In this document: positions 1 to 64,000 of the stretch, one piece after another
How the letters are laid out: every line of letters begins with the position of its first letter
Numbering within the stretch: position 1 is the first letter of the stretch
Assembly: GCA_963760375.1 (NCBI GenBank)
Contig: CAVXCS010000003.1
Coordinates: forward strand, 3,590-67,589
Direction: 5' to 3'
DNA from: an uncultured Flavobacteriaceae bacterium
GTDB lineage: Bacteria > Bacteroidota > Bacteroidia > Flavobacteriales > Flavobacteriaceae
DNA length: 64,000 nt
Translations under genes and position numbers: made by a program
Notes under the pieces: generated by a model
Databases searched by the model: none
Seen by the model: only the letters and a program-made list of their open reading frames with translations
Told to the model about the DNA's origin: nothing

Positions 1-561
1 GGTTGCAGTATAACAGCGGTAAATAAGGGAAAAAGTGTTGCGCACAGCCTTGGTTTTGCCCCCTCGAACGGCCTTATCATGGGTTCCAGGAGTGGGGATA
101 TCGACCATTCCATTATTTTTTATTTGGTAGAGGGATTGGGATATTCGCTCGAGGAGGTCAACCGAATCCTTACCAAAGAAAGTGGGATGTTGGGACTTAC
201 AGGCCATGGCGATTTAAGGGATATCGAATCGAGGGCCGACAACGGGGATGCCGATTGCATTTTGGCGCTGGAAATGAATGCCTATAGGATCAAACAATAT
301 ATCGGTGCCTATGCGGCGGTCATGAACGGACTGGATGCGATCGTTTTCACCGCCGGGATAGGGGAAAACTCGAGCAAGATGAGAAAATTGGTGTGTTCCG
401 ATATGGAGTATCTGGGCATTGCTTTGGACAGTGTCGCGAACAACTCGCCATCGAAATCGCTTCGCGAGATCCAAACAAAAGATGCCAAGGTGAAGGTTTT
501 GGTGATTCCGACCAAAGAGGAACTCGAAATCGCAAAGCAGGCCTTTCAACTGCTTTCCTGA
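1..561 (+). CDS. ackA: acetate kinase, C-terminal part (5' end outside window)
   Basis: Frame 1 is open from base 1. The translation ...GFAPSNGLIMGSRSGDIDHSII...VFTAGIGENS...VLVIPTKEELEIA matches the conserved C-terminal half of acetate kinases. Stop at 559-561. Confidence 0.9.
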   Translation, partial: GCSITAVNKGKSVAHSLGFAPSNGLIMGSRSGDIDHSIIFYLVEGLGYSLEEVNRILTKESGMLGLTGHGDLRDIESRADNGDADCILALEMNAYRIKQYIGAYAAVMNGLDAIVFTAGIGENSSKMRKLVCSDMEYLGIALDSVANNSPSKSLREIQTKDAKVKVLVIPTKEELEIAKQAFQLLS

Positions 562-866
562 TGATTGTTCAGTTTTTTAAAAGGCCCGCTTGTAGATATG
601 TGCCAATACACCGATACCCAATGAAGGAGTGCTGCCCATTCAATTATTTTTGGACTTCATCAAGCCCGTGTAGTGTTGCTTCATAAAGGTGTTTCGCATC
701 GAATCCATGATGCTGTCGAGGTTCACCCGTAACGAATCGCACTCCATGTTTGAATAGGTATGGGAATAGATCGAATCGTATTTGATCAGGTTGCCCAACG
801 CATCGTATTCCTTTTTTCATGATTCAAGATTTTAAAGACAAAACATCAAAATTCAATGATGGGCCG

Positions 867-1274
867 TCATCCACTTCTTCTTGGGCTAACGGTTCTGTTG
901 CTCCTTCCGCGGTTGGCATTGTGGTCTTCATGATAGCGTTGAATATTATCGTCTTGATAATCCCTGATGCGGGTATATCTCGTGCGTCTCAGATCGAAAT
1001 TCCGGTATCTGGGGGGCAACTCGTTGCGCCTCACCCACACGCCTCCATCCAGATAGAGATAGGTTCGGGCCGAAAGGTCATAATAGATGCTCAGTTCAGG
1101 AAAATAGATATAGCGAACCACTTCCAACCGATGGGGATAAAACCATGGCGGAGGGGGATGGCTGGGCCGTGATGAAATGATCACAGGACCGCAACCCACC
1201 AAAACCAATAGCAATAAATAGGGCATGAGCGATCTTATGCTCCTTAACGAAGATGTGTTTTCCATGGTCGACAT
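867..1274 (-). CDS. hypothetical lipoprotein
   Basis: 135-aa ORF with a signal peptide and lipobox (LLLLVLVGC), then a Pro/Arg/Tyr-rich region. No family recognised. Confidence 0.55.
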   Translation of the reverse strand: MSTMENTSSLRSIRSLMPYLLLLVLVGCGPVIISSRPSHPPPPWFYPHRLEVVRYIYFPELSIYYDLSARTYLYLDGGVWVRRNELPPRYRNFDLRRTRYTRIRDYQDDNIQRYHEDHNANRGRSNRTVSPRRSG

Positions 1275-1323
1275 ATTTTATCAATTCAAGCACAAAATAA
1301 GGGGTGTCCGATTGCTTTTGGAA

Positions 1324-1366
1324 TGATCTAAATCATTTTGGTCATGAATCATTTGTAATAATTTTG
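1324..1366 (+). promoter_or_regulatory. motif-B operator plus -7 box (promoter of 1406..1792)
   Basis: AATGATCTAAATCATT with core TGAY-N4-RTCA at 1324-1335. TTTG immediately follows. Perfect TAATTTTG at 1359-1366. The first T of the box is 29.5 bp from the palindrome centre. Confidence 0.7.
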
Positions 1367-1405
1367 GAGCAACATATGAATTGAAATTATTTTAAAAACC
1401 ATATT

Positions 1406-1792
1406 ATGGAAACCGAAGTCATTTATAATTCGAATCTGCATTTTGAACATGAACAATGGAAAGGGGAACTGTACTTCTGGAAGGATGAGCTCAAATCATT
1501 CAATATCCGCTTGAGCGAATTGGTTACCCGATGGACAAAGCAAGAGGTCTTGAAACAGTTGGAGCATTTTCAGAACGAATTTATCCTCCATGGCGGGGTC
1601 ATCGACGATTTGTTGGAAACCATAGAAAAACATGAGACCCGTATCGCCGCCCAAAGTAAAACGGGGGTGGAGGTGATGGATACCCAATTGTTCAAGAAAC
1701 ACCTCGAATTCAGAGATCAAATGGAAACCCAAAGGCAGATCTATGCGGATCTCAAAAAAGATTTCTTCAAGTTCCTTACCAAGTACATGTAG
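1406..1792 (+). CDS. hypothetical helical protein, paralog family member 1
   Basis: 128-aa ORF. Its N-terminal E-x-W-x2-EL-x-FWKDEL-x2-F signature is shared with 4004..4411 and 62016..62468. Confidence 0.6.
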   Translation: METEVIYNSNLHFEHEQWKGELYFWKDELKSFNIRLSELVTRWTKQEVLKQLEHFQNEFILHGGVIDDLLETIEKHETRIAAQSKTGVEVMDTQLFKKHLEFRDQMETQRQIYADLKKDFFKFLTKYM

Positions 1793-1876
1793 TTCATTTC
1801 CGGAACCATTCCCGTTTCGGGCAATAAATCGTACTTTACATGGGAAATCACGAGAGATAACCCAACACCAAATTGA

Positions 1877-3148
1877 ATGCAGATCCATGAGGAAATCAGC
1901 CAAATGATCGACTCCAACATCCTTGGGGTTTTGATCAGTACGGGCATTGGTCTTATCTTGGGCTTGGAAAGGGAATACGACAAGCTCAAACAAGAACAGA
2001 GTGTTGCGGGTATCCGTACCTTCCCCATTGTGACCATCATTGGTTTTTCAGTGGGTAGTCTCCGGGAACACTTTTCCCCATGGATATCGATCATGGGTTT
2101 GGGCACCTTTATCTTGATCATGGGAATCTACCAATTGTCGAGGGCGCAAACCGAAGGCACCAAGGGCCTGACCACCAATTTGGCGCTCATCGCCACTTTT
2201 ATTCTGGGCCTGATGGTCTCTGCCGAACATTATAGGGATGCGGTCGCCACGGCGGTCATCATCGTAACCTTACTCTCAATGAAGGCCAGTTTTCGCTCGG
2301 TGATCAGCAATATTACCTCCGAGGAACTTTTTGCATTTATCAAGTTTGCCATCCTTGCCCTGCTTATTTTACCATTTCTTCCCAACAGCAACTATGGCCC
2401 GGAGAAGCTGTTGAACCCTTTTGAAATAGGTTCGATCATCGTCATCGTTTCGCTGTTGAATTTTATAGGATATTTTTTGGTAAAATTTGTAGGTGCCAAA
2501 AGGGGCATCTTGTTCACGGCGGTTTTGGGCGGTCTTATCTCAAGTACCGCGGTGAGTTGGAGTTATGCCACACGAAGCAGGGAATCCCCTGAACTATCCT
2601 CCAAATATGCCGCGGGCATCAGTATCGCCTCGGCTATCATGTTTCCTAGATTGGCCTTATTGGCCTACATTTTCAACGCCAAAATTTTATGGTACCTCGC
2701 ATTGCCGTTTGGAATCCTAAGCTTGATCTGCCTGATCGTTGCCCTAACGTTGATCAAAAAGGACAGCAGCAGCATGAATACGGAAATCAAGTTGGGCAAC
2801 CCGCTCAATATTGTAAATGCCATCGGATTTGGTATCCTCTTCGTGGTGATTTCCTATGCCGTTTTTTATGCCAATCGGTTCTTCGGCGAAAGCGGACTCT
2901 ATTATTCCGCCCTGATCGCGGGCTTGGCCGATACGGATGCCATCACGATCAGCATGGCAAAATTTTCCCTTGAGGGGGAGAAGCTCCGACTTGCGGCCAA
3001 CGTAATTTTGGCCGCCACTTTGAGCAATATGTTGGTCAAATTGGGCATTACCCTTTTTAAAGGGTCCAGGACGACCGGTAAAATGGTAGGCCTTACCTTT
3101 GGGGGCATTCTTGTGATTGGCTTTTTATTTATCGTCATCCTTCATTAA
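1877..3148 (+). CDS. MgtC/SapB-family membrane protein with long polytopic C-terminal extension (DUF4010-like)
   Basis: 423-aa polytopic ORF. The N-terminal GIGLILGLEREY is an MgtC-type motif. Confidence 0.75.
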   Translation: MQIHEEISQMIDSNILGVLISTGIGLILGLEREYDKLKQEQSVAGIRTFPIVTIIGFSVGSLREHFSPWISIMGLGTFILIMGIYQLSRAQTEGTKGLTTNLALIATFILGLMVSAEHYRDAVATAVIIVTLLSMKASFRSVISNITSEELFAFIKFAILALLILPFLPNSNYGPEKLLNPFEIGSIIVIVSLLNFIGYFLVKFVGAKRGILFTAVLGGLISSTAVSWSYATRSRESPELSSKYAAGISIASAIMFPRLALLAYIFNAKILWYLALPFGILSLICLIVALTLIKKDSSSMNTEIKLGNPLNIVNAIGFGILFVVISYAVFYANRFFGESGLYYSALIAGLADTDAITISMAKFSLEGEKLRLAANVILAATLSNMLVKLGITLFKGSRTTGKMVGLTFGGILVIGFLFIVILH

Positions 3149-3217
3149 AGGCTGATTTTCACGGTTTGTCAATTGGGGTGATCGTCTTATCTTTATTATT
3201 ACTTTGAAAAAATAACG

Positions 3218-3982
3218 ATGCGACTGGTATCATGGAACGTGAACGGCATAAGGGCAGCTGCGAAAAAGGATTTTTTTGAGGCCATCAAAGCCATGGATCC
3301 CGACATCCTATGCCTGCAGGAAACCAAGGCACAGGTAGCGGAGGCGGAGGAAGCCCTTGCCACTTTGAAACGGTACCATGTACAATGTAATTCGGCCGAC
3401 AAAAAGGGCTATTCCGGAACCGCTTTATTGAGTAAGACCAAGCCCCTGAGCATCAATGAAGATATGGGCATCGCGGCCCATGACGAGGAAGGCCGGGTAC
3501 AGTGCGCCGAATACCCCGGTTTCTATTTGGTCAACGTATATGTTCCCAATTCGGGGCAACAATTAGACCGATTGGATTACCGCAAGCAATGGGATTCCGA
3601 CTTTTTGAAGTATTTAAAAAAACTGGAGCGAAGCAAACCCGTAATTGTATGCGGGGATTTTAACGTGGCGCACAGGCCCATCGACCTCAAGAACGACAAG
3701 GCCAATTACAACAAAACGGCAGGGTATACCCAAATCGAAATCGATGGCATGGACCATTTTTTGGAGGCGGGGTTCATCGATACCTTTCGGCATTTTCACC
3801 CGCAGGAAGTGGCCTATACCTATTGGAGTTATCGGTTCAAGGCCAGGGAACGCAATACGGGATGGCGCCTCGACTATTTTTTGGTCAGCAAGATTTTGAT
3901 CGATAAGGTAAAAGGGGTCCCCATTTATTCAGATATCCTAGGGTCTGACCATTGCCCCATCGGCCTTGATATCGGTCTATGA
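3218..3982 (+). CDS. xth: exodeoxyribonuclease III
   Basis: MRLVSWNVNGIRAA...ILCLQETK...GDFNVAH...SDHCPI are classic ExoIII/AP-endonuclease motifs over 254 aa. Confidence 0.9.
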   Translation: MRLVSWNVNGIRAAAKKDFFEAIKAMDPDILCLQETKAQVAEAEEALATLKRYHVQCNSADKKGYSGTALLSKTKPLSINEDMGIAAHDEEGRVQCAEYPGFYLVNVYVPNSGQQLDRLDYRKQWDSDFLKYLKKLERSKPVIVCGDFNVAHRPIDLKNDKANYNKTAGYTQIEIDGMDHFLEAGFIDTFRHFHPQEVAYTYWSYRFKARERNTGWRLDYFLVSKILIDKVKGVPIYSDILGSDHCPIGLDIGL

Positions 3983-4003
3983 TGCACAAATCTTTAAGGG
4001 TAT

Positions 4004-4411
4004 TCAGAGTTTCTTTGCATATCCAAAGACCATTTTTTTAAACTCCCGGAAGTCATTTTCGAAAATCGCGATCTTCTCCCCCAACTCACGGTGCCTTTCG
4101 CGGTAGTCCCCATCAGACAATCCTTTTTCTCCCTTGATCAGTCGTGACAACAATTGATCGTGTTCCATGATGTCTTTCACCAGATAATCGTACAGGCTGC
4201 TATGGATCGTATCGAGATATTGGAGCATTTTTCCGTACTCGGACATCTGCTGTCCCGATTTTTCCTTGTTCTTTAAAAGCGTATCGAAGAATTTGGTCTC
4301 ATCTTTCCAAAAGGCAACGGTTTCAAGCCATTCCCGGCTTTCCTGATGCAGGATATTCAAACCTGCCCCCAATAAAAATTCGATTTTGGGACTTGTTTTT
4401 GTCTTGTTCAT
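4004..4411 (-). CDS. hypothetical helical protein, paralog family member 2
   Basis: 135-aa ORF. ESREWLETVAFWKDETKFF is the same signature as 1406..1792 and 62016..62468. Confidence 0.6.
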   Translation of the reverse strand: MNKTKTSPKIEFLLGAGLNILHQESREWLETVAFWKDETKFFDTLLKNKEKSGQQMSEYGKMLQYLDTIHSSLYDYLVKDIMEHDQLLSRLIKGEKGLSDGDYRERHRELGEKIAIFENDFREFKKMVFGYAKKL

Positions 4412-4718
4412 AGTTCCAGGATTAAGAGTTCATCTTTATTCCAACTAAATAACCTGAGGCTCGATTTTAACCACTTTTGAGCAATCTTCAAAACTGTTCA
4501 ACTGCCATATACGATAAAACCACTGGATATTATACCGGGTTTCGAGGATAGAATATTCCAAAAGTCAATAGTGCTTTCCATGCCCGAACCCGTCCAATTC
4601 GCCCGTGATCAAACGACTTCATCGCTATTGCCCATGGGTCTATCCATCGCAGCCAACAGATCAAAGGGCAATTGCCTGCAACGGTATCCAAGGTAGGTAG
4701 GAATCTAAAAAAATGATA

Positions 4719-4761
4719 TGACATAAATCATATCATTCGATTGGCAAATACATTACTTTTA
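4719..4761 (+). promoter_or_regulatory. motif-B operator plus -7 box (promoter of ytxH-like operon 4803..5749)
   Basis: TGACATAAATCA at 4719-4730 is nested in a longer inverted repeat, AATGATATGA(4712-4721)/TCATATCATT(4728-4737). TACTTTTA at 4754-4761 starts 29.5 bp from the centre. Confidence 0.65.
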
Positions 4762-4802
4762 CTCAGCAATTTAATAGTTACAACAATTAAAAATCAAAGA
4801 TC

Positions 4803-5132
4803 ATGACAGACAATAGTGGAAACGTATTATTGGCGTTATTAACCGGTGCGGCCATAGGTGCCGGTATCGGAATTTTATATGCCCCGGACAAAGGATCTGA
4901 AACCCGTTCGAAAATCAAGCAAAAAGCGAAGGATGCAAAACACGACCTTACCGATCGCATTTCGCATGCCAAGGACGAACTGACCAAGACCGCCAAGGAA
5001 AAAAAGGACGAGTTCGAGCAAAAATTGGAGGACACCATTTCCCAGATGAGCTATAAGGCAGACGATATCATCGCCACTTTGGAGCACAAATTGGAAGAGC
5101 TCAAGAAAAAGAACGCCCAATTCCAGAAATAA
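4803..5132 (+). CDS. YtxH-domain protein
   Basis: An N-terminal TM with GAAIGAGIGILYAPDKGSETR, then a charged helical tail, is typical of the YtxH family. Confidence 0.75.
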   Translation: MTDNSGNVLLALLTGAAIGAGIGILYAPDKGSETRSKIKQKAKDAKHDLTDRISHAKDELTKTAKEKKDEFEQKLEDTISQMSYKADDIIATLEHKLEELKKKNAQFQK

Positions 5133-5138
5133 CGGCCC

Positions 5139-5489
5139 ATGGCTTTTGAAGAATTAAAAATGGACCTCAAGGAGGCGGATGCCGATTTGAGGTCTTATTT
5201 GGAACATAGTGAAGAGCACCTGAAGCTGAAAGTCTTCAAGGTGTTTATGGTTTCCGTTACCACCGCAGCACAGGCTTTGCTGATCGGTGCGATATCGCTG
5301 TTGGCTCTTTTTATGCTCTCTTTGGCCGTATCATACGCCCTTGGGGAATTATGGAACGACATCTACCTGGGCTTTTTGGCTGTGGGACTATTTTATTTGG
5401 TCCTTGCCATCGTTTGTTATCTATTAAGGGAAAAATTGAATTCGCCCATATTAAAAAAGTTTTCTAAATATTATTTCGACGCCCTATGA
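5139..5489 (+). CDS. small two-TM membrane protein (phage-holin-family/Holin-X-like)
   Basis: 116 aa with a charged N-terminus and two hydrophobic helices. It sits 6 nt after the YtxH gene. Confidence 0.55.
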   Translation: MAFEELKMDLKEADADLRSYLEHSEEHLKLKVFKVFMVSVTTAAQALLIGAISLLALFMLSLAVSYALGELWNDIYLGFLAVGLFYLVLAIVCYLLREKLNSPILKKFSKYYFDAL

Positions 5490-5749
5490 ACTACCACTAC
5501 AGCTCTTTCAAGGAAATCGATGAACGCCTTAGGATATTGGCCCTGCAACGGGAAATCAGCAAGGAGAGCCTAAAGCTGAACCTTTATTCTGCCAAAAGGG
5601 ATATATTTCCTTCCCATATTATCAGCGGATTGAGCGGTTCGCTCCAAAAATTGGTGCTCACTTGGGTGCTTAAAACAATGGTGGCCAAGTTTCGCAAGCC
5701 CAAGGAAAAAGAAGTTTCCGAACAAACCAAGGTCGATCAACTGAACTGA
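5486..5749 (+). CDS. hypothetical protein
   Basis: 87-aa ORF overlapping the previous stop by 4 nt (ATGA coupling). No family recognised. Confidence 0.45.
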   Translation: MNYHYSSFKEIDERLRILALQREISKESLKLNLYSAKRDIFPSHIISGLSGSLQKLVLTWVLKTMVAKFRKPKEKEVSEQTKVDQLN

Positions 5750-6807
5750 GCCACTTTTTTTAGGGCCTCTTTGTCTTTCAATATGATTTTTCTTCCCTGA
5801 TCGGTGGTGATCAATCCTTCATCCTTGAAATCGGACAAGGTGCGGATCGCGGTTTCGGTCGCGGTTCCGATCATCCCGGCAAAATCTTCCCTTGGGATCC
5901 CGACTCCATTATTCGCCCTATCCTGAACAATCCCTTTCTCGAACAACTGTAATAGTGCCTTGGCGGCCCTTTGCCGCACCGAAGCATATGCCATATCCAC
6001 CAGGTGCTCTTGAACATCGATCAAATTGGCCGACATCATGGTGATGAACTTCTGCGAAATCACTTGGTTGCTGAAAAGTAGGTTGGTGAATTCCTCTTTT
6101 GGAATGGCATACAGGTTGGCATCCTCAACCACTTTTGCCGTTTCAATATACCTTCCGTCGCTGTTGAGCAATGACAGTTGCCCTACGAAGTCGCCCGCAC
6201 TGTAGATGCCCGTAACGAATTCCTTCCCTGATTCAGTGCCCACATAGGTCTTTACCGTACCACTTTCGATGAGATAGAGGGCATGGGCACCATCCCCTTC
6301 CCAAAAAACGAATTCGTTTTTTTCATATTTTTTCAGATCGTGCGATTTGGAAAGACTTTCCAAATCGATATGATTAGAGGCCCCTTCGAGGAAGTTATTG
6401 ATGCCGGAAAGGTTTTTGGCTATTTCTGTTTTCAGGAAATCGCGCTTTTGAAGGCGGCTCTGTATGGCATCCAACAATTCCTGTTCTTCAAAGGGTTTGG
6501 TTAAATAATCATCTGCGCCGAGGTTCATCCCCTCACGGACATCGGCCCTACTGGTCTTTGCGGTTAAAAAAATAAACGGGACGCCCGCAGTACCGCCATT
6601 TTGGTTCAATTGGCGCAACACCGAATAACCATCCATTTCCGGCATCATGATATCACAGATCACAATGTCGGGCAAAAATTCAAACGCCATGGCGATACCG
6701 ATTTTGCCGTTTTCCGCCGTGGCCACTTCGTAATTGGCCAATCTTAGGATTTCTGCCGTATTTTCCCGCACATCCATGTTGTCTTCAATAAGCAGTACTT
6801 TTTGCAT
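5737..6807 (-). CDS. response regulator: REC + cNMP-binding + Crp/Fnr-type HTH (RR-Crp1)
   Basis: REC motifs (LLIEDN...DIVICDIMMPEMDG...LTAKT...GADDYLTKPF), a cNMP-binding beta-roll (FWEGDGAHALYLIESGTVK) and a C-terminal HTH (GTATETAIRTLSDFKDEGLI, about 5833-5895). Confidence 0.9.
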   Translation of the reverse strand: MQKVLLIEDNMDVRENTAEILRLANYEVATAENGKIGIAMAFEFLPDIVICDIMMPEMDGYSVLRQLNQNGGTAGVPFIFLTAKTSRADVREGMNLGADDYLTKPFEEQELLDAIQSRLQKRDFLKTEIAKNLSGINNFLEGASNHIDLESLSKSHDLKKYEKNEFVFWEGDGAHALYLIESGTVKTYVGTESGKEFVTGIYSAGDFVGQLSLLNSDGRYIETAKVVEDANLYAIPKEEFTNLLFSNQVISQKFITMMSANLIDVQEHLVDMAYASVRQRAAKALLQLFEKGIVQDRANNGVGIPREDFAGMIGTATETAIRTLSDFKDEGLITTDQGRKIILKDKEALKKVAQFS

Positions 6808-9343
6808 CTTCTTTTAAATTTAATGGAATTTCAATGGTAAAGGTGCTTCCCTTACCCACCTCACTTTCAAAATCGATGGTACCGCCCACCAGGTCGATGT
6901 ATTGCTTCACGATATGCAGGCCCAGTCCCGTACCTTGAATATTGGCCGCATTGGCGGCCCTAAAAAACCGATCGAACAGGTTTTTCTGCTCTGCTACCGG
7001 AATACCGATTCCCCGATCGATCACTTCGATTTTGGCACGGCCCCGTTCGCTCGACACCAGACAGGTGATTTCTTGATCCTCGTTCGAATATTTTATGGCA
7101 TTCGACAATAAGTTGTTGATCATATGGCCCAGCATCTTTTTATCGGAACAAGTGATGATTGGATCTGCGGACGTTTTCAAGACCAATTGCTGACCCTCTT
7201 TTTTGTTGATTTCCATCTCTTCCATCAAGGATTTGATATAAGAGGAAATATCAAAATATTCCGGTTTGGGCTTCACCTTGCCTTCTTCCAACTTGCTCAA
7301 GGAAAGGAAATCATTGAGAATGACCACCAAATTTTTGACGTTCGCTTTGATCCTGTCAACATGTTTCTCCCTTCTCTCCTCCTTACCAGGTTCATTTTGT
7401 TTGCCGATAAGAATGGCGGAGGAAAGGATGGCACTCAATGGGGTACGGAATTCATGGGAGGCCATCGATATGAAGCGCGATTTTAATTCGTTGAGTTCCC
7501 TTTCGCTGATCAGTGCCTTGAGCAATTCATCCTGTACCATTTTTTGATCGGTGATATTGCTATATACAAACAGGCCCCATACTATTTTGTCATCGGAATA
7601 GAGGGGAGTTGAATTGATCGAATAGACGTTTTCGTTGTATGTGATCTCATCGGTGGCATGTTCGCCGCTTAGGGTTTGAAGCACCAGGGCTTGGATTCTT
7701 TCGATTTGGGCCGTGGAAAATTCCGGGATATCCTCTAGGCGTTTTCCCTCCAAATCGCTCTTTTTTAGATGCAACCGCTCCAATTCTTCCCCTTCAACAT
7801 ACACAATTTCAAGATTTTGATTGAAGACGACAATGATACCTTTTGGAAAATTTTGGGCGATTGCCGAAATCAATGTTTGGCTCCTTAGCGCTTTGTCCTC
7901 AGCGATTTGGGTTTCCTTGATTTGATCTTCCAAATTAAGATTGCTCTCCTTCAATTGCTGCACCGTCGCATTCAGTTCCCCGGTACGTGCCCGTACTTGG
8001 TCTTCCAGGTTTTGGGTATATTTTTCCAATTTCCTTTGACTGGCCTCCAATTCGATTCCGATTTGATTTTGGTGGATGGCCAAAGCCGCCAGTTGTGAAA
8101 GATCGGCCATGATTTCCCTATCGGTTTTAAGCGGAATTTTAGGGGATTCACAATACACCGAAAAGGTACCCAGCACCTCTTGATTCTTTGAAATAATGGG
8201 TATTGACCAGCAAGATTTCAAGTTGTTTTCAAGGGCAGTTTCATGATAGGCCTTCCAATAGGGATCTTTTGCAAAATCGGGCACGAACACCTCTCTTTTG
8301 GTGTAGGCCGATACACCGCAGGAACACCCTTCGGGACCCACTGGCATTCCCTCCAAGGCTTTTTGCAAGGCCTTGGGCAAACTTGGGGCCGCCAATTGGT
8401 GCAAGGTGCCCTTTTTGTGGTCAAGAACCGTAATGCTCGCCATACAGCCCTGAAAATGCGCTTCTGCAGCCCTGACAATATAATTTGCAATGACTTTGAG
8501 GGGTTGGTCCATCGCGATTTTCTCCAAGATCCTTCGGATATCATCTTTAAGTTGCAGGGCCTTTTTCTCCTTGGTCACATCATGCTGTACGCCGATAAAA
8601 TGGGTCAGGTTTTGTTCTTGGTCATATACCGGGGTAATGGTGAGTTCGTTCCAGAACAGGGTGCCATCTTTGCGGTAATTTCGAAGTACCACCTTACAGT
8701 CGTTCCCTTTTTTGATGGCTTTTCGCAGTCTTTTCAAAGCGGGTTGATTTCGATCTCCGTTTTGTAAAAAGCGGCAGTTACGACCCAAAACTTCACTGTT
8801 TCGGTATCCCGTCATGCGGCTAAAGGCCGGGTTGCTATAGATAACGGGCATTTCGGGATCAAGCGCATCCGCTATCAAAATACCGTTGCCGGCAGCGTTC
8901 AGGGCCCTGTTGCGAACATCAAGGGAATTTTGTACCGATAGTGTATGGGCCACCGATTTGGCCATGGTCGATATTCCTTTGAAGGTATCATGGGTGCGGT
9001 TCACAAAGGCAAGCGCTATAGGTTGCTCTTTTTGGCGCAACGACACCAACTTGAGCTTCAAGTTCATAGGGTTGTCTTCTTTGTCATGGCCCACGAATTC
9101 AAGGCTGGCATCACCGTTGAGCTGTCGCAATTGGTCCAAGAGCGCCTTGCGATCGGCTTTTGCGATGTGGTCCACCAATTTTCGACCCGCCATTTGATTG
9201 GAGGCGTACCCGAATAAGTTCAAAAAGGAGGGATTGGCCATAACGATCTTGCTGTTCAAATCAAGAAGGCCGACCGCTTCCGAACCGTAGTCGAAGACGT
9301 GCTTAAAAATAACCGAATCTGTAATTTGTGCCATCATGTTCAA
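6785..9343 (-). CDS. PAS-LOV-GAF-PAS sensor histidine kinase (HK1)
   Basis: 852-aa ORF. The track start at 9343 is TTG; the first ATG is at 9337. It has a LOV signature GRNCRFLQ, a GAF-like middle region, HisKA (SHEFRTPL) and HATPase (GTGLGL...GKGSTF) motifs. It overlaps the RR gene by 23 nt. Confidence 0.9.
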   Translation of the reverse strand: MNMMAQITDSVIFKHVFDYGSEAVGLLDLNSKIVMANPSFLNLFGYASNQMAGRKLVDHIAKADRKALLDQLRQLNGDASLEFVGHDKEDNPMNLKLKLVSLRQKEQPIALAFVNRTHDTFKGISTMAKSVAHTLSVQNSLDVRNRALNAAGNGILIADALDPEMPVIYSNPAFSRMTGYRNSEVLGRNCRFLQNGDRNQPALKRLRKAIKKGNDCKVVLRNYRKDGTLFWNELTITPVYDQEQNLTHFIGVQHDVTKEKKALQLKDDIRRILEKIAMDQPLKVIANYIVRAAEAHFQGCMASITVLDHKKGTLHQLAAPSLPKALQKALEGMPVGPEGCSCGVSAYTKREVFVPDFAKDPYWKAYHETALENNLKSCWSIPIISKNQEVLGTFSVYCESPKIPLKTDREIMADLSQLAALAIHQNQIGIELEASQRKLEKYTQNLEDQVRARTGELNATVQQLKESNLNLEDQIKETQIAEDKALRSQTLISAIAQNFPKGIIVVFNQNLEIVYVEGEELERLHLKKSDLEGKRLEDIPEFSTAQIERIQALVLQTLSGEHATDEITYNENVYSINSTPLYSDDKIVWGLFVYSNITDQKMVQDELLKALISERELNELKSRFISMASHEFRTPLSAILSSAILIGKQNEPGKEERREKHVDRIKANVKNLVVILNDFLSLSKLEEGKVKPKPEYFDISSYIKSLMEEMEINKKEGQQLVLKTSADPIITCSDKKMLGHMINNLLSNAIKYSNEDQEITCLVSSERGRAKIEVIDRGIGIPVAEQKNLFDRFFRAANAANIQGTGLGLHIVKQYIDLVGGTIDFESEVGKGSTFTIEIPLNLKEDAKSTAY
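8573..8908 (-). other. LOV (flavin, blue-light) domain inside HK1
   Basis: GILIADA...PVIYSNPAFSRMTGY...GRNCRFLQ...RNYRKDGTLFWNELTITPV...FIGVQHDVT. The adduct-forming Cys codon is at 8774-8776. Confidence 0.85.
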
Positions 9344-9466
9344 AAAGGCGGCGAAAACCGATTGTTTTTTGCATTTTTGCCATTATCGGGTTTCCATTTA
9401 CCTGTGAACCGGAAAAATAGCTTGGTAACAGGCGTTGGATTTCCAAAATGGTAATTCCCCGCAGTT

Positions 9467-9509
9467 CAAATGTATCATAGCTATCTCCGTATTAAAATGA
9501 TATTGGTCA
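9467..9509 (-). promoter_or_regulatory. motif-B operator plus -7 box (promoter of HK1/RR-Crp1 operon)
   Basis: AATGATATTGGTCAGC with core at 9498-9509. On the minus strand a perfect TACATTTG lies at 9474-9467, starting 29.5 bp from the centre. The operator is flanked by two copies of the palindrome ATAGCTAT (9477-9484, 9512-9519). Confidence 0.7.
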
Positions 9510-9591
9510 GCATAGCTATAAAGCTTTGGGCCGAATAATCGGGTCTGTGATGCGCGGTCGTATTTTATATCACAATTAAAATGAATCAACC

Positions 9592-10350
9592 ATGAACACA
9601 GGATTGGTGCTTTCAGGGGGCGGGGTGCGCGGCATGGCCCATATTGGAGCCATTAAAGCCCTTGAAGAACACGGTGTCAAGCCCAATTATATAGCCGGCA
9701 CCAGCGCAGGCGCCATCGTGGGCGCCTTATATGCCGGTGGTTATGGTTGGGAAACCATCTTCGATTTTTTTAAATCGATCGACCTGTTTTCCATCAATAA
9801 ATATGCGTTGAACAAGCCGGGCTTTGTCGATACCGAAAAATTCTATGATCGTTTTACCCCTTTCTTTCCCCAGGATGATTTCGATACCCTAAAAATGCCG
9901 CTTTACATCACGGCCACCGACATATTGAAGGGCACCCTTAAAGTGTTCCATCAAGGCGAACTTATTCGTCCCATTTTGGCTTCCGCCGCTTTTCCGGGCA
10001 TGTTTACCCCGGTCGAGATCAATGGGGCCTATTATGTGGATGGCGGTACCCTCAATAATTTTCCTGTAGACCTGATCAAAGGTTTTTGCGAACATATCGT
10101 CGGGGTTTATGTGAACCCGTTTGATAAAGTGGAAATCGGCGATTTGAAGCATTCCTACAATATTTTGGAACGCGCTTATAAGATTAGGTCCACCCGCGAT
10201 TCAGAATCCAAATTTATCGATTGCGATATGTTGATTTGCCCACAGGACCTGAGCAATTATAGTACCTTTTCGACAAAAAATATGGATACCATCTTCAAGT
10301 TGGGGTATAAAGCTGCCAAAGAGGCATTGGAGGACGCTGATGGTTTTTAA
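9592..10350 (+). CDS. patatin-like phospholipase
   Basis: GGGVRG oxyanion motif, GTSAG nucleophile motif and DGG catalytic Asp motif. Confidence 0.85.
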   Translation: MNTGLVLSGGGVRGMAHIGAIKALEEHGVKPNYIAGTSAGAIVGALYAGGYGWETIFDFFKSIDLFSINKYALNKPGFVDTEKFYDRFTPFFPQDDFDTLKMPLYITATDILKGTLKVFHQGELIRPILASAAFPGMFTPVEINGAYYVDGGTLNNFPVDLIKGFCEHIVGVYVNPFDKVEIGDLKHSYNILERAYKIRSTRDSESKFIDCDMLICPQDLSNYSTFSTKNMDTIFKLGYKAAKEALEDADGF

Positions 10351-10517
10351 ATGCCCGAGAAAACACTTTCCGTTGTTGCCGAAGCCCTTAATGGGCCCAA
10401 AGATTAAGAAGCTCGTTTTAAGGGAACGCGATGGGTATAGCTACTTTCTTGCCAAAATCGCATGAAATCCAAACTACATTGATACCCCCAGTTGCGTTAA
10501 ATGGAATTGATTCCTAT

Positions 10518-13166
10518 TTAGGATTTAGGGAAAAAGTTGCCGATCCGTTTGATGGACTGGGCCATGAGCAGCGAACCAAGTGCAAACAGCGCGATATACG
10601 AATATTGACTTAAGGTAAGGTGGGTCAAGGCGAGGGCTTCGGCAACAACGGGAATTACCGACACCGCAAAGGTCAAAAATGCACATAGCACAATAGCGGC
10701 CCAAACCCAAGGGTTGGCCGTGACCTCATTTTTGAAGAATGACCCCCCGCTTTTTGGAATATTGAAAAGATTGAGCAATTGGGCGAGTATTAAAGTGAAG
10801 AATGCCATATTATTGATCAAACCCGGTTCGAGCTTTAGGGTAAAGTAGCCGAAGGCGGTGATACCAAGTACGGCAGTGCTGATCGATAACCCATAGATCA
10901 ATATTGCATACCAATGCGCTGGTGTTAAAATGGGCTCATCGGGTTTTCTTGGAGGGGTTTGCATCAGTGTGGGATCGCCTTTACCAAGGCCCAAAGCAAG
11001 GGCGGGAAAAATATCGGTGATCAGGTTCAGGAACAAAATCTGTAATGGCAGCAAAGGGGAGGGGAGGTTGATCAAGGCGGCGATTCCCACGGAAACAATT
11101 TCGGCCAGATTGCTCGAAAGCAGGTATACCACAAACTGCCGAATGTTATGATAGATGACCCTGCCTTGTTGAATGGCCAACTCGATGGCCGTAAATTTAT
11201 CGTTCTTCAGGATCATATCGGCGGCCTCACGAGCCGCCTCGGTACCACGGATGCCCATGGCGATGCCAATATCGGCCTTTCGCAAAGCGGGAACATCGTT
11301 GATGCCGTCACCTATCATGGCCACCACATTGTTATTGGCTTGAAAGAATTGTATCAACTTCAATTTTTGTTCCGGGACCACCCTTGCAAAAACCACCGTA
11401 TTCATCAGGGCCGAGGTCATCTTGGTATCCAACGCAGCTTTGATCGGCAGTTCATTGCCATGCCTAACAAATCGATGGGCGTCATCTTTGGTCAAAAGGC
11501 CAATTTCCTGTGCTATTTTTATGGCGGTGCCCATATGGTCCCCAGTCATCATAACGACCCGTATCCCGGCTTTTTTGTAGACTTCGATTGTATGTTTTAC
11601 ATCTTGCCTGGCCGGGTCGATAAAGCCTATGACCCCCAAAAAGGTAAGGTCGTTCAAGATTGCATCCCTTTCCGGCTCCTCTTTGGAGACCCTGGAGGCG
11701 AATGCAATGGTACGCAATCCTTGGGAGGCCAGAGCATCCACCTTTGTCAACCAAGCTTCTTTTGAATTGAAGGCTTGGGCGGTATCCTTTTCGAGTATGG
11801 TATCACAGCATGCCACAATGCCCTCAAAGGCCCCTTTTACATAGGTATGGTAGGCATTTTGGCCCCGGTTCACGGTGGCCATCAATTTGCGATCGGTATT
11901 GAAGGGGAGCTGTTTTAATTCCACATTGTTTTTTTGGGCTTCTTTTGGGTCATAGCCGAGGTTGCTCGCAAAATCGATCAAGGCCTGATCTATGGTATCC
12001 CTGTGCGCATGTTCGTCGGCCAGGGCAACATCGTTGCAAAGCATACAGGCCATGATGATTTCTTGGTACGCACGGTTATCGACGGGCATTTCGGCCATGG
12101 ACTTGGTGTTGAGCCCGGTAATCGAACGCCCATCGTACAATAGGGTGTGTACCCTTAGCAGGTCTTCTGTTAAGGTACCCGTTTTATCGGTACAGATGAT
12201 GTTTGTAGCACCAAGGGTCTCTACCGCTTTGAGGTTCTTGATGATGAGCTGTTTTTTTGACAAGCGTACCATCCCCCTGGCCAGGGCGATCGTGGCAACG
12301 ATCGGTAGGCCCTCGGGTATCGTTGCAACGGCAAGGGCCAAAGCGGTCTCCAACATCAAAAAGAATGCTTTACCCTGAACATATCCGGTAATCATGATAA
12401 GTACGGCCAAAACCAGGGTCAACACGATCAACTTTTTGCTGAGCTTGTTGAGCTTCTTTTCGAGGGGGGTGCGCTCTTCGGTGGCCTCCATGGCCATTTG
12501 ATGGATTTTTCCCAGTTGTGTTCCCTTGCCGGTGGCGGTGACGATGGCTTTCCCGGTGCCACCGGTGACAACGGTACCCCTAAAAACCATGTTGGTTTGC
12601 CCGGTCAAAGGCGTTTTTTGCGATACTGCTGCGGTCCTTTTTTCGATGTCGACGCTTTCCCCGGTTAGGGCAGATTCCCTGACCAAAAGATTTTCTTGTG
12701 ACAGCAGACGGGCATCGGCCGTAACGATATTGCCCACATCGAGAAGAACGATATCTCCGGGCACCAACAAGGAATCGCGAATGCTGCAAATTTCCCCGGA
12801 TCTGATCACGCGGGCCATTGTCTGGCCCAGTTGACGTAACGATTCCAGGGAACGCACCGCCTGTAATTCCATAAAGTAACCGATGGCCACCGTGATCAAG
12901 ATCACAATGGCAATGGCCGATCCTTCGGCCCAATCCTCGAACAGGAAGGCCAAAACCGCGGCGGCACCTAAGATGTAAATAATGGGATCTGTGAACTGTT
13001 CGACAAGAAGGCGGCTCCTCTTTTTTGGCCTTGTTTCGGGCAGCTGATTATTGCCAAGTTGTGCGAGACGATTGGAGGCCTCTTCTTGGGTCAAGCCATA
13101 TTCCCCATCACTTTTTAAGTGTTGAACAACATCCAATATGGTCAGGGAGAATGGGTATTTGATCAT
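10518..13166 (-). CDS. cation-translocating P-type ATPase (type II, Ca/Mg-like)
   Basis: ICTDKTGTLT, MMTGDH and GDGINDVPAL motifs. The track ORF starts at a TTG at 13220; I prefer the ATG at 13166 (MIKYPFSLTILDVV...). Confidence 0.9.
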   Translation of the reverse strand: MIKYPFSLTILDVVQHLKSDGEYGLTQEEASNRLAQLGNNQLPETRPKKRSRLLVEQFTDPIIYILGAAAVLAFLFEDWAEGSAIAIVILITVAIGYFMELQAVRSLESLRQLGQTMARVIRSGEICSIRDSLLVPGDIVLLDVGNIVTADARLLSQENLLVRESALTGESVDIEKRTAAVSQKTPLTGQTNMVFRGTVVTGGTGKAIVTATGKGTQLGKIHQMAMEATEERTPLEKKLNKLSKKLIVLTLVLAVLIMITGYVQGKAFFLMLETALALAVATIPEGLPIVATIALARGMVRLSKKQLIIKNLKAVETLGATNIICTDKTGTLTEDLLRVHTLLYDGRSITGLNTKSMAEMPVDNRAYQEIIMACMLCNDVALADEHAHRDTIDQALIDFASNLGYDPKEAQKNNVELKQLPFNTDRKLMATVNRGQNAYHTYVKGAFEGIVACCDTILEKDTAQAFNSKEAWLTKVDALASQGLRTIAFASRVSKEEPERDAILNDLTFLGVIGFIDPARQDVKHTIEVYKKAGIRVVMMTGDHMGTAIKIAQEIGLLTKDDAHRFVRHGNELPIKAALDTKMTSALMNTVVFARVVPEQKLKLIQFFQANNNVVAMIGDGINDVPALRKADIGIAMGIRGTEAAREAADMILKNDKFTAIELAIQQGRVIYHNIRQFVVYLLSSNLAEIVSVGIAALINLPSPLLPLQILFLNLITDIFPALALGLGKGDPTLMQTPPRKPDEPILTPAHWYAILIYGLSISTAVLGITAFGYFTLKLEPGLINNMAFFTLILAQLLNLFNIPKSGGSFFKNEVTANPWVWAAIVLCAFLTFAVSVIPVVAEALALTHLTLSQYSYIALFALGSLLMAQSIKRIGNFFPKS

Positions 13167-13341
13167 TTTTTGGTCGCGATCGATAAGTTTTCCTTGGAAA
13201 GCCCTTTTAAATTTAGCCAAAATAACAATGCCCTCCTATCTTTCCCAAAGTAACATGGACGCTTTTTTTGGAATCGACAAAAGGGCATTTTAAAAATCTA
13301 TGGCAGCCCATTCGTGATGCTTGCCACAGTATTTCACGTCA

Positions 13342-13806
13342 TTATGAGATTTCAATCTTTTTGGACGGTTTTTTCTTGGCTTCTTCTTTTTTGGCCAGGT
13401 TAAAGCACAGAATGCCATCCTTGTAGGAGGCCTTGATGGCTTCTTCCTTTACGTTCTCAGGCAACTGCAACGACCTTTCAAAAGCATTGTAACTGAATTC
13501 CTGACGGGTATAGTCTTTTTCTTTCTCTTCTTTGGAGGTCGATTTTTCGGCCGAGATGTTCAAACAGCCATCGTCGATGGTCACATTGAAATCTTTTTTG
13601 GAGAAACCGGGTGCGGCCAGTTCAATTTCGAATTTTTCGTCGGTCTCTTTGATGTTCAGGGCTGGTTCTGAGGTTTTGCCGTTCCAAAAACGATCGGGCG
13701 GCATATTTCTGACCCAGTTGCGATTGTCGAAGAAATCATCGATATCAAAAAAGTCTTGAGGTACGAGATTTCCAAAAGGCCTTCTTCTAACTTTTACTAG
13801 TGACAT
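13342..13806 (-). CDS. Hsp20/alpha-crystallin small heat-shock protein
   Basis: 154 aa with an alpha-crystallin domain (FEIELAAPGFSKKDFNVTIDDGCLNISAEK...SYKDGIL). Confidence 0.9.
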   Translation of the reverse strand: MSLVKVRRRPFGNLVPQDFFDIDDFFDNRNWVRNMPPDRFWNGKTSEPALNIKETDEKFEIELAAPGFSKKDFNVTIDDGCLNISAEKSTSKEEKEKDYTRQEFSYNAFERSLQLPENVKEEAIKASYKDGILCFNLAKKEEAKKKPSKKIEIS

Positions 13807-13841
13807 GGTATGATATGTTTAGGTTAAACAATTTGATACCA

Positions 13842-13884
13842 CTAAAGTACGTACAGCGCCACCTCGGCAAAATGACCTAGGTCA
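13842..13884 (-). promoter_or_regulatory. motif-B operator plus -7 box (promoter of hsp20 / P-type ATPase)
   Basis: AATGACCTAGGTCAGG with core at 13873-13884. On the minus strand TTTG follows directly, and TACTTTAG lies at 13849-13842, 29.5 bp from the centre. Confidence 0.65.
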
Positions 13885-14026
13885 GGGCCAGCACATTTCC
13901 ATAAAAACCCAACTGGGTCTTCAAATAACCTTATCTTTAGCTGTGGCATTTGGCAAGTGGCGATCCTCATGAACGTAGCGATTCAATGCCAAACCATCAC
14001 CGTTTGCGATACAAAAAAATGGACCT

Positions 14027-15218
14027 TTGAAATATATTACCCGAACGGTTTGGATCTTATCGTGCATCAGCCTGTTTACCGATATGGCCAGCGAAATGCT
14101 GTATCCCATCCTGCCCATCTATTTAAAGTCCATCGGTTTTTCGGTAGTATTGATCGGGGTACTCGAAGGCATTGCCGAGGCCACCGCCGGTTTGAGCAAG
14201 GGCTATTTTGGCAAAAGATCCGATGTTTCCGGCAAAAGGGTCCCCTTTGTTCAGTTGGGATATGCCCTGAGTGCGGTCTCCAAACCCATGATGGCCCTCT
14301 TTGTTTTTCCGTTATGGATCTTTTTTTCACGAACACTCGATCGGCTGGGAAAGGGGATCCGGACCGGGGCAAGGGATGCCCTGCTTTCCCAAGAGGCCAC
14401 GGAGCGGAACAAGGGAAAAATATTCGGACTGCACCGGGCCATGGATACCTTGGGCGCCGTCATCGGCCCCGCACTGGCCCTCTTGTACCTCTATTTCTTT
14501 CCGGAAGATTACAAAACCTTGTTTTTCATCGCCTTTGTGCCCGGGGTGCTGGCCGTTTTGACAAGTTCCTTACTGAAAGACCATAAAAAGATGCTGTCGG
14601 GAAAAGAAAAAAGACCGGTACCTTTTTTTTCATTTTTGGGCTATTGGAAGCAGAGTCCCCCAATCTACCGCAAATTGGTCTATCGGTCTGCTGGCGTTTG
14701 CCCTGATCAACAGTTCCGATGTTTTTCTGTTATTGAAGGCCAAGGAAGCCGGGCTGGATGACACGGCAGTGGTGGGGGTGTATATTTTTTATAACCTGGT
14801 ATATGCTGCGTTCTCCTTTCCTGTGGGCGCCATGGCAGATAATATCGGGTTGCGGACCATGTTCATCATCGGCCTGGGCTTGTTTGCCATCGTTTATTTT
14901 GGGATGGGGCTAAGTACCGATCCCTACATCGTAGCGGCCATGTTTTTCCTCTATGGCATCTATGCGGCAGCCAACGAAGGGATTTCAAAGGCATGGATCA
15001 GCAATATTTCCGAAAAAAAGGACACTGCGACCGCCATTGGAACCTATGCGGGGTTCCAGAGTATTTGCACCATGGTGGCCAGTGCATCGGCTGGACTTAT
15101 TTGGTTCCAATTTGGGGCAAGCATGGCATTTATGTTCACCGGGGCGATGACCTTGGCCATCATAGGTTACTTCCTTGTTTTTGTGCTGCCCGTTAAAAGC
15201 AACCTGCAGCAAGGTTAA
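14027..15218 (+). pseudogene. MFS transporter interrupted by a +1 frameshift near 14681
   Basis: ORFs 14027..14761 and 14733..15218 are the N- and C-terminal halves of one MFS protein. Dropping T14681 gives ...YRKLV-IGLLAFALINSSDVFLLLKAKEAG... Confidence 0.65.
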
Positions 15219-15243
15219 AGAGGAAGGCAAGCGTGGTGGAAAT

Positions 15244-15899
15244 CTATAATTTCACCCCGAAGGCCAAATCTCCCGCATCCCCCAAACCAGGAATGATGTA
15301 TCCCTTGGCGGTGAGTTTATCGTCGATGGCGGCAATCCAGAGGTGGGTGTTTTTCGGAAAGATTTTCTTGACGTAGGCAACCCCGCTTTTCGAACCGATG
15401 ACGGAAACGATATGGATCTGTTTGGGCACCCCGTGCGACTTTAAGGCCTCATATACATTTTCCAGGGTTTTGCCGGTCGCCAACATGGGATCGGTCAGGA
15501 TCAAGGTCTTCCCTCCCAAGGAAGGGGCCGCAAAATATTTTACGATCACCTCAAATGCGTCTTCATCCTCTTTATGCTGTCGATACGCCGAGATGAAGGC
15601 ATTTTCCGCCCGATCAAAATAATGCAGTAGCCCCTCATGCAGTGGCAGGCCGGCCCTTAATACCGAACACAGCACCAAGCGCATCGGTGGGCAAGGACAT
15701 TTCCTTGGTACCGAAAGGGGTCTGGATGGTTTTGTTGCCTGTAGCTGAGGGCCTTGCTCATTTCATAGCCCAGCACTTCCCCGATCCGTTCAATATTACG
15801 ACGGAAACGCATGGCATCCTTTTGTATTTCGATATCCCTGATCTCTGCGATGAATTGGTTCAACAGGGAATTTCCATCCCCAAAATAGTGTACGGTCAT
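15244..15899 (-). pseudogene. upp: uracil phosphoribosyltransferase with two frameshifts
   Basis: ORF 15657..15899 (RFRRNIERIGE) and ORF 15244..15684 (LCSVLRAGLP...DPMLATG...IIPGLGDAGD) are in different frames. The conserved linker KTIQTPFGTKEMSLPTD is readable only in the third frame, between about 15734 and about 15683. Confidence 0.7.
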
Positions 15900-16064
15900 T
15901 TGGTTTCTGCTTACCCTTAAAAATACGATTTTAAAATCAATGATCTTGGGGATTATGGGAAATCACTGCCTTTGGGAAAGTCAAACTGTAGCGATGCCAG
16001 ATAGCACACAAGGTTACTACTAAAAGGTTACTGCATTTACCAATGGGAGTCGATCTATAACCGA

Positions 16065-16250
16065 CTAAGCCTGTACTCCGAACTTCGACAGCAGGTTTTC
16101 CATGAGGCACCACTTGGTAAAGGCCGATTGGAATAGGTTGGCCCCAACAAAAGCAGTGAACCACAGCCAGTTGATGTTGACATAAATGGCCAATAACAAA
16201 CTGATCAATATGAAAGAGCCCGCAACGGCCCTGACGATCCTGTTTTTCAT
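16065..16250 (-). CDS. DUF2892/YgaP-like small membrane protein
   Basis: 61 aa with two TM helices and a C-terminal FTKWCLMENLL motif typical of the family. Confidence 0.7.
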   Translation of the reverse strand: MKNRIVRAVAGSFILISLLLAIYVNINWLWFTAFVGANLFQSAFTKWCLMENLLSKFGVQA

Positions 16251-16346
16251 AGTCTTGAATTTAAGGTTAATGAAACTTTGGTAACCGATCCCTTTTGGTG
16301 CGATACCGATATTACAGCGATTTGTTCTTGCCCTCCCGATGCTAAA

Positions 16347-16652
16347 TCAAAGGTACCGTTCAATGGGCACCACCACGGCCTTGACCGGGTTTTGGGTCTC
16401 CAAATGATTGTTGAACTCCTCAAGCAACCCGAACAATACCTCAATTTTATCCGCTTCGGTAAAGGAGAAGAACAAAATAGATTCGACCCCTCCCTGTTCA
16501 CTTGGAAACCAACTAGCACTGCGAAGCAAGGATGCCCGCTTCTTGAATCCATCGATATGGGACCCACTGAAGCTGCTTATGTTCGCTTTTTTGAACAGTG
16601 CCAATATTTCTTCTTCGAAATCCGCTACGGCCGTTACGATTAATAGTTTCAT
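16347..16652 (-). CDS. hypothetical protein (possibly P-II-like fold)
   Basis: 101-aa ORF immediately downstream of the RND pump gene. No motif recognised with certainty. Confidence 0.5.
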   Translation of the reverse strand: MKLLIVTAVADFEEEILALFKKANISSFSGSHIDGFKKRASLLRSASWFPSEQGGVESILFFSFTEADKIEVLFGLLEEFNNHLETQNPVKAVVVPIERYL

Positions 16653-16700
16653 TTTACTGTTGTTTTAAGGGTTTTTTTTGAGAATTTTTGCCCCGTTCAT

Positions 16701-19700
16701 TTATTCGTAATTTTTCCCTTCTATCATATAATAGATCAAAGGGACCATTATCAAGGTGAGGATGGTCGAAACGATGGCCCCTGCGACCAAGGAAATGGCC
16801 AACCCTTGAAATATGGGGTCGAACAGGATGATGGAGGCCCCGATGACCACGGCACCCGTCGTCAATAATATGGGGGTGGTTCGAACCGCACCTGCATCGA
16901 TGATCGCTTGTTTTATAGGAATTCCTTCTTTTAACCTTATTTCGATGAAATCGATGATCAGGACCGAGTTGCGCACCATGACCCCCGCAAGGGCGATCAT
17001 TCCTATGAAGGAGGTAGCGGTAAAGAAGGCCCCGAAAAGCCAATGGCCCAAGACGATCCCGATCAATGAAAGGGGTATGGCCGCCATCATAACGATCGGG
17101 GTCTTCAGGTTTTGGAACCAACCGACGATCAACATATAGATCACCACGATGACCACCATAAAAGCGATGCCAAGATCTCTAAAGACCTCCAGGGTAATCT
17201 GCCATTCTCCATCCCATTTTACCGTGAAGTCGCTTTCATCGGAGGGTTGTTCCATGTAAGATTCCTGAACCGTATACCCTTTTGGCAGCACCAATGTTTT
17301 TAATTTTTCATTCATTCCCAAAATGGCATACACCGGACTTTCCAAGGCCCCGGCCATGTCGGCGGTCAGGTAAACGACCCTTTTTTGATCCTTGCGGTAA
17401 ATGGTTTTCTGCAGGCTTGCCGTGTTCACGCTGACCAGGTCGACCACTGGAACCATGGTTCCATTTACCGATCTTATTTTGATGTTCTGGATATCCGCCA
17501 ATGAGCTCTTTTCCGCATCGTTCAAGGAAAGTACAATCCCGACCGATTCATTCGCTGTTGCATCATGAAGACCGGAAACCGGTATTTCCCTTAAAATGGA
17601 GGTCAGGGCGGTCACGATTTGTTGGGGGGCCACGCCGTTTAACATAGCTTTTTGCTTATCGACTTCCAAACGGTACTCGGTCTGCGGGGCTTCGACCATC
17701 CAATCGACATCCACAATATCGGCAGTACCCTGCAAAATAGTCTTCACCTGTTCGGCCACTTTGATCTGTTCCCCATAATCGGGTCCATAAATCTCGGCAA
17801 CAATGGTGGAGAGTACTGGGGGGCCGGGCGGCACTTCGACCACTTTAACATTGGCCCCATATTTTTGGCCGATTCTTTGTACTTCAGGGCGTACCTCCTT
17901 GGCAATGTCATGGCTTTGGGAATTTCGATCTTCTTTGTGCAGCAAGTTTACCTGGATATCGGCCATATTGCTTCCGCCCCGCAGGTCATAATGACGCACC
18001 AGGCCATTGAAGGTGATCGGCGCCGAGGTGCCGATGTAGTTTTGATAATCCACTACTTCGGGCCGGGAAGCCAGATAGAGGGAAATTTCCTTAGTCACCA
18101 TTGCGGTCCTTTCCAGGGTGGTGCCTTCGGGCATGTCCACCACGATTTGGAATTCGTTCTTATTATCGAAAGGCAACATTTTAACGGCCACCGTTTTTGT
18201 AAAGAACATGAGGATCGATCCAAGCAAGAGCACCACGGTAATGAGGATAAAGCCCCACCGTTTTGTCTTGTTGTCCAACAAAGGTTTTTCAATTTTATTA
18301 TAAATTCTATAAATGAATCCGGATTCAAAACTTTTTTCTTCCTTATGCCCCTTATCGTCTTTTTCACGCAACAAATGGTAGCCCAAATAGGGCGTAACCG
18401 TTAGCGCCACGAACAAAGAGAGCAACATGGCGATTGAAGCGCCGATTGGCATTGGGCTCATGTAGGGTCCCATCATTCCCGATACGAATGCCATGGGCAA
18501 TATGGCAGCGATGACGGTGAAAGTGGCCAAGATGGTGGGGTTGCCGACCTCGTTGATCGCAAAGAGTGCGGCCTGTTTAAACGGCAGGCGTTTCATCTTA
18601 AAGTGCCGGTGCATGTTTTCCGCAATGATGATACTATCGTCAACAACAATACCCACGACAAAGACCAACGCAAAAAGCGTGATACGGTTCAGGGTATAGT
18701 CGAACATATAATAACTGAACAAAGTAAGTGCGAAGGTCAAGGGCACTGAAAAGAAAACGACAAGCCCCCCGCGCCATCCCATGGCAAGCATCACCAAAAT
18801 GGTGACCGCCAGGATGGCAACCCCCAAATGCAACAACAGTTCGCCCACCTTGTCCGAAGCCGTTTCTCCGTAATTCCTTGAAACTTCGATATGAACCTCA
18901 GCAGGTATCAGGTGCTTTTTTAAATCTGTGACCCGTTCCAATATCTTCTCGGAAATCTTCATGGCATCGGCCCCTTTTACCTTCGCGATCGAGAGGGTCA
19001 CGGCCGCATATTCGGAACCATATTCGGAATACTTTTCGTGGTTCTGGCCATACCCAAAAGACACATAACTTTTAGGGGTGGCAGGTCCGTCCTGTATCGT
19101 TGCCACCTGTTTCAGATACACCGGGAGGTTCCGGTTCACCCCGACTACCAGATTTTCTACATCATCGACCGTTTCCAAAAAGTCGCCGGTGGTCAAGAGA
19201 TATTCGGTATCGTTTTTTACAAAACTCCCGGATTGGGCCTGTTGGTTGTTGGCCTGGATCATCTGCATAATGCCAAGGGCATCGATCCCATTTTCCGCCA
19301 TCCTATCTTTGTCCAGAATCACCTTCAATTCGCGATTTCTGCCCCCGATGGTCTTGGTCATGGCAACATTCTTTATTTTTTCCACCTCATTTTCAAGTTC
19401 CCCGGCAATTTGTTTCAGTTGGAAATCGTCATAGGAATCGCTCCAAAGGGTGATGCCCAACATGGGCACATCGTCTATGGAACGTGTTTTCACCATGGGT
19501 GCATAGATGCCATTGACAAACATATCGTCATGCTTCATCAATTCATTGTAGAGGTTCACATAGGAGCGTTCGGTGTCTTCCCCTACATAGAACTGCACGA
19601 TGATCATGGCCTGGCCGTTCATGGCCATGGTATGGAGATGTTCCACGCCTTTGATATCGGAAAGGATCTTTTCCAAGGGTTTGACCACCCTGTTCTCCAC

Positions 19701-19889
19701 TTCTTCGGGACTCGCGCCCGGATAGCCCACCATCACATCGGCCATGGGCACGATGATCTGGGGCTCTTCTTCCCTGGGGATCAAAAAAGAGCTGTACACC
19801 CCAATGATCATTAAGACGACCATCAACAAAAGGGTCAACTTCGAGTTGATGAATGCACTGGCTATTTTTCCTGATATTCCTTCGTTCAT
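16701..19889 (-). CDS. RND efflux transporter permease (AcrB/CzcA superfamily)
   Basis: About 1060-aa 12-TM protein with typical RND N-terminus MNEGISGKIASAFINSKLTLLLMV. Start moved to the ATG at 19889 to avoid overlap with the adaptor gene. Confidence 0.9.
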   Translation of the reverse strand: MNEGISGKIASAFINSKLTLLLMVVLMIIGVYSSFLIPREEEPQIIVPMADVMVGYPGASPEEVENRVVKPLEKILSDIKGVEHLHTMAMNGQAMIIVQFYVGEDTERSYVNLYNELMKHDDMFVNGIYAPMVKTRSIDDVPMLGITLWSDSYDDFQLKQIAGELENEVEKIKNVAMTKTIGGRNRELKVILDKDRMAENGIDALGIMQMIQANNQQAQSGSFVKNDTEYLLTTGDFLETVDDVENLVVGVNRNLPVYLKQVATIQDGPATPKSYVSFGYGQNHEKYSEYGSEYAAVTLSIAKVKGADAMKISEKILERVTDLKKHLIPAEVHIEVSRNYGETASDKVGELLLHLGVAILAVTILVMLAMGWRGGLVVFFSVPLTFALTLFSYYMFDYTLNRITLFALVFVVGIVVDDSIIIAENMHRHFKMKRLPFKQAALFAINEVGNPTILATFTVIAAILPMAFVSGMMGPYMSPMPIGASIAMLLSLFVALTVTPYLGYHLLREKDDKGHKEEKSFESGFIYRIYNKIEKPLLDNKTKRWGFILITVVLLLGSILMFFTKTVAVKMLPFDNKNEFQIVVDMPEGTTLERTAMVTKEISLYLASRPEVVDYQNYIGTSAPITFNGLVRHYDLRGGSNMADIQVNLLHKEDRNSQSHDIAKEVRPEVQRIGQKYGANVKVVEVPPGPPVLSTIVAEIYGPDYGEQIKVAEQVKTILQGTADIVDVDWMVEAPQTEYRLEVDKQKAMLNGVAPQQIVTALTSILREIPVSGLHDATANESVGIVLSLNDAEKSSLADIQNIKIRSVNGTMVPVVDLVSVNTASLQKTIYRKDQKRVVYLTADMAGALESPVYAILGMNEKLKTLVLPKGYTVQESYMEQPSDESDFTVKWDGEWQITLEVFRDLGIAFMVVIVVIYMLIVGWFQNLKTPIVMMAAIPLSLIGIVLGHWLFGAFFTATSFIGMIALAGVMVRNSVLIIDFIEIRLKEGIPIKQAIIDAGAVRTTPILLTTGAVVIGASIILFDPIFQGLAISLVAGAIVSTILTLIMVPLIYYMIEGKNYE

Positions 19890-19899
19890 CTTTTTTGTT

Positions 19900-20979
19900 T
19901 TATTGGATGGATATCTTGGCCCCGTTGTACAACTTGCCTTCCGCGGAAACGATATACTGCTCGCCCGCATTCAGGCCAGACAGCACCTCTATTTGATCGC
20001 CATATATTTTGCCCAAACGGAGCCATCTAAGAAGGGCCTTGTTTTGGTCACTAACTGTATAAACTCCTTTTAAACCGCCGCTTGTAACGATGGCCGATCG
20101 TGGTATGAGCACCAAGGAAGGGGCGTCGGATTTAGTACTGATAGGAATTTGGACCGTTGTAAACATTCCGGAAAGGAGTTTAACATCGGTTTTGTCAACC
20201 GCTGCCTTAACCAAATATTGTCCGCCAGTATTTTTGGCGGAAGCACTTACCTCTTTCAGTTTGCCCTTGACCGATGTACCCAATGATTTGATCAATACTT
20301 CAACGGTGGCGTCTGATTTGATCTTGGAGATTTCGCTTTCGGGCACCATGGCGACGACCTCAAAGACTCCGGGAGATTCGAGGGCCAACAAGGGCATCCC
20401 TGGATTGGCCATATCCCCGACTTCTGTAAATTTACCGGTGATCACACCAGCAAAAGGGGCCGTAATGTTGGCATAGTCAAATTGTGCGTTGATCTCATTT
20501 TTCATTTGGTTCGCCGCTTCCAATCTTGCCTTTGCCATTTCAAATCGTGTGGTCATATCGTCCATTTCCTTTTGGGAGGCACTATTTTCGGCAAAGAGGT
20601 TTTTAAAACGTTCATAATCTTTTTCTGCGTTAGCGTAGGCCGCTTTGGCCTCCGTAATTCCGGCATTGACCTGTGCGCGTTTGGCCTGTAGATCGGTATT
20701 GTTGATCGACACCAACAGTTGTCCTTTTTTGACCTTATCACCCACATTGACGTAGATCTTGCTCACTTGGCCCATCATCCGGGTGCTTAATTCGGCACTG
20801 TTTACAGCCTGTATCTTGCCGCTTACGCTTAGGAAACCGCTGCTATGGTTTTCGGTTATCCCGCTTATGGTCACTGGTACCGCATTGGCATCGTCAGCGT
20901 TGGTTTTAGTGCCCTCGCCGCTGCAGCTGGAAAGCACCAACATAGCAGTCCCAAAAAGGGTTGTATACAATTTTGTCAT
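19900..20979 (-). CDS. RND efflux periplasmic adaptor (MFP) lipoprotein
   Basis: Lipobox LVLSSC, biotinyl-lipoyl-like and coiled-coil segments (VKKGQLLVSINNTDLQAKRAQ). ATG at 20979 preferred over the GTG at 21000. Confidence 0.85.
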   Translation of the reverse strand: MTKLYTTLFGTAMLVLSSCSGEGTKTNADDANAVPVTISGITENHSSGFLSVSGKIQAVNSAELSTRMMGQVSKIYVNVGDKVKKGQLLVSINNTDLQAKRAQVNAGITEAKAAYANAEKDYERFKNLFAENSASQKEMDDMTTRFEMAKARLEAANQMKNEINAQFDYANITAPFAGVITGKFTEVGDMANPGMPLLALESPGVFEVVAMVPESEISKIKSDATVEVLIKSLGTSVKGKLKEVSASAKNTGGQYLVKAAVDKTDVKLLSGMFTTVQIPISTKSDAPSLVLIPRSAIVTSGGLKGVYTVSDQNKALLRWLRLGKIYGDQIEVLSGLNAGEQYIVSAEGKLYNGAKISIQ

Positions 20980-21071
20980 GATTTTGTTTTTATAGTTCAC
21001 TTTAGGCTATTTAAGCGTTTGTTTCTTCTGAATGTTCAAATTTTTGGTGGTATTGTAAAAGGGCTATGGCG

Positions 21072-22376
21072 TTATTCCTTTATTAAAAATTCCAAATAGG
21101 CCAGTGCATAATTATGCTGGAATATGGTAGCATAATATTCCAGTTGTTTCTGACTGTATTGTGATTCTGCCATAAGAAGGTCATTGGTCTTTTCCAGACC
21201 TTGTTCAAAGCGATTGCTGCGGATACGCAACGACTCCTCGGATTGTTGCAAGGCCAATTGGGTCAGTTTTAATTTGTTATTGGCATCTTGAAGCCCTCTT
21301 TTGGCCTTGTTGAGTTCCAGTTGGCTTTCCGCCCTATATTGCTTTAACTGAAATCTTGATTTTTCAAATTCGGCCTTGCTCTTTTGTGCCCGGCCGAAAC
21401 GCTTGCTGCCCTCGAAAAGGTTCCACTTCAATTCTGCCCCGAAGAGATAGCCGTTCGCGGCGCCTTGGAATATTTCGTCGTCGTGCAGCTCGTAAGTGCC
21501 AAAGGCGTTCAAGCGGGGCAAAAAGGACATTTGGTCGGCCTTGTACATTTGTTTATAGGCTTCCGATGCGGCGTTCAAGGCCTGGATATCGTTTCTGTTC
21601 TCCGGCAAGCCTTCCACCTTAAGTTCTTGGTTCACGACCATTAGGGAATCGCTGGGCTTTAAGATTTGATCATTGTGGTCATCCATCAGAACGGACAAAT
21701 AATTCGAGGCATTCAGGATGTTGCTCTTGGCATACTGCAGCTGATTATCTATTTCGGTTGCCCGTACCTCAACCGACAGGAGATCTGATTTCTGCAAATA
21801 GCCTTGTCGAAAGTTGTTATTGGCGATACGCATGTTTTCCATGGCGGTCGCTTTGGTCTTTTCCAGAACTTCAACCGTTTTATAGGCCAATTGCAATTGC
21901 ATATAGGCCTTTTCGACTTCCAAGCCAATATATTCTTGGGTGCGTTCCGCTTGTAGGGCCGTGGCATCCCATTTGGCCTTGGCCGCCTTTCTTTGGTATA
22001 TGCCGTCGAAGTTCAACAGGGGTTGCTGTACTTCCATCCTCGTGGCGAAATCCTCGATTTGTCGAGGCGCATTTAATGAAGCAGGATCAAAATCGGCTTG
22101 GGTCAGTATGGCCTGGTTGAGTTTCGACCCAAAGGCCATCAAAGGGTTCGTAGTGGCGATACCGGTATGTGAGATACTGATATTGGGCAACAAGACGGCA
22201 TTGGTCTGGTTGTAGTCGCCCTTGGCCATCAGCACCTCCTGTTGCGACATTTTAAGGGTGCCATTGCCCGTTTTCACCTTGTCCATCACTTCAGTCTTTG
22301 AAATCAAAACGGTTTCCTGTGCTGACATTGACAGGGAAAGAATTGGTAAGGCAAACAGGAACATTATATTTTTCAT
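21072..22376 (-). CDS. TolC-family outer membrane efflux protein
   Basis: 434 aa with a signal peptide and two TolC-type coiled-coil repeats. It is first in the tolC-MFP-RND operon. Confidence 0.85.
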   Translation of the reverse strand: MKNIMFLFALPILSLSMSAQETVLISKTEVMDKVKTGNGTLKMSQQEVLMAKGDYNQTNAVLLPNISISHTGIATTNPLMAFGSKLNQAILTQADFDPASLNAPRQIEDFATRMEVQQPLLNFDGIYQRKAAKAKWDATALQAERTQEYIGLEVEKAYMQLQLAYKTVEVLEKTKATAMENMRIANNNFRQGYLQKSDLLSVEVRATEIDNQLQYAKSNILNASNYLSVLMDDHNDQILKPSDSLMVVNQELKVEGLPENRNDIQALNAASEAYKQMYKADQMSFLPRLNAFGTYELHDDEIFQGAANGYLFGAELKWNLFEGSKRFGRAQKSKAEFEKSRFQLKQYRAESQLELNKAKRGLQDANNKLKLTQLALQQSEESLRIRSNRFEQGLEKTNDLLMAESQYSQKQLEYYATIFQHNYALAYLEFLIKE

Positions 22377-22407
22377 CTTGGATCTGTTATTTTCTTTTAA
22401 TCTGGGG

Positions 22408-22451
22408 TAAAAGTAGACCTAAAGGGGATGTTGGTCGGTAACAATGGTTAC
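22408..22451 (-). promoter_or_regulatory. motif-A operator plus -7 box (promoter of tolC-MFP-RND operon)
   Basis: GGTAACAATGGTTACC with core GTAAC-N4-GTTAC at 22438-22451. Minus-strand TACTTTTA at 22415-22408 starts 29.5 bp from the centre. Confidence 0.65.
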
Positions 22452-22566
22452 CAAGGCGATTTTAGCATCGTTATGAAACCAAGTGGTGCATGGTAGTGAT
22501 TGAATATTCAATTGGGGAACCTTAAGATGGCCAATAAAGGCCGAACTATTATCATCTTTTTGGGGT

Positions 22567-23451
22567 TTAAAACCAATAGCCGATACCTGCCGAAAAATAG
22601 AAAACGGTTTCCAAGTCTTCCTTGATCACCGTATCTTCGGTCGTGATCGTAGCACTGCTTTGTGGAAAGGCCAAAACGGGCGAAAAGGAGAAAATGAATT
22701 GTTCGTGGTAGTATTGCATGGGCAGGCCTAGCGCTACATTTAAAAAATTGAATTCCGATGCTTCCTTCAATTCCACCGAGGTAGGAATCGACGGTGTTGT
22801 GCCAACGGTCCCCTTGCCTTGTCCTTTTCTATTGCCCAGACGACTGGTACTATAGTATTCCTGATAAAAATATTGTGTACCGGCTTGCAGCGTAATGGAA
22901 GGGCCGATCAAAAAGTTCTTGTCACTGCTATAGATAATACGGTCGAACACGATCCCAGCAAAAATGTCGGCAGAACTATCGCTGTTAAAGTAAGTGCTGG
23001 CCATTAACGATACTTCCAACGCTTTGAGGTCATAGCTCAAAAAACCGGATATATCACCCAATATTTCCGACTGTACATTATAACTGTCTTTGTTGAAGAA
23101 ATAGGCGGTCGCCGAAAGGCCACCGTTGAATTTTTCGGAACTGGACAGGTAACCGGCAGTGACCAAAAACAGATCTATCCGTTGTTCCCCCGAACCGACG
23201 AGGTAGGAGGCCGAAGCATCGGCAAAAAATCCCGATCGATCATAATAGCCCAGTGAAGGAAAAATATAAGGGGCGGCAATGGAATCTCGCCTGCCCATGA
23301 AAACGGCGTCATTGCGAAAGCTCACATCTGCTAGAAAAAAAGATTCCACGTCCGCGGGTTTTTCCTTGGCGGAATTTTTTCGCGGTTGTGCCATGAGGCC
23401 CAAAGACATAAATAGGAGAAATATCAAGACTGTGGTTGACCGGGTTCTCAT
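22567..23451 (-). CDS. hypothetical outer-membrane beta-barrel protein
   Basis: Signal peptide, alternating amphipathic beta-strand pattern and a C-terminal aromatic residue (...GIGYWF). Confidence 0.55.
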   Translation of the reverse strand: MRTRSTTVLIFLLFMSLGLMAQPRKNSAKEKPADVESFFLADVSFRNDAVFMGRRDSIAAPYIFPSLGYYDRSGFFADASASYLVGSGEQRIDLFLVTAGYLSSSEKFNGGLSATAYFFNKDSYNVQSEILGDISGFLSYDLKALEVSLMASTYFNSDSSADIFAGIVFDRIIYSSDKNFLIGPSITLQAGTQYFYQEYYSTSRLGNRKGQGKGTVGTTPSIPTSVELKEASEFNFLNVALGLPMQYYHEQFIFSFSPVLAFPQSSATITTEDTVIKEDLETVFYFSAGIGYWF

Positions 23452-23546
23452 TTTAAAGAAAATTGAGATTCATGAAGAATATGGGCCGTACGGATCACAG
23501 GTAGGACAAAATACCGTTTTCCGGACAGCCCGTGAAACTGGGCTTA

Positions 23547-24218
23547 TCAGCTGCTTTTTTTCTTTTTTTGAAGCGTCGACTTTTTCTGGATATTCTTTTT
23601 CATCAAATTTTTGTTGGTCAATTTATTTTGTTGGACCATCATTTTACGATGCTGGTAGGTATTTTGAAACTTGGCGCCATCCATATTGATGCACTCCCCA
23701 TCTTGGAGCCGCAGTTGCTCCCGCTGGGCATTTTGGTAGCTTCCATCGGCGTTTACCATCAAGCCATCACCAAGTTCCACTCGGTTCTGGATCCGATGCT
23801 GCTCCAGGTTCCTGATTTGAAATACCTCACCATCGATGCGCATGATTTGATATCTGTTTTGGTTCCGATTTTGGATCTGGGCATCGCTCAAACCCTTATT
23901 TTCCTGTTGTACCTTGTATCGATATTGATACTCATTGCGGTACTTGACCCCATCATTGTCCAAACATTCGCCATCTTTTAACCGCAATCGGTCGCGGTCC
24001 TTGGTGAGGTATGATCCATCAGGGTTCACAACGGTACCGTCATTTAAGGTGATGGGGTCCTGTAATCGAATTTGGTCGCGGTCTCGTATCTGCAATACTT
24101 CCCCATCGACCATCATAAGTCGATCTTGATCTCGATCTTGGATGCGGTCTTGATCTTGTGCCTTTAAAGAAGCGGTACCCATAAGGGCGATCGATACTAA
24201 TAATATCACTTTTTTCAT
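23547..24218 (-). CDS. secreted repeat protein (two ~68-aa DG-rich repeats, Lys-rich tail)
   Basis: Signal peptide MKKVILLVSIALMGTASLKAQ. There is an internal duplication (aa 33-100 versus 124-191). The C-terminus is KKNIQKKSTLQKKKKSS. Confidence 0.6.
   Translation of the reverse strand: MKKVILLVSIALMGTASLKAQDQDRIQDRDQDRLMMVDGEVLQIRDRDQIRLQDPITLNDGTVVNPDGSYLTKDRDRLRLKDGECLDNDGVKYRNEYQYRYKVQQENKGLSDAQIQNRNQNRYQIMRIDGEVFQIRNLEQHRIQNRVELGDGLMVNADGSYQNAQREQLRLQDGECINMDGAKFQNTYQHRKMMVQQNKLTNKNLMKKNIQKKSTLQKKKKSS
23646..23849 (-). repeat. intragenic repeat unit 2 of the secreted repeat protein
   Basis: YQIMRIDGEVFQIRNLEQHRIQNRVELGDGLMVNADGSYQNAQREQLRLQDGECINMDGAKFQNTYQHR. It aligns without gaps to unit 1 at an offset of 91 aa. 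Confidence 0.7.
23919..24122 (-). repeat. intragenic repeat unit 1 of the secreted repeat protein
   Basis: RLMMVDGEVLQIRDRDQIRLQDPITLNDGTVVNPDGSYLTKDRDRLRLKDGECLDNDGVKYRNEYQYR. Confidence 0.7.
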
Positions 24219-24256
24219 TGTATATGGATTTAAATTAATTCTGTTTAATACTGTGG

Positions 24257-24299
24257 CAAATGTACCGGACCATGCCCGTGTAGAAAATGATATAGGTCA
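24257..24299 (-). promoter_or_regulatory. motif-B operator plus -7 box (promoter of 24218..23547, probably also 23451..22567)
   Basis: AATGATATAGGTCATG with core at 24288-24299. Minus-strand perfect TACATTTG at 24264-24257 starts 29.5 bp from the centre. Confidence 0.7.
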
Positions 24300-24336
24300 T
24301 GAAACCCTATATTTTATTGATGTTTCCAAGGGTTTT

Positions 24337-24356
24337 TATGTAACAATTGTTACATA
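24337..24356. promoter_or_regulatory. motif-A operator (perfect 20-bp palindrome)
   Basis: TATGTAACAATTGTTACATA with core at 24340-24353. Its centre is 53 bp upstream of the motif-B centre at 24293.5. No -7 box lies at the 29.5-bp position. Confidence 0.6.
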
Positions 24357-24408
24357 ACGATAGGTTATTAAAAGCGGATGTCCTTTACCTCCAATAAACC
24401 GTTATGGA

Positions 24409-25044
24409 CTACCTGCCACATTGTTCTTTGCTGTCGTTGATGATCGCATTATAATCTTCAAAAGCTAAATATTGTGGTACATAAGTCATTCCCATCCCAT
24501 CCAGGGTGGAGGTAAAGCTTCTCAAATGGTTGCGCGAACCGCATTGCAATGATTCAAAAACCGCAATCACTTGGATATTATTGGTCATTACCAAGTAGTT
24601 TTCCAAATCAACAATATCCATATCCTCAATGGTGGCGCCCACCTCCAATGCTTTGGTTTCATTAATACTACCGTCTATTACATAGCGATCGTACAGGGCT
24701 TGTATTTCTTGGTTTGCAAATTGCCCATCCGGCATAATGGAATAGGGTATTTTATATTGATTTAGAAGGCCCACTACGGCATCCATATGTGATTGTTCGC
24801 TGTTCTTTATATTGGAGAATACATTGATTCCCCATAGTTCACCTAAGTAAACGTAGGTGTCCCGCGCGAGTTTTTCTTCTTCCAACATAAAAAGCAGCGC
24901 ATTTTGATCTTCTTGGCCAATAGCATTGCTTTCGATATCACCCAATGGCATTTCGGAACCATCCTTGGAGCAGCCCGCAAACAGGCTTACGAATAGAAAT
25001 CCGAGTACAAGCACTGGCTTTATTGATTTTTCCGGATTTTTCAT
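24409..25044 (-). CDS. DUF2202 (ferritin-like) lipoprotein
   Basis: Lipobox SLFAGC. LLFMLEEEKLARDTYVYLGELWGINVFSNIKNSEQSHMDAV is the characteristic DUF2202 segment. Confidence 0.7.
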   Translation of the reverse strand: MKNPEKSIKPVLVLGFLFVSLFAGCSKDGSEMPLGDIESNAIGQEDQNALLFMLEEEKLARDTYVYLGELWGINVFSNIKNSEQSHMDAVVGLLNQYKIPYSIMPDGQFANQEIQALYDRYVIDGSINETKALEVGATIEDMDIVDLENYLVMTNNIQVIAVFESLQCGSRNHLRSFTSTLDGMGMTYVPQYLAFEDYNAIINDSKEQCGR

Positions 25045-25098
25045 AACAAATAGTTCAGGATTATTTTACGAATTTCCCCATATGCAATGATACCTACA

Positions 25099-25112
25099 GC
25101 AACTTTTGTTAC
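25099..25112 (-). promoter_or_regulatory. motif-A operator, one mismatch (upstream of DUF2202 gene)
   Basis: Plus strand reads GCAACTTTTGTTAC (coding strand GTAACAAAAGTTGC). It lies inside a 24-nt block at 25093-25116 that is 22/24 identical to 26096-26119. Both blocks begin 49 nt from their start codons. Confidence 0.5.
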
Positions 25113-25117
25113 ACGGC

Positions 25118-25148
25118 AAAGGCACTTTCTTTATGGGAAAGTGCCTTT
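25118..25148 (-). terminator. hairpin downstream of 25184..26047
   Basis: A 12-bp perfect stem, AAAGGCACTTTC (25118-25129) / GAAAGTGCCTTT (25137-25148), with a 7-nt loop. It lies 36 nt past the stop codon. Confidence 0.5.
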
Positions 25149-25183
25149 TATCAACCAACCACTAAAAAATACCAAACAAAGAC

Positions 25184-26047
25184 CTATTTTATTTTTTCGA
25201 CCAAAAGCCTCCATTGTTCTGGGGTCAAGGTTGATAAAACCATATCCCTGCAGTTGGTTTTCATCGTAACGACCTCTTTTCTCAACACTTCAATTTGATC
25301 GATTTTGGCCAGGATTTCTTCTTGGGCCCCTTTTTGCAGAGAGGCTTGGTATGTTTCCTTTTCCAAAGCGCTGATTTGGTTGGCCATTTCATCCATTTTG
25401 GGATGGTGGTCCGCAATCCAAGCATCAAAAATGGTTTTTTGCTCGGGGGTAATGCCCAATGTCCCGGCATCGCGGTTTATCGCCTGAATATAATTGGGAA
25501 CGGGATTTACATGCTGCATCACCTCCATCCTTTTGATTCGTTCTTTAAAGGGATGTTCGTTTTGGTATTTTAGTACCAAGGCATCCCATTGCTCGGGCAG
25601 TAAGGTATTCATTATCAATTCCCTACATTGCAATTTGGTGGCCGCAATTTCTTTTCTAAGTTTTCCGGTTTCCCTTGCTTTCTCAAATAGGGCAACGGTA
25701 TCTGCCTTTAACATGGATAGGGAATGGATCTCTTTTTCAAGGGCCGCGAGCGCCTTCATTTCCGTTTCGATTTTTGAATGATTGCCCTTTCGCCATTCTG
25801 AAAGTATTTTCTCCTGTTCATCGTTGAGCCCAAGATCGTTTCGGGGTGCGGCAAGCACTTGCATAAAATTCGCCCCGGGATAATAATCCACGATGGCTTC
25901 TTCGCTTTTTCGGGCCATTTCCTGCGATGTGGTCTCGTCCTGCGGGTCGGCAACAGGCGCCGACTCAGGCTTATGTTTGCAGGATTGGAAGAATATCCCT
26001 GAAATGATAAGGGCTAAAGCGATGGGGGTTGTTTTGCGTATTTTCAT
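25184..26047 (-). CDS. periplasmic helical lipoprotein with internal duplication (Spy/CpxP-like)
   Basis: Start moved to the ATG at 26047 (MKIRKTTPIALALIISGIFFQSC lipobox). Two ~85-aa helical repeats are present (LNDEQEKILSEW...LLPEQWDALV and ITPEQKTIFDAW...LTPEQWRLLV). Confidence 0.55.
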   Translation of the reverse strand: MKIRKTTPIALALIISGIFFQSCKHKPESAPVADPQDETTSQEMARKSEEAIVDYYPGANFMQVLAAPRNDLGLNDEQEKILSEWRKGNHSKIETEMKALAALEKEIHSLSMLKADTVALFEKARETGKLRKEIAATKLQCRELIMNTLLPEQWDALVLKYQNEHPFKERIKRMEVMQHVNPVPNYIQAINRDAGTLGITPEQKTIFDAWIADHHPKMDEMANQISALEKETYQASLQKGAQEEILAKIDQIEVLRKEVVTMKTNCRDMVLSTLTPEQWRLLVEKIK

Positions 26048-26071
26048 GTCAATATGTTTTGGAATTATCGT

Positions 26072-26115
26072 TAAAATTAGTTCATGCCAAAGGACCCTAC
26101 AGTCACTTTTGTTAC
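26072..26115 (-). promoter_or_regulatory. motif-A operator (one mismatch) plus -7 box (promoter of 26047..25184)
   Basis: Plus strand reads GTCACTTTTGTTAC at 26102-26115. Minus-strand TAATTTTA at 26079-26072 starts 29.5 bp from the centre. Confidence 0.55.
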
Positions 26116-26251
26116 ACGGTAATGTTACTTCCCTATCTGGATAGAAACCTCCCGAATCAAACCTGTACAAAAAGACACGCCAATGGTGAATGTCTTGAGA
26201 TTCGATAAAACTTGGTTTAGTCATTTGCGAATGGATATATCAAGGGTTTCT

Positions 26252-26295
26252 GTAATGTATGTTACAGTGCAGCACCGCCCAAAACATTATATTCG
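26252..26295 (+). promoter_or_regulatory. motif-A operator (one mismatch) plus -7 box (promoter of dihaem cytochrome/porin operon)
   Basis: TGTAATGTATGTTACA with core at 26252-26265. TATATTCG at 26288-26295 starts 29.5 bp from the centre. Confidence 0.55.
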
Positions 26296-26346
26296 TGCCA
26301 TATTTTATCGCGTTTTTAAATACTTTCATCAACCCCTTTTAAACCT

Positions 26347-27378
26347 ATGGAAGCGTTACGGTCACTTATAAGAAAGCTTTTTTGGTTGTTCCTGACCGTG
26401 TTTTTGTTGATTGCCACGGTGTTTATTGGCTTGTTTCGCTTTCCGGAGGGGTCATCTCCGATTCCGGCACCCCAACCCGATGTCGTTCTCAAGGAATGGC
26501 AGCCAAAAAATGTACTGGAAGCATTGAGTACCATGGATTCCGAAGTGAAACTGGGTTATCTGTTGATCAAGGAAACGCCGGGTCAAATGGGCCCGTCCGC
26601 CGATAATCCCGAAATGCGTTTTAGCGGGAATCACCTGGCCTGTGCCAATTGTCATTTGAAGGAGGGTACGCAGGCAGGGTCCGCCTCATGGGTGGGCGTC
26701 ATCGACCGGTTCCCCCAATTCGGAGGGCGTTCCAACAAGATAGGGACCATCGAGGATCGGATCAATGGATGCATGGAGCGCAGTATGAACGGAAAAAAAC
26801 TTCCGCCCGATTCTGAACCCATGAAAGCGATCGTGGCTTACATGGAATGGCTCGGGGTAGGATTGCCGGCAGACAGACGAAATGAATACATGGGTTATGC
26901 CGAAATGGAAATACCAGAAAGGGCAGTCGACCTCCCGAAGGGAGAAGCCCTGTACATGAAGGAATGCATGGTCTGTCATGGGGAGAGCGGTCAAGGGATT
27001 CGTTTGGCGGATGCCTCGGAAGGATACCTATATCCGCCCTTATGGGGCCCGGATAGTTACAACAATGGGGCAGGCATGCACCGGGTGATCACGGCAGCCG
27101 AATTCATCAAAGGGAATATGCCCTTTGGCCAAGCCACATGGGACAATCCCAAATTGACCGATGAGGAAGCCTTCGATGTGGCGGGATATATCAATAGCTT
27201 TGATCGCCCTGTAAAGGCAGGCACGGAAAATGATTATCCCGATAAAAAATTAAAACCGGTATCGACACCTTATGGCCCTTGGGCCGATGATTTTTCGGCC
27301 GAACAGCATAAATTCGGTCCTTTTCAGCCGATTATGGAATTCTACAAAAGGCAATACGATATAACCAAGACCAAATGA
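26347..27378 (+). CDS. dihaem c-type cytochrome, TsdA-like (thiosulfate dehydrogenase-like)
   Basis: Two CxxCH motifs (CANCH, first Cys codon at 26641, and CMVCH). A conserved Cys sits 39 residues after the first haem His, in IEDRINGCMERSMNG, as in TsdA/SoxA-type Cys-ligated haems. Confidence 0.65.
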   Translation: MEALRSLIRKLFWLFLTVFLLIATVFIGLFRFPEGSSPIPAPQPDVVLKEWQPKNVLEALSTMDSEVKLGYLLIKETPGQMGPSADNPEMRFSGNHLACANCHLKEGTQAGSASWVGVIDRFPQFGGRSNKIGTIEDRINGCMERSMNGKKLPPDSEPMKAIVAYMEWLGVGLPADRRNEYMGYAEMEIPERAVDLPKGEALYMKECMVCHGESGQGIRLADASEGYLYPPLWGPDSYNNGAGMHRVITAAEFIKGNMPFGQATWDNPKLTDEEAFDVAGYINSFDRPVKAGTENDYPDKKLKPVSTPYGPWADDFSAEQHKFGPFQPIMEFYKRQYDITKTK

Positions 27379-28724
27379 AACCAACCCTTGCCCTTGCTTC
27401 CCTGTTATGCCTGATGTCGAATTTCGCCCTGTCCCAGGATAAGGTCGAAACAAAAGATAAAGGGAAGCTGTCCGGACAATGGAGAACCTATTTCATGGGG
27501 ACAGTCAACAACGGAAATTTAAAGGATTTTTATGCGCTGGCTTCCGGTGGCAAGATCAAGTATCAATATTCGTTCAATGACAAATTGGAACTGGGGGCAG
27601 CGGTTTACAATGCCACCAACCTGGGTCTACAAGATCTTACGCTGGCCGATCCAACAACCGGTAGGTTGAGCCGTTATGAAGAAGGTCTGTTCAATAGGCT
27701 CGACCTTGCCAACGATGCGGTATTCTTATTGGGGGAGCTATATGCAAAAGTCAAAATACCGAAACATGAATTCACCTTGGGTCGAATGAAAGTAAACTCC
27801 CCTTTGCTGAACCCCCAGGACGGAAGGATGATACCCACTCTTGTACAAGGTCTCTGGTACGGCTATCGACCCAACACCTCCAATGTCTTGCAATTTGGGG
27901 TGTTTAACCAAATAGCCCCCCGATCGACCGGTGGATTTTACGGCATAGGGGAAAGTATCGGCACTTACCCTGTGGGGAGGAACCCGGCGGGCCAAACAAG
28001 TGGCTATGCGGGGAACACCGATTCCGATTATTTGGTCTTGTTCAATACGGAATTGAAGGTCACGGAAACCGTTCGACTCGATTTTTGGAACTTGTATGCA
28101 GACAATGTTTCGAACAGCACCTATTTGAGGCCCAAAATGCAGTTGAACCAAAAATGGAACCTGGAAATGGAATGGTTGCACCAAAACAAAGTGGGCAATG
28201 GGGGCAATGCCGTTGATTCATTGCGCTATTTTACGAGCAAATCTTCAGACATTTTGGGCATTAGGATGAATTATCGATCGAATAGATCGGAAATCTCCCT
28301 GGCCTATAACAGGATTTTCGCCCATGGGCAATTTCTTTCGCCCCGGGAATGGGGAAGGGAAGACCTGTTCAGTTTTCAGAAAAGGGAACGCAGCGAGGGG
28401 TCTGGAGACAACCATGCCTTGGTCTTATACTATGACGATCACTTTGGCCTTGGCAAAGGCAAGGACCAAATTCAAGGTATTTTCAGTGTTGGCAAACATT
28501 GGAAGCCCTCTGTTTTAGATCCCCGATTGAACAAATATGCCATTCCGGACTATACCCATATCAACATTGACCTGTTTTTTAAGTTTGAAAAGCTAAAGAA
28601 CCTTCAACCCGAACTGTTGTTGGTGACGAAGATCGCCAATGGCGACTTCCCCGATAATCCGAATTATTACTTCAACAAGACCGATATGTTCCATATCGAT
28701 ATCATTTTGAATTACAATTTTTAG
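27375..28724 (+). CDS. outer-membrane porin (OprD-like)
   Basis: Signal peptide, GRMKVNSPLLNPQDGRMIPTLVQG segment, and a beta-barrel pattern ending in ...ILNYNF. It overlaps the cytochrome gene stop by 4 nt. Confidence 0.6.
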   Translation: MKPTLALASLLCLMSNFALSQDKVETKDKGKLSGQWRTYFMGTVNNGNLKDFYALASGGKIKYQYSFNDKLELGAAVYNATNLGLQDLTLADPTTGRLSRYEEGLFNRLDLANDAVFLLGELYAKVKIPKHEFTLGRMKVNSPLLNPQDGRMIPTLVQGLWYGYRPNTSNVLQFGVFNQIAPRSTGGFYGIGESIGTYPVGRNPAGQTSGYAGNTDSDYLVLFNTELKVTETVRLDFWNLYADNVSNSTYLRPKMQLNQKWNLEMEWLHQNKVGNGGNAVDSLRYFTSKSSDILGIRMNYRSNRSEISLAYNRIFAHGQFLSPREWGREDLFSFQKRERSEGSGDNHALVLYYDDHFGLGKGKDQIQGIFSVGKHWKPSVLDPRLNKYAIPDYTHINIDLFFKFEKLKNLQPELLLVTKIANGDFPDNPNYYFNKTDMFHIDIILNYNF

Positions 28725-28746
28725 CATTGCAAAAAGGTTCAAAAAA

Positions 28747-28773
28747 AAGATGGAACCTGTATGGTTCCATCTT
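28747..28773. terminator. bidirectional intrinsic terminator between convergent porin and sqr genes
   Basis: An 11-bp stem, AAGATGGAACC / GGTTCCATCTT, with a 5-nt loop. It is flanked by an A-run (28741-28748) and T residues. Confidence 0.75.
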
Positions 28774-28800
28774 TCGCATGATAAGGGGGAAAGAAGGGGA

Positions 28801-30063
28801 TTAAACGTCCTGACCTTTCATCATTTTATTCCAGTACAGATAGGGGAGTATATATTTTTTAAGGATCCAAAGCCTCCAATGCTCCTTGGCGCTGTCAAAG
28901 ACCAGCATCTGCTTTAATTTGGGGTCGGGCGTAAAATTGTTTTGATAGTCGAATTCCCCGAGGACCATTTTGCCATAACCGGTGACCAGGGGGCAAGACG
29001 AATACCCGTTGTAAGATTTATTGCTGGCTTCTTGGTGATCCATCAGTTTCATGAGGTTGTCTACCACTACCGGCACTTGCTTTCTGATCGCCGCCCCCGT
29101 TTTGGCCGTGGGCAGTGCCGCAACATCGCCCAACCCAAAAATATTGGTGAAATGGTTGTGCTGCATCGAATGGTGGTCAACATCGAGCCATCCGGCATCA
29201 TTCACCAAAACCGATTCTTTCACAAACTTGGGCGCTGTTTGGGGAGGCGCTAGGTGCAACATGTCGAAAGGGATCTCGATTACGGCCTCCCCGGTCATTT
29301 TTTCTCCCAAGGGATTGTTCTCGGCGATCACACTTTGATTTTCACCCGTTGCCGTGTTTTTGAAGTAGATTATCTTCTTCTCCGCGTCTATTTTAAAGGG
29401 GGCATAAAAGGGTTTGAAATGGATGTCGTAACGTTCGAGGACCTTTGTCAGGGTGGTCTTTATTTCCTTCACGCCGAAAATGACCGATCCCGGGGTGGCA
29501 AAGATGACATTGGTTTTCTTGGCCAGCCCATGTTTTCTGAAATAATCGGCCGCCAAATAGGCAGTTTTCTGAGGCGCGCCCCCACACTTGATGGGTGTGG
29601 TGGGTTGGGTAAATACGGCGTTGCCGCCCTTGAAATTTTTGATGACCTCCCAGGTATGTTTGGGGTCGGTATAATTACTGCATACCACGCCCTTGCCGAT
29701 GGCTTCCGTTAGGCCTTCGATGAGCGAAGTATCCATCACCAGACCTGGGGCGACCACCAAATAATCATAGGTGATCGTGCCGGTTGACTTGGTGGTTACC
29801 GCATTTTTTTTGGGGTCGAAGCCGGTGGCATAGTCCTTGATCCAATTGACCCCTTTGGGCATCACCGAGGCCATGGGCCTGGCGGTTTTATCGTAGTCAT
29901 AAGTGCCTGCGCCCACCAGGGTCCAAGCAGGTTGATAGTAGTGCGTATCGGCCGGCTCAATGATGGCGATGTCCAAACTTTTATTGCGCTTCAGGAGTTG
30001 CGCGGCCGTCATGATGCCCGCGGTTCCCCCGCCTATAATGAGAATTTGATGATGTGCTTTCAT
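28801..30063 (-). CDS. sqr: sulfide:quinone oxidoreductase, type II (SQRDL-like)
   Basis: FAD motif IIGGGTAG. Conserved cysteines lie in PIKCGGAPQK and YSSCPLVTG. 420 aa. Confidence 0.85.
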   Translation of the reverse strand: MKAHHQILIIGGGTAGIMTAAQLLKRNKSLDIAIIEPADTHYYQPAWTLVGAGTYDYDKTARPMASVMPKGVNWIKDYATGFDPKKNAVTTKSTGTITYDYLVVAPGLVMDTSLIEGLTEAIGKGVVCSNYTDPKHTWEVIKNFKGGNAVFTQPTTPIKCGGAPQKTAYLAADYFRKHGLAKKTNVIFATPGSVIFGVKEIKTTLTKVLERYDIHFKPFYAPFKIDAEKKIIYFKNTATGENQSVIAENNPLGEKMTGEAVIEIPFDMLHLAPPQTAPKFVKESVLVNDAGWLDVDHHSMQHNHFTNIFGLGDVAALPTAKTGAAIRKQVPVVVDNLMKLMDHQEASNKSYNGYSSCPLVTGYGKMVLGEFDYQNNFTPDPKLKQMLVFDSAKEHWRLWILKKYILPYLYWNKMMKGQDV

Positions 30064-30106
30064 GGGTTCTTTTGTTATTGTTTGTCGATTGTTTTCTTAA
30101 TGTTTT

Positions 30107-30150
30107 TAAAGTTAAGGAAGCCTTCCTTGATTTTCAGTAACTTAGGTTAC
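30107..30150 (-). promoter_or_regulatory. motif-A operator plus -7 box (promoter of sqr)
   Basis: AGTAACTTAGGTTACA with core at 30137-30150. Minus-strand TAACTTTA at 30114-30107 starts 29.5 bp from the centre. Confidence 0.65.
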
Positions 30151-30182
30151 ACAGCCCATAGTATTTTAAAAAATAGGTGGGG

Positions 30183-30893
30183 TCAGGATTCTAAAAGAAG
30201 CTTTCCGCTTTGGTCTGAGAGGATAAAGTCAGCGGCCATTTTGGCGTGTAATCGGGTAGTGGCCAGTAGGGGCAGGGCTCCCTCTTCGGGCCCTATCAGC
30301 AGTGGAAGTTCCGTACAGCCCAAAATAATGCCATCGGCACCCTTTTCCTTAAGCGATCGTATCTGTTCCAAAAAGAAGGTTTTGGCCTCGGGGGTAAACT
30401 TTCCTTGGGTCAGTTCGTTGGAAACATATTGATGGCAGGTATCGATATATTCGGCTTCCGGTATAATCGTCTCGATGCCATGGTTTTTTTTGAGCTGGGT
30501 CTGGATAAAACCTTTGGTCATGGTGGGCCTGTTCCCCAAAAGCCCCAGTCTTTTGAGTCCCAAACGGGCGGCCTCGCGCCCTGTTGCGTCAGCGATGTGC
30601 AGGATGGGAATTTTGATTTTGGGTTGCACAAAATCATAGACCATATGTGGGGTATTGGCACAGATAACGATGGCCCGTGCCCCGGCATTTTGCAATATTG
30701 TGGCCACCTCCAGGTAGGTGTCGTTGATTTTCTTTACCTCCTGCGCCCGCATCAATTCAATGTTCAGGCTGAAAAGTATCAGGGGCGGGTTGCCCTGCGG
30801 CCCAATGGTTTCGCCTACCATCTCGTTGATCATTCTATAATAAACGATGGTGGAATGCCACGACGTGCCGCCAATAAGTCCGATTAGCCTCAA
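30183..30893 (-). CDS. aspartate/glutamate racemase family protein
   Basis: IGLIGGTSWHSTIVYY and GADGIILGCTELPLL motifs. The apparent start is TTG. Confidence 0.8.
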   Translation of the reverse strand: MRLIGLIGGTSWHSTIVYYRMINEMVGETIGPQGNPPLILFSLNIELMRAQEVKKINDTYLEVATILQNAGARAIVICANTPHMVYDFVQPKIKIPILHIADATGREAARLGLKRLGLLGNRPTMTKGFIQTQLKKNHGIETIIPEAEYIDTCHQYVSNELTQGKFTPEAKTFFLEQIRSLKEKGADGIILGCTELPLLIGPEEGALPLLATTRLHAKMAADFILSDQSGKLLLES

Positions 30894-30918
30894 ATCCTTT
30901 TCATTTTAGAGGGGCTCA

Positions 30919-31917
30919 TTAAGGGTTGTTTTCATCGAAGACGATGCTCCAAATGCCCCTGACCTGGTTCACATCATACCCTACGGCCAGGTCTTTTGGG
31001 TAAAGTTTCTTCAAGGTGGCCATGGTGGCCGGTGCGATTTGTTCATCAGGGGTTCCATGACATTGCAGGCACATGGCGTTGGTGGTGATGGGGTAATAAA
31101 AATGCACCTCCCCTTCGACGGTATTTACAATAGGTTCGACTTCCCCGCCCGTTGCCAAGGCCTTTTTAAAAGAATCGATGTAGCCCAATTCTTCCGAACT
31201 GGCCTTATTCTTGGGATTTCTTGGTTTATCCGATACCCTTTTGATGACCGCATTGTTCATTATCGACACACTGTCGGTTAGTCCGGTAGCCTCGTTATGG
31301 CAGAAACCAATGGCCCCTACCGTACCTTTTTCCTGAACGGCCTTCATCAAATTTGAGCCCAATTGGCTTTTCGCGGCCGATGCATAATCGAGCCCCATCT
31401 TGGTATACCGGGCCTGGGCCCTTTTTGCGGCCATACCCATGCCCTTGTTTTTTCCTTTTTGCTTCCCGTATTGCTCTTGGTAGCGGCCGTCGTACCAAGT
31501 GGGTTTCTCAATGTCATAATCATAAAGGTACGCGGCAACCTGGGCAAGGGCATCTTCCGGATAGGGCATATAGGGCATGGTGCCAAATTGTTTATGGGCA
31601 CCGGGCATTTTGGTTTCTTGTTCAGGATCGTTCATCCATCGGATGAGGTCTTCCGTAAACGTTTCCTTGGTGGTATTCGAATCGATATAATGACGTTTGA
31701 TGGCCACCATGGGCGGTGCGATCATCGCCTCTTGGGAGGCTTTGGGATTATGGCATTGATAACATTCCGTTTCCAAGACCCTTTTGCCGGGATGCGTATC
31801 TTTATCCTGTACCGTTTCTTGCCAGGCATCGGATACGATGGGTACCGGATCCGATTTCGTGTTTTCCCTACAATTGACGAGGACCAAAAAAACAAGCAGC
31901 GATGCGATACGTTTCAT
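30919..31917 (-). CDS. c-type cytochrome / DUF3365-like lipoprotein
   Basis: Lipobox LVLVNC. Haem motifs CYQCH and CLQCH. Start moved to the ATG at 31917. Confidence 0.65.
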   Translation of the reverse strand: MKRIASLLVFLVLVNCRENTKSDPVPIVSDAWQETVQDKDTHPGKRVLETECYQCHNPKASQEAMIAPPMVAIKRHYIDSNTTKETFTEDLIRWMNDPEQETKMPGAHKQFGTMPYMPYPEDALAQVAAYLYDYDIEKPTWYDGRYQEQYGKQKGKNKGMGMAAKRAQARYTKMGLDYASAAKSQLGSNLMKAVQEKGTVGAIGFCHNEATGLTDSVSIMNNAVIKRVSDKPRNPKNKASSEELGYIDSFKKALATGGEVEPIVNTVEGEVHFYYPITTNAMCLQCHGTPDEQIAPATMATLKKLYPKDLAVGYDVNQVRGIWSIVFDENNP

Positions 31918-32020
31918 AATTTCCAGATTTTGATAGGGTACCATGACCGAGGTATCGACATAGGATTACCCCAGTGTTCTCCAAACCCTTTGAAGTCGGT
32001 TCATCGGCAAAGGTGAAAAA

Positions 32021-32392
32021 TTACATTCGCCCTGCCAAAGCCGATTCGTTGTTCCATCTTTGGTAACCGCCTTTCAGGTCATAAATTTCTGAAAATCCCA
32101 TCGCCAACAATCTCTTTGCTGCATTTTTGCTCCGAGATCCCGATCGGCAATAGAGGTAAACCGGTTTGTTCTTGTTCAATTTCTCAAAGGATTTATTAAA
32201 ATTCGCCCCATCGAAAAAATCGATGTTGAGGGCATTTTTGATATGGCCACTGCGATACTCACGGGCCGTGCGCACATCCACGAGTTGCACTTTTTTCCCG
32301 GAAACCGCGGTAGCATAGGCCATGGGGTCCAATATTTTGATTTTATCCGACGGTGCTTGTTTTGTTCCGAATAAGTTACTGAAAAACGACAT
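32021..32392 (-). CDS. rhodanese-domain sulfurtransferase
   Basis: Active-site loop YCRSGSRS. Start moved to the ATG at 32392 (MSFFSNLFG). Confidence 0.8.
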   Translation of the reverse strand: MSFFSNLFGTKQAPSDKIKILDPMAYATAVSGKKVQLVDVRTAREYRSGHIKNALNIDFFDGANFNKSFEKLNKNKPVYLYCRSGSRSKNAAKRLLAMGFSEIYDLKGGYQRWNNESALAGRM

Positions 32393-32528
32393 ATAATCCT
32401 GTATTGAGGTTCTTTGGCGGTAATGAAAGGGAAACGGCACCTATTACGATAACCGTTTCCCTAAACAACCAACCTAACAAAACCAATTTATTTTACAAAT
32501 TTTTTTGGTGTAAATCCGTGCTTGCGCC

Positions 32529-33944
32529 CTATAGCATGGTAGTAGGCTCCACATATTTCGATTTTTTGATATCTGTTTTCTTCAACGCGTCGAACCCGCC
32601 GATCACATCCACAAAATCTTCCCAGCCTCTTTGCTTGAGGATCGATGCGGCAACCATGCTGCGATATCCCCCTGCACAATGCAATACGAAAGGTTTGTCT
32701 TTCGGGAATTGCGATAAATGCTGGTTGATCTCATTCAAGGGAACGTTGATGGCACCGATGACGTGCTCCGAATCGAACTCGCTCTTTTTTCTAACGTCAA
32801 TGACCAAAACGTCATTGGTTCTGTATTTCTTTCCAAAAGCCTCGGGCGTGATCCTATCCACGTTTTCAAAGGGTTTCTTGGCTTTTTTCCAGCTTTCGAA
32901 ACCGCCCTCTAAAAATCCTACGGTTCGGTCGTAACCCACCCTCGATAAACGGGTGATGGCCTCTTCCTCCTTGCCCGGATAAGTGATCAAAAGGATGGGC
33001 TGTTTCACATCGGGGATCATTTCCCCTACCCATTGGGCGAAACTGCCCTCGAGCCCGATGTTGACACTGTTGGGGACAAAGCCTTTGGCAAAGTCCTCGG
33101 CATCCCGGGTATCCAACATCAACGCATCGGTTTCATTGGCGACCGCTTCGAATGCCTCGGGCGATAAAGGTTTTTCGCCACGCTCCATAACCGTATCGAG
33201 ACTTTCGTAACCCTTGATGTTCATCAGCACATTCTGCGGAAAATATCCCGGAGGTGCGGTCAAACCGGTCAAAAGTTCTTTGATGAACTCTTCTTTGGTC
33301 ATATCTGGTCTGAGGGCATAGTTCGTTTTCTTTTGATGGCCCAGGGTATCGGAGGTTTCCTTGCTCATTTTCTTGCCACAGGCAGATCCTGCACCATGGT
33401 TGGGATATACGATAAGGTCGTCGGACAAGGGCATTATTTTGTTTCTCAGGGAATCGTACAAGTACCCGGCCAATTTTTCCTCGGTAAGTTCCGACACCAC
33501 GTGTTGTGCCAAATCGGGTCTTCCCACATCCCCAATAAATAGGGTATCCCCGGTAATGATGCCATGTTCTTTCCCGTTTTCATCGATCAACAGGTAAGTG
33601 GTGCTTTCCATGGTGTGTCCCGGTGTATGCAATACCTTGACCTTATAGTCGCCCACTTTGAAAATTTGGTTGTCTTTTGCGACCAAAGCTTCATATCCGG
33701 GCTTCGCGGTAGGCCCGAATACGATTTGGGCTCCCGTTTTTTTCTGCAGGTCGAGATGGCCACTGACAAAGTCGGCATGAAAATGGGTTTCAAAAACATA
33801 AGTTATCTTGGCCTTATCTTTCTTGGCCCTATCGATATAGGGCTGTACCTCACGTAGGGGGTCAAATATGGCAGCTTCTCCCTTGCTTTCCAAATAATAG
33901 GCCGCGTGGGCCAAACATCCGGTGTATATCTGTTCTATCTTCAT
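32529..33944 (-). CDS. MBL-fold persulfide-dioxygenase-like protein fused to two rhodanese domains
   Basis: The metallo-beta-lactamase motif ETHFHADFVSGH is followed by rhodanese modules. The last has the active-site loop HCAGGYRS. Confidence 0.85.
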   Translation of the reverse strand: MKIEQIYTGCLAHAAYYLESKGEAAIFDPLREVQPYIDRAKKDKAKITYVFETHFHADFVSGHLDLQKKTGAQIVFGPTAKPGYEALVAKDNQIFKVGDYKVKVLHTPGHTMESTTYLLIDENGKEHGIITGDTLFIGDVGRPDLAQHVVSELTEEKLAGYLYDSLRNKIMPLSDDLIVYPNHGAGSACGKKMSKETSDTLGHQKKTNYALRPDMTKEEFIKELLTGLTAPPGYFPQNVLMNIKGYESLDTVMERGEKPLSPEAFEAVANETDALMLDTRDAEDFAKGFVPNSVNIGLEGSFAQWVGEMIPDVKQPILLITYPGKEEEAITRLSRVGYDRTVGFLEGGFESWKKAKKPFENVDRITPEAFGKKYRTNDVLVIDVRKKSEFDSEHVIGAINVPLNEINQHLSQFPKDKPFVLHCAGGYRSMVAASILKQRGWEDFVDVIGGFDALKKTDIKKSKYVEPTTML

Positions 33945-33970
33945 TTTATTATAATTTTTGATTTATAGGT

Positions 33971-34014
33971 TAAATGTAAGGACGGTTAAAAACCTGTACA
34001 GTAACATTGGTTAC
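33971..34014 (-). promoter_or_regulatory. motif-A operator plus -7 box (promoter of PDO-rhodanese operon)
   Basis: AGTAACATTGGTTACA with core at 34001-34014. Minus-strand TACATTTA at 33978-33971 starts 29.5 bp from the centre. Confidence 0.65.
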
Positions 34015-34067
34015 AAAACTCGAAGTTTATCATGGTCAAGCGCATGATGAAGATCAGTTTTTCGAAT

Positions 34068-34868
34068 TTAGAATAGTTCTTTGAACAAAATGTAAATCCC
34101 CATGAGCAACACGAACCATCCAAAAGATTTTTTAAGCCGGTTGCCATCGATAAACTTGTTGAGCCAAACGCCCAAGAATATGCCTACCACCGAGAGGGCC
34201 GTAAATCGAAACAGAAACGCCCAGTCGATGTCGAGGTTTTCCACATCACCTATAAAACCGATCAAAGACTTTATCGCGATGATCAGCAGGGAAGTGGCGA
34301 CCGCTTTTTTCATGGGTAGTTTGGCCAACATCACAAGGGCGGGAATGATCAGGAAACCGCCCCCTGCGCCCACGATACCGGTTATGACCCCAACCACAAA
34401 TCCTTCGAGAACGATCAAGGGAAAATTGTATTCGACCACGGCATTATCGTCATCACAGTTTTTGCACTTGCCCTTGATCATTGAATAGGAGGCCAAGAGC
34501 ATGATCAGGGCAAAGAACACCATGATGCCGATATCCTTGGTCACCAAAAACCCGCCTACCGTAAACAGTTCGTCGGGTATGGCGGGCACCATGTATTTTC
34601 TGGTGGCATACACGGCGATAAATGCGGGAATGGCAAAGACGATGGCCGTCTTAAAGTCGACCAATCCCTTTCTGATATTTTGAATCGCCCCGACCAGCGA
34701 GGAGACCCCCACTACGAACAGGGAATAGGCCGTGGCCACGACAGGGTTGAGGTATAATAGGTAAACAAAAACGGGAACCGTAAGAATAGATCCTCCACCA
34801 CCGATCAAGCCCAATACTACCCCAATCAGCAAGGCCCCGACATAGCCCAAAATTTCCAAGAATTCCAT
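34068..34868 (-). CDS. TauE/SafE-family sulfite/anion exporter
   Basis: 266-aa polytopic protein with duplicated GGGGS/GAGGGF motifs (LIGGGGSILTVP, IVGAGGGFLIIP). Confidence 0.85.
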   Translation of the reverse strand: MEFLEILGYVGALLIGVVLGLIGGGGSILTVPVFVYLLYLNPVVATAYSLFVVGVSSLVGAIQNIRKGLVDFKTAIVFAIPAFIAVYATRKYMVPAIPDELFTVGGFLVTKDIGIMVFFALIMLLASYSMIKGKCKNCDDDNAVVEYNFPLIVLEGFVVGVITGIVGAGGGFLIIPALVMLAKLPMKKAVATSLLIIAIKSLIGFIGDVENLDIDWAFLFRFTALSVVGIFLGVWLNKFIDGNRLKKSFGWFVLLMGIYILFKELF

Positions 34869-34887
34869 AAGTGGTTTTATTTTGGGT

Positions 34888-34931
34888 CAAATGTACGGGG
34901 CTTGGAAAGCAACGGCAGTAACCTATGTTAC
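34888..34931 (-). promoter_or_regulatory. motif-A operator plus -7 box (promoter of tauE-like gene)
   Basis: AGTAACCTATGTTACA with core at 34918-34931. Minus-strand perfect TACATTTG at 34895-34888 starts 29.5 bp from the centre. Confidence 0.7.
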
Positions 34932-34938
34932 AGAGCGA

Positions 34939-35571
34939 TCAAAGATCCAGGATGGTGATGTGGTTTCGGTTGAGCGCTATCTTGCCCATATTTTCCAGTT
35001 TTTTGAGCAAACGGGATATGACCACACGTGAGGTGTGCAGTTCGTAAGCGATTTCTTGATGGGTACTGTGGATGATGTGGTCTTTGTTGACCTTGGCCTT
35101 TTTGCCTAGGTATTTCAATAAGCGTTCGTCCATTTTCAGGAACGCGATACTGTCGACCGTTTCCAGCATTTCATTAAGGCGGTTATGGTAGCTCTGCAGC
35201 ACAAAGTTGCGCCAAGTTTTATAGTTGGTCAACCATTCCTCCATTTTTTGAACGGGCACCATGATCAATGTAACATCGGTCTCGGCAATGGCCCTTATTT
35301 CACTTTTGGTATGCCCCAGGCAACAGGTAAGGGTCATGGCGCAGGTATCGCCATTCTCGAGGAAATAGAGCAGTAATTCGTCCCCTTGGTCATCTTCGCG
35401 TAGAATTTTGATCACGCCCGATAACAGCAGCGGCATCGATTTGATGTACTCCCCGATTTCCATCAAGGTATCCCCCTCAGGAATTTCCTTAAAGAGGCCA
35501 ATATGGCTGATTTCCTCCAACAATGCTCCCTCGAACAAGCTTCCATAACGTTCGGTCAGTTCTTTGATCAT
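34939..35571 (-). CDS. Crp/Fnr-family transcriptional regulator (Crp3)
   Basis: A cNMP-type beta-roll plus a C-terminal HTH (STHQEIAYELHTSRVVISRLLKKLENMG). A Cys-X5-Cys-Cys motif in the roll (GDTCAMTLTCCLG) is encoded at 35320-35343. Confidence 0.85.
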   Translation of the reverse strand: MIKELTERYGSLFEGALLEEISHIGLFKEIPEGDTLMEIGEYIKSMPLLLSGVIKILREDDQGDELLLYFLENGDTCAMTLTCCLGHTKSEIRAIAETDVTLIMVPVQKMEEWLTNYKTWRNFVLQSYHNRLNEMLETVDSIAFLKMDERLLKYLGKKAKVNKDHIIHSTHQEIAYELHTSRVVISRLLKKLENMGKIALNRNHITILDL

Positions 35572-35574
35572 GGT

Positions 35575-36660
35575 TTAGGTGCCTGAGGTCTTCAAAAGGA
35601 TAAATTCGCTGATGTTCACCATATCGATGGCACCCAACAATTTATTGCCGGAGGTGACCGGGATAAAACTGTGTTTTTCCTTTCCGATCAATTCCATCAC
35701 TTTGACGATCTCGGTAGTGGCATCGACGGTCTTAAAATTTTTCTGCATGATTTCGAGAACCGATAGGGCGGGGTTGCCCGCATTTTTGATGATATCTTTT
35801 TGAAATACCAAACCCACGATTTGATCGTTTTGGACCACCACAAAATCTTTCTCGGTACCGGCCAACAGTATATCCACCACTTCCTGCACGGTGTTTTCAG
35901 GGGCAAGCAGGGTAATATGGGTCAACATGGCCTCCCTTGCCAAATGGCCCTCCAAGATGGAGGCCTGTTTCACCATTTGGTTTTCCCCATAGGCGCCGAA
36001 AAAGATAAAAAAGGCAATGAGCACTAAAAAAGGATTGAACAGGAGACCCAAGACAAAGAAAATCAAGGCCATGGCCTGGCCCAAGGTAGCCGCTACCGCG
36101 GTGGCCTTGACCCGACCCAGATTGTACGATAGCAGTGCCCGCAGCACCCGACCGCCATCCATGGGAAAGGCTGGGATCATGTTGAAGACCACCAACATCA
36201 CATTGGCGATGAACAAATAAAATAAAAAGTTACTCAAGCTGGGTTGAAACAACATCTCGTCGATCACCACATTGTCAAAATTAAAATAGCTCCGTAGCGG
36301 GATGACCAATGACAGCAAGATGGCAATGATCACATTCACGGCCGGCCCCGCCAATGCTACCAATAGTTCTTGGCCGGGTTTATCGGGCATCTTTTCCAGG
36401 GAGGCCACGCCTCCGATGGGCAATAGCGTTATTTTTTGCGTTTTGATATCGAATCTTTTCGCGGTGAGGGCATGACCCAACTCATGCAGTACCACACAGA
36501 CGAAGAGGACCAAGATCAGGGCCATGTTAAAAAATGCGGTCTGTGGGGTACCACCGCGCTGTATATCCAAAAAAACCACCCATATCAATAATAAGGTAAA
36601 AGTCCAATGGACCTCGATCTTGATTCCAGAAACACTGCCCAGTCTTAATACGCCTTTCAT
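35575..36660 (-). CDS. M50 (site-2 protease family) zinc metalloprotease with C-terminal CBS pair
   Basis: HELGH zinc motif in a polytopic N-terminal part. The C-terminal ~130 aa have a CBS-pair pattern. Its stop is 3 nt before the Crp3 start. Confidence 0.85.
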   Translation of the reverse strand: MKGVLRLGSVSGIKIEVHWTFTLLLIWVVFLDIQRGGTPQTAFFNMALILVLFVCVVLHELGHALTAKRFDIKTQKITLLPIGGVASLEKMPDKPGQELLVALAGPAVNVIIAILLSLVIPLRSYFNFDNVVIDEMLFQPSLSNFLFYLFIANVMLVVFNMIPAFPMDGGRVLRALLSYNLGRVKATAVAATLGQAMALIFFVLGLLFNPFLVLIAFFIFFGAYGENQMVKQASILEGHLAREAMLTHITLLAPENTVQEVVDILLAGTEKDFVVVQNDQIVGLVFQKDIIKNAGNPALSVLEIMQKNFKTVDATTEIVKVMELIGKEKHSFIPVTSGNKLLGAIDMVNISEFILLKTSGT

Positions 36661-36678
36661 AATATTTATTCTTGGTTA

Positions 36679-36752
36679 CGAAAATACCTTTGAACGGCAG
36701 GTACAACAATGATAATTATCATATGAATGGCCAAGGCTTACCGCTATTTTTG
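36679..36752. promoter_or_regulatory. motif-B operator with -7 boxes on both sides (divergent promoters: pfkB and M50-CBS/Crp3)
   Basis: AATGATAATTATCATA with core at 36710-36721. Plus-strand perfect TATTTTTG lies at 36745-36752 and minus-strand TATTTTCG at 36686-36679. Both start 29.5 bp from the centre. Confidence 0.65.
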
Positions 36753-36774
36753 GGACAGGAATAAATAGAACCCC

Positions 36775-37740
36775 ATGAAGAAAATCATCACCCTTACCGT
36801 GAATCCCGCAATAGACAAGAGTACTTCCGTGGCAGGCATCAGGCCCAATAGCAAACTGCGGTGCGAACCGCCCGTTTTTGAGGCCGGAGGGGGCGGTATC
36901 AATATTTCCAGGGTCATCAAGGAACTCGGCGGGAACTCCCTCTGCATGTATCTTTCAGGAGGTGCCACAGGGGAACATTTGAAAAACATGCTCGACCAAG
37001 CGGATATCATGCAACAGATCGTTCCCATTTCGGGCTGGACCAGGGAGAATCTGGCGGTGACGGATACCACCAACGAGCTTCAGTACCGCTTCGGAATGCC
37101 CGGACCTAAGGTCAGGGAAGGTGAATGGAAACAGTGTTTGGAACATCTGGAAGCATTATTGGTCGCCGGTGACTTCCTTGTGGCCAGCGGGAGCTTATCT
37201 CCCGGAATGCCCGACCATTTTTTTGCCGAAGTAGCCGCATTGGCCATGGACAAAAAGGTAAAGTTTATACTCGACACTTCAGAGAAAGCGCTGATCAAGG
37301 GGGCCGCCGCAGGCGTATATTTGTTAAAGCCCAATTTAGGGGAACTCAGCGGCCTCTGCGGCGTAAAGTCGATCTCATCGATGAACTTGTTGCCGTTGGC
37401 CAAACAGTTCCTGGACCAAAATACTTGCGAGATCTTGGTGGTGTCCTTGGGATCAAGGGGGGCATTGTTGGTCACCAAAGACATTACCGAATATATTCTT
37501 GCGCCAACCGTACACGCCAAAAGTACCATCGGTGCCGGGGACAGTATGCTGGCTGGCATGGTGAAGTTTTTGGCCGAGGGAAAATCATTGGGGGAAATGG
37601 CGAAATACGGCGTGGCCTGTGGAACCGCCACAGCGATGAGCGAGGGCACCCAGCTTTGCAAGAAGAAAGAGGTGGAAGTGCTCTATGAATGGATTGTTGA
37701 GCATTCCAAGAAACCCCATAAAATTGAACTGGATACCTAA
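36775..37740 (+). CDS. pfkB: PfkB-family sugar kinase (6-phosphofructokinase II / 1-phosphofructokinase type)
   Basis: TLTVNPAIDKS...KLRC..PVFEAGGGGINISR...GGATGEHL...TIGAGDSMLAGM follows E. coli PfkB closely along its whole length. Confidence 0.85.
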   Translation: MKKIITLTVNPAIDKSTSVAGIRPNSKLRCEPPVFEAGGGGINISRVIKELGGNSLCMYLSGGATGEHLKNMLDQADIMQQIVPISGWTRENLAVTDTTNELQYRFGMPGPKVREGEWKQCLEHLEALLVAGDFLVASGSLSPGMPDHFFAEVAALAMDKKVKFILDTSEKALIKGAAAGVYLLKPNLGELSGLCGVKSISSMNLLPLAKQFLDQNTCEILVVSLGSRGALLVTKDITEYILAPTVHAKSTIGAGDSMLAGMVKFLAEGKSLGEMAKYGVACGTATAMSEGTQLCKKKEVEVLYEWIVEHSKKPHKIELDT

Positions 37741-37750
37741 ATGTGATCAA

Positions 37751-38137
37751 ATGGACTATTATTTTAAAAAAGAACTTCCAAAGCGAACTTTTGAGCAAGC
37801 GATCCAGCAGGTGACAGAGGCTCTAAAAAAAGAAGGATTTGGGGTCTTGACAGAAATAGATATCAAAGCCACCCTCAAGAAGAAATTGGATGTCGATTTT
37901 CATCCCTACGTTATTTTGGGCGCCTGTAACCCGGGCTTCGCCTATAAGGCCTTACAGGCCGAAGACAAAATAGGAACCATGCTCCCCTGCAATGTCATCG
38001 TTCAAGAAAGGCAGGGTATAGTTGAGGTCGCCGCGGTGAATCCCATGGCCTCCATGCAGGCTGTTGAGAATGAAGTCCTAGCGGAAGTGGCGACCCAGGT
38101 CACGGAAAAGCTGAAACGCATGGTCGATCAACTATAG
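37751..38137 (+). CDS. DUF302 domain protein
   Basis: VTEALKKEGFGVLTEIDIKATLKKKLDVDFHPYVILGACNP is typical of DUF302. The ATG at 37751 is preferred over the upstream track start. Confidence 0.7.
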   Translation: MDYYFKKELPKRTFEQAIQQVTEALKKEGFGVLTEIDIKATLKKKLDVDFHPYVILGACNPGFAYKALQAEDKIGTMLPCNVIVQERQGIVEVAAVNPMASMQAVENEVLAEVATQVTEKLKRMVDQL

Positions 38138-38163
38138 CAGGGTAAATCAATTGGAAATAGGCG

Positions 38164-38211
38164 GATACTGATCAGTATCATCTTCTTTAGAGACAGACTG
38201 TTGTATCTTAA
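38164..38211 (+). promoter_or_regulatory. 16-bp perfect palindrome containing a weak motif-B-like core, plus weak -7 box
   Basis: GATACTGATCAGTATC at 38164-38179. The TGATCAGTATCA core at 38169-38180 fits TGAY-N4-RTCA. TATCTTAA at 38204-38211 starts 29.5 bp from that core's centre but has two mismatches to TAnnTTTG. Confidence 0.35.
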
Positions 38212-38236
38212 AGCATTCCATAGCGATATAGACAAA

Positions 38237-38848
38237 ATGGCAAGCAAACTCAACAAAGATTTTATACCGTTGGAGGTCGAAACGCCCATTTGGAACCGTT
38301 TTTTTACGGTAGCGCCATTAATTGTCGTAGGCACCAAAGAAAGAGAAGGATATGACCTGGCGCCGAAGCATATGGCAACGCCTTTAGGGCACAAGAACTA
38401 TTTTGGCTTCGTATGTACGCCAAGGCATTCGACCTATCATAATATCATGGCCACCGGGGAATTCTCGGTGAGCTTTCCTATGCCCGATCAAACCATTTTG
38501 GCCTCGCTGAGCGCCTCCCCGAGATGTGGCACTGCATCGGGGAACAAGGAGGTCATTCAGTCGATCCCAACCCTGAAAGCAACCAAAATCGATGCACTTT
38601 TTGTCGAAAATTCCTATTTGTATTTGGAATGTGAGTTGTACAAGCTCATCGACGGATTTGACGAATACAGTTTCATAACGGGAAAGGTGGTCGCCTCATT
38701 TGTGCATAAAGATTACCTGAGGGTTTCAGAAAAGGACGAGCAAGATCAGATCTATCGACACCCCTTATTGGCCTATTTGGCCCATGGCCGGTTCGCGGAG
38801 ATATCACAGACCTATAATTTTCCCTACCCGAAGGATTTTAAATTATGA
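38237..38848 (+). CDS. flavin-reductase-like (FMN-binding split-barrel) protein
   Basis: FFTVAPLIVVGTKEREGYDLAPKHMATPLG resembles flavin reductase-like domains. The ATG at 38237 is preferred over the TTG at 38201. Confidence 0.5.
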   Translation: MASKLNKDFIPLEVETPIWNRFFTVAPLIVVGTKEREGYDLAPKHMATPLGHKNYFGFVCTPRHSTYHNIMATGEFSVSFPMPDQTILASLSASPRCGTASGNKEVIQSIPTLKATKIDALFVENSYLYLECELYKLIDGFDEYSFITGKVVASFVHKDYLRVSEKDEQDQIYRHPLLAYLAHGRFAEISQTYNFPYPKDFKL

Positions 38849-40020
38849 CCGTCATGAAGGATCAGGCATTGCAACTGAATGAATATCTAAAAACCCGATC
38901 AGAGGAAATGCTCCTGTTTTTAAAGCAATTGGTGGCGTTGGAATCGCCTTCAAAAGATGTTGCCGTACAGCACAATATCATTTTGTTTCTCAAAAAAAAA
39001 TTGGAAAGCCTGGGTTTTGTCGCGGTACATGTTCCAGGGCAAAAGACAGGGGGCTACCTCTATGCCCGTCCAAAAAAAAGGGATAAGAAATTGCCGCTGC
39101 AATTGCTGTTAGGGCATTGCGATACGGTCTGGCCCATGGAAACAATCAATGAAATGCCCATTTCCGAGTCCGGGGACATCCTGAAGGGTCCGGGCATCTA
39201 TGACATGAAAGCGGGCCTGACCCAACTCATTTTTTCATTGCAGGCCATTGCCGAACTTAGCTTGCCACTGAAAGAAACACCGGTGGTCTTGATCAATTCA
39301 GATGAGGAAATCGGGAGCAGGGAATCGACCGCCATCATCACCAAACTGTCGAAATTGGCCGATCGCGCCTTTGTGATGGAACCCCCTTTGGACTTGGACG
39401 GAAAACTGAAAACCGCCCGAAAGGGACTGGGAAGGTTTACGATAACCGTTAAGGGAAAGGCCGCCCATGCGGGCCTGGACCCCCAAAAAGGAATCAACGC
39501 GATCGTGGAACTGTCTCATCAGGTCCAGCAGCTTTATGCCATGAACGACATGGAAAAAGGGATTACCGTAAACGTGGGGATGATAGAAGGCGGTATTTCG
39601 CCCAACGTGGTGGCGCCAATGAGCAAGGCAATCGTTGACGTCAGGGTACTAAAGGAAGCCGATGGGCAATACATCACCGAACGGATCAAGGGTTTGCAAC
39701 CGCATCTAAAGGATGTGGAACTCCTCATAGAGGGTGGAATCGGCCGCCCGCCCATGGAAAGAACGGCGCGTAACCAACGCTTATGGCATGTGGCCAAGGA
39801 ACAGGGAAGCCGATTGGGGATTTCGCTCGAACAGGCAACCTCCGGCGGCGGTTCCGATGCCAATACGACCAGTAGGTTTACGGCAACATTGGACGGACTC
39901 GGAACGCCTGGCGATGGGGCACATGCCAATCACGAATATATCGTACGGCACAAGTTACTGGAAAGAACTGCTCTTTTGGGCCTTCTGTTACTGACCGAAC
40001 CTTTAAAGCCTTCGACATGA
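38845..40020 (+). CDS. M20-family metallopeptidase (carboxypeptidase G2-like)
   Basis: LLGHCDTVW...GPGIYDMKAG...NSDEEIGS...GKAAHAG motifs. Its start overlaps the upstream stop (ATGA). Confidence 0.8.
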   Translation: MTVMKDQALQLNEYLKTRSEEMLLFLKQLVALESPSKDVAVQHNIILFLKKKLESLGFVAVHVPGQKTGGYLYARPKKRDKKLPLQLLLGHCDTVWPMETINEMPISESGDILKGPGIYDMKAGLTQLIFSLQAIAELSLPLKETPVVLINSDEEIGSRESTAIITKLSKLADRAFVMEPPLDLDGKLKTARKGLGRFTITVKGKAAHAGLDPQKGINAIVELSHQVQQLYAMNDMEKGITVNVGMIEGGISPNVVAPMSKAIVDVRVLKEADGQYITERIKGLQPHLKDVELLIEGGIGRPPMERTARNQRLWHVAKEQGSRLGISLEQATSGGGSDANTTSRFTATLDGLGTPGDGAHANHEYIVRHKLLERTALLGLLLLTEPLKPST

Positions 40021-41036
40021 ACCATCAATATATCTTCACCTCGTTGACCCGTATTTCCAATATGGAAGAAAAAGGGTTCAGTATAAAAAAACTTCCCAAG
40101 GAACAATGGCGTAACGGAGATTATGTGGTCTGTGAAATAGTGAACGCGGGAAGTGAAATCTTGAAACTCGAACTTTCCAATGGCAGAATGCGCGGGGTAA
40201 TAGGAGGGGAGTTCTTGGTAGGTGCCCTTGGCGAACGATTTGCCACGTTGGAAGTCACCGGATCATGGCGCAATGTGGAGGACGACCTTAAAATGAGCGT
40301 TCTTACGGGTGCGGGCCTCCTGGGCAAGTTGACCTCCAAATCTGTATTCCTGCCCCAATTGATGACCGTTGCATATGCCGGCCATGCTTTTAGGGGTTCC
40401 CTAAAACTGACCATGGACCATTTTGTAAAACCCATCGAGCCCCTTCCTTTTGTAACACCTATAATCCTATTCGTGGGCACCTCCATGTCTGCGGGAAAGA
40501 CCACCTCTGCCCGTATCGTAACCAATTTGTTCAAACAGGCAGGGCATAAGGTGGTGGGCGCCAAACTCACCGGTGCGGGTCGTTATAAAGATATCCTCGC
40601 CATTAAGGATGTAGGTGCCGATGCCGTTTACGACTTTGTGGATGTGGGCCTTCCTTCTTCCATTTGTCCGAGAACAGAATATGAGGAAAAGTTGATGCAA
40701 ATGCTCAGTCTGATGGCCAAAGAAAAGGCGGATGTGGCCATAGTTGAAATTGGGGCATCGCCCCTTGAACCGTATAACGGGGATATTGCGATCGAAGCCC
40801 TCAGGGAGTTTGTGAAATGTACCATCTTGAGCGCTTCAGACCCTTATGCGGTCTATGGCTTGATGAAGGCATTCGATATTGTCCCCGACATTGTAACGGG
40901 CATTACCTCCAACACTTTGGCGGGTATCCAAATGGTGGAAAGACTATGTCGGGTGAAGGCGTTGAATTTGATCGATGCCACCACCACAAAAAGGCTCAAG
41001 CAAATTTTAACAAGTACTTCGGGCTTTTCACTTTAA
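40017..41036 (+). CDS. uncharacterised P-loop protein (DUF1611-like?)
   Basis: 339 aa with a Walker A-like motif VGTSMSAGKTTS in mid-protein. Its start overlaps the M20 stop (ATGA). Family assignment is uncertain. Confidence 0.5.
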   Translation: MNHQYIFTSLTRISNMEEKGFSIKKLPKEQWRNGDYVVCEIVNAGSEILKLELSNGRMRGVIGGEFLVGALGERFATLEVTGSWRNVEDDLKMSVLTGAGLLGKLTSKSVFLPQLMTVAYAGHAFRGSLKLTMDHFVKPIEPLPFVTPIILFVGTSMSAGKTTSARIVTNLFKQAGHKVVGAKLTGAGRYKDILAIKDVGADAVYDFVDVGLPSSICPRTEYEEKLMQMLSLMAKEKADVAIVEIGASPLEPYNGDIAIEALREFVKCTILSASDPYAVYGLMKAFDIVPDIVTGITSNTLAGIQMVERLCRVKALNLIDATTTKRLKQILTSTSGFSL

Positions 41037-41045
41037 GGGTTGCCT

Positions 41046-42749
41046 ATGTTGACCAAAAATGCCATACAACTTCTCGAGGACCGTTACCTTTTAAAGAAAG
41101 GGACCAGGGAAACGCCCGACCAAATGTTCCGGAGGGTGGCCAAGTACGTGGCCAGTGCCGAAGAATTCGAAAACATAACATGGGAAGAGACTTTTTATGG
41201 GATGATGAAAAATCTTGAATTTCTGCCCAATTCCCCTACCTTGATGAATGCCGGAGTACCCAACGGACAATTGAGTGCCTGTTTTGTTTTGCCGGTGGAA
41301 GACAGTCTAACTTCCATTTTCACCACCCTAAAAAATGCCGCATTGATCCACCAAAGTGGGGGAGGAACGGGATATAACTTTTCCGATCTCAGGCCCAACG
41401 GCGACCCTGTGAGTGCCACGGGCGGCACCTCTTCAGGGCCCCTTGCCTTCATGGAAATTTACGATTCTGCGACCGAACATGTAAAACAAGGAGGCAAGCG
41501 AAGGGGTGCGAATATGGGCATCCTGAATGTGAACCATCCCGATATCGAGGCATTTATCGTGTCGAAAACGGAGGGGAGGCGATTGCAGAATTTCAATATT
41601 TCCGTGGGTATCACAAACGACTTCATGCAAGCCGTTGCAAAAGAGATTGATTGGACTTTGGTGAATCCCAGAACAAACAAAGTCCAGAAAATAGTTAAGG
41701 CCAAATCGATCTGGGAGGCGATCGTTCGGGAGGCATGGAAAACCGGAGATCCCGGACTGGTATTCTTGGATACGATCAACCATAAGAACCCAACGCCCGA
41801 ACAGGGCAGCATCAAAAGCACCAATCCCTGTGGGGAGGTCCCGCTGCTCGATTACGAAAGCTGTAATCTGGGTTCCTTGAATTTGATGAAGGTCTTGGAA
41901 GATGGCAAAAAAGGAGCTGCCATCAATTGGCATCAGTTGAAATCCAATATTCAGGTAGCCATTCGTTTTTTGGATAATGTGATAACGGTAAACCATTATT
42001 TGCTACCCGAAATAAGGAAAAAGGTATATTTGAACCGTAAAATAGGCTTAGGTGTGATGGGGTGGGCAGAGTTGCTCCTTTCGCTCAACCTTCCCTATGC
42101 TTCCGATGAAGCGGTCGCCTTGGGTGAACGATTGATGGATTTTGTAATGGCAAAGAGTTACGAGGCCTCCGAAGCACTGGCCAAAGAAAGGGGAATCTTT
42201 GATTCGTGGGCTGCAAGCATTCATGCACCCAACATGCCACTCCGGAACGCCACTTGCAATAGCATAGCCCCTACCGGAAGTATTTCGGTCATTGCCAATA
42301 CCTCCTATTCCATCGAGCCGTTATATGCACTGGCCTACGACCGTGTGGGTATTTTGGGCGGTAAAATACAAACTGAAGTCAATGCCGTAGTGATTGAAAA
42401 GTTAAAGCACATGAAACTATGGAATCGGCGAATAAGGGAAGCAATATTGGAAACGGGAAGTATACAGCAGGTCGAGACGCTCCCGAAACAGGTGCGAATG
42501 CTTTTCGAAACGAGCCACGAAATACCATGGGAATATCATTTACTGCATCAGAGGGCTTTTCAAAAGCACACCGACAATGCGGTTTCCAAAACCATCAACC
42601 TTCCGAAAACGGCCACCGAAATGGAAATTTCAAAAATTTACCGGACTGCCTGGGAATATGGCTTAAAGGGCATTACCATTTATCGCGACGGGAGCAAACC
42701 GAATCAAATCCTTCAAAAATGTGGTCTAAACCATAGTATGTCTTGCTGA
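41046..42749 (+). CDS. nrdJ: class II (adenosylcobalamin-dependent) ribonucleotide reductase, short form
   Basis: LSACFVL, the NPCGEVPL active-site loop and YRDGSK are present. A C-terminal Cys pair occurs in ...KCGLNHSMSC. The ATG at 41046 is preferred over the TTG at 41040. Confidence 0.85.
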   Translation: MLTKNAIQLLEDRYLLKKGTRETPDQMFRRVAKYVASAEEFENITWEETFYGMMKNLEFLPNSPTLMNAGVPNGQLSACFVLPVEDSLTSIFTTLKNAALIHQSGGGTGYNFSDLRPNGDPVSATGGTSSGPLAFMEIYDSATEHVKQGGKRRGANMGILNVNHPDIEAFIVSKTEGRRLQNFNISVGITNDFMQAVAKEIDWTLVNPRTNKVQKIVKAKSIWEAIVREAWKTGDPGLVFLDTINHKNPTPEQGSIKSTNPCGEVPLLDYESCNLGSLNLMKVLEDGKKGAAINWHQLKSNIQVAIRFLDNVITVNHYLLPEIRKKVYLNRKIGLGVMGWAELLLSLNLPYASDEAVALGERLMDFVMAKSYEASEALAKERGIFDSWAASIHAPNMPLRNATCNSIAPTGSISVIANTSYSIEPLYALAYDRVGILGGKIQTEVNAVVIEKLKHMKLWNRRIREAILETGSIQQVETLPKQVRMLFETSHEIPWEYHLLHQRAFQKHTDNAVSKTINLPKTATEMEISKIYRTAWEYGLKGITIYRDGSKPNQILQKCGLNHSMSC

Positions 42750-42930
42750 TGGCCATTTCAATACAATCATAACGCCTGACCGTCGTCATAGTAACTTCGT
42801 CATAAATTCACGACATTCAAGCAACATCTTTGGAAAACAAAAAGGTTGAACCCTTGTTTTTGAAACCTTGCCTCAGACCCACGGCGACTTCGGTCTTTCT
42901 TTGTTATGATCGATCTTTTAAGAACTGCCC

Positions 42931-43578
42931 ATGAAAACAATGTCATTAAGCCATATTAAAAGTAGCTTATTTGCAATGTTTCCACTATTTGCCATGGGAT
43001 TGTTCGTGCTCCTTTATTTTCTCGCCGCCCTAAACTATCCCGGGGGATCATGGATTTCGCCCCAACAAGAAGGTTTCAGTTTCTGGAACAATTATCTATG
43101 CGACCTACTCGACGAATATGCCATCAATGGAGACCTCAATACGGCACGATATACGGCCCGCTTTGCACTTGCTTCCCTTTGTTTTGGCCTCTTGGTACTT
43201 TGGGCCTATCTGCCCCGTTTGTTTCCGAAGAAAAGCAAGAACCTGAAGCTGATGCAATGGACTGGTATCCTGTCGCTCCTGGTCCTGGTTTTGCTTGGTT
43301 CGGAAAGGCACGATCTTATCGTTCGCCTCGCGGGTTTTTTAGGGGTTATTGCCTTCGTGAGCTGCTTTGTGGAACTTTATAAGGCTGGCTATGCCCGTTT
43401 GTTGGCGTTGGGTATTTTAAGTCTGATCGTTTTCTTGATCAATTACTATATCTATGAAACGGGCAAATACCTGAATACCCTCGCGCTGATCCAAAAAATT
43501 ACTTTTATACTGTTTCTGGGTTGGTTCGTGCTGATCGATATTGCAGTTTATCAAGAAATGAAATTGGGGAAACCTTAA
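42931..43578 (+). CDS. hypothetical polytopic membrane protein
   Basis: 215 aa with about six hydrophobic helices. No family recognised. Confidence 0.55.
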   Translation: MKTMSLSHIKSSLFAMFPLFAMGLFVLLYFLAALNYPGGSWISPQQEGFSFWNNYLCDLLDEYAINGDLNTARYTARFALASLCFGLLVLWAYLPRLFPKKSKNLKLMQWTGILSLLVLVLLGSERHDLIVRLAGFLGVIAFVSCFVELYKAGYARLLALGILSLIVFLINYYIYETGKYLNTLALIQKITFILFLGWFVLIDIAVYQEMKLGKP

Positions 43579-43640
43579 AAGTAGGATATAAAAAATTCCA
43601 GATATGTTCCAATGTTTAATCCAAATTAAAACCAAAAGCC

Positions 43641-44387
43641 ATGAATCCAGCACTATTGTTTGTCGTCGTTTTGGCCCTGTTTCTTTTCATCGGGGTACGT
43701 GTCATTTTTGAATATAAGAGAGCCCTCAAATTCCGTTTTGGGAAGTATGTAAAAACGTTGCAACCGGGACTTCGGTGGATCATACCTTTCGTGGAAACGA
43801 TACAAGTGGTAGACATTCGTGTGATCACCATCAATATTATTTCCCAGGAAGTTATGACCGAAGACAATGTACCCTGCAGTATTGATGGTGTCGTCTTTTT
43901 CAAGATCACCAACCCGGAAAAGGCCGTATTGGAAGTGGAGGAATTCACCTTCGCCATAACCCAGCTCTCCCAGGCCGCATTAAGGGATGTTTGCGGGAAA
44001 GTGGAACTCGACACCATTCTTTCGAAACGGGAGGAGATGGGCAAAAATATCAAGTCGATCGTAGAACAGGAAACCCAACAATGGGGCATCGACATCATGG
44101 ACGTAAAAATCAAGGACATACAGTTGCCCGAAAATATGAAAAGGATGATGGCCAACCAGGCAGAGGCCGAAAGATCGAGAAGGGCCAGGGTAATCTTGGC
44201 GCTTGCGGAAGAGCAGGCCGCCGGGAAGTTGCTCGAAGCCGGAAAACTCATCGATCAGTCCCCTTCGGCCATCAAGCTGAGGCTTTATCAAACCTTATCG
44301 CACATTGCGGCCGAAAAGAATTCGACCATATTATTTCCGTTCCCTGAGGAAGTACTGCCCCGAAATCCGGTTCAGAAAAAATCATGA
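43641..44387 (+). CDS. SPFH/stomatin-like (slipin) protein
   Basis: An N-terminal TM followed by an SPFH domain (RFGKY...PGLRWIIPFVE...DVKIKDIQLPENM...AEAERSRRA). Confidence 0.85.
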   Translation: MNPALLFVVVLALFLFIGVRVIFEYKRALKFRFGKYVKTLQPGLRWIIPFVETIQVVDIRVITINIISQEVMTEDNVPCSIDGVVFFKITNPEKAVLEVEEFTFAITQLSQAALRDVCGKVELDTILSKREEMGKNIKSIVEQETQQWGIDIMDVKIKDIQLPENMKRMMANQAEAERSRRARVILALAEEQAAGKLLEAGKLIDQSPSAIKLRLYQTLSHIAAEKNSTILFPFPEEVLPRNPVQKKS

Positions 44388-44464
44388 TCGGCTGGTAATT
44401 TGCAAATGTCAGTCATGAATTGTAGGGAACGATTTTAAAGAGAACCTAACTTCATAAATTTGGC

Positions 44465-44489
44465 ATAGGCCACAATTATCGTGGCCTAT
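44465..44489. terminator. hairpin between convergent slipin and ATPase genes
   Basis: A 9-bp stem, ATAGGCCAC (44465-44473) / GTGGCCTAT (44481-44489), with a 7-nt loop. It overlaps the last codons of the ATPase gene. Confidence 0.55.
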
Positions 44490-46980
44490 AGGTACGTTTG
44501 TACCATTTGACGAATTCGTACCAAACCACGAACAGGAAACCCGCGACGATGCTGAGCGACAATTGCATACCATTCAATCTTTCAAATTCAAAGAAATGCG
44601 TTAAGGGATCGAGGAAGAGCAACAAAGCGGTAATCAGCATGGTAATGCCAATGATAAGAGGAACCAATCGATTCCGATATCTAAAGGTGGTGAATATGCT
44701 GTAATAGAACGAGCGGTTGACCAAGGTCAAAAAAATATTGGCAGAGATCAGGACCGTAAAGACCATGGCCCTGGTGACCCCTTCGCCATAGCCTTCCGAC
44801 ACGGCATATTGATAGATCAACAAGCCCCCCAAGGTAATCATCAGTCCTTGTATGATACTGGTAACCAGTTCTTTCAAATTGAAAAAAGTAGTGGTGAAAG
44901 GCCTGGGATTTAGTTCCATGGTATGTTTTTCCACAGGTTCGTTCTCATAGATGATAGAGCAGGTCGGCCCCATGATGAGTTCCAACAATATCACATGTAC
45001 AGGCGAGAAAATGTTGGGATAGGCCCAATGGAGGGCCAAGGGAAGGAATACGATGAGGATGATGGGAATATGGATCGAAATCACATATTGGATCGCCTTT
45101 TTCAGATTGGCGTAGATCTTTCGGCCCATGGCCACCGCATCGACCATTTTGGAAAGGTCATCTTCCATCAATATCAGGTTGGCCGACTGTTTGGCGATCT
45201 CGGTTCCCTTTTGGCCCATGGCCACCCCAATGTGTGCGGCTTTCAATGCGGGGGCATCGTTCACCCCATCGCCGGTCATGGCCACAATTTCGCCCTTGGC
45301 TTTTAAGGCTTCGATTATCTTCAATTTTGCGGAGGGGAACATCCTGGTAAAAATATTGACTTCCCCAACCGCATTTTTCAGCCCCTCACCATCCAGTTTC
45401 ATAAGGGCATCACCTTCCATAAGATCATGTTCCCCGTTAAAATCTATTAATTTGGCAATCGCCATGGTGGTCAGCGAATTGTCGCCCGTGATGATCTTGA
45501 CTTTGATGCCAGCTTTGTGAAATGCGTCGAATACCCCTTTTATATTTTCTTTGGGCGGATCATAGAATGCCACGATGCCTTTGAATTCAAATCGGAATTC
45601 CTGCTGTTGCTTTGGAAAATGGTTGCCTTCGAAAATGGCCTCCGCGACCCCCAGTAGCCGATAGCCCTCATTGGCCAGATGACCGATGGCTTCTTGGACC
45701 CGTTGTTTTTGTTTTGGCGTAAAATTTGAAATTTCGAAGAAGGCTTCAGGGGCACCTTTTGCTGCAATGATTCTTCTGCCGGATGCGTTCTCGAAGAGGT
45801 GCGTCATCATCGGAGGCTTGCCGCCCAGGGGATATTCATGGACCATTTTGAAGTTTGGCCGCTCATCCTTATCGATCATCTGCCCATAGGCCTCGTGCAA
45901 TGCCATTTCCATGCGGTCGAACGGAATGGGTTCGCTGGCCCACATCGAAAGTTCAATGAGTTCTTTCTCAGTCTTTCCCAAGGGGGCTGTGGGCTCGGAT
46001 ATCCTTTGGGATTGCATGACAAAGAGTTTCGCCAAACCCATTTCGTTTTTGGTGATGGTACCGGTCTTGTCAACACAGATCACGGTGGCGCTCCCCAAGG
46101 TTTCGACGGTCTTCATCTGTTTGACCACGATGCCCATTTTCATCAATCGCCAGGCCCCCAAGGCCATAAAAGTGGTGAAAGCAACAGGTATTTCTTCGGG
46201 TAGAATGCTCATGGCCAAGGTCAGGGCCTTTAGCAGACTATCGAGCACATTGTACGAATTGAAGTAATTGATGCCCCAGACCAGCAGAAAAACCACGATA
46301 CCAATGGCAGACATTTTCTTTACAAAATTATTGATCTGTAATTCCAATGGCGTTTTTTCATCGGCAATGGCTTCAAGACTCTCGCCGATTTTGCCCAACT
46401 GGGTCGCATTGCCTATGGCAGTGACGGTTGCAATGGCCAGTCCACTGGCCACGGTGGTGCCCCTATAAATGAAATGGTCTGCTTTTTCGCTGTCTTTGTA
46501 TACCGGAAGGGATTCCCCGGTGAGTATCGCTTCGTCCACCGAAAAATCATTCGAATGCACGATGATGCCATCTGCAGGGATCGTGGTGCCTTCCTCTACC
46601 ATCAGGCTATCCCCGACGACGATTTCCTCTATGGCTATTTCCTCGACCGTTCCATTGCGGATCACATTGCAATTGGGTTGGCTGATGACCTTGAGTTTTT
46701 CCAGGGCATTTCTGCTTCTTGAATCTTGGTAAATGGAAATGGCCGAGACGAGCAGAATGGCCACCGCTAGAAAAATCCCATCGCCTTTATCGCCCAAAAT
46801 GAAGTATAGGGTGGAAGTGACCAGGAGCAGGATGACCATGGGTTCCTGGCCCAAATCCTTCAACAGCTTCCAAAGCGGATTCTCTTTTTTATACAGAAGT
46901 TCGTTCCGCCCATTTTTTGCCCTGGAAGACAATACTTCTTCGGGGCTCAAACCTTTCACGTCAAAGTTGGAAACAGACAT
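44476..46980 (-). CDS. cation-translocating P-type ATPase (type II), second copy
   Basis: CVDKTGTIT, ITGDN and GDGVNDAPALK motifs. 834 aa. Confidence 0.9.
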   Translation of the reverse strand: MSVSNFDVKGLSPEEVLSSRAKNGRNELLYKKENPLWKLLKDLGQEPMVILLLVTSTLYFILGDKGDGIFLAVAILLVSAISIYQDSRSRNALEKLKVISQPNCNVIRNGTVEEIAIEEIVVGDSLMVEEGTTIPADGIIVHSNDFSVDEAILTGESLPVYKDSEKADHFIYRGTTVASGLAIATVTAIGNATQLGKIGESLEAIADEKTPLELQINNFVKKMSAIGIVVFLLVWGINYFNSYNVLDSLLKALTLAMSILPEEIPVAFTTFMALGAWRLMKMGIVVKQMKTVETLGSATVICVDKTGTITKNEMGLAKLFVMQSQRISEPTAPLGKTEKELIELSMWASEPIPFDRMEMALHEAYGQMIDKDERPNFKMVHEYPLGGKPPMMTHLFENASGRRIIAAKGAPEAFFEISNFTPKQKQRVQEAIGHLANEGYRLLGVAEAIFEGNHFPKQQQEFRFEFKGIVAFYDPPKENIKGVFDAFHKAGIKVKIITGDNSLTTMAIAKLIDFNGEHDLMEGDALMKLDGEGLKNAVGEVNIFTRMFPSAKLKIIEALKAKGEIVAMTGDGVNDAPALKAAHIGVAMGQKGTEIAKQSANLILMEDDLSKMVDAVAMGRKIYANLKKAIQYVISIHIPIILIVFLPLALHWAYPNIFSPVHVILLELIMGPTCSIIYENEPVEKHTMELNPRPFTTTFFNLKELVTSIIQGLMITLGGLLIYQYAVSEGYGEGVTRAMVFTVLISANIFLTLVNRSFYYSIFTTFRYRNRLVPLIIGITMLITALLLFLDPLTHFFEFERLNGMQLSLSIVAGFLFVVWYEFVKWYKRTYRPR

Positions 46981-47174
46981 AATGGATCTCGATTATAGTA
47001 CCTACATGGAATGGATAATAAAACATGAAACTTGATCATGACATCGCAACACTTGCAGAATAATGATGCCGAACAGACTTTGACATAAGGCTTTACAGGG
47101 TAAAAATCGCTATGACCAAAAAAAATCGGGTTTGCCCGCCAACCCTAATCAGCGATGCGGCATTTAAATTTAAT

Positions 47175-47351
47175 TTACGCCTTAGCTCGTGAAATAATAG
47201 GGGCAATGACCAGGCCCAAACCGATTCCGATCAAAATGGAGGCCACGAAGAAAATCGGGTTCGATTGAAGGAAAAAAAATCCAACACCTACTCCAACCAT
47301 GGTCATTCCCCCAATGGCCCAATTACTCTTATCTACTTTTTTTGTGGTCAT
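47175..47351 (-). CDS. possible 58-aa two-TM membrane protein (below the ORF-track cutoff)
   Basis: My own translation is MTTKKVDKSNWAIGGMTMVGVGVGFFFLQSNPIFFVASILIGIGLGLVIAPIISRAKA, from an ATG at 47351 to a TAA at 47175. Gly-rich hydrophobic helices. Confidence 0.4.
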   Translation of the reverse strand: MTTKKVDKSNWAIGGMTMVGVGVGFFFLQSNPIFFVASILIGIGLGLVIAPIISRAKA

Positions 47352-47518
47352 AATGGTCGTGCTTTAATGAATTGAACATGCAAAATAGGGCGCTAAGGTA
47401 TAAAATAATATGACCGTCATCATACCTATAATATTGGTAAGGCTTGATTTTGCCTACACTTGGAGACTCAATTTGGCCTGTTTCAAGCCTAAAAAAATGG
47501 GCCCCGATTTGGCTTAAG

Positions 47519-47562
47519 TGACCTAAGTCATTTCGAATGATAAAAAAGGAACCTAATTTTTG
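47519..47562 (+). promoter_or_regulatory. motif-B operator plus -7 box (promoter of 47606..47899)
   Basis: AGTGACCTAAGTCATT with core at 47519-47530. TAATTTTTG at 47554-47562 starts 29.5 bp from the centre but has one extra T relative to TAnnTTTG. Confidence 0.6.
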
Positions 47563-47605
47563 GTTCATGATCTTAATTCATGTTCGACATTAAAAAATCA
47601 TTGTT

Positions 47606-47899
47606 ATGAAACCTTCACAAAAAAACATCTGTCAGAGTTGTGGCATGTCGATGGTACAGCTTTCCGACTTTGGCTGGAATAGCGACGGCAGCATCAACAC
47701 CGAATATTGCCAATACTGCTATAAAAATGGGGCATTTACCGATGGAGATATCAGCTTGGAAGAGAAAATCGCCAAAAATATTGCCATGGCCCAAAAAATG
47801 GGTATGTCCAGGACAAAGGCCACCGATTTGGTAGCGACCACATTACCGCATTTAAAGCGATGGGGCAAAAAAACCAAAACAAAGGCGGTCAAGAAATAG
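47606..47899 (+). CDS. zinc-ribbon domain protein
   Basis: CQSCGM...YCQYCYKNGAFT followed by a helical tail, as in the 'putative zinc ribbon' family. Confidence 0.7.
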   Translation: MKPSQKNICQSCGMSMVQLSDFGWNSDGSINTEYCQYCYKNGAFTDGDISLEEKIAKNIAMAQKMGMSRTKATDLVATTLPHLKRWGKKTKTKAVKK

Positions 47900-47909
47900 C
47901 ATAAAAACA

Positions 47910-47935
47910 GTATTCCCGGGAAATCTAGGGAATAC
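47910..47935 (+). terminator. hairpin after the zinc-ribbon gene
   Basis: An 8-bp stem, GTATTCCC (47910-47917) / GGGAATAC (47928-47935), with a 10-nt loop. It lies 11 nt after the stop and has no clear T-tract. Confidence 0.45.
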
Positions 47936-48070
47936 GCAATTGCAATTGAAAACAACCAAGCGGCTGCTTTTTGGCAAACCGGGGAGGCCAATATGCTTTG
48001 TTTTGTAGGATGAAAGGCGTTTTATCCGTGTTCTGTTCCTATTGTATTCGACAGAAAAGGCGAATCGGTT

Positions 48071-48580
48071 TTACTCGCTCTGGCTCACTGTGACCGTGGC
48101 ATTGCCATCGCCCATCATCAGCATGACCGATAGGTCATCCTTTTCGGCGGCGAGTTGTCCGCCCGATCCTGTCACGGTAGTAAAACTGATGGCAAAGCCT
48201 GCATTTTCCAATTGTTTTTTGTAATCTTCCAAAGCCTTGTTCGGGACCGATTCGAAAAGGATCATCCAATTATTCGTGCCTTCCATGGTCTGTGTTGTTG
48301 CCCCCATGACCTTGCCTTCCTTGAATTCCGGAACTGCATTTGGAATATCGGTAGGCCAGCTGTGAACATTGGCATCGGTGGTAAAGGTGCCCTCATCGGT
48401 TTCAATGACCACCTTCTGGTCGTCGATATCAACTTTGGCGTCTCCGCCGATCGACTCTTCGATCAATTTTTCATTGGTTTTCTCGGCTGCCTTTTTACAA
48501 CCGTTCATTGCAGTAAGTAAAATAGTTGTGCTCAAAAAGACAGCGGTTCTGAACACATTGAAAAGTTTTCGGGTTTCCAT
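48071..48580 (-). CDS. hypothetical lipoprotein
   Basis: Signal peptide with lipobox LTAMNGC. 169 aa. No family recognised. Confidence 0.55.
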   Translation of the reverse strand: METRKLFNVFRTAVFLSTTILLTAMNGCKKAAEKTNEKLIEESIGGDAKVDIDDQKVVIETDEGTFTTDANVHSWPTDIPNAVPEFKEGKVMGATTQTMEGTNNWMILFESVPNKALEDYKKQLENAGFAISFTTVTGSGGQLAAEKDDLSVMLMMGDGNATVTVSQSE

Positions 48581-48640
48581 AGGTTATGGCATTAAATGTT
48601 TACGATTCCTTGTTGAAGATCATTATTGTAATTGCGATAT

Positions 48641-48683
48641 TAAATGTAAAGAATATTTGAATGCAACATCATGACCCAAGTCA
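48641..48683 (-). promoter_or_regulatory. motif-B operator plus -7 box (promoter of 48580..48071)
   Basis: CATGACCCAAGTCAGC with core at 48672-48683. Minus-strand TACATTTA at 48648-48641 starts 29.5 bp from the centre. Confidence 0.6.
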
Positions 48684-48770
48684 GCGATTTGTATCTGGTT
48701 TTTAAGGAAATAATGGGATTTGGTTTTTTTAGGACAAGGCAGTTTGCCCATGGATCTGCCGATTAGGGGA

Positions 48771-49454
48771 TCATTCCATCCGATTCAAGTATCCGGCATA
48801 TTTTAGCAAGCCTTTATTGACCATGTTCACGGCTGCCCCGCTGGTCACGGTCGCCCCGGATAGGCCATCGACCATTTGTGTTCCCGAAATAATCTTTTTA
48901 CCGGTTTGGTCAAGTCCGAAGGTGTTGGCTTTAATGTTTATTTTGGCATCCAAAAATTGCTTTGCAAAACCAATCTCGCTGATGCCGGCCCCATAACCAT
49001 CCGATTCCGATCGATGGTCAAAGGCCATATTTATTACCGTTTGGGTCTTTCGGTCCACCAATACTTTGGCCCAGATCGGCCCTCCAAATCCTTTGCCCCC
49101 CATCATAAGAATGGCATGGTCATTTCCTCGTATTTCAAAAATTGGGAGTGCTGCGACGTTTCCGTTCTTTACGGTGATCTGGTAAAGTTCTAGGTAGGTT
49201 TCCGAATCAATGGTTTCGAGTTCCCCATTGCCATTGATTTGTTTGAAATGGATCATCTCATCCGCCGCGTTCGCATCGGGGATGTCAATACCGGCAAACT
49301 GGCCAAGTTCCTTTATAATTGAAGACATCGGTGCCTTGGCGGGCGACTCGGTTACCGTTTCCGTGGCCTTTGGTTGAGGTTCGGCCGTTGCTTTTTGTTT
49401 ACAGCCCCAAAAAAGGCTTACCAAGATAAAAAAGGCCGGATAGATCGTTTTCAT
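48771..49454 (-). CDS. FMN-binding-domain lipoprotein
   Basis: Lipobox LFWGC. The C-terminal DGLSGATVTS is the FMN_bind (NqrC/RnfG/NosR-type) flavinylation motif. Confidence 0.65.
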   Translation of the reverse strand: MKTIYPAFFILVSLFWGCKQKATAEPQPKATETVTESPAKAPMSSIIKELGQFAGIDIPDANAADEMIHFKQINGNGELETIDSETYLELYQITVKNGNVAALPIFEIRGNDHAILMMGGKGFGGPIWAKVLVDRKTQTVINMAFDHRSESDGYGAGISEIGFAKQFLDAKINIKANTFGLDQTGKKIISGTQMVDGLSGATVTSGAAVNMVNKGLLKYAGYLNRME

Positions 49455-49495
49455 AAAGTATAATGTTTTTGATTTTCCAAGGTTGGGATGCTCCT

Positions 49496-50257
49496 TTACT
49501 TGCTTGCCATCCCGCCATCGATGACATGGGTGTCGCCGGTGATGTACTTGCTGTCGTCGGAGGCTAAAAAGAGGGCCAGTTGCGCGATTTCTTCAGCAGT
49601 GGCATATCGTCCGAACGGGATGCTCGCCTCGAATCCTTTGTGCACCTCTTCGGCTTTTTCCGGAGACATATCCACTTCAATTCTTTGCATCATTTTGGTG
49701 GTCACCGGGCCGGGATGGATACTGTTGACCCTTATCCCGTTTTTGGCGAATTCGAGTGCCGCCGTTCTCATGATCCCTATGACACCATGTTTGCTGGTGA
49801 CGTATGCGCCCAAGCCCGGAAATCCCTTTAAGCCCGCTACGGAGGAGGTGATGATCACACTGCCGCCTTGGGTCATTTTTGGGATAAGATGTTGGCAGCC
49901 CAACCAAACTCCTTTTAAATTGACGGCGATGACCCTGTCGAACATTTCTTCAGGATATTCCGCAATAGAACTCACCGTCCCTTCTATCCCGGCATTGTTG
50001 AAGAATACGTCGATCCGGTCAAAGGCCTTTAAAGCTTCCCCAACATATTTTTTGACGTCGGTCGATTTGGAGACATCGGCCGTACAATACGCGACGTTTG
50101 GGCTGTTCAATTCCTTTGCGGTCGCCTGTAATTCCTTTGGCTGGTTATCGACCAAAAATACCCTGGCCCCTTCGGAAAGAAATAATTGTGCCGTAGCCTT
50201 GCCTATTCCCGCTGCACCACCTGTAATGACCGCTACTTTGTTTTTTAATCTGTTCAT
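49496..50257 (-). CDS. SDR-family oxidoreductase
   Basis: TGGAAGIG cofactor motif, NNAG, and the YxxxK catalytic motif (YVTSKHG). Confidence 0.9.
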   Translation of the reverse strand: MNRLKNKVAVITGGAAGIGKATAQLFLSEGARVFLVDNQPKELQATAKELNSPNVAYCTADVSKSTDVKKYVGEALKAFDRIDVFFNNAGIEGTVSSIAEYPEEMFDRVIAVNLKGVWLGCQHLIPKMTQGGSVIITSSVAGLKGFPGLGAYVTSKHGVIGIMRTAALEFAKNGIRVNSIHPGPVTTKMMQRIEVDMSPEKAEEVHKGFEASIPFGRYATAEEIAQLALFLASDDSKYITGDTHVIDGGMASK

Positions 50258-50587
50258 GGTTTGTCAAGTTGAAATTTTAACTGATTGATTTGCCAACGAT
50301 TGTCGGCGGTCTTCAGCGCCAATAAGATGGCGCCCAGCATTTTTGAATGGAGCGTGGGAAGTTGGTATCTTTTTTTCGACATGAGGATGTTCGACCGTTC
50401 TGCAAGTGAAAAGCACAACCGGAACGTCAATAAAATATAGATACGATTCATGGGTTCATTCATATCGGGTTTTAAAATGGTACTGGATTTCTGTTTCCAA
50501 ATCCAATGGGACAACCACGGCGTGGGTCATCATGGAACAGCGACCGAAACAAGCGCCGCTGTCTTTTTGATCAAAGTCGTGAAAAGC

Positions 50588-51064
50588 TCAAAACATCAAA
50601 TTGGAGTAGATCATGCTTTTCAAGTCCTTTGGAAGTCCGTCACGGATATCTTCCATTTCCCCCAAAGAAATATATTTTCTTAAATAGATGAAAGTCGTAT
50701 CGATATACCGCTCCGCGACTTCATCGTTGTATTCAAAATCATTGACCGCTGCCGAGCCATCGTGTTGGCGCACCAGGTCGATAAATTCTGCCATGCGCTT
50801 GATTTTGGGCTTTTCTTTTCTCAGGTTCCACCCATTCACATAAACCGCTTTCAGGAACATCGGCAACTGTGCAACAAGTTGCAGCGATTCTTCCGGTGGA
50901 ATGATGTCGCGCAGGGCATGTAGGATGGCACTTATTATCCTTCCGGCCTTATCGGTATCGGTTCCAAGGTTCATTTCTTTGGCATAATCCTTTATAAAGG
51001 TATTGCCATCTTTTGCATATTCGTTGAAATTGAGTCCCATGATCGTTTTTTTTAAATGTGCCAT
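50588..51064 (-). CDS. DUF2267 domain protein
   Basis: LNFNEYAKDGNTFIKDYAKEM...ILHALRDIIPPEESLQLVAQLP is typical of DUF2267. An alternative start lies at 51040. Confidence 0.7.
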   Translation of the reverse strand: MAHLKKTIMGLNFNEYAKDGNTFIKDYAKEMNLGTDTDKAGRIISAILHALRDIIPPEESLQLVAQLPMFLKAVYVNGWNLRKEKPKIKRMAEFIDLVRQHDGSAAVNDFEYNDEVAERYIDTTFIYLRKYISLGEMEDIRDGLPKDLKSMIYSNLMF

Positions 51065-51094
51065 AAAGATGATAATGAATCATGATTGGTCAAA

Positions 51095-51137
51095 TGATAT
51101 AAGTCATTTATGGGCTCAAAAAACACCCTTATTTTTG
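51095..51137 (+). promoter_or_regulatory. motif-B operator plus -7 box (promoter of hpf-usp operon)
   Basis: AATGATATAAGTCATT with core at 51095-51106. Perfect TATTTTTG at 51130-51137 starts 29.5 bp from the centre. Confidence 0.7.
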
Positions 51138-51158
51138 AAAAATGCCAAATCGAAAAAT

Positions 51159-51461
51159 ATGAAGGTACAAATACAGTATGTCAAGATGCCCACCAATGAT
51201 TCCTTGGGGGAGATGGTCACCCAAAATTTGAACAAGTTGGCCCATAAATTCCCCTTTGTTTTGAGGGCAGATGTGATTTTCAAGGAAGAAAACGACCCCA
51301 GCGAACGTGGCATGATCTGCGAGATTCGGCTCAGTGCCCCTGGACCAAGGCTGTTTGCAAAATCGGACGAGAGCAGTTTTGAAAAGGCTGCAATGGAGAC
51401 CGTCAGCGATTTGGAGCGGCAGCTAAAAAAACGCAAGGGCGTCTTAAAAAAGCATCATTAA
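51159..51461 (+). CDS. hpf: ribosome hibernation-promoting factor (short HPF/RaiA type)
   Basis: MKVQIQYVKMP...ADVIFKEEN...CEIRLSAPG...ESSFEKAAMETVSDLERQLKKRK matches the sigma-54-modulation/HPF fold pattern. Start moved to the ATG at 51159. Confidence 0.85.
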   Translation: MKVQIQYVKMPTNDSLGEMVTQNLNKLAHKFPFVLRADVIFKEENDPSERGMICEIRLSAPGPRLFAKSDESSFEKAAMETVSDLERQLKKRKGVLKKHH

Positions 51462-51475
51462 ACCTTCCCGCGACT

Positions 51476-52318
51476 ATGGATATCAAAAAAATTCTTGTCC
51501 CCGTCGATTTTTCGGAACATGCCTCCTATGCCTTGGAGGTGGCGGCCCAATGGGCAAGACAGCATGGGGCCGAAATTTTGGTGCTCCATATGCTGGGTTT
51601 GTTCGAATCTTCCTATGAGCTGGATGAGACCTCCGCAATGGCCGAAGCCAAGTATTATATGAAAATGGCCAAAAAGAGGTTCAACGAATTTTTGGACAAG
51701 GAATATCTGGAGGGAATATCGGTACATCGAATCGTGCAGAACTACAAAATTTTCAGTGAATTGAACCAAGTGGCCGGGGAACAGGATATTGATCTGATCG
51801 TCATGGGCTCGCACGGCACCAGCGGTATTGGCGGGTTTTTTGTGGGGTCGAACACCGAAAAGGTCATTCGTTCCGCTGAAGTACCGGTCTTGGTGATCAA
51901 AAAACAAACGCCAAATTTTGGCATGAAGGAAGTCGTCTTTGCTTGTGACTTCAATTTGGAAAATGAAAGCGCCTACCGCAAGGCCATGAAACTGTTCCAA
52001 CGATTGGGAGCAAAGGTGCACCTTCTCTATGTCAACCTGCCCAATACCCAATTCAAGAGCAGTACCGAAATCGAAGAAAAGATGGCCAATTTCCTTTTTG
52101 TGGTGCACGATGGAAAAGCCGTTTTGAATGAAACGCCCGTTTGTGTGTGCGATCACACCATTGAAATGGGCATCTACCGCTACTGCAAAAAGGTCAATGC
52201 CGACCTTTTGGCCATGCCTACCCATGGAAGGCAGGGGCTATCGCACTTTTTTAGACAAAGTTTGGCAGAGGATATCGCCAACCATATCGATCTTCCGGTG
52301 ATGACCTTTAAGATTTGA
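51476..52318 (+). CDS. universal stress protein, tandem Usp domains (USP-1)
   Basis: KKILVPVDFSEHA... and the ATP-type motif MGSHGTSGIGGFFVGSNT. A second Usp domain ends in LPVMTFK. Confidence 0.85.
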   Translation: MDIKKILVPVDFSEHASYALEVAAQWARQHGAEILVLHMLGLFESSYELDETSAMAEAKYYMKMAKKRFNEFLDKEYLEGISVHRIVQNYKIFSELNQVAGEQDIDLIVMGSHGTSGIGGFFVGSNTEKVIRSAEVPVLVIKKQTPNFGMKEVVFACDFNLENESAYRKAMKLFQRLGAKVHLLYVNLPNTQFKSSTEIEEKMANFLFVVHDGKAVLNETPVCVCDHTIEMGIYRYCKKVNADLLAMPTHGRQGLSHFFRQSLAEDIANHIDLPVMTFKI

Positions 52319-52354
52319 TGGCTGGGCTGGGGAACCAAAAAAACGATGCCTGGC

Positions 52355-53053
52355 TCAGAGCAGATGCAGGGCCATATCCACCATGTCCCTAAAGGTTTTT
52401 TCCCTTTCATCTGCAGAGGAGCGTTCCCCGGTGACCAAAGAGTCGGAAATGGTGAGTATGGCAAGGGCCCTTACATTATATCTTGCTGCGATGGTATATA
52501 GTCCGGATGCTTCCATCTCCACGCAGAGCACACCAAATTTGGCCCACAACTTATAATCCTCGGCATCATCGGTATAGAATTCATCAGAGGACAGTACATT
52601 TCCCGCCTTGATGGCGATCCCCTGCTCCTTGGCGTACAAGGCGGCCTTCATCAAGAGTTCAAAGTTGGCGGTAGGGGAGTAATCGGCATTGATGAATCTG
52701 GAATTGTTGATACCTGAAGTGGTGGAGGCCGCCATGGCCAGCACAATATCCCTGATCTTCACCTCTTTTTGATAGGACCCGGCAGTTCCTACCCTGATAA
52801 TGTTCTTTACCCCATAGTCGTTGATCAGTTCATGGTAATAGATCATCGCCGAAGGAATGCCCATTCCACTTCCTTGTACCGAAACACGCTTCCCGCGGTA
52901 GGTGCCCGTATAGCCCAACATTCCCCTGACATCGTTATAGCAATATGCTTTTTCAAGAAAGGTCTCGGCGATCCATTTGGCGCGCATGGGATCGCCGGGC
53001 ATGAGCACGGTTTCGGCAATGTCTCCTTTTTTGGCTTCGATGTGGGTGCTCAT
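52355..53053 (-). CDS. deoD: purine-nucleoside phosphorylase
   Basis: HIEAKKGDIAETVLMPGDPMRAKWIAETFL...VRGMLGYTGTY...GMGIPS is nearly collinear with E. coli DeoD. Confidence 0.9.
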   Translation of the reverse strand: MSTHIEAKKGDIAETVLMPGDPMRAKWIAETFLEKAYCYNDVRGMLGYTGTYRGKRVSVQGSGMGIPSAMIYYHELINDYGVKNIIRVGTAGSYQKEVKIRDIVLAMAASTTSGINNSRFINADYSPTANFELLMKAALYAKEQGIAIKAGNVLSSDEFYTDDAEDYKLWAKFGVLCVEMEASGLYTIAARYNVRALAILTISDSLVTGERSSADEREKTFRDMVDMALHLL

Positions 53054-53060
53054 GGATTTC

Positions 53061-53708
53061 TTATTTAAGGGTGGCCATCATCGCGGCCCCTGAGGAGGTG
53101 CCGATACGGGAAGCGCCCAAGCTTATATATTTTTTTGCGGTCTCGGCATCCTTGATGCCTCCGGATGCCTTTATTTTTATGGCCTCCCCGACCCACTTTT
53201 TTATCGAGGCAACATCTTCAAAGGTGGCTCCCAACGGACCAAATCCTGTGGAGGTCTTTACGTAATCGGCCCCGGCACGGATGGCCATCTCGCAGGCCAG
53301 GCGTTTCTCGTTGCCATTCAAATAACAGGTCTCGAGAATTACTTTCAACACTTTATCGCCAATGGTATTTTTGACTTTTTCAATTTCGGCCTCCACCAAT
53401 CCATGTTCACCCGATTTCATCCACCCGATGTTCATGACCATATCAATTTCATCCGCTCCAAGTGCAATGGCCTGCCTGGCCTCGGAGCACTTCGTTTCCG
53501 TCAGGTTGGCGCCCGTCGGGAAGCCTACTACGGTAACCAAACGCACTCCGGTACCCCATAGGGCTTTTTTGCAGGTCGCCAAGTGGCATCCATGCACGCA
53601 AACGGCATAAAAGTGATACCTTTTGGCTTCCTCGCACAATGTTGCAACTTCAGATATGGTGGCATCGGGCCTTAACAGGGTTTGATCTATGTAGTTTTCC
53701 AACAGCAC
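53061..53708 (-). CDS. deoC: deoxyribose-phosphate aldolase
   Basis: IDQTLLRPDAT...VCV...VVGFPTG...DMV.N.G...LKVILET..L...VKTSTGF...IKASGGI DERA motifs. Confidence 0.9.
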   Translation of the reverse strand: MLLENYIDQTLLRPDATISEVATLCEEAKRYHFYAVCVHGCHLATCKKALWGTGVRLVTVVGFPTGANLTETKCSEARQAIALGADEIDMVMNIGWMKSGEHGLVEAEIEKVKNTIGDKVLKVILETCYLNGNEKRLACEMAIRAGADYVKTSTGFGPLGATFEDVASIKKWVGEAIKIKASGGIKDAETAKKYISLGASRIGTSSGAAMMATLK

Positions 53709-54112
53709 TATTTCAACAGCAGCCCCAACTTGCCAAGTAAGACCAACTCGCCTTTGTTTTTACCGGAGAAGGCGGCGGCTATGGCATTCGCGGTAGCCAT
53801 GATAAGGTCTTTGAGGTCTTCCGTAAAAACAGTGGGATGTTCCTTGTAAAATTTGGTAAAGGCATCAAAACACGCATTGCTTTGCTTCTCATATTCCAGG
53901 AGCCAGTCAAAAACAATTTCGATTTGGTAGGCGGCGTCGGTGCCATACCGATCTTCAAGCGAATCCACATCGAGCCATTTTTCCCGTATGATCTCTTTGA
54001 GCCGATCTAATTCTTTGATATGTACTGCATCGTCTGCCATGGCGATGGCATAGAACAGTTTTCCCAGGTTTTGGTACAATTGGTGGCCGATTTTCTCAGA
54101 ATTTGTCATCAT
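53708..54112 (-). CDS. TerB-like (tellurite-resistance/DjlA N-terminal-like) protein
   Basis: LGKLFYAIAMADDAVHIKELDRLKEII is a TerB-type helical motif. The stop overlaps the deoC start. Confidence 0.55.
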   Translation of the reverse strand: MMTNSEKIGHQLYQNLGKLFYAIAMADDAVHIKELDRLKEIIREKWLDVDSLEDRYGTDAAYQIEIVFDWLLEYEKQSNACFDAFTKFYKEHPTVFTEDLKDLIMATANAIAAAFSGKNKGELVLLGKLGLLLK

Positions 54113-54134
54113 ATTTTCAATGGTATAGCAATTT

Positions 54135-54177
54135 CAAATCTAACTTTAAATTGATTTTCGAGATATGATAAATGTCA
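54135..54177 (-). promoter_or_regulatory. motif-B operator plus -7 box (promoter of terB-deoC-deoD operon)
   Basis: TATGATAAATGTCAGT with core at 54166-54177. Minus-strand perfect TAGATTTG at 54142-54135 starts 29.5 bp from the centre. A plus-strand TAATTTTG at 54189-54196 lies only 17.5 bp from the centre. Confidence 0.65.
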
Positions 54178-54200
54178 GTTATAAAAGCTAATTTTGAAAC

Positions 54201-55724
54201 ATGCAGGTTTTTCAAAAGAACAGTAATATTTTCAACTTGCTTTCGGAAGGGGTGTCCGAAGGCATTATTGTCGTCAATAATGAACAGGTGATTGTGGCCA
54301 CCAATTCGTCCGCGGAGGAGATGTTCGGTTATTCAAAGGATGAATTATTGGGACAATCGTTGAATCTACTGATTCCAACAAAGCATCGACATGCGCATAA
54401 AAATTATGTGACCCATTTCGTGGACAAAAGTGAAAAACGTCAGATGGGTCGAGGTAGAAACCTGTACGGCCTGCACAAAAATGGGGAAGAGTTCCCCCTC
54501 GAAGCGGGTTTAAATCCCTTTGAACTTTATGGATCCCATTATGTCATGGCCCTGGTCATGGATATTACCGAGCGAAAGAAGGCCGAAAAGGAACTGATCC
54601 ATTGGTCGACGATTTTTAACGAATCATTAAATGAGATTTTTATTTTTGATGCGAAGACCCTCCATTTTAAAAATGTGAACAAGGGCGCTCTGAAGAATAT
54701 GGGCTATGATTTGGAAGAATTCAGGAAATTGACGCCCGTTGACATCAAACCCATGTACGATGAAACCGGATTTCGAAATCTGATCGCCCCGTTGCTCGAC
54801 CGGCAAAAGGAAAAATTGGAATTTGAGTCCTTGCACCAACGAAAGGACGGTACTACCTATCCGGTGGAAGTACACTTGCAGATGTCTGACTTGAGCGAAG
54901 AAAAAGTGTTCGTTGCGATCATTTTGGATATTACCGAGAGGAAGAACTATACGGAAAAATTGGAAAGGACCGTTGAAGAACGCACCAAACAGCTCACCGA
55001 TGCCTTGGCGAAGGAGAAAGAACTCAACGAACTGAAGACCCGTTTTTTATCCCTGGTCTCCCACGAGTTCAAGACCCCGTTGAGCAGTATCCTGACCTCG
55101 GTCACCCTGCTGTCGAAATACGACCGGACAGAACAACAGGGCAATCGGGAAAAGCATGTGGACACCATCAAAAACAAGGTGCGTTATTTAGATGCCATCC
55201 TCAACGATTTTCTTTCCCTGGAGCGTTTGGAATCGGGGAAGGTGAATTACAAAATAGATCGCTTTCCCTTGAGCAAATTGATAAACGAAGTGGTATACGA
55301 TGCCAATATGTTGTTGAAGGAGGGCCAAAAAATAATATACCCCCATGATATCGATCATATTACAGTGGCGTTCGAGGAGAAGATCTTAGAGTTGGCCTTG
55401 TCGAATTTGGTACACAACGCCATTAAATATTCGGCCGAGCATACCGTGGTGGAAATTCAGGTGAAGAAAGACAACCAGCTCTTGGAGCTCGATATTATCG
55501 ATCAAGGAATAGGCATTCCGTCCCAAGAGCAAAAACATATTTTTAATCGTTATTTTAGGGCGGAGAACGCCCTCCTGAGCCAAGGCACGGGAATTGGGTT
55601 GAGCATCACCAAACAACATCTTGAAAATTTGGGCGCTTCCCTTAGTTTTGTCAGTGAAGAAAATAAAGGATCTATATTTACGATAAAAATTCCGGAAAAC
55701 ATGGCAGCGAAAGCCACTTCATGA
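54201..55724 (+). CDS. PAS-PAS sensor histidine kinase (HK2)
   Basis: Two PAS domains, HisKA (SHEFKTPL) and HATPase (GTGIGL...NKGSIF) motifs. The C-terminal half is clearly paralogous to HK1. Confidence 0.9.
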   Translation: MQVFQKNSNIFNLLSEGVSEGIIVVNNEQVIVATNSSAEEMFGYSKDELLGQSLNLLIPTKHRHAHKNYVTHFVDKSEKRQMGRGRNLYGLHKNGEEFPLEAGLNPFELYGSHYVMALVMDITERKKAEKELIHWSTIFNESLNEIFIFDAKTLHFKNVNKGALKNMGYDLEEFRKLTPVDIKPMYDETGFRNLIAPLLDRQKEKLEFESLHQRKDGTTYPVEVHLQMSDLSEEKVFVAIILDITERKNYTEKLERTVEERTKQLTDALAKEKELNELKTRFLSLVSHEFKTPLSSILTSVTLLSKYDRTEQQGNREKHVDTIKNKVRYLDAILNDFLSLERLESGKVNYKIDRFPLSKLINEVVYDANMLLKEGQKIIYPHDIDHITVAFEEKILELALSNLVHNAIKYSAEHTVVEIQVKKDNQLLELDIIDQGIGIPSQEQKHIFNRYFRAENALLSQGTGIGLSITKQHLENLGASLSFVSEENKGSIFTIKIPENMAAKATS

Positions 55725-55816
55725 CATGCTGGGCCTGGTTTCGGATCGGTGCAGCGCACTATGGAATCCGGATAGATCTTAGCCATGGGTTTTGGACGAA
55801 AAAATAAAACGGAGAG

Positions 55817-56869
55817 ATGAAGAGCGTACTTTTAATCGAAGATGATAAGGCCCTTAGGGAAAATACCGCCGAGCTGCTCGAACTATCGAACTATGCTGTA
55901 ATGACCGCTTCCAATGGGATTATCGGGATACAAATGGCCAAAGATCACCGGCCCGACGTTATTGTATGCGATATCATGATGCCGGAACTCGATGGATACG
56001 GCGTGCTCCAAAGCCTGGCCTCCCATGAAAATACCGTAAACATTCCCTTTATTTTTCTTTCGGCCAAAACAGAGCACAAGGAAATCAGAAAGGGGATGGA
56101 CCTTGGCGCAGACGATTACCTGACCAAACCTTTTGAGGAAGACGACCTGATCAGCGCCATTGAGAGCAGGCTGGCCAAGGCCGAGATATTGGCAAGAATG
56201 AACCAGGCACCTCCGGTTAGATCGGAAATTTCGGATGAAGAGATGCGGTCCTTGAACGAACTCAAGAATTTTTTTGATGATAATGGGGAAGAGGAACGCT
56301 TTGCCGAAGGTCAAATGATCTTCAAGGAAGGTACGCACACCCATAAAATTTACCTTATCCTAAAAGGCTTGGTGAAATGTCATAAAATCGATGCCGATGG
56401 GAAGGAATTGATCACCTCCCTTTACAGGGCAGATGATTTTTTGGGACTGACCTCTTTTATCAACAACGTGCCCTATCAAGAATCGGCAACGGCCATGGAG
56501 GAAGTGGTACTTGTAGGCATTTCAAAGTCGCGGTTAAAGGACGTTTTGGAGCAAAACCATTCCATTTCGCTGGAACTGATGGAACTCTTGACCCAAAACA
56601 TTACCGATATCAAGGGCCAATTGTTGCAGATGGCCTATAGTTCCGTGAGAAAGAAAACCGCCCAAACCCTGCTGCAGTTCGCAGAGGTCTTGAATAAAAA
56701 AACAGAAGATCCCATCAAAATTTCAAGGAACGATCTTGCCAGTGTAGCGGGCATCGCCACCGAAACCCTGATCCGTACGCTTAGCGGATTCAAGAAAGAA
56801 GGCCTCATCGCCATCGAAGGCAGGAACATCAGGATCAAGGAATTGAAAGCCCTGCATCACGTATCATAG
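55817..56869 (+). CDS. response regulator: REC + cNMP-binding + Crp/Fnr-type HTH (RR-Crp2)
   Basis: Same architecture as 5737..6807 and clearly paralogous (LLIEDD...DVIVCDIMMPELDG...GADDYLTKPF). HTH GIATETLIRTLSGFKKEGLI at about 56723-56785. Confidence 0.9.
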   Translation: MKSVLLIEDDKALRENTAELLELSNYAVMTASNGIIGIQMAKDHRPDVIVCDIMMPELDGYGVLQSLASHENTVNIPFIFLSAKTEHKEIRKGMDLGADDYLTKPFEEDDLISAIESRLAKAEILARMNQAPPVRSEISDEEMRSLNELKNFFDDNGEEERFAEGQMIFKEGTHTHKIYLILKGLVKCHKIDADGKELITSLYRADDFLGLTSFINNVPYQESATAMEEVVLVGISKSRLKDVLEQNHSISLELMELLTQNITDIKGQLLQMAYSSVRKKTAQTLLQFAEVLNKKTEDPIKISRNDLASVAGIATETLIRTLSGFKKEGLIAIEGRNIRIKELKALHHVS

Positions 56870-56907
56870 GGATCCTCGTCGATCAATGGATCATTTCACC
56901 CCATAAG

Positions 56908-56950
56908 TGATATTTATCATAACGGGATTTTATTTAGGGAGCTACATTTG
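56908..56950 (+). promoter_or_regulatory. motif-B operator plus -7 box (promoter of USP-2)
   Basis: AGTGATATTTATCATA with core at 56908-56919. Perfect TACATTTG at 56943-56950 starts 29.5 bp from the centre. Confidence 0.7.
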
Positions 56951-56997
56951 GAGGTAGTATGTTAAAAAACCGCCAACCAGCCCATGAAATTCCTTGA

Positions 56998-57831
56998 ATG
57001 AAGCAGATACTAGTTCCCACCGATTTTTCATCGAACGCATGGAATGCCTTTGAATTTGCCCGAAAGCGATTCGAACATGTTCCCTGTCGGTTTTATATCC
57101 TGCACGTGGCAGACCTTGCCGACTCGCCAGTAGTGTCCAATTCCTTGGTTTTTGCGAAGTCTGAAAACAAAGCTGCCAGAAAAGATTTGCGTACCCTTTT
57201 CGAAAGAATTTCGAGATTACCGCCCAATAAGAACCATAAATTCATGGCACTACAAGAATATGGCTATTTCGTGGATATGGTGCGTAAGTCCATTGCCGAG
57301 AACAACATCGATTTGCTGGTGATGGGAACCAAGGGTGCCGATGGGCTAAAGGAAAGTGTTATCGGCAGCAATACCGGCGATGTCATCCACAAGGTACATT
57401 GCGATATTATGATCGTTCCTGAAAACGCCGTTTTTCGGCCAGTTCATGAAGTGGTATTTCCAACGGAATTCAATGATTTTTACACCCACCATATCCTTGA
57501 ATCCATATCGGATCTTTTGGCCGAAGACCAAACGAATTTGCGTGTGATGCACGTGAAGGTCAACAACGGGAGGCTCAACCAAAATCAGGAATTCAATAGG
57601 GCCTACCTGGAGGATTATCTGGAGGAGGTTGCTGGGAATGCCCATTCTTTCCATACCATCACCAACACCAAGGTATCCAAGGCAATAGAGGTTTTTGTGG
57701 ACCAAATGGGCATCGATTTGGTAGTGATGGTGGCCAAGAATTTAAATTTTCTGCAACAGCTCTTTTTCGATTCCTCGATCAAGAAGCTAAGTTTCCACAC
57801 TGAGGTCCCGATGCTGGTATTGCACGATTAA
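56998..57831 (+). CDS. universal stress protein, tandem Usp domains (USP-2)
   Basis: ILVPTDFSSNAWNA..., MGTKGADGLKESVIGSNT, C-terminal ...VPMLVLHD. Confidence 0.85.
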   Translation: MKQILVPTDFSSNAWNAFEFARKRFEHVPCRFYILHVADLADSPVVSNSLVFAKSENKAARKDLRTLFERISRLPPNKNHKFMALQEYGYFVDMVRKSIAENNIDLLVMGTKGADGLKESVIGSNTGDVIHKVHCDIMIVPENAVFRPVHEVVFPTEFNDFYTHHILESISDLLAEDQTNLRVMHVKVNNGRLNQNQEFNRAYLEDYLEEVAGNAHSFHTITNTKVSKAIEVFVDQMGIDLVVMVAKNLNFLQQLFFDSSIKKLSFHTEVPMLVLHD

Positions 57832-57854
57832 ATGGCTTTTTTTTTCTTCCCCAC

Positions 57855-57897
57855 TGATAATTATCATAGATTTTAGCGACCTGCAACCATACTTTTG
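57855..57897 (+). promoter_or_regulatory. motif-B operator plus -7 box (promoter of USP-3/4/5 operon)
   Basis: ACTGATAATTATCATA with core at 57855-57866. Perfect TACTTTTG at 57890-57897 starts 29.5 bp from the centre. Confidence 0.7.
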
Positions 57898-58041
57898 AAC
57901 GGTAGTGCAATTGTATTTGGGGACAATCCCAGAGCCACGGATATTCTGTTGGCCGCACTGAATAGAATACCTTCGGAGTCCCATTTCAGTTGAAACAGCA
58001 GGTTCACAACTTTTACCGGGTCCCCGATCGACATAAAAAAA

Positions 58042-58893
58042 ATGCTGATGAGAACTGTTTTGATTCCCACCGATTTTTCCGCAAATGCCCGTCATGCCAT
58101 TGATTATGCATTGCAACTCTATAAATGCGAAAAGACCAATTTTCATTTTTTGCATGCCTATTCCGATTCGTTTTACGACTTGTTCAAGGCGGCCAAAACA
58201 GATAAAGTAGAGGAGCAGAAAGAAAAGGCCAAGATCAAATCGGATGCTTCCCTTCAAAAGCTTTTGGAAGAAGTAAGCTCCAAGACGAATAATCCGTTGC
58301 ATACCTACATGTCCATTTCCGCTTTCGACACCTTGGTCGATGCCGTGAACGATTTTGCCAATAAAATAAATGTAGATGCTGTGATCATGGGTACCAAGGG
58401 AGAAACTGCCGACAAAAAGATCACCTTCGGAAGCCACACGGTTCAAGTGTTCAAATATGTAAAATGCCCTGTTTTGGCCATTCCACAACAATGTGAATAC
58501 CAACAACCCAAAAAAATTCTTTTTCCGACCGATTATATGCTGCCTTACAAACGAAGGGAGCTCAAACTCCTCAACGATATGGCGGCCCAATTCAAATCTA
58601 AGATCTACTGTCTGTATTTCTCCGATTTTGAAGAGCTGAGCAATAGGCAGATCGACAACAAAAGGTTCCTGAGGGAATCGCTTTCCAAGGCCTATCTTTT
58701 TTACGAAAGACTGCCGGTCGACAACAAGGCCAAAGCTATTTTGGACTATATCGACAAAAACGATATTTCAATGCTGGTGATGGTGAATTCGCGCCATTCT
58801 TTTTTGGAGGATATGCTCTATCGCTCAACCGTCGATGAAATTGGGTTGCATGCCAACATTCCATTTTTGGTCATGCAAAACCTGCCCAGATAA
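58042..58893 (+). CDS. universal stress protein, tandem Usp domains (USP-3)
   Basis: VLIPTDFSANARHA..., MGTKGETADKKITFGSHT, C-terminal ...IPFLVMQNL. Confidence 0.85.
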   Translation: MLMRTVLIPTDFSANARHAIDYALQLYKCEKTNFHFLHAYSDSFYDLFKAAKTDKVEEQKEKAKIKSDASLQKLLEEVSSKTNNPLHTYMSISAFDTLVDAVNDFANKINVDAVIMGTKGETADKKITFGSHTVQVFKYVKCPVLAIPQQCEYQQPKKILFPTDYMLPYKRRELKLLNDMAAQFKSKIYCLYFSDFEELSNRQIDNKRFLRESLSKAYLFYERLPVDNKAKAILDYIDKNDISMLVMVNSRHSFLEDMLYRSTVDEIGLHANIPFLVMQNLPR

Positions 58894-58909
58894 TTTGATC
58901 CCTTACGAT

Positions 58910-59764
58910 ATGAAGAAAATACTTTTGCCCACCGATTTTTCTGAAAATGCATGGAATGCCATTGCCTATGCACTGGAATTTTTTAAAAATGAAAACTGCA
59001 CCTTTTACATCCTGCATACCTATACCCCTTTGTTCTATCGATTGGATTATATGATGGGCGGTCCGGAATTCAGTGCCGTTCCCGATGTAGGTGTCGATTT
59101 GTCGCTGGCGGGCCTGGAGAAAACCATGACCGACATAAAATCGCGCCATCCCAACAAAAAACATAGTTTTAAAACCGTTTCCGCCTTCAACACCCTCACC
59201 GATGAGATCAACAACCTATGTGAAAGCCATAAGATCGATTTGATCGTGATGGGGACCCAGGGGGCTACCGGAGCCAAGGAAATATTATTGGGCACCAATA
59301 CGGTGTACGTGATCAGAAAGGCCAAGGTGCCCGTATTGGCCATTCCGGAAAATTTCCGTTTCAAGCCGGTCCAAAAGATTTTGTTCGCAGTGGATTATTG
59401 GTCCCGCTATAAGGAGGCCGAGCTTAGATTCCTGAACGAAATGATTCATTTAAATGCCGCAAAGTTGATGGTGATGCATGCCGGTGAAGAGCAGGAATTG
59501 AAGGAAGTGCAGACCAAGAACAAAGCCTATCTGATGGATTATTTTAAGTCGATCGATGCGAAGTTCGAAGAAATGAAAGATCGGTACATGCCCAATGCCG
59601 TTCATGACTACATCGCTGAACAAAGCATAGACCTATTGGCCATGATGAACCGAAAACATTCATTTTTGGATAGACTGTTGGTCAAGCAGAATATAGATGC
59701 CATTGGGTACCATGTCAAAATTCCGTTTTTGGTAATGAAAGACACCGCAAAAATATCTAAATAA
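58910..59764 (+). CDS. universal stress protein, tandem Usp domains (USP-4)
   Basis: ILLPTDFSENAWNA..., MGTQGATGAKEILLGTNT. Start moved to the ATG at 58910, 17 nt after the USP-3 stop. Confidence 0.85.
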   Translation: MKKILLPTDFSENAWNAIAYALEFFKNENCTFYILHTYTPLFYRLDYMMGGPEFSAVPDVGVDLSLAGLEKTMTDIKSRHPNKKHSFKTVSAFNTLTDEINNLCESHKIDLIVMGTQGATGAKEILLGTNTVYVIRKAKVPVLAIPENFRFKPVQKILFAVDYWSRYKEAELRFLNEMIHLNAAKLMVMHAGEEQELKEVQTKNKAYLMDYFKSIDAKFEEMKDRYMPNAVHDYIAEQSIDLLAMMNRKHSFLDRLLVKQNIDAIGYHVKIPFLVMKDTAKISK

Positions 59765-59771
59765 GTAGCCG

Positions 59772-60614
59772 ATGCATAACATATTGCTGCCCACCGATTT
59801 TTCAGATGACGCATGGAATGCCATTTTTACTGCGCTAAAACTCTTTAACAAAGAAGAATGTAAGTTTTATCTGTTGAATGCCTACGAGCCCAATCTGCTG
59901 AACATTCTGGGCGACAAAAGTGAACAGCGCCTCGCGGCCATCTACGATTCCCTCGCCACCGAATCGCAACTGAAACTAAAGGAATCGTTAGCATACCTGA
60001 TCAAAAATCACGAGAATCCGAAACACAGTTTTGAAACTGTTTCAAAACGGGACGGCTTGGTGAATGCGGTTCGAGACCTTCAAAAACAACAGGGTTTTGA
60101 GCTGGTGGTCATGGGCACCAAAGGGGCGACCGGGGCAAAAGAGGTTTTTGTGGGGAGCAATACCGTTAAGGTGATCAAGGATATGCGGACTTGTCCGATT
60201 TTGGCGGTGCCGGGAGATTATAATTTTCAGGTATTGAAACAAATCGTTTTACCGACCGACTATACACATACATTTAAGGGGCCGGCACTTGCGTTGCCCA
60301 AATCCCTGGCCAAAAAGTGGGGTGCGCTGATCCACATCCTGTACGCCTCATCGGGACAAGATCTTGACCGGGAACAGCAAACCCATAAAAAACAGCTCGA
60401 GGCCCTCTTGGATGGTCTTCATCTAAACTTCCAGGAAATTGCGTTACAGGCCGATGTGTCGGATGCCATTGAAAGTTACGTTGGCGAGATCAATGCAGAT
60501 TTACTTATTTTGGTGCATCACCGGCACAGCTTTTTCGAAAAATTGACCAGGGAGGCGGTCATCAAAAAAATAGCCTTCAAATCGGAAGTTCCTTTATTGG
60601 TCATTCCTGATTGA
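59772..60614 (+). CDS. universal stress protein, tandem Usp domains (USP-5)
   Basis: ILLPTDFSDDAWNA..., MGTKGATGAKEVFVGSNT. It starts 8 nt after the USP-4 stop. Confidence 0.85.
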   Translation: MHNILLPTDFSDDAWNAIFTALKLFNKEECKFYLLNAYEPNLLNILGDKSEQRLAAIYDSLATESQLKLKESLAYLIKNHENPKHSFETVSKRDGLVNAVRDLQKQQGFELVVMGTKGATGAKEVFVGSNTVKVIKDMRTCPILAVPGDYNFQVLKQIVLPTDYTHTFKGPALALPKSLAKKWGALIHILYASSGQDLDREQQTHKKQLEALLDGLHLNFQEIALQADVSDAIESYVGEINADLLILVHHRHSFFEKLTREAVIKKIAFKSEVPLLVIPD

Positions 60615-60651
60615 AAGCGTGCTTTGATAAAATAGCAAGAGCAAAATCCGC

Positions 60652-60927
60652 TTATAAAGCGATGTCCGATTTGAAATCGCCTTGCATCCAGTTCTTGGAG
60701 TCCGGGGCGGTACAATTATAATCGGTTATCGGATGACCGATCCTGCGAAGTTCCTGTTTTACCTTTTCAAAACAACCGGGGCTGTCATATAGAAAGGAAA
60801 CCATCCCCCCGATGATATCGATGTCGACGATCCTGATATCGAGGATGCGACTGAGGTTTCTCATAATGGTATTCTGCGATTCGATCGATTTTAAATCTTC
60901 AATTTTTGCGGTGGCTTTCATGGGCAT
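60652..60927 (-). CDS. hypothetical small protein
   Basis: 91-aa ORF with a beta-alpha-beta-like pattern. No metal-binding CxxC motif and no family recognised. Confidence 0.45.
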   Translation of the reverse strand: MPMKATAKIEDLKSIESQNTIMRNLSRILDIRIVDIDIIGGMVSFLYDSPGCFEKVKQELRRIGHPITDYNCTAPDSKNWMQGDFKSDIAL

Positions 60928-60943
60928 ATTTTTCTGGGTTATG

Positions 60944-60985
60944 CAAAATTAAGGAAATGGTGACGCCTTTAAAATGACCTGGGTC
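60944..60985 (-). promoter_or_regulatory. motif-B operator plus -7 box (promoter of 60927..60652)
   Basis: AATGACCTGGGTCATG with core at 60974-60985. Minus-strand perfect TAATTTTG at 60951-60944 starts 28.5 bp from the centre, one bp off the usual spacing. Confidence 0.55.
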
Positions 60986-61044
60986 ATGTGTGTGCTTTTT
61001 TATTTTACCTTGGTTTGTAATTCTAAATAAATAATGGGGATCTA

Positions 61045-62019
61045 ATGGTCAAAGAATATGTCATAGGCATCGATATCGGGGGTACTTTTACCAAAATCGG
61101 ACTGGTGGATGCGGAAGGAGCCGTCCTTAAAAACACCGTCTATAAGACCGGGGCAAATGCCGCTTTTGGAGATTTCTTGAAAAAGTTGGAAATGGAAGTG
61201 GTCCTGCTCAAAAACGCACTCAATGACAATGATAGGCTGATATCGATCGGGGTAGGCGCCCCCAATGCCAATTATTTGACCGGAAATATGGAACATCCCG
61301 TGAATTTTAGATGGGGCGATATAGTACCTTTGGTCACTGAAATCGAAAAACTATTTGGATTGCCGGTTCATATTGCCAATGATGCCAACGCTGCCGCCTT
61401 GGGCGAACTGTATTTCGGGTCGGGAAAAAATATGAAGGATTTTGTGATCCTGACTTTGGGTACCGGACTGGGCAGTGGTATCATCGCCAATGGCGAAATT
61501 TTAAGAGGGGCCCACGGCATGGCGGGGGAAATCGGCCACGTGAACGTAGACCCCAACGGGCGTAATTGCAAATGTGGCCTTCAGGGCTGCTTGGAGACCT
61601 ATGCGTCGGTAACCGGCATTAAAAGGACGGTTTTTGAGCTGTTGGCCGAAATGACCGATGAATCCTTGATGCGGCAGATAAGCTATGATGAAATGACCGG
61701 CGAAACAATTGCCAACGCCGCCCTGGAAGGCGATGTGGTCGCCTTGAAGGCGTTCGAAAAAACCGCTTCGGTCTTGGGCAGTAAAATGGCAGACACCGCC
61801 GCCCACCTCGATCCCGAGGCTTTTATTTTGAGTGGGGGACTCAGCAAGGCCGGGGCCATCCTTTTAGATCCCGTAGTCGCCAGTATGGAAGAAAACCTGT
61901 TTAAGGCCTACAAGGGCAAAATCAAGGTCATGATTTCCGACCTTCCGGGTGCAAGTGCGGTTTTGGGTCCCGCTGCCTTGGCATGGCAGCAGATCGATCG
62001 CTCCAAAACCAAAGCCTAA
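61045..62019 (+). CDS. glk: ROK-family glucokinase
   Basis: N-terminal ATP motif IGIDIGGT. ROK Zn motif GHV...C.CG..GCLE (EIGHVNVDPNGRNCKCGLQGCLE). Confidence 0.8.
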   Translation: MVKEYVIGIDIGGTFTKIGLVDAEGAVLKNTVYKTGANAAFGDFLKKLEMEVVLLKNALNDNDRLISIGVGAPNANYLTGNMEHPVNFRWGDIVPLVTEIEKLFGLPVHIANDANAAALGELYFGSGKNMKDFVILTLGTGLGSGIIANGEILRGAHGMAGEIGHVNVDPNGRNCKCGLQGCLETYASVTGIKRTVFELLAEMTDESLMRQISYDEMTGETIANAALEGDVVALKAFEKTASVLGSKMADTAAHLDPEAFILSGGLSKAGAILLDPVVASMEENLFKAYKGKIKVMISDLPGASAVLGPAALAWQQIDRSKTKA

Positions 62020-62468
62020 CGTTCCAACAAATGCTCCAAGCGCTCGCTGTCGACCACAAATTCGGTCAACTTAAAAAGCTCTTTTCGGTTGACGCGCACA
62101 CTTTTGACGAATGCTGCGATCTCATCTTCCAATTCCTCATGATCGGCGCGAAATACCTTGGTGTTGAATTTTGTGGAATCATCGATAAGTCGCGCGATCT
62201 GTGACAGATGGTTGTCCAATCGATCCAGCAGTTTATCGCAGGCCAAGGTATCTTCAAGAATATTCTGGCCAATGGTCTGCACCGCCTTCAAATTCTCCGT
62301 TTTGGTGATCCAGATAAAATATTTGTCCAGAAGATGGTGAAGGAACTTCAAATCGTCTTTGTAAAAAAGCAGATCCGATTTCCAATGTTCCGTCAAAACA
62401 TAAAGTTCTTGCCACTGTGAATTTTGCAAATAGTTGTCTTTTGGACGCATTCTATAGTCATTCATCAC
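62016..62468 (-). CDS. hypothetical helical protein, paralog family member 3
   Basis: QWQELYVLTEHWKSDLLFYKDDLKFL signature, as in 1406..1792 and 4004..4411. Confidence 0.6.
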   Translation of the reverse strand: MMNDYRMRPKDNYLQNSQWQELYVLTEHWKSDLLFYKDDLKFLHHLLDKYFIWITKTENLKAVQTIGQNILEDTLACDKLLDRLDNHLSQIARLIDDSTKFNTKVFRADHEELEDEIAAFVKSVRVNRKELFKLTEFVVDSERLEHLLER

Positions 62469-62500
62469 ATTCGAATTTAAGTGAAAAAATAATTGTCTAT

Positions 62501-62543
62501 TAAAGGTAGTTTGGACAATTCTGGGAATACATGATTTCGGTCA
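62501..62543 (-). promoter_or_regulatory. motif-B operator plus -7 box (promoter of 62468..62016)
   Basis: CATGATTTCGGTCATG with core at 62532-62543. Minus-strand TACCTTTA at 62508-62501 starts 29.5 bp from the centre. Confidence 0.6.
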
Positions 62544-62551
62544 TGGGAACC

Positions 62552-62842
62552 TTATTCGAAACGTCGGAGCTTGTTTCTCAGCAGATTGATTTCCTCCTGC
62601 ATCCCGTTGATGCGGTGCAACAGTTGTTGTATCACCTCGATGCCCTCCAAGTTGATGTCGAGATCGGTATAGAGTCGTATGATCCGTTCCGCTTTGGGCA
62701 GTTCCTCATGCTGAATATATGGGGTCTGGGCTTCATGTATGATTTCAATGAGGCCATACTCGTGCCATTGCAACACGAATTGAGGGCTAATGCCGTGACT
62801 GTTACAAAATTCACTTAAGGCGATGTTTTCATAAATGTCCAT
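62552..62842 (-). CDS. cbpM: chaperone modulator CbpM-like (MerR-type HTH)
   Basis: 96 aa, collinear with E. coli CbpM (..EFC...GIS......IV..G..E......W.F...). It lies directly downstream of the CbpA-like gene. Confidence 0.7.
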   Translation of the reverse strand: MDIYENIALSEFCNSHGISPQFVLQWHEYGLIEIIHEAQTPYIQHEELPKAERIIRLYTDLDINLEGIEVIQQLLHRINGMQEEINLLRNKLRRFE

Positions 62843-62845
62843 AAC

Positions 62846-63745
62846 CTATGTTTTTTTTAGCTGGGCCAATTCCTTAAACAGTTCTTTTTCTCGATCGCTG
62901 AGATGGGTCGGTATTTTTAGTTGGTAGGTGATAAACAGATCGCCGTGGCCCCCTTCTTTTTTATAGATCGGAAATCCTTTATCCTTCAATTTGATTTTTG
63001 CACCGTTCTGCGTCCCAGGCCTTACCTTTAACTTGGCCTTCCCATCAAAAGTATCAACGGTAATTTCTCCGCCCAGTACGGCGGTATAAAGATCGAGATC
63101 CACCGTGCGGTACAAGTGATTGCCGTCCCTTTTGAACGGCGTGTTGTTTTCTATGGAGAAAGTGATATAAAGATCCCCGTTCGGGCCTCCATTGCGCCCG
63201 GGTCCACCATGACCTTTGATTTTGATGGTCTGTCCATTTTCTATCCCTGCGGGAATGGTAATCCTGATATTCTTGTCGTTGACCGTCAGGGTCTGTTTTT
63301 GGGTGGTGTGGACATCGCGTAACTGCAACCGCAGTTCGGCATTGAAATCCTGCCCCCGGAATTTTACCTGTCTTTGTCCGGAATTGGCACCGCCTCCACC
63401 GAACATCGATTCAAAAAAATCGGAGAAATCGCCTCCCGAAAAGCCTCCGCCAAAGGGTTGTCCCGCACTGCCTCGGCCCCTCGATTGGTCGGCTTGTCTT
63501 GCTTTTTCGAAGGCTTCGGCATGTTGCCAGTCCTTTCCGTATTGATCATATTTTTTACGGTTTTCCGCATTGCTCAAAACCTCGTTCGCCTCGTTGATTT
63601 GCTTGAATTTGGCTTCCGCGCCTTTGTCGTTCGGGTTGACATCGGGATGGTATTTACGGGCCAGTTTGCGATAGGCTTTTTTGATATCGCTTTGCGAGGC
63701 GTTTTTGGATATCCCTAAAATCTTATAATAATCGATATACTCCAC
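62846..63745 (-). CDS. cbpA: J-domain co-chaperone, CbpA type
   Basis: J domain ([33 protein letters not shown]), a G/F-rich linker, two C-terminal beta domains and no zinc finger. 299 aa. Confidence 0.85.
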
Positions 63746-63762
63746 GTTCAGTTCAAATTATT

Positions 63763-64000
63763 TTATCGCGCTTTCATTTTCTCCAAAACGCTGTTCGCAA
63801 TGCCAAATATCTCTTGTTTGACCGAATGGAAACGCAATTTGAAGGTAGCCATTTTTTTTTGAAGATTTTTGTGCGTGCTGTCCAGTTCGGGCGATACCGA
63901 ATCTTTGGATCGATCCATGAAACGCGTAAGTTGGTCGCGATACTGGCTCACTTCCTTCAACAGTGATTTATTGGCATGGACCAGGTCTTGCAACTGCATC
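63763..64000 (-). CDS. hypothetical helical protein, probable paralog family member 4 (5' end outside window)
   Basis: The ORF is open to the window edge. Its C-terminal helical region resembles the C-termini of the three paralogs above. Confidence 0.4.
   Translation of the reverse strand, partial: MQLQDLVHANKSLLKEVSQYRDQLTRFMDRSKDSVSPELDSTHKNLQKKMATFKLRFHSVKQEIFGIANSVLEKMKAR

Follow-up and report, generated by a model that had tools for sequence, protein, structure and literature searches.

A palindrome repeated in the intergenic DNA of an uncultured Flavobacteriaceae bacterium is real, and its copies are most likely the sites of a regulator that fuses a receiver domain to a Crp/Fnr-type module, although binding itself is inferred. 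By inference as regards both activation and signals, this regulator appears to turn on a block of genes for stress and dormancy, with low oxygen and blue light as its cues. What is directly observed, in the stretch of 64,000 nucleotides that was analysed (hereafter the window) and in related loci, is the motif with its spacing and conservation, the linkage of the motif to the regulator genes, and which domains the encoded proteins contain.

Distribution of the palindrome

Searches with the pattern TGAY-N4-RTCA recovered 24 matches in the window, as against 4.54 +/- 2.09 in dinucleotide shuffles (shuffle maximum 10). When the window was divided into intergenic and coding DNA on the basis of a Pfam-supported gene map, 18 matches fell within 6,691 bp of intergenic DNA, where 0.55 are expected from composition (Poisson p ~1e-21 by our own arithmetic), and 6 within 57,309 bp of coding DNA, where 3.9 are expected. 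The pattern is hence not as frequent in coding as in intergenic DNA, an outcome that the first-pass annotation had named as one that would refute its proposal. All 15 sites listed in that annotation exist in the sequence, with coordinates that are those of the 12-nt core, save for a slip of one nucleotide in the start given as 60974, which is correctly 60975. Its list left out three exact matches in intergenic DNA, at 34045, 42777 and 47411.

A search with TGA-N6-TCA plus a perfect box returned a pyrimidine at position 4 in 39 of 41 sites and a purine at position 9 in 38 of 41; the pyrimidine/purine rule asserted earlier is therefore no artefact of the search pattern. The distal flank of the palindrome is A in 22 and C in 16 of the 41 sites, with T occurring only once, and the motif is thus not the TTGAT-N4-ATCAA anaerobox. 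The 'FNR geometry' attributed to the palindrome accordingly holds for the spacing of the TGA and TCA cores, but not for the anaerobox as such, given the single distal T and the missing Fe-S cysteine cluster.

Spacing relative to the -7 box

TAnnTTTG is the housekeeping -7 box of Bacteroidota. With exactly 29.5 bp between its first T and the centre of the palindrome, a perfect box is present at nine sites (1324+, 9498-, 24288-, 36710+, 51095+, 54166-, 56908+, 57855+ and 60975-). This bears out the fixed spacing reported in the first pass, with nine rather than eight perfect boxes, the supposed perfect case at 28.5 bp being a product of the slip at 60975. On scanning gaps of 20-26 with the composite pattern, allowing at most one mismatch overall, we obtained 19 occurrences at gap 23 against 0-1 at the neighbouring gaps; likewise, the window has 14 perfect intergenic -7 boxes, of which 9 have an exact palindrome at the 29.5 bp offset, as opposed to none of the 33 boxes inside genes. 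The distribution of distances, which had been suggested as a check, is thus that of a fixed interval. In most cases the start codon follows 15-55 nt after the box, which is in line with real promoters, and many of the boxes carry one mismatch. Five palindromes each serve a divergent pair of promoters, and the promoters sharing one site are separated by 59 bp. The palindrome abuts or overlaps the -33 region, and its centre would fall at about -41.5 if the first T of TAnnTTTG is assumed to be -12, there being no transcription start data. The sites and their boxes are as follows:

1324-1335, no strand: palindrome TGATCTAAATCA, two divergent promoters
1324, plus side: box TAATTTTG 1359-1366, ORF 1406-1792
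1324, minus side: box TTATTTTG 1293-1300, ORF 867-1274
4719-4730, no strand: palindrome TGACATAAATCA
4719, plus side: box TACTTTTA 4754-4761, YtxH operon 4803-5749
4719, minus side: box TACCTTGG 4688-4695, facing ORF 4004-4411
9498-9509, minus: palindrome TGACCAATATCA; perfect box TACATTTG 9467-9474, upstream of the LOV-GAF kinase/receiver-Crp #1 operon
13873-13884, minus: palindrome TGACCTAGGTCA; box TACTTTAG 13842-13849, Hsp20 13342-13806
24288-24299, minus: palindrome TGACCTATATCA; perfect box TACATTTG 24257-24264, DUF6799 protein 23547-24218
34045-34056, minus: palindrome TGATCTTCATCA; one-mismatch box GAGTTTTG 34014-34021, MBL-rhodanese gene 32529-33944
36710-36721, no strand: palindrome TGATAATTATCA, common to divergent promoters
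36710, plus side: box TATTTTTG 36745-36752, PfkB 36775-37740
36710, minus side: box TATTTTCG 36679-36686, M50-CBS peptidase 35575-36660
38169-38180, plus: weak candidate TGATCAGTATCA; box TATCTTAA with two mismatches, before flavin-reductase/M20/RNR genes
47411-47422, minus: palindrome TGATGACGGTCA; imperfect box TATTTTGC, uncertain
47519-47530, plus: palindrome TGACCTAAGTCA; box TAATTTTT 47554-47561, Zn-ribbon protein 47606-47899
48672-48683, minus: palindrome TGACTTGGGTCA; box TACATTTA 48641-48648, ORF 48071-48580
51095-51106, plus: palindrome TGATATAAGTCA; perfect box TATTTTTG 51130-51137, hibernation-promoting factor (HPF) ~51165-51461 and tandem Usp 51476-52318
54166-54177, minus: palindrome TGACATTTATCA; perfect box TAGATTTG 54135-54142, ORF 53708-54112, DeoC, PNP
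56908-56919, plus: palindrome TGATATTTATCA; perfect box TACATTTG 56943-56950, tandem Usp 56998-57831
57855-57866, plus: palindrome TGATAATTATCA; perfect box TACTTTTG 57890-57897, tandem Usp genes 58042-60614
60975-60986, no strand: palindrome TGACCTGGGTCA, common to divergent promoters
60975, minus side: perfect box TAATTTTG 60944-60951, ORF 60652-60927
60975, plus side: box TTGGTTTG 61010-61017, ROK glucokinase 61045-62019
62532-62543, minus: palindrome TGACCGAAATCA; box TACCTTTA 62501-62508, ORF 62016-62468

Two of the sites missed in the first pass are included here: 34045, which is weaker than the others, and 47411, which precedes a 58-aa membrane ORF (47175-47351, minus) and a P-type ATPase (44476-46980, minus). 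Site 38169 had been graded as weak, rightly so in view of the two mismatches in its box. Another P-type ATPase (10518-13220) comes after the Hsp20 gene on the same strand, and the box at 36745-36752 possibly also serves genes downstream of PfkB, up to the class II RNR at 41040-42749. The position of site 9498 upstream of the kinase/receiver-Crp #1 operon implies autoregulation. Site 54166, when considered on the plus strand, is only 17.5 bp from the box TAATTTTG (54189-54196) of kinase #2, an arrangement that is not conserved at the kinase #2 promoter.

Conservation and linkage to receiver-Crp genes

The composite of palindrome and box is kept at orthologous promoters (Hsp20, kinase, YtxH, PfkB and Usp) in five other Flavobacteriaceae, and the sites thereby pass the test of ortholog conservation that had been set for them. 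In these loci (L081 and L083-L086) the TGA/TCA cores and the spacing are kept, while the N4 and the flanks drift. The Hsp20-promoter site occurs in all five, TGACCAAT(A/G)TCA at the promoter of the LOV-GAF kinase/receiver-Crp #1 operon in L081, L083, L084 and L086, and the YtxH-promoter site in L083, L085 and L086; PfkB in L081 also has the site, and the bidirectional layout of site 1324 recurs in L083 at 15464. Site 56908 lies directly 3' of the receiver-Crp #2 gene, and this succession of regulator, site and next gene recurs in seven loci (L005, L012, L013, L014, L017, L021 and L025).

The composite motif was found 48 times per 105 kb in Flavobacteriaceae regulator loci and 34 times (with a further 23 at +22 bp) in the 398 kb of 25 distant regulator loci from Bacteroidota, as against 3 per 697 kb in loci of other phyla and none in 186 kb of Bacteroidota control loci without a receiver-Crp regulator. 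It is found around homologous receiver-Crp genes, immediately preceding or following them, in four orders of the Bacteroidota. About 100 promoters across the phylum share the spacing to the base pair, and there is a second preferred site position exactly 22 bp further upstream, accompanied by a weaker proximal site. The genes behind the sites in the distant loci encode Usp (6), Hsp20 (3), FixI-type ATPase (3), ccoNO (2) and FixS (1), and one target there encodes a cNMP-binding protein; no cbb3 genes are present in this window.

The regulators and their sensor kinases

Two kinase/regulator pairs are encoded in the window, with each regulator following its own sensor kinase, in addition to a third Crp-type protein:

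5737-6807, minus: receiver-Crp regulator #1 (REC, cNMP-like, HTH_Crp; 356 aa), recognition helix TATETAIRTL
6785-9343, minus: sensor kinase #1 (PAS, LOV with GRNCRFLQ, GAF, HisKA, HATPase)
34939-35571: third Crp-type protein (plain Crp), recognition helix S-R-V-V-I-S-R
54201-55724, plus: sensor kinase #2 (FixL/DosP-type heme-PAS, second PAS, HisKA, HATPase)
55817-56869, plus: receiver-Crp regulator #2 (REC, cNMP-like, HTH_Crp; 350 aa), recognition helix IATETLIRTL

The two receiver-Crp proteins are 42% identical, and REC and Crp module form a single protein in 120 of 120 homologues among the matches listed. In the family alignment the REC residues E8, D9, D52 and K104 never vary and T82 almost never does, and the gene immediately upstream of the regulator encodes a kinase, both in the window and in 22 of the 25 distant loci. 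Conserved REC residues and an adjacent kinase, the criteria for a two-component response regulator, are thus met as far as can be judged from sequence. The best PDB matches of the heme-PAS of kinase #2 are FixL domains (E 5e-15), and the 22 distant-locus kinases encoded immediately before the regulator all have the proximal His (23 with kinase #2 of the window). The distal Arg of FixL is replaced by M, L or I in half of the distant kinases, suggesting that the ligand may differ. The LOV domain of kinase #1 matched LOV structures at E 4e-40, and its GRNCRFLQ fits the GXNCRFLQ motif, with the reactive Cys kept in 6 orthologues; it thereby satisfies the criterion of a LOV photoreceptor kinase (flavin-binding motif and reactive Cys), the photocycle being inferred.

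The T-E-T-x-I-R of the recognition helix is invariant across the receiver-Crp family and aligns with CRP E181/R185 and FNR E209/R213; such an FNR/CRP-like E-x-x-x-R helix, shared by both receiver-Crp proteins, is predicted to suit the TGA...TCA core. Enrichment, spacing, conservation, receiver-Crp linkage and this helix together support the earlier reading of the palindromes as Crp/Fnr-type activator sites, but the site sequence cannot separate the two paralogues. Our structural model of the regulator is of low confidence (pLDDT 68).

Neither of the classical regulators accounts for these proteins. No Cys in the receiver-Crp regulators aligns with the FNR cluster cysteines, the N-terminus being the receiver domain, Ile stands in place of FNR S212, and the NCBIfam Fnr score, at 71 bits, falls short of the cut-off of 228. 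We rejected an FNR/Anr anaerobox regulon on account of the outer T being present in 1 of 41 sites and the lack of a Cys cluster in the regulator. Among the cAMP-contact residues E72, R82 and S83, Q replaces E72 and the R-S pair is absent, while a T replaces CRP R180, the reader of the TGTGA half-site. Identity with CRP was rejected, since the cAMP residues differ, the motif lacks TGTGA and the NCBIfam CRP score (77 bits) is below the cut-off of 266. We found no published description of a receiver-Crp site system, and receiver-Crp is an unstudied regulator of Bacteroidota.

The binding protein and its mode of action

It is probable, in our estimate, that the palindromes are class II activator sites, (A/C)TGAY-N4-RTCAT, for a fused 'FixJ-FixK' regulator, with binding, activation, phosphorylation dependence and signals all inferred. 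An unlikely alternative binder is a conventional single-module Crp/Fnr protein, be it the 34939-35571 protein or one whose gene lies beyond the window. A plain Crp gene is present in the window, and one distant-locus target encodes a cNMP-binding protein; moreover, the link between motif and receiver-Crp rests on proximity alone, so that a Crp/Fnr paralogue encoded elsewhere could bind. However, the motif tracks the receiver-Crp genes, directly before or after them, through four orders. The plain Crp itself is an unlikely binder, judging by its differing recognition helix, which lacks the Glu that reads the G:C of TGA, and its own neighbourhood has a variant palindrome, TAACATAGGTTA.

A site that overlaps the -33 region could repress as well, and the palindrome might be an operator from which a repressor dimer occludes this region, with the stress genes being de-repressed on its departure. 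The site does abut or overlap the -33 region, and at the kinase #2 promoter its distance of 17.5 bp from the box places it between the -33 and -7 positions. Nevertheless, we hold this to be improbable: base-pair-exact spacing in so many promoters is typical of class II activation, whereas repressors tolerate variable overlap; the second position 22 bp upstream of a weaker proximal site fits tandem activator sites; and the many one-mismatch boxes are consistent with activator-dependent promoters.

Intergenic DNA in the window is AT-richer than coding DNA, but an alternative sigma factor element, a repeat or mobile-element remnant, or a chance AT-rich pattern is effectively refuted by the 18 intergenic sites against 0.55 expected, the composite-motif counts, the housekeeping nature of the downstream box, and a sequence logo whose information is limited to the palindrome, the proximal TTT and the -7 box, without conservation in the intervening 21 nt or beyond, which speaks against a repeat element. 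No Rfam match was found in the window. The palindrome is an inverted repeat of two 5-bp halves, with the TGA and TCA cores 6 bp apart; the equal conservation of these halves and the service of divergent promoters by single sites point to a dimeric protein.

Comparison with known systems

In the FixL-FixJ-FixK system of alpha- and beta-proteobacteria a separate FixJ (REC-LuxR) activates a separate fixK, the K-box is TTGA(T/C)-N4-(A/G)TCAA, and the regulon comprises the cbb3 oxidase genes fixNOQP/fixGHIS. By analogy, kinase #2 with its conserved proximal His resembles FixL, the Crp/Fnr-type output module with its E..R recognition helix resembles FixK, the palindrome shares the 6-bp separation of TGA and TCA cores with the K-box, and the targets in distant loci include cbb3 oxidase and maturation genes along with Usp and Hsp20. 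In contrast, receiver and Crp-type module reside here in one polypeptide, without a separate FixJ or a transcriptional relay; A or C takes the place of T in the distal flank, the promoters are of the Bacteroidota -33/-7 type, and a paralogous pair uses a LOV kinase. Class II promoters of Escherichia coli FNR and Pseudomonas Anr carry TTGAT-N4-ATCAA at -41.5, and FNR has an N-terminal Cys cluster for [4Fe-4S]. Half-site spacing, the inferred position relative to the core promoter and the low-oxygen physiology of the target genes are alike, whereas the window's regulators have a receiver domain in place of the cluster and Ile at S212, and the box lacks the outer T.

The mycobacterial DosR regulon matches the Usp, Hsp20, PfkB, class II RNR and ATPase content of the window. 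Low oxygen induces the six Usp genes carried by the lxa locus of Burkholderia cenocepacia (PMC9104464). The likeness to DosR/lxa extends over tandem Usp genes, Hsp20/alpha-crystallin, PfkB, class II RNR (NrdJ/Z), a P-type cation ATPase, an M50-CBS protein, a ribosome hibernation factor and flavin/nitroreductase-like genes, and, with DosS/DosT-DosR, to putative heme-sensing two-component control. However, DosR is of the NarL/LuxR type with a tandem 20-bp box, while here the output module is of the Crp type and one site occupies the inferred class II position, and the sensors are heme-PAS or LOV rather than the heme-GAF of DosS/DosT. Membership in the DosR/DevR dormancy regulon was rejected, the regulators being Crp-type and the motif not a Dev box. 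Kinase #1 has a canonical LOV with an adduct-forming Cys like alphaproteobacterial LovK/LOV-HK and Bacillus YtvA, and shares its operon with a regulator of stress genes as in LOV stress systems; unlike these, it would work through a receiver-Crp factor directly at sigma-A promoters, without partner-switching or a sigma-factor cascade, and it has an extra GAF domain.

A proposed low-oxygen and light regulon

Under the favoured reading of class II activator sites, the heme-PAS kinase would sense O2, redox or a gas and the LOV flavin and GAF kinase blue light, and dimers of the Bacteroidota-specific response regulator (REC, cNMP-like barrel and HTH) would bind the palindromes as operators. Once phosphorylated, the regulator is envisaged to occupy one site whose centre lies 29.5 bp upstream of the sigma-A -7 box TAnnTTTG, counted from the first T of the box, and, abutting or overlapping the -33 element, to activate transcription in class II fashion; because the site is symmetric, five sites could drive two divergent promoters each. 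In the window the putative regulon would take in at least 14 sites, with about 19 promoters, and would consist of genes for survival under stress and low energy: five tandem Usp, Hsp20, the ribosome hibernation factor, YtxH, PfkB, the ROK kinase and the M50-CBS peptidase, with the P-type ATPases and class II RNR as presumptive members by operon position. In other Bacteroidota the corresponding sites precede cbb3 oxidase genes. The gene block of the window thus resembles, by analogy, the FixK, DosR and Burkholderia lxa low-oxygen regulons, and the system may represent a FixL-FixJ-FixK cascade collapsed to one two-component step that would drive a DosR/lxa-like low-oxygen regulon.

Palindrome counts and spacing to the -7 box

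The pattern TGAYNNNNRTCA, which describes the 12-nt core TGAY-N4-RTCA, has 24 matches in the window against 4.54 +/- 2.09 in dinucleotide-preserving shuffles (maximum 10). With a gene map based on ORFs with Pfam support, 18 of the palindromes fall in the 6,691 bp of intergenic DNA, for which composition predicts 0.55, and 6 in the 57,309 bp of coding DNA against an expectation of 3.9. This confirms the existence of the repeated pattern, its intergenic rather than coding enrichment and the earlier estimate that fewer than one core would be expected in intergenic DNA. All 15 intergenic sites listed in the first-pass annotation were recovered at the coordinates of their 12-nt cores, except that the site placed at 60974 starts at 60975; the list was incomplete, with additional matches at 34045, 42777 and 47411. 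The palindromes at 42777-42791 and 47411-47425 have the extended sequence TGACCGTC(G/A)TCATA in common, and neither has a good -7 box 29.5 bp away; the latter precedes an unannotated 58-aa membrane ORF (47175-47351, -), which is itself upstream of a P-type ATPase.

Nine sites in the window have a perfect -7 box (TAnnTTTG) on the strand of the downstream gene with its first T exactly 29.5 bp from the palindrome centre. The proposed phase lock thus stands with one site more than the eight originally counted, and the lone case at 28.5 bp was a product of the 1-nt slip at 60975. When the palindrome and the box were searched as a composite with at most 1 mismatch overall, we obtained 19 matches in the window at a gap of N23 and only 0-1 at other gaps within 20-26, that is, a single preferred spacing. 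Conversely, an exact palindrome is found at the 29.5-bp offset from 9/14 perfect intergenic -7 boxes and from 0/33 boxes within genes.

The preference for a pyrimidine at position 4 and a purine at position 9 persisted (39/41 and 38/41, respectively) in an unconstrained search for TGA-N6-TCA with a perfect box, and is hence no artefact of the search pattern. The oriented logo reads aaTGAy-N4-rTCATtTt, followed by 21 uninformative positions and TAntTTTG. The promoter-side T following TCA is nearly invariant (39/41 sites). Since the distal flank is A or C, the proximal half-site merges with a -33-like T-run. Information in the logo is confined to the palindrome, the proximal TTT and the -7 box; the absence of any other conserved position rules out a repeat or mobile element. 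A search of the entire window against Rfam returned no structured RNA.

Genes behind the sites

The window amounts to an island of stress genes. Immediately downstream of phased sites, namely those with the palindrome centre 29.5 bp from the first T of the box, are the genes for five tandem Usp proteins, Hsp20, a ribosome hibernation factor, PfkB, a ROK glucokinase, an M50-CBS peptidase and a Zn-ribbon protein, as well as the YtxH operon and a number of small ORFs of unknown function. In operon position behind such genes lie two P-type ATPases and a class II (NrdJ/Z) ribonucleotide reductase (672 bits on TIGR02504, cut-off 400). The distance from box to start codon in the window promoters is mostly 24-55 nt. 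The palindromes at 1324, 4719, 36710, 60975 and possibly 51095 are flanked on either side by a box at 29.5 bp, and so serve divergent promoters; a single symmetric dimer is inferred to fire both.

The left end of the window truncates an acetate kinase gene, leaving its C-terminal part (79-561); in the Flavobacteriaceae loci L081 and L083, ack-pta is within the same island, adjoining phased sites. Compared with the 94%-identical L083, each of two adjacent genes, for an MFS transporter (14027-15218, +) and a uracil phosphoribosyltransferase (15244-~15899, -), is broken by a frameshift; they are either pseudogenes or assembly errors.

Candidate receiver-Crp regulators and the adjacent sensor kinases

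The window encodes two candidate regulators combining a receiver with a Crp-type module, each gene being preceded by a sensor kinase gene, and a third, plain Crp-type protein:

5737-6807 (-): receiver-Crp regulator #1, REC + cNMP_binding + HTH_Crp
6785-9343: sensor kinase #1, with a LOV domain (GRNCRFLQ; 7200-7550) matching LOV structures at E 4e-40, then GAF
28801-35571: sulfide-oxidation-like cluster behind the plain Crp gene
34939-35571: plain Crp-type protein
54201-55724: sensor kinase #2, best solved relatives FixL heme-PAS domains (E 5e-15), then DosP
55817-56869 (+): receiver-Crp regulator #2, REC + cNMP_binding + HTH_Crp

The two receiver-Crp regulators share 42% identity, and their receiver domains have an invariant acidic pocket, Asp52 and Lys104. 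Their recognition helices, T-E-T-A-I-R and T-E-T-L-I-R, were aligned with those of E. coli CRP and FNR. Residues E181/R185 of CRP and E209/R213 of FNR read the G:C pair of TGA, and the matching Glu and Arg are present in both helices, which are thereby compatible with the core. Equivalents of CRP R180 and FNR S212 are absent, which fits a TGA core flanked by neither the TGTGA nor the TTGAT context. Neither the cAMP-contact residues nor the FNR cysteines were found in this alignment. No NCBIfam model passes its cut-off for the regulators (CRP 77, FixK 72 and Fnr 71 bits), and no PDB chain spans both the receiver and the Crp-type modules. The AlphaFold model of regulator #1 reached a mean pLDDT of just 68 from a 10-sequence alignment and was not taken into a fold search.

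The closest relatives of the window regulator are 96% and 94% identical, with those of Maribacter, Arenibacter and Saonia at ~70%. The three-domain architecture recurs in 120/120 best homologues, and the family extends to 1,624 cluster representatives (50% identity clusters) at E <= 1e-30, nearly all of the top 150 being full-length at ~350 aa.

Kinase #2 aligns its proximal His and distal Arg with FixL-type heme-PAS domains. The reactive Cys of the LOV domain of kinase #1 is kept in 6/6 Flavobacteriaceae orthologues examined, from six genera; this domain is a candidate light input into the stress regulon. A perfect -7 box stands 12-14 nt before the ATG of the FixL-like kinase gene in the window (54189-54203) and in the distant Bacteroidota loci L021, L009 and L022, a proximity that implies a leaderless or near-leaderless mRNA. 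Dividing the sites into TGATA..TATCA and TGACC..GGTCA sub-motifs, one for each paralogue, gave no clean partition by neighbourhood or orthologue; the two proteins have the recognition helix in common.

It remains possible that another Crp/Fnr paralogue binds the palindromes. The plain Crp-type protein has the helix S-R-V-V-I-S-R, which lacks the Glu, and the cluster behind its gene includes an SQR-type flavoprotein, cytochromes c, a rhodanese, an MBL-rhodanese dioxygenase and a TauE exporter. Beside this gene, at the TauE promoter, TAACATAGGTTA forms a variant palindrome whose distance to a perfect TACATTTG (34888-34895, -) is exactly 29.5 bp, which suggests a second Crp-type regulon sharing the same promoter geometry. 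The plain Crp probably runs this neighbouring cluster and not the palindrome stress regulon.

Conservation across the Bacteroidota

We compared five loci of the Flavobacteriaceae, from Saonia, Maribacter, Cellulophaga, Pseudozobellia and a 94%-identical MAG, all of which conserve the order Hsp20, ATPase, divergent patatin, kinase, regulator and an opposite-strand YtxH operon. The palindrome and box at 29.5 bp are kept at the Hsp20, kinase, YtxH, PfkB and Usp promoters of these loci, while the N4, the Y/R positions and the flanks drift, as expected for a transcription-factor site; this bears out the expectation that the sites would be conserved at orthologous promoters.

A genome scan provided 25 more distant loci with full-length regulator homologues at 40-48% identity, from the Flavobacteriales, Cytophagales, Chitinophagales and Sphingobacteriales. 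Their palindrome-TAnnTTTG distances form two peaks only, at 29.5 bp (9 sites) and 51.5 bp (13 sites), and the 51.5-bp sites carry a second, degenerate palindrome 22 bp downstream. This arrangement of a strong distal and a degenerate proximal palindrome was seen in non-Flavobacteriaceae loci (L005, L006, L009, L011, L013-L015, L017 and L025), including Chitinophagales and Sphingobacteriales. The window sites are single, with no tandem upstream palindrome at -10 to -33 bp. The composite was counted 48 times in 105 kb of the Flavobacteriaceae loci, 34 + 23 times in 398 kb of the distant regulator loci, 0 times in 186 kb of Bacteroidota loci picked up by receiver-only matches and 3 times in 697 kb from other phyla. 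The composite promoter is rigid, conserved phylum-wide and physically linked to kinase/receiver-Crp operons.

A FixL-like kinase gene is directly 5' of the regulator gene in 22/25 distant loci, with an invariant proximal His and R or M/L/I at the distal position. Autoregulation of kinase #2, as judged from a conserved position, was unsupported, since the arrangement varies among loci. Seven distant loci have a phased site directly 3' of the regulator gene, comparable to window site 56908. Behind phased sites of the distant loci are Usp (6), Hsp20 (3), FixI-type ATPase (3) and fused ccoNO (2), along with FixS, Pyridox_ox_2, CBS, RIC/hemerythrin and thioredoxin; these targets are the classic FixK/FNR microoxic set together with the stress set of the window.

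Proposed mechanism

Apart from minor corrections, these observations support the interpretation of the first-pass annotation: the palindrome would be a Crp/Fnr class II operator for a fused two-component regulator at Bacteroidota promoters, with both binding and activation being inferences. Phosphorylated receiver-Crp dimers are inferred to bind the palindrome at about -41.5, a position that presumes the TA of TAnnTTTG to be -12/-11, as we interpret the Bacteroidota promoter literature. Of this, PMC7641319 documents only that marine flavobacteria use the -7 box. The bound dimers would then activate sigma-A RNA polymerase in class II manner, and the kinase #1 operon may be positively autoregulated through site 9498. 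As the recognition helix is common to both paralogues, oxygen, redox or gas signals and blue light could meet at one operator.

A role of the palindrome in repression is less likely, given the base-pair-exact spacing in about 100 promoters and the second preferred position 22 bp upstream. The intergenic excess, the logo content, the fixed spacing and the control-locus counts exclude chance, repeats and alternative sigma elements as explanations.

Relationship to known systems and implications

The inferred class II activation resembles the working mode of FixLJ-FixK and FNR, but the window regulators fall outside the FNR, CRP and FixK equivalogs. In gene content the window regulon parallels both the mycobacterial DosR regulon and the lxa locus of Burkholderia cenocepacia, while regulator family and operator differ from each. 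Low oxygen activates the lxa locus and induces its six Usp genes (PMC9104464). Full-text literature searches, together with PMC3590769 and PMC8510549, yielded no description of receiver-Crp regulators or of the palindrome motif in Bacteroidota; an earlier mention of the domain architecture is not excluded.

The most far-reaching interpretation is of an uncharacterised, phylum-wide Bacteroidota module in which a FixL-like heme kinase phosphorylates a single protein with the roles of FixJ and FixK; marine Flavobacteriaceae would pair a second, paralogous protein of this kind with a LOV blue-light kinase. Acting from a single class II site at each promoter, the regulator would directly activate genes for hypoxia and dormancy, a regulon convergent in gene content with DosR and lxa, and so integrate oxygen and light on the same operator. 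We consider the case for this entire scheme to be evenly balanced.

Aerobic and marine Bacteroidota play a major part in degrading algal and particulate carbon, and meet anoxic microzones and light gradients. If confirmed, the scheme would define for them a low-oxygen and light stress regulon with known operator and promoter geometry and named candidate regulators. It would also add Crp-type proteins as a new output class in two-component signalling and show that the FixLJ-FixK relay is reducible to a single protein. To our knowledge, activator mechanisms at the unusual Bacteroidota -33/-7 promoters are barely described, and this would be a clear case of class II activation there. The simplicity of the motif permits genome-wide annotation of the regulon, which would be of phylum-wide extent and open to testing.

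Follow-up and report, generated by a model that had tools for sequence, protein, structure and literature searches.

Kinases and regulators at the two loci

Within the 64,000-nt stretch of marine flavobacterial DNA analysed here (the window), two kinase-regulator pairs are encoded, and all four open reading frames lie where an earlier note on this DNA had placed them (Table 1). The REC, cNMP-binding and Crp-type HTH modules assigned in that note to both regulators, RR1 and RR2, each score above their Pfam gathering thresholds in an HMM search (Response_reg, E 3e-29 in RR1 and 7e-29 in RR2; cNMP_binding, 9e-21 and 1e-18; HTH_Crp_2, 5e-15 and 1e-12), and the two proteins align along their whole length as described (42% identity, E 2e-97). 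RR1 is laid out as a receiver (residues 1-120), a helical linker, a cNMP-type beta-roll (approximately 158-236), a C-helix (248-274) and a Crp-type winged HTH (277-353). The AF2 monomer model of RR1 has a pLDDT of 76, with low confidence for linker residues 125-147, and Foldseek matches to this model cover the Crp half only, the matched fold being that of cAMP-bound CRPs (TMt 0.8-0.89).

Conservation was followed in 136 diverse and 83 closer members of the receiver-fused family. Of the 136, 130 retain D52 and 130 retain K104; D9, D52, T/S82 and K104 are invariant among the 83. The recognition helices TATETAIRTLS and IATETLIRTLS are present as quoted, and the FNR/CRP-like E-x3-R pair within them (E318 in 135/136 and R322 in 136/136) fits the proposed TGA-core half-site. 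RR1 and RR2 are members of a large family of Bacteroidota response regulators, where the sensory input customary for a Crp/FNR-type transcription factor has given way to a CheY-like receiver. The family counts some 1,600 clusters at 50% identity and at least 556 species, nearly all labelled Bacteroidota, and neither a curated name nor a solved structure nor a published study was found for it; this type of Crp-like regulator is widespread yet unstudied.

Of 81 regulator genes, about 75 have a same-strand kinase gene directly upstream, and at the first pair the HK1 and RR1 genes overlap by 23 nt. The HisKA/HATPase halves of HK1 and HK2 are indeed paralogous (46% identity over 244 residues, E 6e-64, with the quoted strings found), and the N-terminal regions are unlike in Pfam, in line with the claim of different sensor modules. 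The note did not recognise a LOV photosensor in HK1 and a FixL-like haem-PAS in HK2. The LOV domain is of canonical type, matching solved LOV proteins with an E of 1e-40 and having an intact GRNCRFLQ motif, and 37 of 39 orthologous kinases retain its photoactive Cys; HK1 most likely reports blue light. The GAF and two further PAS domains of HK1 are presumed to be extra inputs. The first PAS of HK2 matches the haem domains of FixL and DosP (E about 1e-15) with the proximal His (H66) and R86 aligned, and this His is kept in 32 of 34 orthologous haem-type kinases; HK2 is most likely a sensor of oxygen or of some other diatomic gas. Since the FixL distal Arg is present in only 13 of these 34, ligand discrimination may differ from that of FixL. 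NCBIfam scores of HK1 are below the cut-offs (YtvA_fam 155 vs. 250; BluLightHisKinLov 141 vs. 450), and for RR2 the highest-scoring Crp-type model is that of Caulobacter FixK (75.7 bits); all scores are far under the equivalog cut-offs of FixK (300) and FixL (850).

Table 1. Regulatory genes, operators and predicted promoters of the window. Operators are followed, where given, by the operator-to-box spacing and the -7 box.
Feature	Position	Strand	Length or elements	Basis or predicted target
RR1, response regulator	5737..6807	-	356 aa	Pfam, AF2 model, Foldseek, residue conservation
RR2, paralog of RR1 with identical REC/beta-roll/Crp-HTH architecture	55817..56869	+	350 aa	Pfam, alignment
HK1, soluble kinase	6785..9343	-	852 aa; PAS, LOV, GAF, PAS, HisKA, HATPase_c	Pfam
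HK2, soluble kinase	54201..55724	+	507 aa; haem-type PAS, PAS, HisKA, HATPase_c	Pfam
Promoter	9467..9509	-	TGACCAATATCA (9509..9498), 23 nt, TACATTTG (9474..9467)	HK1-RR1 operon
Operator	54135..54177	-	TGATAAATGTCA (54166..54177), TAGATTTG (54142..54135)	53708..54112(-), predicted centre -41.5; also about -29.5 from a possible leaderless HK2 promoter (TAATTTTG, 54189..54196)
Operator	56908..56950	+	TGATATTTATCA, 23 nt, TACATTTG	Tandem-Usp gene 56998..57831
Operator	57855..57897	+	TGATAATTATCA, 23 nt, TACTTTTG	Usp gene 58042..58893; probably also Usp genes 58835..59764 and 59772..60614
Operator	51095..51137	+	TGATATAAGTCA, 23 nt, TATTTTTG	HPF 51159..51461 and tandem Usp 51476..52318; weak box (4/6) for divergent DUF2267 gene 50588..51064
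Operator	36710..36752	+	TGATAATTATCA, exact box	PfkB 36775..37740; on the opposite side, 5/6 box toward M50-CBS protease 35575..36660 and Crp3 34939..35571
Operator	24257..24299	-	TGATATAGGTCA, exact box	DUF6799 gene 23547..24218
Operator	13873..13884	-	TGACCTAGGTCA, 5/6 box	Hsp20 13342..13806; P-type ATPase 10518..13220 directly downstream of Hsp20, same strand
Operator	4719..4730	+	TGACATAAATCA, 5/6 box	YtxH 4803..5132 and two small genes after it
Operator	1324..1335	+	TGATCTAAATCA, exact box	128-aa gene 1406..1792; 5/6 box toward 867..1274(-)
Operator	60975..60986	-	TGACCTGGGTCA, exact box	60652..60927(-); 5/6 box toward ROK glucokinase 61045..62019
Weaker candidate	34045..34056	-	5/6 box	MBL-rhodanese gene 32529..33944
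Weaker candidate	47519			47606..47899
Weaker candidate	48672			48071..48580(-)
Weaker candidate	62532			62016..62468(-)

A phased operator and its predicted targets

The palindrome A-TGAY-N4-RTCA-T, with core TGAYNNNNRTCA, is present in 24 copies across the window where 4.5 ± 2.1 would be expected, a count reached in none of 100 shuffles, and 18 of the 24 copies are intergenic even though non-coding DNA makes up roughly 12% of the window. The sites at 51095 and 56908 that had been singled out previously are genuine palindromes. The extended FNR/FixK box TTGAT-N4-ATCAA is not enriched in the window, where the flanks instead read A-TGAY...RTCA-T, a difference that the note had not picked up. Nine window sites have an exact TAnnTTTG (-7 box) 23 nt downstream, compared to about 0.02 by chance. 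In 80 foreign loci from 80 other genomes, which were picked for having the regulator so that enrichment nearby is partly built in (a bias that a reciprocal control on Crp3-centred loci, where 21 phased sites are still present, lessens without removing), 118 of 479 sites show this same 23-nt spacing, while other offsets mostly hold 0-3 sites and none more than 9.

In mapped flavobacterial promoters the -7 box spans -12 to -5 (PMC9723704), which together with the 23-nt spacing would place the palindrome centre at -41.5, the classic position of a Class II activator, with the start-to-box distance borrowed from a different flavobacterium. This fixed position had been missed in the note. The predicted target promoters have a good -7 box and at the position of the -33 element only a T-tract. 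Among 13 aligned HK1 promoters, the conserved blocks are the operator half-sites, the -7 box and one flank T only.

The predicted targets recur in other genomes, an aspect absent from the note. Phased operators precede YtxH genes in 19 loci (19 other genomes), the LOV operon in 13, patatin in 9, Usp in 8 and Hsp20 in 8 (8 other genomes), and, in 12 loci elsewhere, the gene for the 128-aa protein, which with the window forms a cluster of 13. The regulon probably comprises dormancy and general-stress genes, namely tandem Usp, HPF, Hsp20, YtxH, PfkB, the M50-CBS protease, P-type ATPases and the LOV operon itself.

Pairing of the kinases, ownership of the operator and the beta-roll

The operator would be assigned to RR1 and RR2 from co-localisation, autoregulation and helix chemistry. 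The two pairs might nonetheless be functionally separate, with HK1 acting on RR1 only, HK2 on RR2 only, and each regulator on its own subset of sites (for RR2, for example, the adjacent Usp cluster). Each regulator shares an operon with a single kinase, haem-type loci of distant taxa target mainly Usp genes and a 130-aa protein, and eight positions separate the two groups of regulators, of which 258, 266 and 270 lie in the dimerisation C-helix and 279, 309 and 313 in or near the HTH. However, the receiver has no group-specific position and is the most conserved module between the groups (78% vs. 48-55%), its alpha1 docking face (R14-E15-N16-T17-A18) is common to both, alpha1 of the DHp is almost identical, and the base-contacting residues E318 and R322 do not differ. 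We therefore regard insulated pairs as unlikely. The proposal that two differently sensing kinases feed one operator family finds support: no docking-surface residues distinguish the LOV-partnered from the haem-partnered group, LOV-type and haem-type loci carry the same operator with the same mix of half-sites, and its phase is identical in LOV, haem and other locus groups.

It is also conceivable that the palindrome belongs to the stand-alone Crp3, or to a Crp/FNR protein encoded elsewhere, and that RR1 and RR2 bind something else. Crp3 is encoded within the window, its location downstream of the operator-flanked M50-CBS gene is readable as autoregulation, and some phased sites are found in Crp3-centred loci with no receiver-fused regulator within 10 kb. 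These sites are scattered, however, and never consistently ahead of Crp3; they are about fourfold rarer in 80 Crp3-centred loci than in regulator-centred ones (0.23 vs. 0.87 per 10 kb), and the phased share of -7 boxes is 1.5% vs. 8.8%. Only one of the 80 regulator-centred loci contains a Crp3 homologue, whereas 46 contain phased sites, and the operator is phased toward the LOV-kinase/regulator operon in 22 of 33 scorable loci. The Crp3 helix HTSRVVISRLL has Val where CRP E181 and FNR E209 touch the TGA core, a contact for which the fused regulators retain E318 and R322 nearly always. Ownership by Crp3 or a similar protein seems very unlikely on these grounds.

The note also proposed that a phosphorylation input and a potential small-molecule input converge in these regulators; as true dual-input devices they would need a beta-roll ligand (a cyclic nucleotide or other) alongside phosphorylation. 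A cyclic-nucleotide input is not supported. The cNMP_binding score is well above threshold, the fold is similar to that of cAMP-bound CRPs, and the cassette region is lined by G209 and a conserved Y220-x-E222-(T/S/N)-A224 signature. Neither the 83 close nor the 136 diverse members, though, have the residues with which CRP holds cAMP: the equivalent of E72 is Q, Y, F, H or L, and those of R82-S83 are Y or P/S/V/T followed by variable residues (with Tyr or P/S/V/E at R82 across the 136). Arg219, present in RR1 alone, would be set at R82 by a one-residue alignment shift, but it is not conserved even in close relatives, where T is the most frequent residue. Because the Glu and Arg that contact cAMP are lacking throughout the family, a cyclic-nucleotide input is unlikely, and since the beta-roll is merely structural in many Crp/FNR members such as FixK, we give a true dual-input device little credence. 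The Y220-x-E222-(T/S/N)-A224 signature could mark a ligand site of some kind.

Likeness to known systems and proposed mechanism

The FixL-FixJ-FixK system of rhizobia and Caulobacter shares with HK2-RR2 the haem-PAS histidine kinase with a conserved proximal His, and in both cases receiver phosphorylation would finally yield a ligand-less Crp/FNR-type activator on a palindrome whose TGA-core half-sites lie 4 bp apart. Here, receiver and Crp module are in one polypeptide, so that the FixJ (LuxR-type HTH) step and fixK induction would be skipped; the flanks are A-TGAY/RTCA-T rather than TTGAT/ATCAA, and the predicted targets are stress and dormancy genes. FixK regulons typically include respiratory oxidases, and neither oxidase nor nitrogen-fixation genes adjoin an operator in the window. 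With CRP and FNR as Class II activators in E. coli, the regulators share the beta-roll, C-helix and winged-HTH fold, a recognition helix on which CRP E181/R185 and FNR E209/R213 are the counterparts of E318/R322, and a palindrome centre at a predicted -41.5 that overlaps the upstream promoter element. They differ in the fused receiver as input, in the sigma-A type Bacteroidota promoters with a -7 TAnnTTTG box, in lacking the cAMP cassette of CRP and in lacking the N-terminal Fe-S cysteine cluster of FNR (RR1 has one Cys and RR2 two).

The predicted target set resembles the DosR regulon of Mycobacterium tuberculosis, where a haem-sensing kinase (DosS/DosT) and response regulator likewise control strikingly similar content; hspX encodes the alpha-crystallin Hsp20 and Rv0079 is HPF-like. 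The DosR regulon includes several universal stress proteins and alpha-crystallin Hsp20, together with pfkB, a P-type ATPase (ctpF) and a zinc metalloprotease (Rv2625c) (PMC7753917). In contrast, the DosR output is of NarL/LuxR type with a different operator, haem in DosS and DosT sits in GAF rather than PAS domains, and the Dos system has no light input. The placing of a LOV domain with the NCRFLQ cysteine above a multi-gene stress regulon, here one including YtxH, recalls YtvA, linked to sigma-B in B. subtilis, and the alphaproteobacterial LOV kinases acting on PhyR/EcfG, although the output there is a partner-switching sigma-factor cascade and not a two-component Crp-type activator. For Erythrobacter, light control of the general stress response has been described (bioRxiv 10.1101/641647). 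In broad terms, the low-oxygen-activated (lxa) locus of Burkholderia cenocepacia is a comparable low-oxygen-induced genomic island rich in universal stress proteins (PMC6127331, PMC12973609), in another phylum and with other regulators.

Taken as a whole, we favour, with somewhat better than even confidence, the explanation that phosphorylated receiver-fused Crp regulators activate dormancy and stress genes from operators at -41.5. The soluble kinase encoded directly upstream would phosphorylate Asp52, which via the long alpha5/linker helix would push the Crp module into a DNA-binding dimer; this dimer would occupy A-TGAY-N4-RTCA-T and provide Class II activation of sigma-A promoters in which a good -7 box is paired with only a T-tract in place of the -33 element. 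HK1-RR1 and HK2-RR2 would probably share one regulon, of which the LOV pair would itself be a member, either by positive feedback or because the haem pair feeds forward onto it, while the phylum-wide haem pair would not be activated via the operator as the LOV pair is.

Domain architecture and proposed inputs of the fused regulators

The four open reading frames of the earlier note, two kinases and two response regulators, are present as it described them, and the sequence strings it quoted were all found. The proposed REC, cNMP-binding and Crp-HTH architecture is borne out as well, with all three domains passing the Pfam gathering thresholds in both RR1 and RR2, the two paralogous receiver-fused regulators, which align over their whole length at 42% identity (E 2e-97). 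The Response_reg matches (E ~1e-29, Pfam) place RR1 and RR2 among the two-component receivers. The receiver-pocket residues E8/D9, D52, T/S82 and K104 do not vary among 83 sequences from 80 genomes, and at least 130 of 136 diverse members of the fused family (representatives at 35-49% identity) retain them. Judged by these residues, the receiver looks fully functional.

Coordinates of the regulators, kinases and operator targets in the window
Feature	Position	Strand	Remarks
RR1	5737..6807	minus	356 aa; Response_reg, cNMP_binding, HTH_Crp_2 (Pfam)
RR2	55817..56869	plus	350 aa; Response_reg, cNMP_binding, HTH_Crp_2 (Pfam)
HK1	6785..9343	minus	852 aa; kinase paired with RR1
HK2	54201..55724	plus	507 aa; kinase paired with RR2
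Crp3	34939..35571	minus	210 aa; stand-alone Crp-family protein (Pfam); Cys-rich motif DTCAMTLTCCLG
HK1-RR1 operon	site 9498		target; operon of the LOV pair itself
Tandem-Usp genes	51476, 56998, 58042		targets with phased operator; probably also 58835, 59772
HPF	51159		target by -7 box direction
Hsp20	13342		target by -7 box direction; P-type ATPase downstream
YtxH	4803		target by -7 box direction
PfkB	36775		target; divergent M50-CBS protease target at 35575
DUF6799 protein	23547		target by -7 box direction
ROK glucokinase	61045		target by -7 box direction
128-aa protein	1406..1792	plus	target with phased operator
134-aa protein	53708..54112	minus	target; operator predicted at exactly -41.5; 18-nt leader

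The beta-roll, C-helix and winged HTH of the Crp/FNR fold are present according to both the Pfam domains and the Foldseek matches. In the AlphaFold model of RR1 (pLDDT 76) the REC domain is followed by a long helix running from alpha5 into the linker, a beta-roll, a long C-helix and the winged HTH, with linker residues 125-147 modeled at low confidence. Foldseek returned matches to the Crp half only (TMt 0.8-0.89; MtbCRP, CAP and FNR), and no solved structure covering the REC and Crp modules together was found by Foldseek or in a search of the PDB. In the recognition helix, E318 is present in 135 of the 136 diverse members and R322 in every one. These residues are the counterparts of E181/R185 in CRP and E209/R213 in FNR, which read the TGA core, and their near-invariance across the family upholds the FNR-like operator chemistry that had been suggested.

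It is the second proposed input, binding of a cyclic nucleotide to the beta-roll, that did not hold. Among the 83 close and 136 diverse members, the position of CRP E72 (E. coli numbering) is occupied by Q, Y, F, H or L, and those of R82-S83 by Tyr or P/S/V/T followed by variable residues; the NCBIfam CRP model gives 70-77 bits (cut-off 266). Arg219 of RR1 could reach the R82 position through a one-residue shift of the alignment and is not conserved in close relatives. Because the residues of the cAMP-holding cassette are absent throughout the family, cyclic-nucleotide input to the fused regulators seems unlikely, and cAMP or cGMP as a second input was rejected as the default reading. Some other beta-roll ligand is possible, and the beta-roll signature Y220-x-E222-(T/S/N)-A224 is conserved in the fused family. 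An FNR-type N-terminal Cys cluster for an Fe-S centre is likewise absent, its place being taken by the receiver domain. The Cys count is one in RR1, two in RR2 and two at the family median, and the fused regulators score 66-71 bits with the NCBIfam Fnr model (cut-off 228).

The kinases share a paralogous HisKA/HATPase core (46% identity over 244 residues) and differ upstream of it, as the earlier note had stated. The second PAS domain of HK1 is a canonical LOV domain, matching solved bacterial LOV proteins (7r5n and many others) at E 1e-40 and carrying the GXNCRFLQ flavin-cysteine motif intact as GRNCRFLQ, with the photoactive Cys kept in 37 of 39 orthologous LOV kinases. The two LOV kinases in which it is lost (GKNGRFLQ at L021 and GKNTHFLQ at L039, both beside RR1 orthologues) retain the rest of the domain. 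HK1 also contains a GAF and two more PAS domains (Pfam). The first PAS domain of HK2 matches the haem domains of RmFixL, BjFixL and E. coli DosP at E ~1e-15, with H66 aligned to the proximal His (BjFixL H200) and R86 to BjFixL R220, the FG-loop/G-beta Arg; of 34 orthologous haem-type kinases, 32 retain the proximal His and 13 the Arg. From these sequence features we infer cofactor binding by both sensor domains. No transmembrane or signal-peptide domain was detected by Pfam in either kinase, which suggests that they are soluble, and this would suit the sensing of light and gas.

Operator, promoter geometry and the identity of the binding protein

The palindrome TGAYNNNNRTCA occurs 24 times in the window, where 4.5 occurrences are expected, and 18 of these sites lie in the non-coding DNA that makes up about 12% of the sequence. 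Its symmetrised consensus is A-TGAY-N4-RTCA-T, the flank being A in 26 of 36 half-sites and T in none. The canonical FNR/FixK box TTGAY-N4-RTCAA shows no enrichment, with 10 matches where 12.7 would be expected (one mismatch allowed).

At nine of the window sites the operator is phased, with an exact TAnnTTTG starting 23 nt after the 12-mer. TAnnTTTG is the -7 box of Bacteroidota sigma-A promoters. Only about 0.02 such coincidences are expected by chance, because the two strands of the window together contain only 47 such boxes, and most of the other intergenic operators have a five-of-six match to it at the same offset. In 80 foreign loci the exact box stands at offset 23 for 118 of 479 palindromes, with other offsets mostly giving 0-3 matches and none more than 9. 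The 23-nt spacers are unrelated in sequence. Each promoter is therefore independent and not a copy of a single element, and the idea that a repeated cassette produced the phasing was rejected.

Mapped start sites in F. psychrophilum place the -7 box at -12 to -5 (PMC9723704). With the box-to-start distance taken from that species, the 23-nt spacing would put the palindrome centre at -41.5. This would be the classic Class II position of CRP and FNR, in which the site overlaps the upstream promoter element. The promoter-proximal flank of the operator reads TCA-TTT and is a partial substitute for the -33 element. When 13 orthologous HK1 promoters are aligned, nothing stays constant apart from the operator half-sites, the -7 box and a single flanking T. 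The possibility that the HK1 leader, about 115 nt long, contains a regulatory RNA was discarded, as the leader is not conserved and the window gave no Rfam match.

It is also important to consider which protein owns the palindrome. A Crp/FNR protein encoded outside the window may do so. Within the window the other candidate is Crp3, the stand-alone Crp-family protein, and we consider its ownership improbable, being disfavoured by helix chemistry, by distribution and by the reciprocal comparison of loci. In its recognition helix, HTSRVVISRLL, the Glu is replaced by Val, and a Crp3 homologue is present in just one of 80 regulator-centred loci. In the reciprocal set of 80 Crp3-centred metagenome loci the fused regulator is found in none, and phased sites are about four times rarer (0.23 per 10 kb, against 0.87 in the regulator-centred loci) and scattered, never consistently placed before Crp3. 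Crp3 may regulate redox or sulfur functions through a separate operator. Its gene comes after that for the M50-CBS protease and borders a sulfur-type cluster (26347..34868) comprising a SoxA-like cytochrome c, an OprD-like porin, an SQR-like flavoprotein, a Tll0287-like protein, a rhodanese, an MBL-rhodanese and a TauE exporter.

Predicted operator targets in the window and across genomes

Targets in the window were assigned by the direction of the -7 box and include, apart from those in the table, several small unknown genes. Exact phased sites recur across genomes before YtxH (19 loci), the LOV-kinase operon (13), the 128-aa protein (13), patatin (9), Usp (8) and Hsp20 (8); a P-type ATPase and PfkB also recur as targets, and occasional ones resemble BON-domain, Dps-like and peroxiredoxin-like proteins (by sequence features only). 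The 128-aa protein is among the most conserved targets of the phased operator, being phased in 12 loci besides the window (a cluster of 13), among which LOV-type and haem-type systems are both represented. Neither it nor the 134-aa protein has a match in Pfam, NCBIfam or the PDB. The 134-aa gene is followed by genes for a DeoC aldolase (53061..53708) and a purine nucleoside phosphorylase (52355..53053), from which nucleoside salvage may be part of the regulon. Similarly, a gene of about 260 aa resembling an ABC permease, which we take from its sequence to be MlaE-like, is a recurrent phased target (in the Crp3-centred metagenome loci L118, L122, L128, L138 and L151, and also in L033), and membrane lipid maintenance may thus be another conserved part.

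Several neighboring features deserve mention in their own right. A second P-type ATPase gene (44476..46980) has no clearly phased site in its upstream region. About 1.1 kb of low coding density (46980..48071) holds operators at 47411 and 47519 and a 97-aa Zn_ribbon_2 gene (47606..47899). The RND efflux operon (16701..22376, minus strand), complete with an AcrB-like pump, HlyD-like adaptor and outer-membrane factor, carries no operator and is probably a bystander in the stress island. An MFS transporter (14027..15218, plus strand) appears split into two overlapping ORFs in different frames (14027..14761 and 14733..15218), and the uracil phosphoribosyltransferase ORF (15244..15899, minus strand) lacks the first ~66 profile positions, with a small ORF just upstream; these may reflect frameshifts, pseudogenes or sequencing errors.

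Proposed convergence of two kinases and relation to known systems

Each of the two regulator genes in the window is immediately preceded by its kinase gene, with an overlap of 23 nt between HK1 and RR1. About 75 of 81 regulator genes have a kinase in this position and on the same strand, phosphotransfer itself being a prediction. LOV-type and haem-type loci agree in phase and in the proportions of TGAC and TGAT half-sites, and a partition of sites between the paralogs through the degenerate Y/R position was rejected since the two types do not differ. A comparison of 39 LOV-partnered with 27 haem-partnered regulators gave eight group-separating positions, none of them in REC: two in the beta-roll (191, 210), three in the C-helix (258, 266, 270) and three in the HTH region (279, 309, 313). 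REC is the most conserved module between the group consensuses (78% identity, against 48-55% for the others), its alpha1 docking face is identical in both groups, and the DHp alpha1 helix of the two kinase types is nearly identical. With no separating REC positions, a shared docking face and such similar DHp helices, cross-phosphorylation between the LOV and haem pairs is plausible, and the C-helix differences might keep RR1- and RR2-type regulators as separate homodimers.

The two pairs differ in the promoters of their own operons. An operator lies upstream of 23 of the 33 LOV-kinase operons that could be scored, and in 22 of those 23 it is phased toward the kinase, while 19 of 26 haem-kinase operons have none and only three have one phased toward the kinase. 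The only operator adjoining HK2, at 54166, would stand at -41.5 for the divergent 134-aa gene. The only -7-like box before HK2 is TAATTTTG (54189..54196), with a start that would fall on the A of the ATG and give a leaderless mRNA; relative to this possible promoter the operator lies at about -29.5, where it would repress rather than activate HK2. This geometry suggests, with low confidence, that the haem pair represses its own expression. Pricia antarctica (L022) has the same 30-bp spacing.

On the overall reading of the earlier note, then, the architecture, the operator chemistry and the convergence of two kinases on one operator family stand, the last through the shared phase and half-sites and a REC without separating positions, and the cyclic-nucleotide input falls. 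We regard the following mechanism as reasonably probable. D52 of the fused regulators would receive phosphate from the haem-PAS kinase HK2 and the LOV kinase HK1. By binding A-TGAY-N4-RTCA-T at -41.5, the regulators would next switch on a regulon of dormancy and general-stress genes, and the system would also exert positive control over the LOV pair.

Known systems resemble this one in part. FixK is stand-alone and ligand-less and binds TTGAT-N4-ATCAA, whereas RR1 and RR2 are REC-fused and the extended box is not enriched; the fused regulators score 72-76 bits with the NCBIfam FixK model (cut-off 300) and thus fall outside it. The partner of FixL is FixJ (REC with a LuxR-type HTH) and that of HK2 is a REC-Crp protein, and HK2 scores 107 bits with the full-length equivalog model sens_FixL_Rhizob (cut-off 850). 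In content, the M. tuberculosis DosR regulon closely parallels the operator targets, its set including seven USPs, ctpF, pfkB and the Rv2625c metalloprotease (PMC7753917).

With the fused family, every NCBIfam model stays below its cut-off. The family comprises about 1,624 clusters at 50% identity (E <=1e-30), almost all full-length at ~350 aa, and thousands of 90%-identity clusters, all with the three Pfam domains. Relatives are encoded in at least 556 species genomes, those listed being nearly all labelled Bacteroidota (Flavobacteriaceae, Cytophagales, Chitinophagaceae, Sphingobacteriales, Saprospiraceae, Vicingaceae and Weeksellaceae), with one in a MAG binned as Comamonadaceae. The window has its closest relative in an uncultured Flavobacteriaceae MAG (RR1 94% identity). 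Many genomes have both paralogs, at times on one contig; the haem-type pair is phylum-wide and the LOV-type mostly in Flavobacteriaceae, in a sample biased toward RR1 relatives. Database names are generic ("response regulator", "CRP-like cAMP-binding protein"), and a description of the architecture or regulon was not found in the literature, including a CRP/FNR superfamily survey (PMC3590769), although a catalogue mention is possible. We read the fused system as two-component signalling coupled to a putative Class II activator of the Crp/FNR type, its regulon being unstudied.

Bacteroidota are dominant in many marine, soil and gut habitats. To our knowledge they have no RpoS, SigB or EcfG system, and no mechanism for their general stress or dormancy response has been established. 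A broader reading, to which we give somewhat less than even weight, is that the fused family is the missing master regulator of this response, a one-protein FixJ and FixK with a DosR-like regulon and Class II promoters, and that several non-insulated cytoplasmic kinases would each feed it a signal of their own, oxygen being read by haem, blue light by LOV and the rest by GAF and PAS domains. What is offered is a concrete and testable circuit, consisting of a regulator family, a 12-bp operator with exact promoter geometry, conserved targets and two plausible inputs, oxygen and blue light, and its composite motif TGAYNNNNRTCA-N23-TANNTTTG (operator, 23 nt, TAnnTTTG) can be used for regulon prediction in any Bacteroidota genome. 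The duplicated two-component system may not be insulated at the phosphotransfer step, and the circuit would represent a compaction of the FixL-FixJ-FixK logic into two proteins and convergent evolution with the mycobacterial DosR regulon.

Follow-up and report, generated by a model that had tools for sequence, protein, structure and literature searches.

A LOV-domain histidine kinase and its receiver-FixK fusion partner beside a probable low-oxygen or dormancy-type gene set in the Flavobacteriaceae

Does a presumably non-photosynthetic member of the Flavobacteriaceae feed blue light into the control of its stress genes? The question is raised by a stretch of 64,000 nucleotides from an uncultured Flavobacteriaceae bacterium (contig CAVXCS010000003.1, hereafter the window), which encodes a histidine kinase, HK1, directly followed by a Crp-type response regulator, RR1. 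A first-pass annotation of the letters had proposed that HK1 carries a canonical LOV domain and that the pair, under its own promoter, forms a light-dependent, positively autoregulated entry into a stress programme. The features on which the answer depends are collected in Table 1.

Table 1. Positions of the kinase, its domains, its partner and the associated regulatory elements in the window.
Feature	Position	Strand	Details and evidence
HK1, soluble multi-sensor histidine kinase	6785..9337	-	850 aa; Pfam and AlphaFold2 model
HK1 N-terminal PAS-A, residues 8-114	8996..9316	-	Secondary structure from model
HK1 LOV domain, residues 144-255	8573..8908	-	FMN-binding-type PAS core with GRNCRFLQ; Pfam, phmmer, YtvA alignment, NCBIfam
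HK1 Cys188 codon (TGC)	8774..8776	-	Predicted flavin-C4a adduct cysteine; aligns with YtvA C62
HK1 J-alpha-like helix, residues 255-275	8513..8575	-	Joins LOV to GAF; model
HK1 GAF domain, residues 280-424	8066..8500	-	Pfam GAF_2, 1.2e-15
HK1 coiled-coil segment, residues 425-484	7886..8065	-	Between GAF and PAS-C; model helix 404-475
HK1 PAS-C, residues 485-594	7556..7885	-	Pfam PAS_4 in three stretches; fold from model
HK1 HisKA/DHp domain	7286..7552	-	Pfam HisKA, 2.1e-13
HK1 His628 codon, in SHEFRTPL	7454..7456	-	Predicted phospho-acceptor; invariant among homologues
HK1 HATPase_c catalytic domain	6824..7261	-	N/G1/F/G2 boxes; Pfam, 1.3e-28
RR1	5737..6807	-	REC (D52), cNMP-like/FNR-type sensor-dimerisation domain, Crp-type HTH; Pfam
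Composite promoter 'motif B', 43 nt	9467..9509	-	TGACCAATATCA palindrome, 23-nt spacer, TACATTTG
Crp/FNR-type palindrome of motif B	9498..9509	-	TGACCAATATCA
Bacteroidetes -7 box of motif B	9467..9474	-	TACATTTG
Stand-alone Crp	34939..35571
HK2-RR2, second kinase-regulator pair	54201..56869		HK2 with FixL-type haem PAS

The ORF that codes for HK1 (6785..9343, minus strand) contains every peptide quoted in the first-pass annotation, and the database copy of the protein (P0001), which starts at the ATG at 9337, is 100% identical over its 850 aa. Pfam and an AlphaFold2 model (mean pLDDT 77) together give the domain order PAS, LOV, GAF, coiled coil, PAS, HisKA and HATPase_c. GAF and PAS modules therefore do follow the LOV domain as annotated, with the GAF at residues 281-424 by Pfam and PAS-C beyond it. 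The kinase core is HisKA (PF00512), with no Pfam match to HisKA_2 or HWE_HK, and its ATPase boxes read as NAIKY, DRGIGI, FDRFFR and GTGLGL.

Translation of 8573..8908 on the minus strand gives RALNAAGNGILIADALDPEMPVIYSNPAFSRMTGYRNSEVLGRNCRFLQ...RNYRKDGTLFWNELTITPV...FIGVQHDVT, and a six-frame translation shows that this is the only LOV motif in the window. The domain matches Pfam PAS_9 at 1.3e-36, the NCBIfam YtvA_fam model at 1.8e-45 and the NCBIfam blue-light-activated histidine kinase model at 4.5e-41. A phmmer search against the PDB returned 157 sequences at E <= 0.001, and the top-ranked matches are all LOV proteins, led by 7r5n (1.6e-40) and followed by PpSB1-LOV, phototropins, aureochromes and YtvA. 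Moreover, pairwise alignment to YtvA, with the reference sequence verified against PDB 2mwg, shows that all seven of its flavin-contacting and adduct residues, C62, R63, Q66, R79, N94, N104 and Q123, are conserved in HK1. The cysteine codon within GRNCRFLQ is indeed TGC, as had been annotated, and falls opposite YtvA C62. The model is confident over residues 150-255 (pLDDT 84-92), with an A'alpha-type helix (129-149) before the core and the J-alpha helix after it. Judged by its sequence, HK1 holds a genuine canonical LOV domain whose match is far beyond chance, which upholds the central claim of the annotation, and we infer that the domain binds FMN and has a photocycle.

The remaining sensory domains gave less specific signals. 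Cys340 of the GAF domain is nearly invariant among homologues, and the conserved GSCG cysteine raised the suspicion of a free-methionine-sulfoxide-reductase-type or haem-type GAF; this was left unsupported by phmmer, which found no match for the domain in the PDB at E <= 0.01. A haem PAS in HK1 was likewise rejected, as the N-terminal PAS gave weak generic PAS matches in the PDB (best E = 0.008), none of them haem-specific. When the model of the whole protein was compared with known folds, the matches were multi-domain sensor kinases of a generic kind, phytochromes and DosP, with the Brucella LOV-PAS-HK structure 6ph4 among them; TM was low, since the geometry between domains differs, and the comparison adds nothing to the sequence evidence.

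What does the kinase talk to? The start of RR1 overlaps the stop of HK1 by 23 nt, and RR1 matches Response_reg (3.4e-29), PF00027 (8.6e-21) and PF13545 (4.9e-15) in Pfam. Its receiver carries E8/D9, D52 (in ICDIMMP), T82 and K104, whilst residues 148-354 match FixK, FNR and CRP models at 1e-20 to 1e-22, all under the equivalog cut-offs. A genome scan that took the HisKA motif, rather than LOV, as its seed gave an unbiased sample of the kinase family, and for that reason missed the source genome. A REC-cNMP-Crp gene lies directly downstream of the kinase in all 10 LOV loci, and overall in 70 of 82 loci from the Bacteroidota. Together with the gene overlap, this adjacency supports the operon that had been annotated, and HK1 is the predicted phosphodonor of RR1. 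Most kinases of this conserved Bacteroidota pair carry a FixL-like haem PAS, with the proximal His kept in 65 of 72 N-terminal PAS domains of the family, and LOV is found only in a Flavobacteriaceae clade; longer LOV-kinase relatives carry a haem-type PAS plus LOV. By this comparison of sequences, HK1-RR1 is the form taken in the Flavobacteriaceae by a two-component system that spans the Bacteroidota and usually has a FixL-like haem PAS as its sensor. Therefore, the LOV domain would add a light input to a basically low-oxygen or dormancy-type regulon.

The promoter assigned to the operon also held up: 9467..9509 exactly delimits the 43-nt composite, a design shared with about 20 other promoters in the window. 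Its palindrome is centred at about -41.5, a figure that depends on where the -7 box is assumed to lie. The window has 9 strict copies of the composite, TGA-N6-TCA-N23-TAnnTTTG, whereas shuffles predict 0.04, and with up to one mismatch there are 23 copies against 1.0. Nearly all copies are intergenic and directed at a gene, and genes preceded by strict ones include Hsp20, PfkB and the tandem Usp. The promoter of Hsp20 lies at 13842..13884, those of Usp genes start at 56908 and 57855, and that of PfkB starts at 36710. In 957 kb of related loci there are 49 strict composite sites, and sites are retained before orthologous genes, namely the YtxH operon and a 128-aa gene in two of these loci (L081 and L082) and Hsp20 in L081. 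Consensus scans of 5400..9700 for sigma-70 promoters and terminators stayed at background level. No riboswitch or other RNA was found in the 124-nt leader, the whole window being without an Rfam match at the gathering threshold.

The regulator that occupies these boxes is the point at which the annotated autoregulation has to be weighed. Three Crp-type regulators are encoded in the window, and the recognition helices of RR1 (TATETAIRTLS) and RR2 (IATETLIRTLS) are nearly identical, so that 9467..9509 could take either or both and autoregulation is something that we infer. For the same reason an attempt to assign the two box flavours of the window, A and B, to RR1 or RR2 by recognition helix was dropped. 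It is a minority prospect, although one to be taken seriously, that the protein on this promoter is RR2, controlled by the FixL-like HK2, or else the stand-alone Crp, which would place HK1-RR1 downstream of an oxygen circuit with no self-amplifying loop; the box at 9509 is, in keeping with this, a hybrid of the two flavours, one half being TGACC and the other TATCA. However, boxes recur before the kinase-regulator operon across the phylum: of 76 loci, 18 have a site no more than 400 nt from the kinase start, where about 3 would be expected, and 8/9 LOV-kinase relatives have an equivalent site upstream. Binding by the cognate regulator is still the simplest reading. The HK1-RR1 operon is probably among the targets of RR1. 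That RR1 binds the boxes, and that it activates rather than represses from them, is the action we would expect of it.

The annotation spoke of a stress programme. Stress-type genes do lie behind the boxes, and we would refine the wording: gene content and box type point to a FixK/FNR-style low-oxygen or dormancy regulon. The window holds Hsp20, five tandem Usp genes, PfkB, P-type ATPases and HK2, the FixL-like haem-PAS kinase paralogue. The PAS of HK2 matches the haem domains of FixL and DosP, reaching 1.4e-15 to FixL 1d06, and its proximal His is conserved. On the strength of the box type, the Hsp20, Usp, PfkB and P-type ATPase content and the haem PAS of HK2, the box-preceded gene set looks like a hypoxia or dormancy-type regulon. 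Since gene content and box type fit such a regulon, light most likely acts on an oxygen-responsive circuit as a second input, and would not be what sets off a generic stress response. A similar gene content, with a proposed FixK box, is found in the Lxa locus of B. cenocepacia (PMC12973609). Among sequencing runs, the sequence occurs only in metagenomic DNA of sediment, soil and marine origin, the environments from which the organism is known; the same search returned no RNA runs with it.

Taken together, these data are best explained, in our judgement with somewhat better than even confidence, by a blue-light signal that passes from LOV-HK1 through RR1 to a TGA-N6-TCA regulon, as a light input on a low-oxygen or dormancy-type circuit. 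HK1 would be a cytoplasmic histidine kinase whose LOV domain holds FMN and in which blue light forms the Cys188-flavin adduct. The resulting change would travel along a rigid helical spine, from J-alpha through the GAF, a 70-residue coiled coil and the PAS to the DHp, and would alter autophosphorylation at His628. Coupling along such a spine is supported by the LOV-GAF, GAF-PAS and PAS-His spacings, which are constant in 22 homologues of 42-90% identity, with a lone exception that is off by 7 residues. The LOV-to-GAF spacing is 62 residues in 21 of the 22, and the coiled coil keeps its length in all save one, where the difference of 7 residues equals one heptad. HK1 would then set the phosphorylation of Asp52 in the co-transcribed RR1, and phospho-RR1, on boxes ~41.5 bp upstream of transcription starts, would give class-II-type activation. 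The promoters so driven may be those of Hsp20, Usp, PfkB and membrane-stress genes, and probably of the HK1-RR1 operon too, whilst HK2-RR2, the separate FixL-like pair, would feed the same regulon.

We assume in this scheme that light activates HK1, as in the characterised natural LOV kinases. The opposite sign, in which HK1 has less net kinase activity, or more phosphatase activity, under blue light, strikes us as unlikely. Light would in that case stand for the oxic surface of the sediment and hold the dormancy/hypoxia regulon off, which could come on only in the dark. This would suit a regulon that looks low-oxygen-related in an organism found in sediment, and an 'exposed and oxic' cue that opposes a hypoxia cue makes ecological sense. 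Moreover, in engineered LOV kinases such as YF1 the sign is set by linker register alone, and the YF1 structure (4gcz) is among the PDB matches of the HK1 LOV. However, Brucella LOV-HK, Caulobacter LovK and Erythrobacter EL346/EL368 are all light-activated. YtvA points the same way, as in Bacillus it turns the general stress response on in blue light (PMC4844311).

Less probable still, in our view, is that the LOV domain serves mainly as a flavin redox sensor, reporting a reducing cytoplasm under oxygen limitation, with its light sensitivity incidental. The ancestry of the system lies in a two-component family that senses oxygen through a haem PAS, and in Caulobacter LovK the LOV flavin is reported to be under redox control. 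The adduct cysteine is lost in about 18 of 120 relatives (~15%), replaced by G, S or T with the remaining pocket kept, and therefore the domain is evidently retainable without classical LOV photochemistry. Light-independent roles have also been noted for bacterial LOV proteins (PMC4844311). However, the adduct cysteine is present in 100 of the 120 family members, N169, N220, N230, Q192 and Q251 are near-invariant, and all close relatives of HK1 have the cysteine and the full adduct-supporting pocket, a pattern difficult to account for unless photochemistry is under selection. Finally, that the LOV is a structural relic, the kinase being under the control of the GAF or another PAS, we regard as very improbable: any of the three other sensor-type domains (PAS-A, GAF, PAS-C) could dominate signalling, but the flavin-contacting residues are very strongly conserved in more than 100 homologues at 42-90% identity and the linkers between LOV and the catalytic His are of invariant length.

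A light-activated LOV kinase, the reading that we prefer, has its nearest functional counterparts in the alphaproteobacteria, in Brucella abortus LOV-HK, Caulobacter LovK and Erythrobacter EL346/EL368. These share with HK1 a cytoplasmic LOV N-terminal to a histidine kinase, in Brucella with a PAS between, and a link between blue light and a stress regulon; EL346 (4r38/4r3a) is itself a sequence match of the HK1 LOV. HK1 would thus act like those kinases from outside their lineage, as its core is a classical HisKA, whereas theirs are of the HWE/HisKA_2 type. Unlike them, HK1 has a GAF and a 70-residue coiled coil between LOV and kinase, belongs to the phylum Bacteroidota, and is partnered by a REC-FixK-type DNA-binding regulator (REC, cNMP-like and Crp HTH) where they have a single-domain regulator or the PhyR of the sigma-EcfG general stress response. 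The closest sequence matches of the LOV core are the Pseudomonas short LOV proteins (PpSB1-LOV 3sw1; 7r5n, 7yx0) and Bacillus subtilis YtvA, which have the same FMN and adduct residues and the same A'alpha and J-alpha helices. They lack a kinase output, being short LOV or LOV with STAS, whereas the HK1 LOV is internal to an 850-aa kinase. YtvA, for its part, feeds the general stress response (PMC4844311).

On the output side the likeness is to the FixL-FixJ-FixK cascade known from rhizobia and Burkholderia: the haem PAS of HK2 is of the FixL type, and the output domains of RR1 and RR2 match FixK and FNR. Here, unlike in that cascade, receiver and FixK-like regulator are one protein, so that the FixJ-to-fixK step is collapsed; moreover, HK1 has a LOV and not a haem PAS, and the promoters use the Bacteroidetes -7 element. 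The DosR regulon of M. tuberculosis contains the same kinds of gene as the window, although its regulator is the NarL-type DosR and not a REC-FixK fusion. To our knowledge neither DosRST nor the Lxa system has a light input. TGA-N6-TCA is the core of the FixK/Anr box, TTGAT-N4-ATCAA (PMC12973609). The B. cenocepacia Lxa locus (PMC12973609) and DosRST share with the window multiple Usp, Hsp20/alpha-crystallin, PfkB and cation P-type ATPases, and a GAF-containing kinase with a box before its own operon.

More tentatively, and with confidence falling somewhat short of even, we hypothesise a wider history. Across the Bacteroidota, a FixL-like haem-PAS kinase and its REC-FixK fusion would drive a DosR/Lxa-like hypoxia-dormancy regulon through class-II FNR-type boxes, and LOV, along with GAF, would have been gained in the Flavobacteriaceae. 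A single kinase would then combine light with oxygen in the relatives with both haem PAS and LOV, whereas in the window two paralogous pairs would do so by meeting at the same promoters.

LOV kinases are a textbook class with known links between light and stress in Bacillus, Brucella and Caulobacter, and one more is therefore unsurprising. A literature search on flavobacterial LOV kinases and REC-Crp regulators in Bacteroidetes returned no description of an HK1-RR1-type system, and the wiring does not seem to have been described before. A census does list LOV proteins in Bacteroidetes/Chlorobi (PMC4844311). New here are the partnership of a LOV kinase with a receiver-FixK fusion regulator, the predicted target promoters as a dense FNR-box regulon with low-oxygen/dormancy gene content, and comparative data that put the LOV as a graft on a phylum-wide, otherwise haem-PAS (oxygen) sensing system. 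We know of no general stress response pathway described in the Bacteroidota, and a literature search found none; if the scheme is true, HK1-RR1 would be a first point of access to regulation of stress or dormancy in the phylum. Experiments are made feasible by cultured carriers of the system, namely Winogradskyella thalassocola DSM 15363, Flagellimonas meridianipacifica DSM 25027, Saonia flava and Maribacter spp., and the invariant LOV-GAF-coiled-coil-PAS-kinase spine may interest optogenetic engineers. If borne out, the model would offer a concrete, testable circuit in which light and oxygen cues are combined in non-photosynthetic marine and sediment Flavobacteriaceae, and, should the wider history also be true, a literal 'light and oxygen' sensor circuit that decides dormancy at the sediment surface.

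Translation of 8573..8908 (-) gives RALNAAGNGILIADALDPEMPVIYSNPAFSRMTGYRNSEVLGRNCRFLQNGDRNQPALKRLRKAIKKGNDCKVVLRNYRKDGTLFWNELTITPVYDQEQNLTHFIGVQHDVT with the Cys codon TGC at 8776..8774, and all of the LOV strings quoted in the first-pass annotation are present at the positions claimed. When the window is translated in all six frames, the N[CA]RF[LI]Q motif appears once, within the LOV domain of the histidine kinase HK1, where Pfam also places PAS_9 (1.3e-36, residues 153-258 in the numbering of the 852-aa translation). A phmmer search of the PDB returned 157 matches, the top-ranked all being LOV proteins; the best were the short LOV proteins 7r5n (1.6e-40) and 7yx0, followed by PpSB1-LOV, phototropin LOV, aureochromes, YtvA, EL346 and ZTL-type proteins. 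NCBIfam models of the YtvA-family photoreceptor (1.8e-45) and the blue-light-activated histidine kinase (4.5e-41) matched this stretch, both under their whole-protein cut-offs because the architecture of HK1 differs. Aligned to YtvA (sequence checked against PDB 2mwg), HK1 keeps C62, the cysteine of the adduct, as well as R63, Q66, R79, N94, N104 and Q123, which contact the flavin, as C188, R189, Q192, R205, N220, N230 and Q251. These pocket positions are near-invariant among 120 homologues, and the adduct Cys is found in 100 of them. An AlphaFold2 model with 22 homologues as input has pLDDT 84-92 over the LOV core, which is flanked by helices at 129-149 (A'alpha) and 255-275 (J-alpha-like). 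Taken together, the database matches, pocket residues, family conservation and model agree that the domain is a real and canonical LOV domain, as had been proposed, and the assignment has all the security that sequence analysis can give.

In ~18/120 LOV-kinase relatives (P0081, P0093, P0064, P0116, P0083, P0037, P0078, P0097, P0105, P0068, P0098, P0087, P0117, P0100, P0113, P0096 and others) G, S or T replaces the adduct Cys, often with loss of the following Arg, and the remaining LOV pocket is kept. They fall mainly into one subclade of ~1086-aa proteins and may sense redox state, or light by photoreduction, in the absence of the cysteine. The close relatives of HK1 all have the adduct Cys, P0002 (90% identity) reading GRNCRILQ.

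A public copy of HK1 (P0001) is 100% identical and 850 aa long, with its ATG at 9337, and we number residues from this start; the family is annotated in databases simply as 'PAS domain S-box protein'. GAF and PAS modules do lie C-terminal to LOV, as earlier described, and neither Pfam nor the model indicated a membrane segment. In a PDB sequence search PAS-A had no cofactor-specific similarity and no sequence relative of the GAF domain was found. The GAF cysteine C340 is nearly invariant and sits in GCSCG (family consensus GSCG). Among 22 homologues that are only 42-90% identical, LOV Q251 to GAF L312 is 62 residues in 21/22, GAF A420 to PAS N496 is 77 residues in 21/22 (the lone exception being exactly 7 shorter) and PAS K599 to His628 is 30 residues in 22/22. 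Such fixed spacings are what one would expect if the signal runs along a continuous helical spine.

Coordinates of the features discussed; HK1 domains are from Pfam and the model
Feature	Position (strand)	HK1 residues	Remark
RR1	5737..6807 (-)		
HK1 ORF	6785..9343 (-)		behind box (LOV kinase operon)
PAS-A		8-114	
LOV	8573..8908 (-)	144-255	
GAF	8066..8500 (-)	280-424	
Coiled coil		to about 475	
PAS-C		485-594	
HisKA/DHp		596-684	H628
HATPase_c		693-838	
Octamer copies	9512..9519, 9477..9484 (-)		
Strict sites	1324(+), 9509(-), 24299(-), 36710(+), 51095(+), 54177(-), 56908(+), 57855(+), 60986(-)		
One-mismatch sites	4719, 13884, 47519, 48683, 62543, others		
128-aa protein, then MgtC	1406, 1877		behind box
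YtxH operon	4803		behind box
P-type cation ATPases	10518..13220 (-), 44476..46980 (-)		E1-E2, Cation_ATPase_N and _C
Hsp20	13342..13806		behind box
DUF6799	23547		behind box
Sulfide/thiosulfate-related cluster	26347..35571		
Stand-alone Crp-family regulator	34939..35571		
PfkB	36775		behind box
Tandem-Usp genes	51476..52318, 56998..60614 (+)		behind box: 51476, 56998, 58042, then 58835 and 59772
HK2	54201..55724 (+)		
HK2-RR2 pair	54201..56869 (+)		
ROK kinase	61045		behind box
Several small proteins			behind box

The start of the gene for RR1, the regulator adjoining HK1, overlaps the HK1 stop by 23 nt. In its 356 aa a receiver (D52, T82, K104) is joined to a cNMP-binding-like domain and a Crp-type HTH, and NCBIfam CRP, FixK and FNR models match residues 148-354 at 1e-20 to 1e-22. 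The kinase is likewise followed by the RR1 gene in the relatives of 90% and 62% identity (loci L081 and L082), where synteny extends to Hsp20, P-type ATPase, patatin and YtxH/DUF6327 genes. Scanning genomes with the HisKA motif as seed gave 80 loci, spread over Flavobacteriia, Cytophagia, Chitinophagia, Saprospiria and Sphingobacteriia, to which L081 and L082 were added from contig look-ups. A full-length REC-cNMP-Crp gene lies directly downstream of the kinase at 70/82 loci, and at 10/10 of the LOV-bearing kinase loci; the regulators of these loci are all nearer to RR1 than to RR2, the regulator of the second kinase pair in the window. The HK1-RR1 operon is real and conserved.

The motif-B promoter that the operon was said to possess is exactly the 43-nt composite at 9467..9509 (-), in which a palindrome, TGACCAATATCA, is followed by a 23-nt spacer and TACATTTG. 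The latter conforms to the Bacteroidetes sigma-A -7 consensus TAnnTTTG. If the -7 box lies at about -12 to -5, the palindrome would be centred at -41.5, the class-II CRP/FNR activator position. The 16-mer TGACCWATATCATTTT occurs 14 times in the window at <=3 mismatches, versus 2.1 expected, and 0/100 shuffles reached 14. Strict TGA-N6-TCA-N22-24-TAnnTTTG sites number 9, all N23, versus 0.04 in shuffles; with one mismatch permitted there are 23 versus 1.0 expected, nearly all intergenic and directed at a gene. The strict count in related loci is 49 over 957 kb, and sites are retained at the YtxH operon and 128-aa gene in L081 and L082 and at Hsp20 in L081. A coding-strand upstream site with <=1 mismatch is found at 8/9 LOV-kinase loci; that of L082 precedes an MscS gene inserted before the kinase, its box and -7 element kept and its spacer diverged. 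Family-wide, a site lies within 400 nt of the kinase start at 18/76 loci versus ~3 expected from overall density. The FNR-type promoter of the operon is real and conserved. The self-complementary octamer ATAGCTAT plus G occurs in two copies 35 bp apart. The first precedes the palindrome by 2 nt; the second, in the spacer beside the -7 box, is kept in L081 and not in L082.

Two flavours of box occur, TGAyC...TCATTTT and TGAyA..T.TCATA. The TTTT of the first lies 19 nt from the -7 box and could double as a -33-like element; the second is without TTTT. The first-pass annotation called the kinase and regulator an autoregulated pair. As boxes recur upstream of kinase operons across the family, control of the operon by RR1 is a reasonable inference; the recognition helices of RR1 and RR2 are near-identical (TATETAIRTLS and IATETLIRTLS) and the operon's own box is a hybrid of both flavours. 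RR1 and RR2 probably read the same half-site. RR2 or the stand-alone Crp may act at this promoter in cross-regulation, a reading against which the recurrence of the boxes counts.

HK2 (507 aa) is paired with RR2, a 350-aa protein of REC, cNMP-like and Crp HTH domains with 45% identity to RR1. For the N-terminal PAS of HK2, the top PDB hits are the FixL (1d06, 1.4e-15; 1dp6) and DosP haem domains, whose proximal histidine is conserved in the alignment. HK2/RR2 is probably an oxygen sensor feeding the same boxes.

Interspersed with the boxed genes are two P-type cation ATPases, pta/ackA, a ribonucleotide reductase and a cluster for sulfide oxidation that has a Crp of its own. The first ATPase sits between Hsp20 and the HK1 operon and is syntenic in relatives. 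Several of the five tandem-domain Usp genes have their own box, and four are consecutive, directly downstream of HK2-RR2. The sulfide cluster encodes a SoxA/TsdA-type cytochrome c, an OprD-like porin, an SQR-like flavoprotein, a rhodanese, a metallo-beta-lactamase-rhodanese fusion (persulfide-dioxygenase-like) and a TauE exporter; the recognition helix of the adjoining Crp is different. The gene content and box match the DosR regulon. They also match the Lxa locus of B. cenocepacia, which is switched on at low oxygen, and TGA-N6-TCA is the core of the FixK/Anr box (PMC12973609). The 'stress programme' suggested earlier, with its boxed Hsp20, Usp and PfkB genes, is probably best read as a low-oxygen/dormancy regulon of FixK type. 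The source organism is recorded solely in sediment, soil and marine metagenomes.

For LOV histidine kinases, and for light acting on general stress responses, there is established precedent in YtvA, LovK and Brucella LOV-HK, and a census counts LOV proteins in Bacteroidetes/Chlorobi (PMC4844311 and its Fig 5 legend). The HK1 system works like the alphaproteobacterial LOV kinases, outside their lineage; those have an HWE/HisKA_2 core and PhyR or a single-domain regulator as partner, and HK1 has neither. In the literature, of which our coverage is incomplete, we found no description of a Bacteroidota REC-FixK fusion system or a flavobacterial LOV kinase.

The majority of HK1-family kinases are without LOV and start with a PAS homologous to that of HK2, the proximal-His column being His in 65/72 family PAS domains. 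In longer Flavobacteriaceae LOV kinases the haem-type PAS is N-terminal, its His conserved, and the LOV-GAF-PAS block follows (P0007, P0019, P0020, P0027, P0055, P0061 and P0072; loci L003, L006 and L082); these are candidate single-protein sensors for oxygen and light. HK1 and its close relatives P0002-P0005 have no N-terminal haem-type PAS. That the family mostly carries a haem-type PAS without LOV, with LOV limited to Flavobacteriaceae kinases, argues that a phylum-wide system of FixL-like kinase and receiver-FixK fusion regulator gained LOV as a lineage-specific input. In our best model HK1 would feed blue light as a signal into a low-oxygen/dormancy regulon of FixK type.
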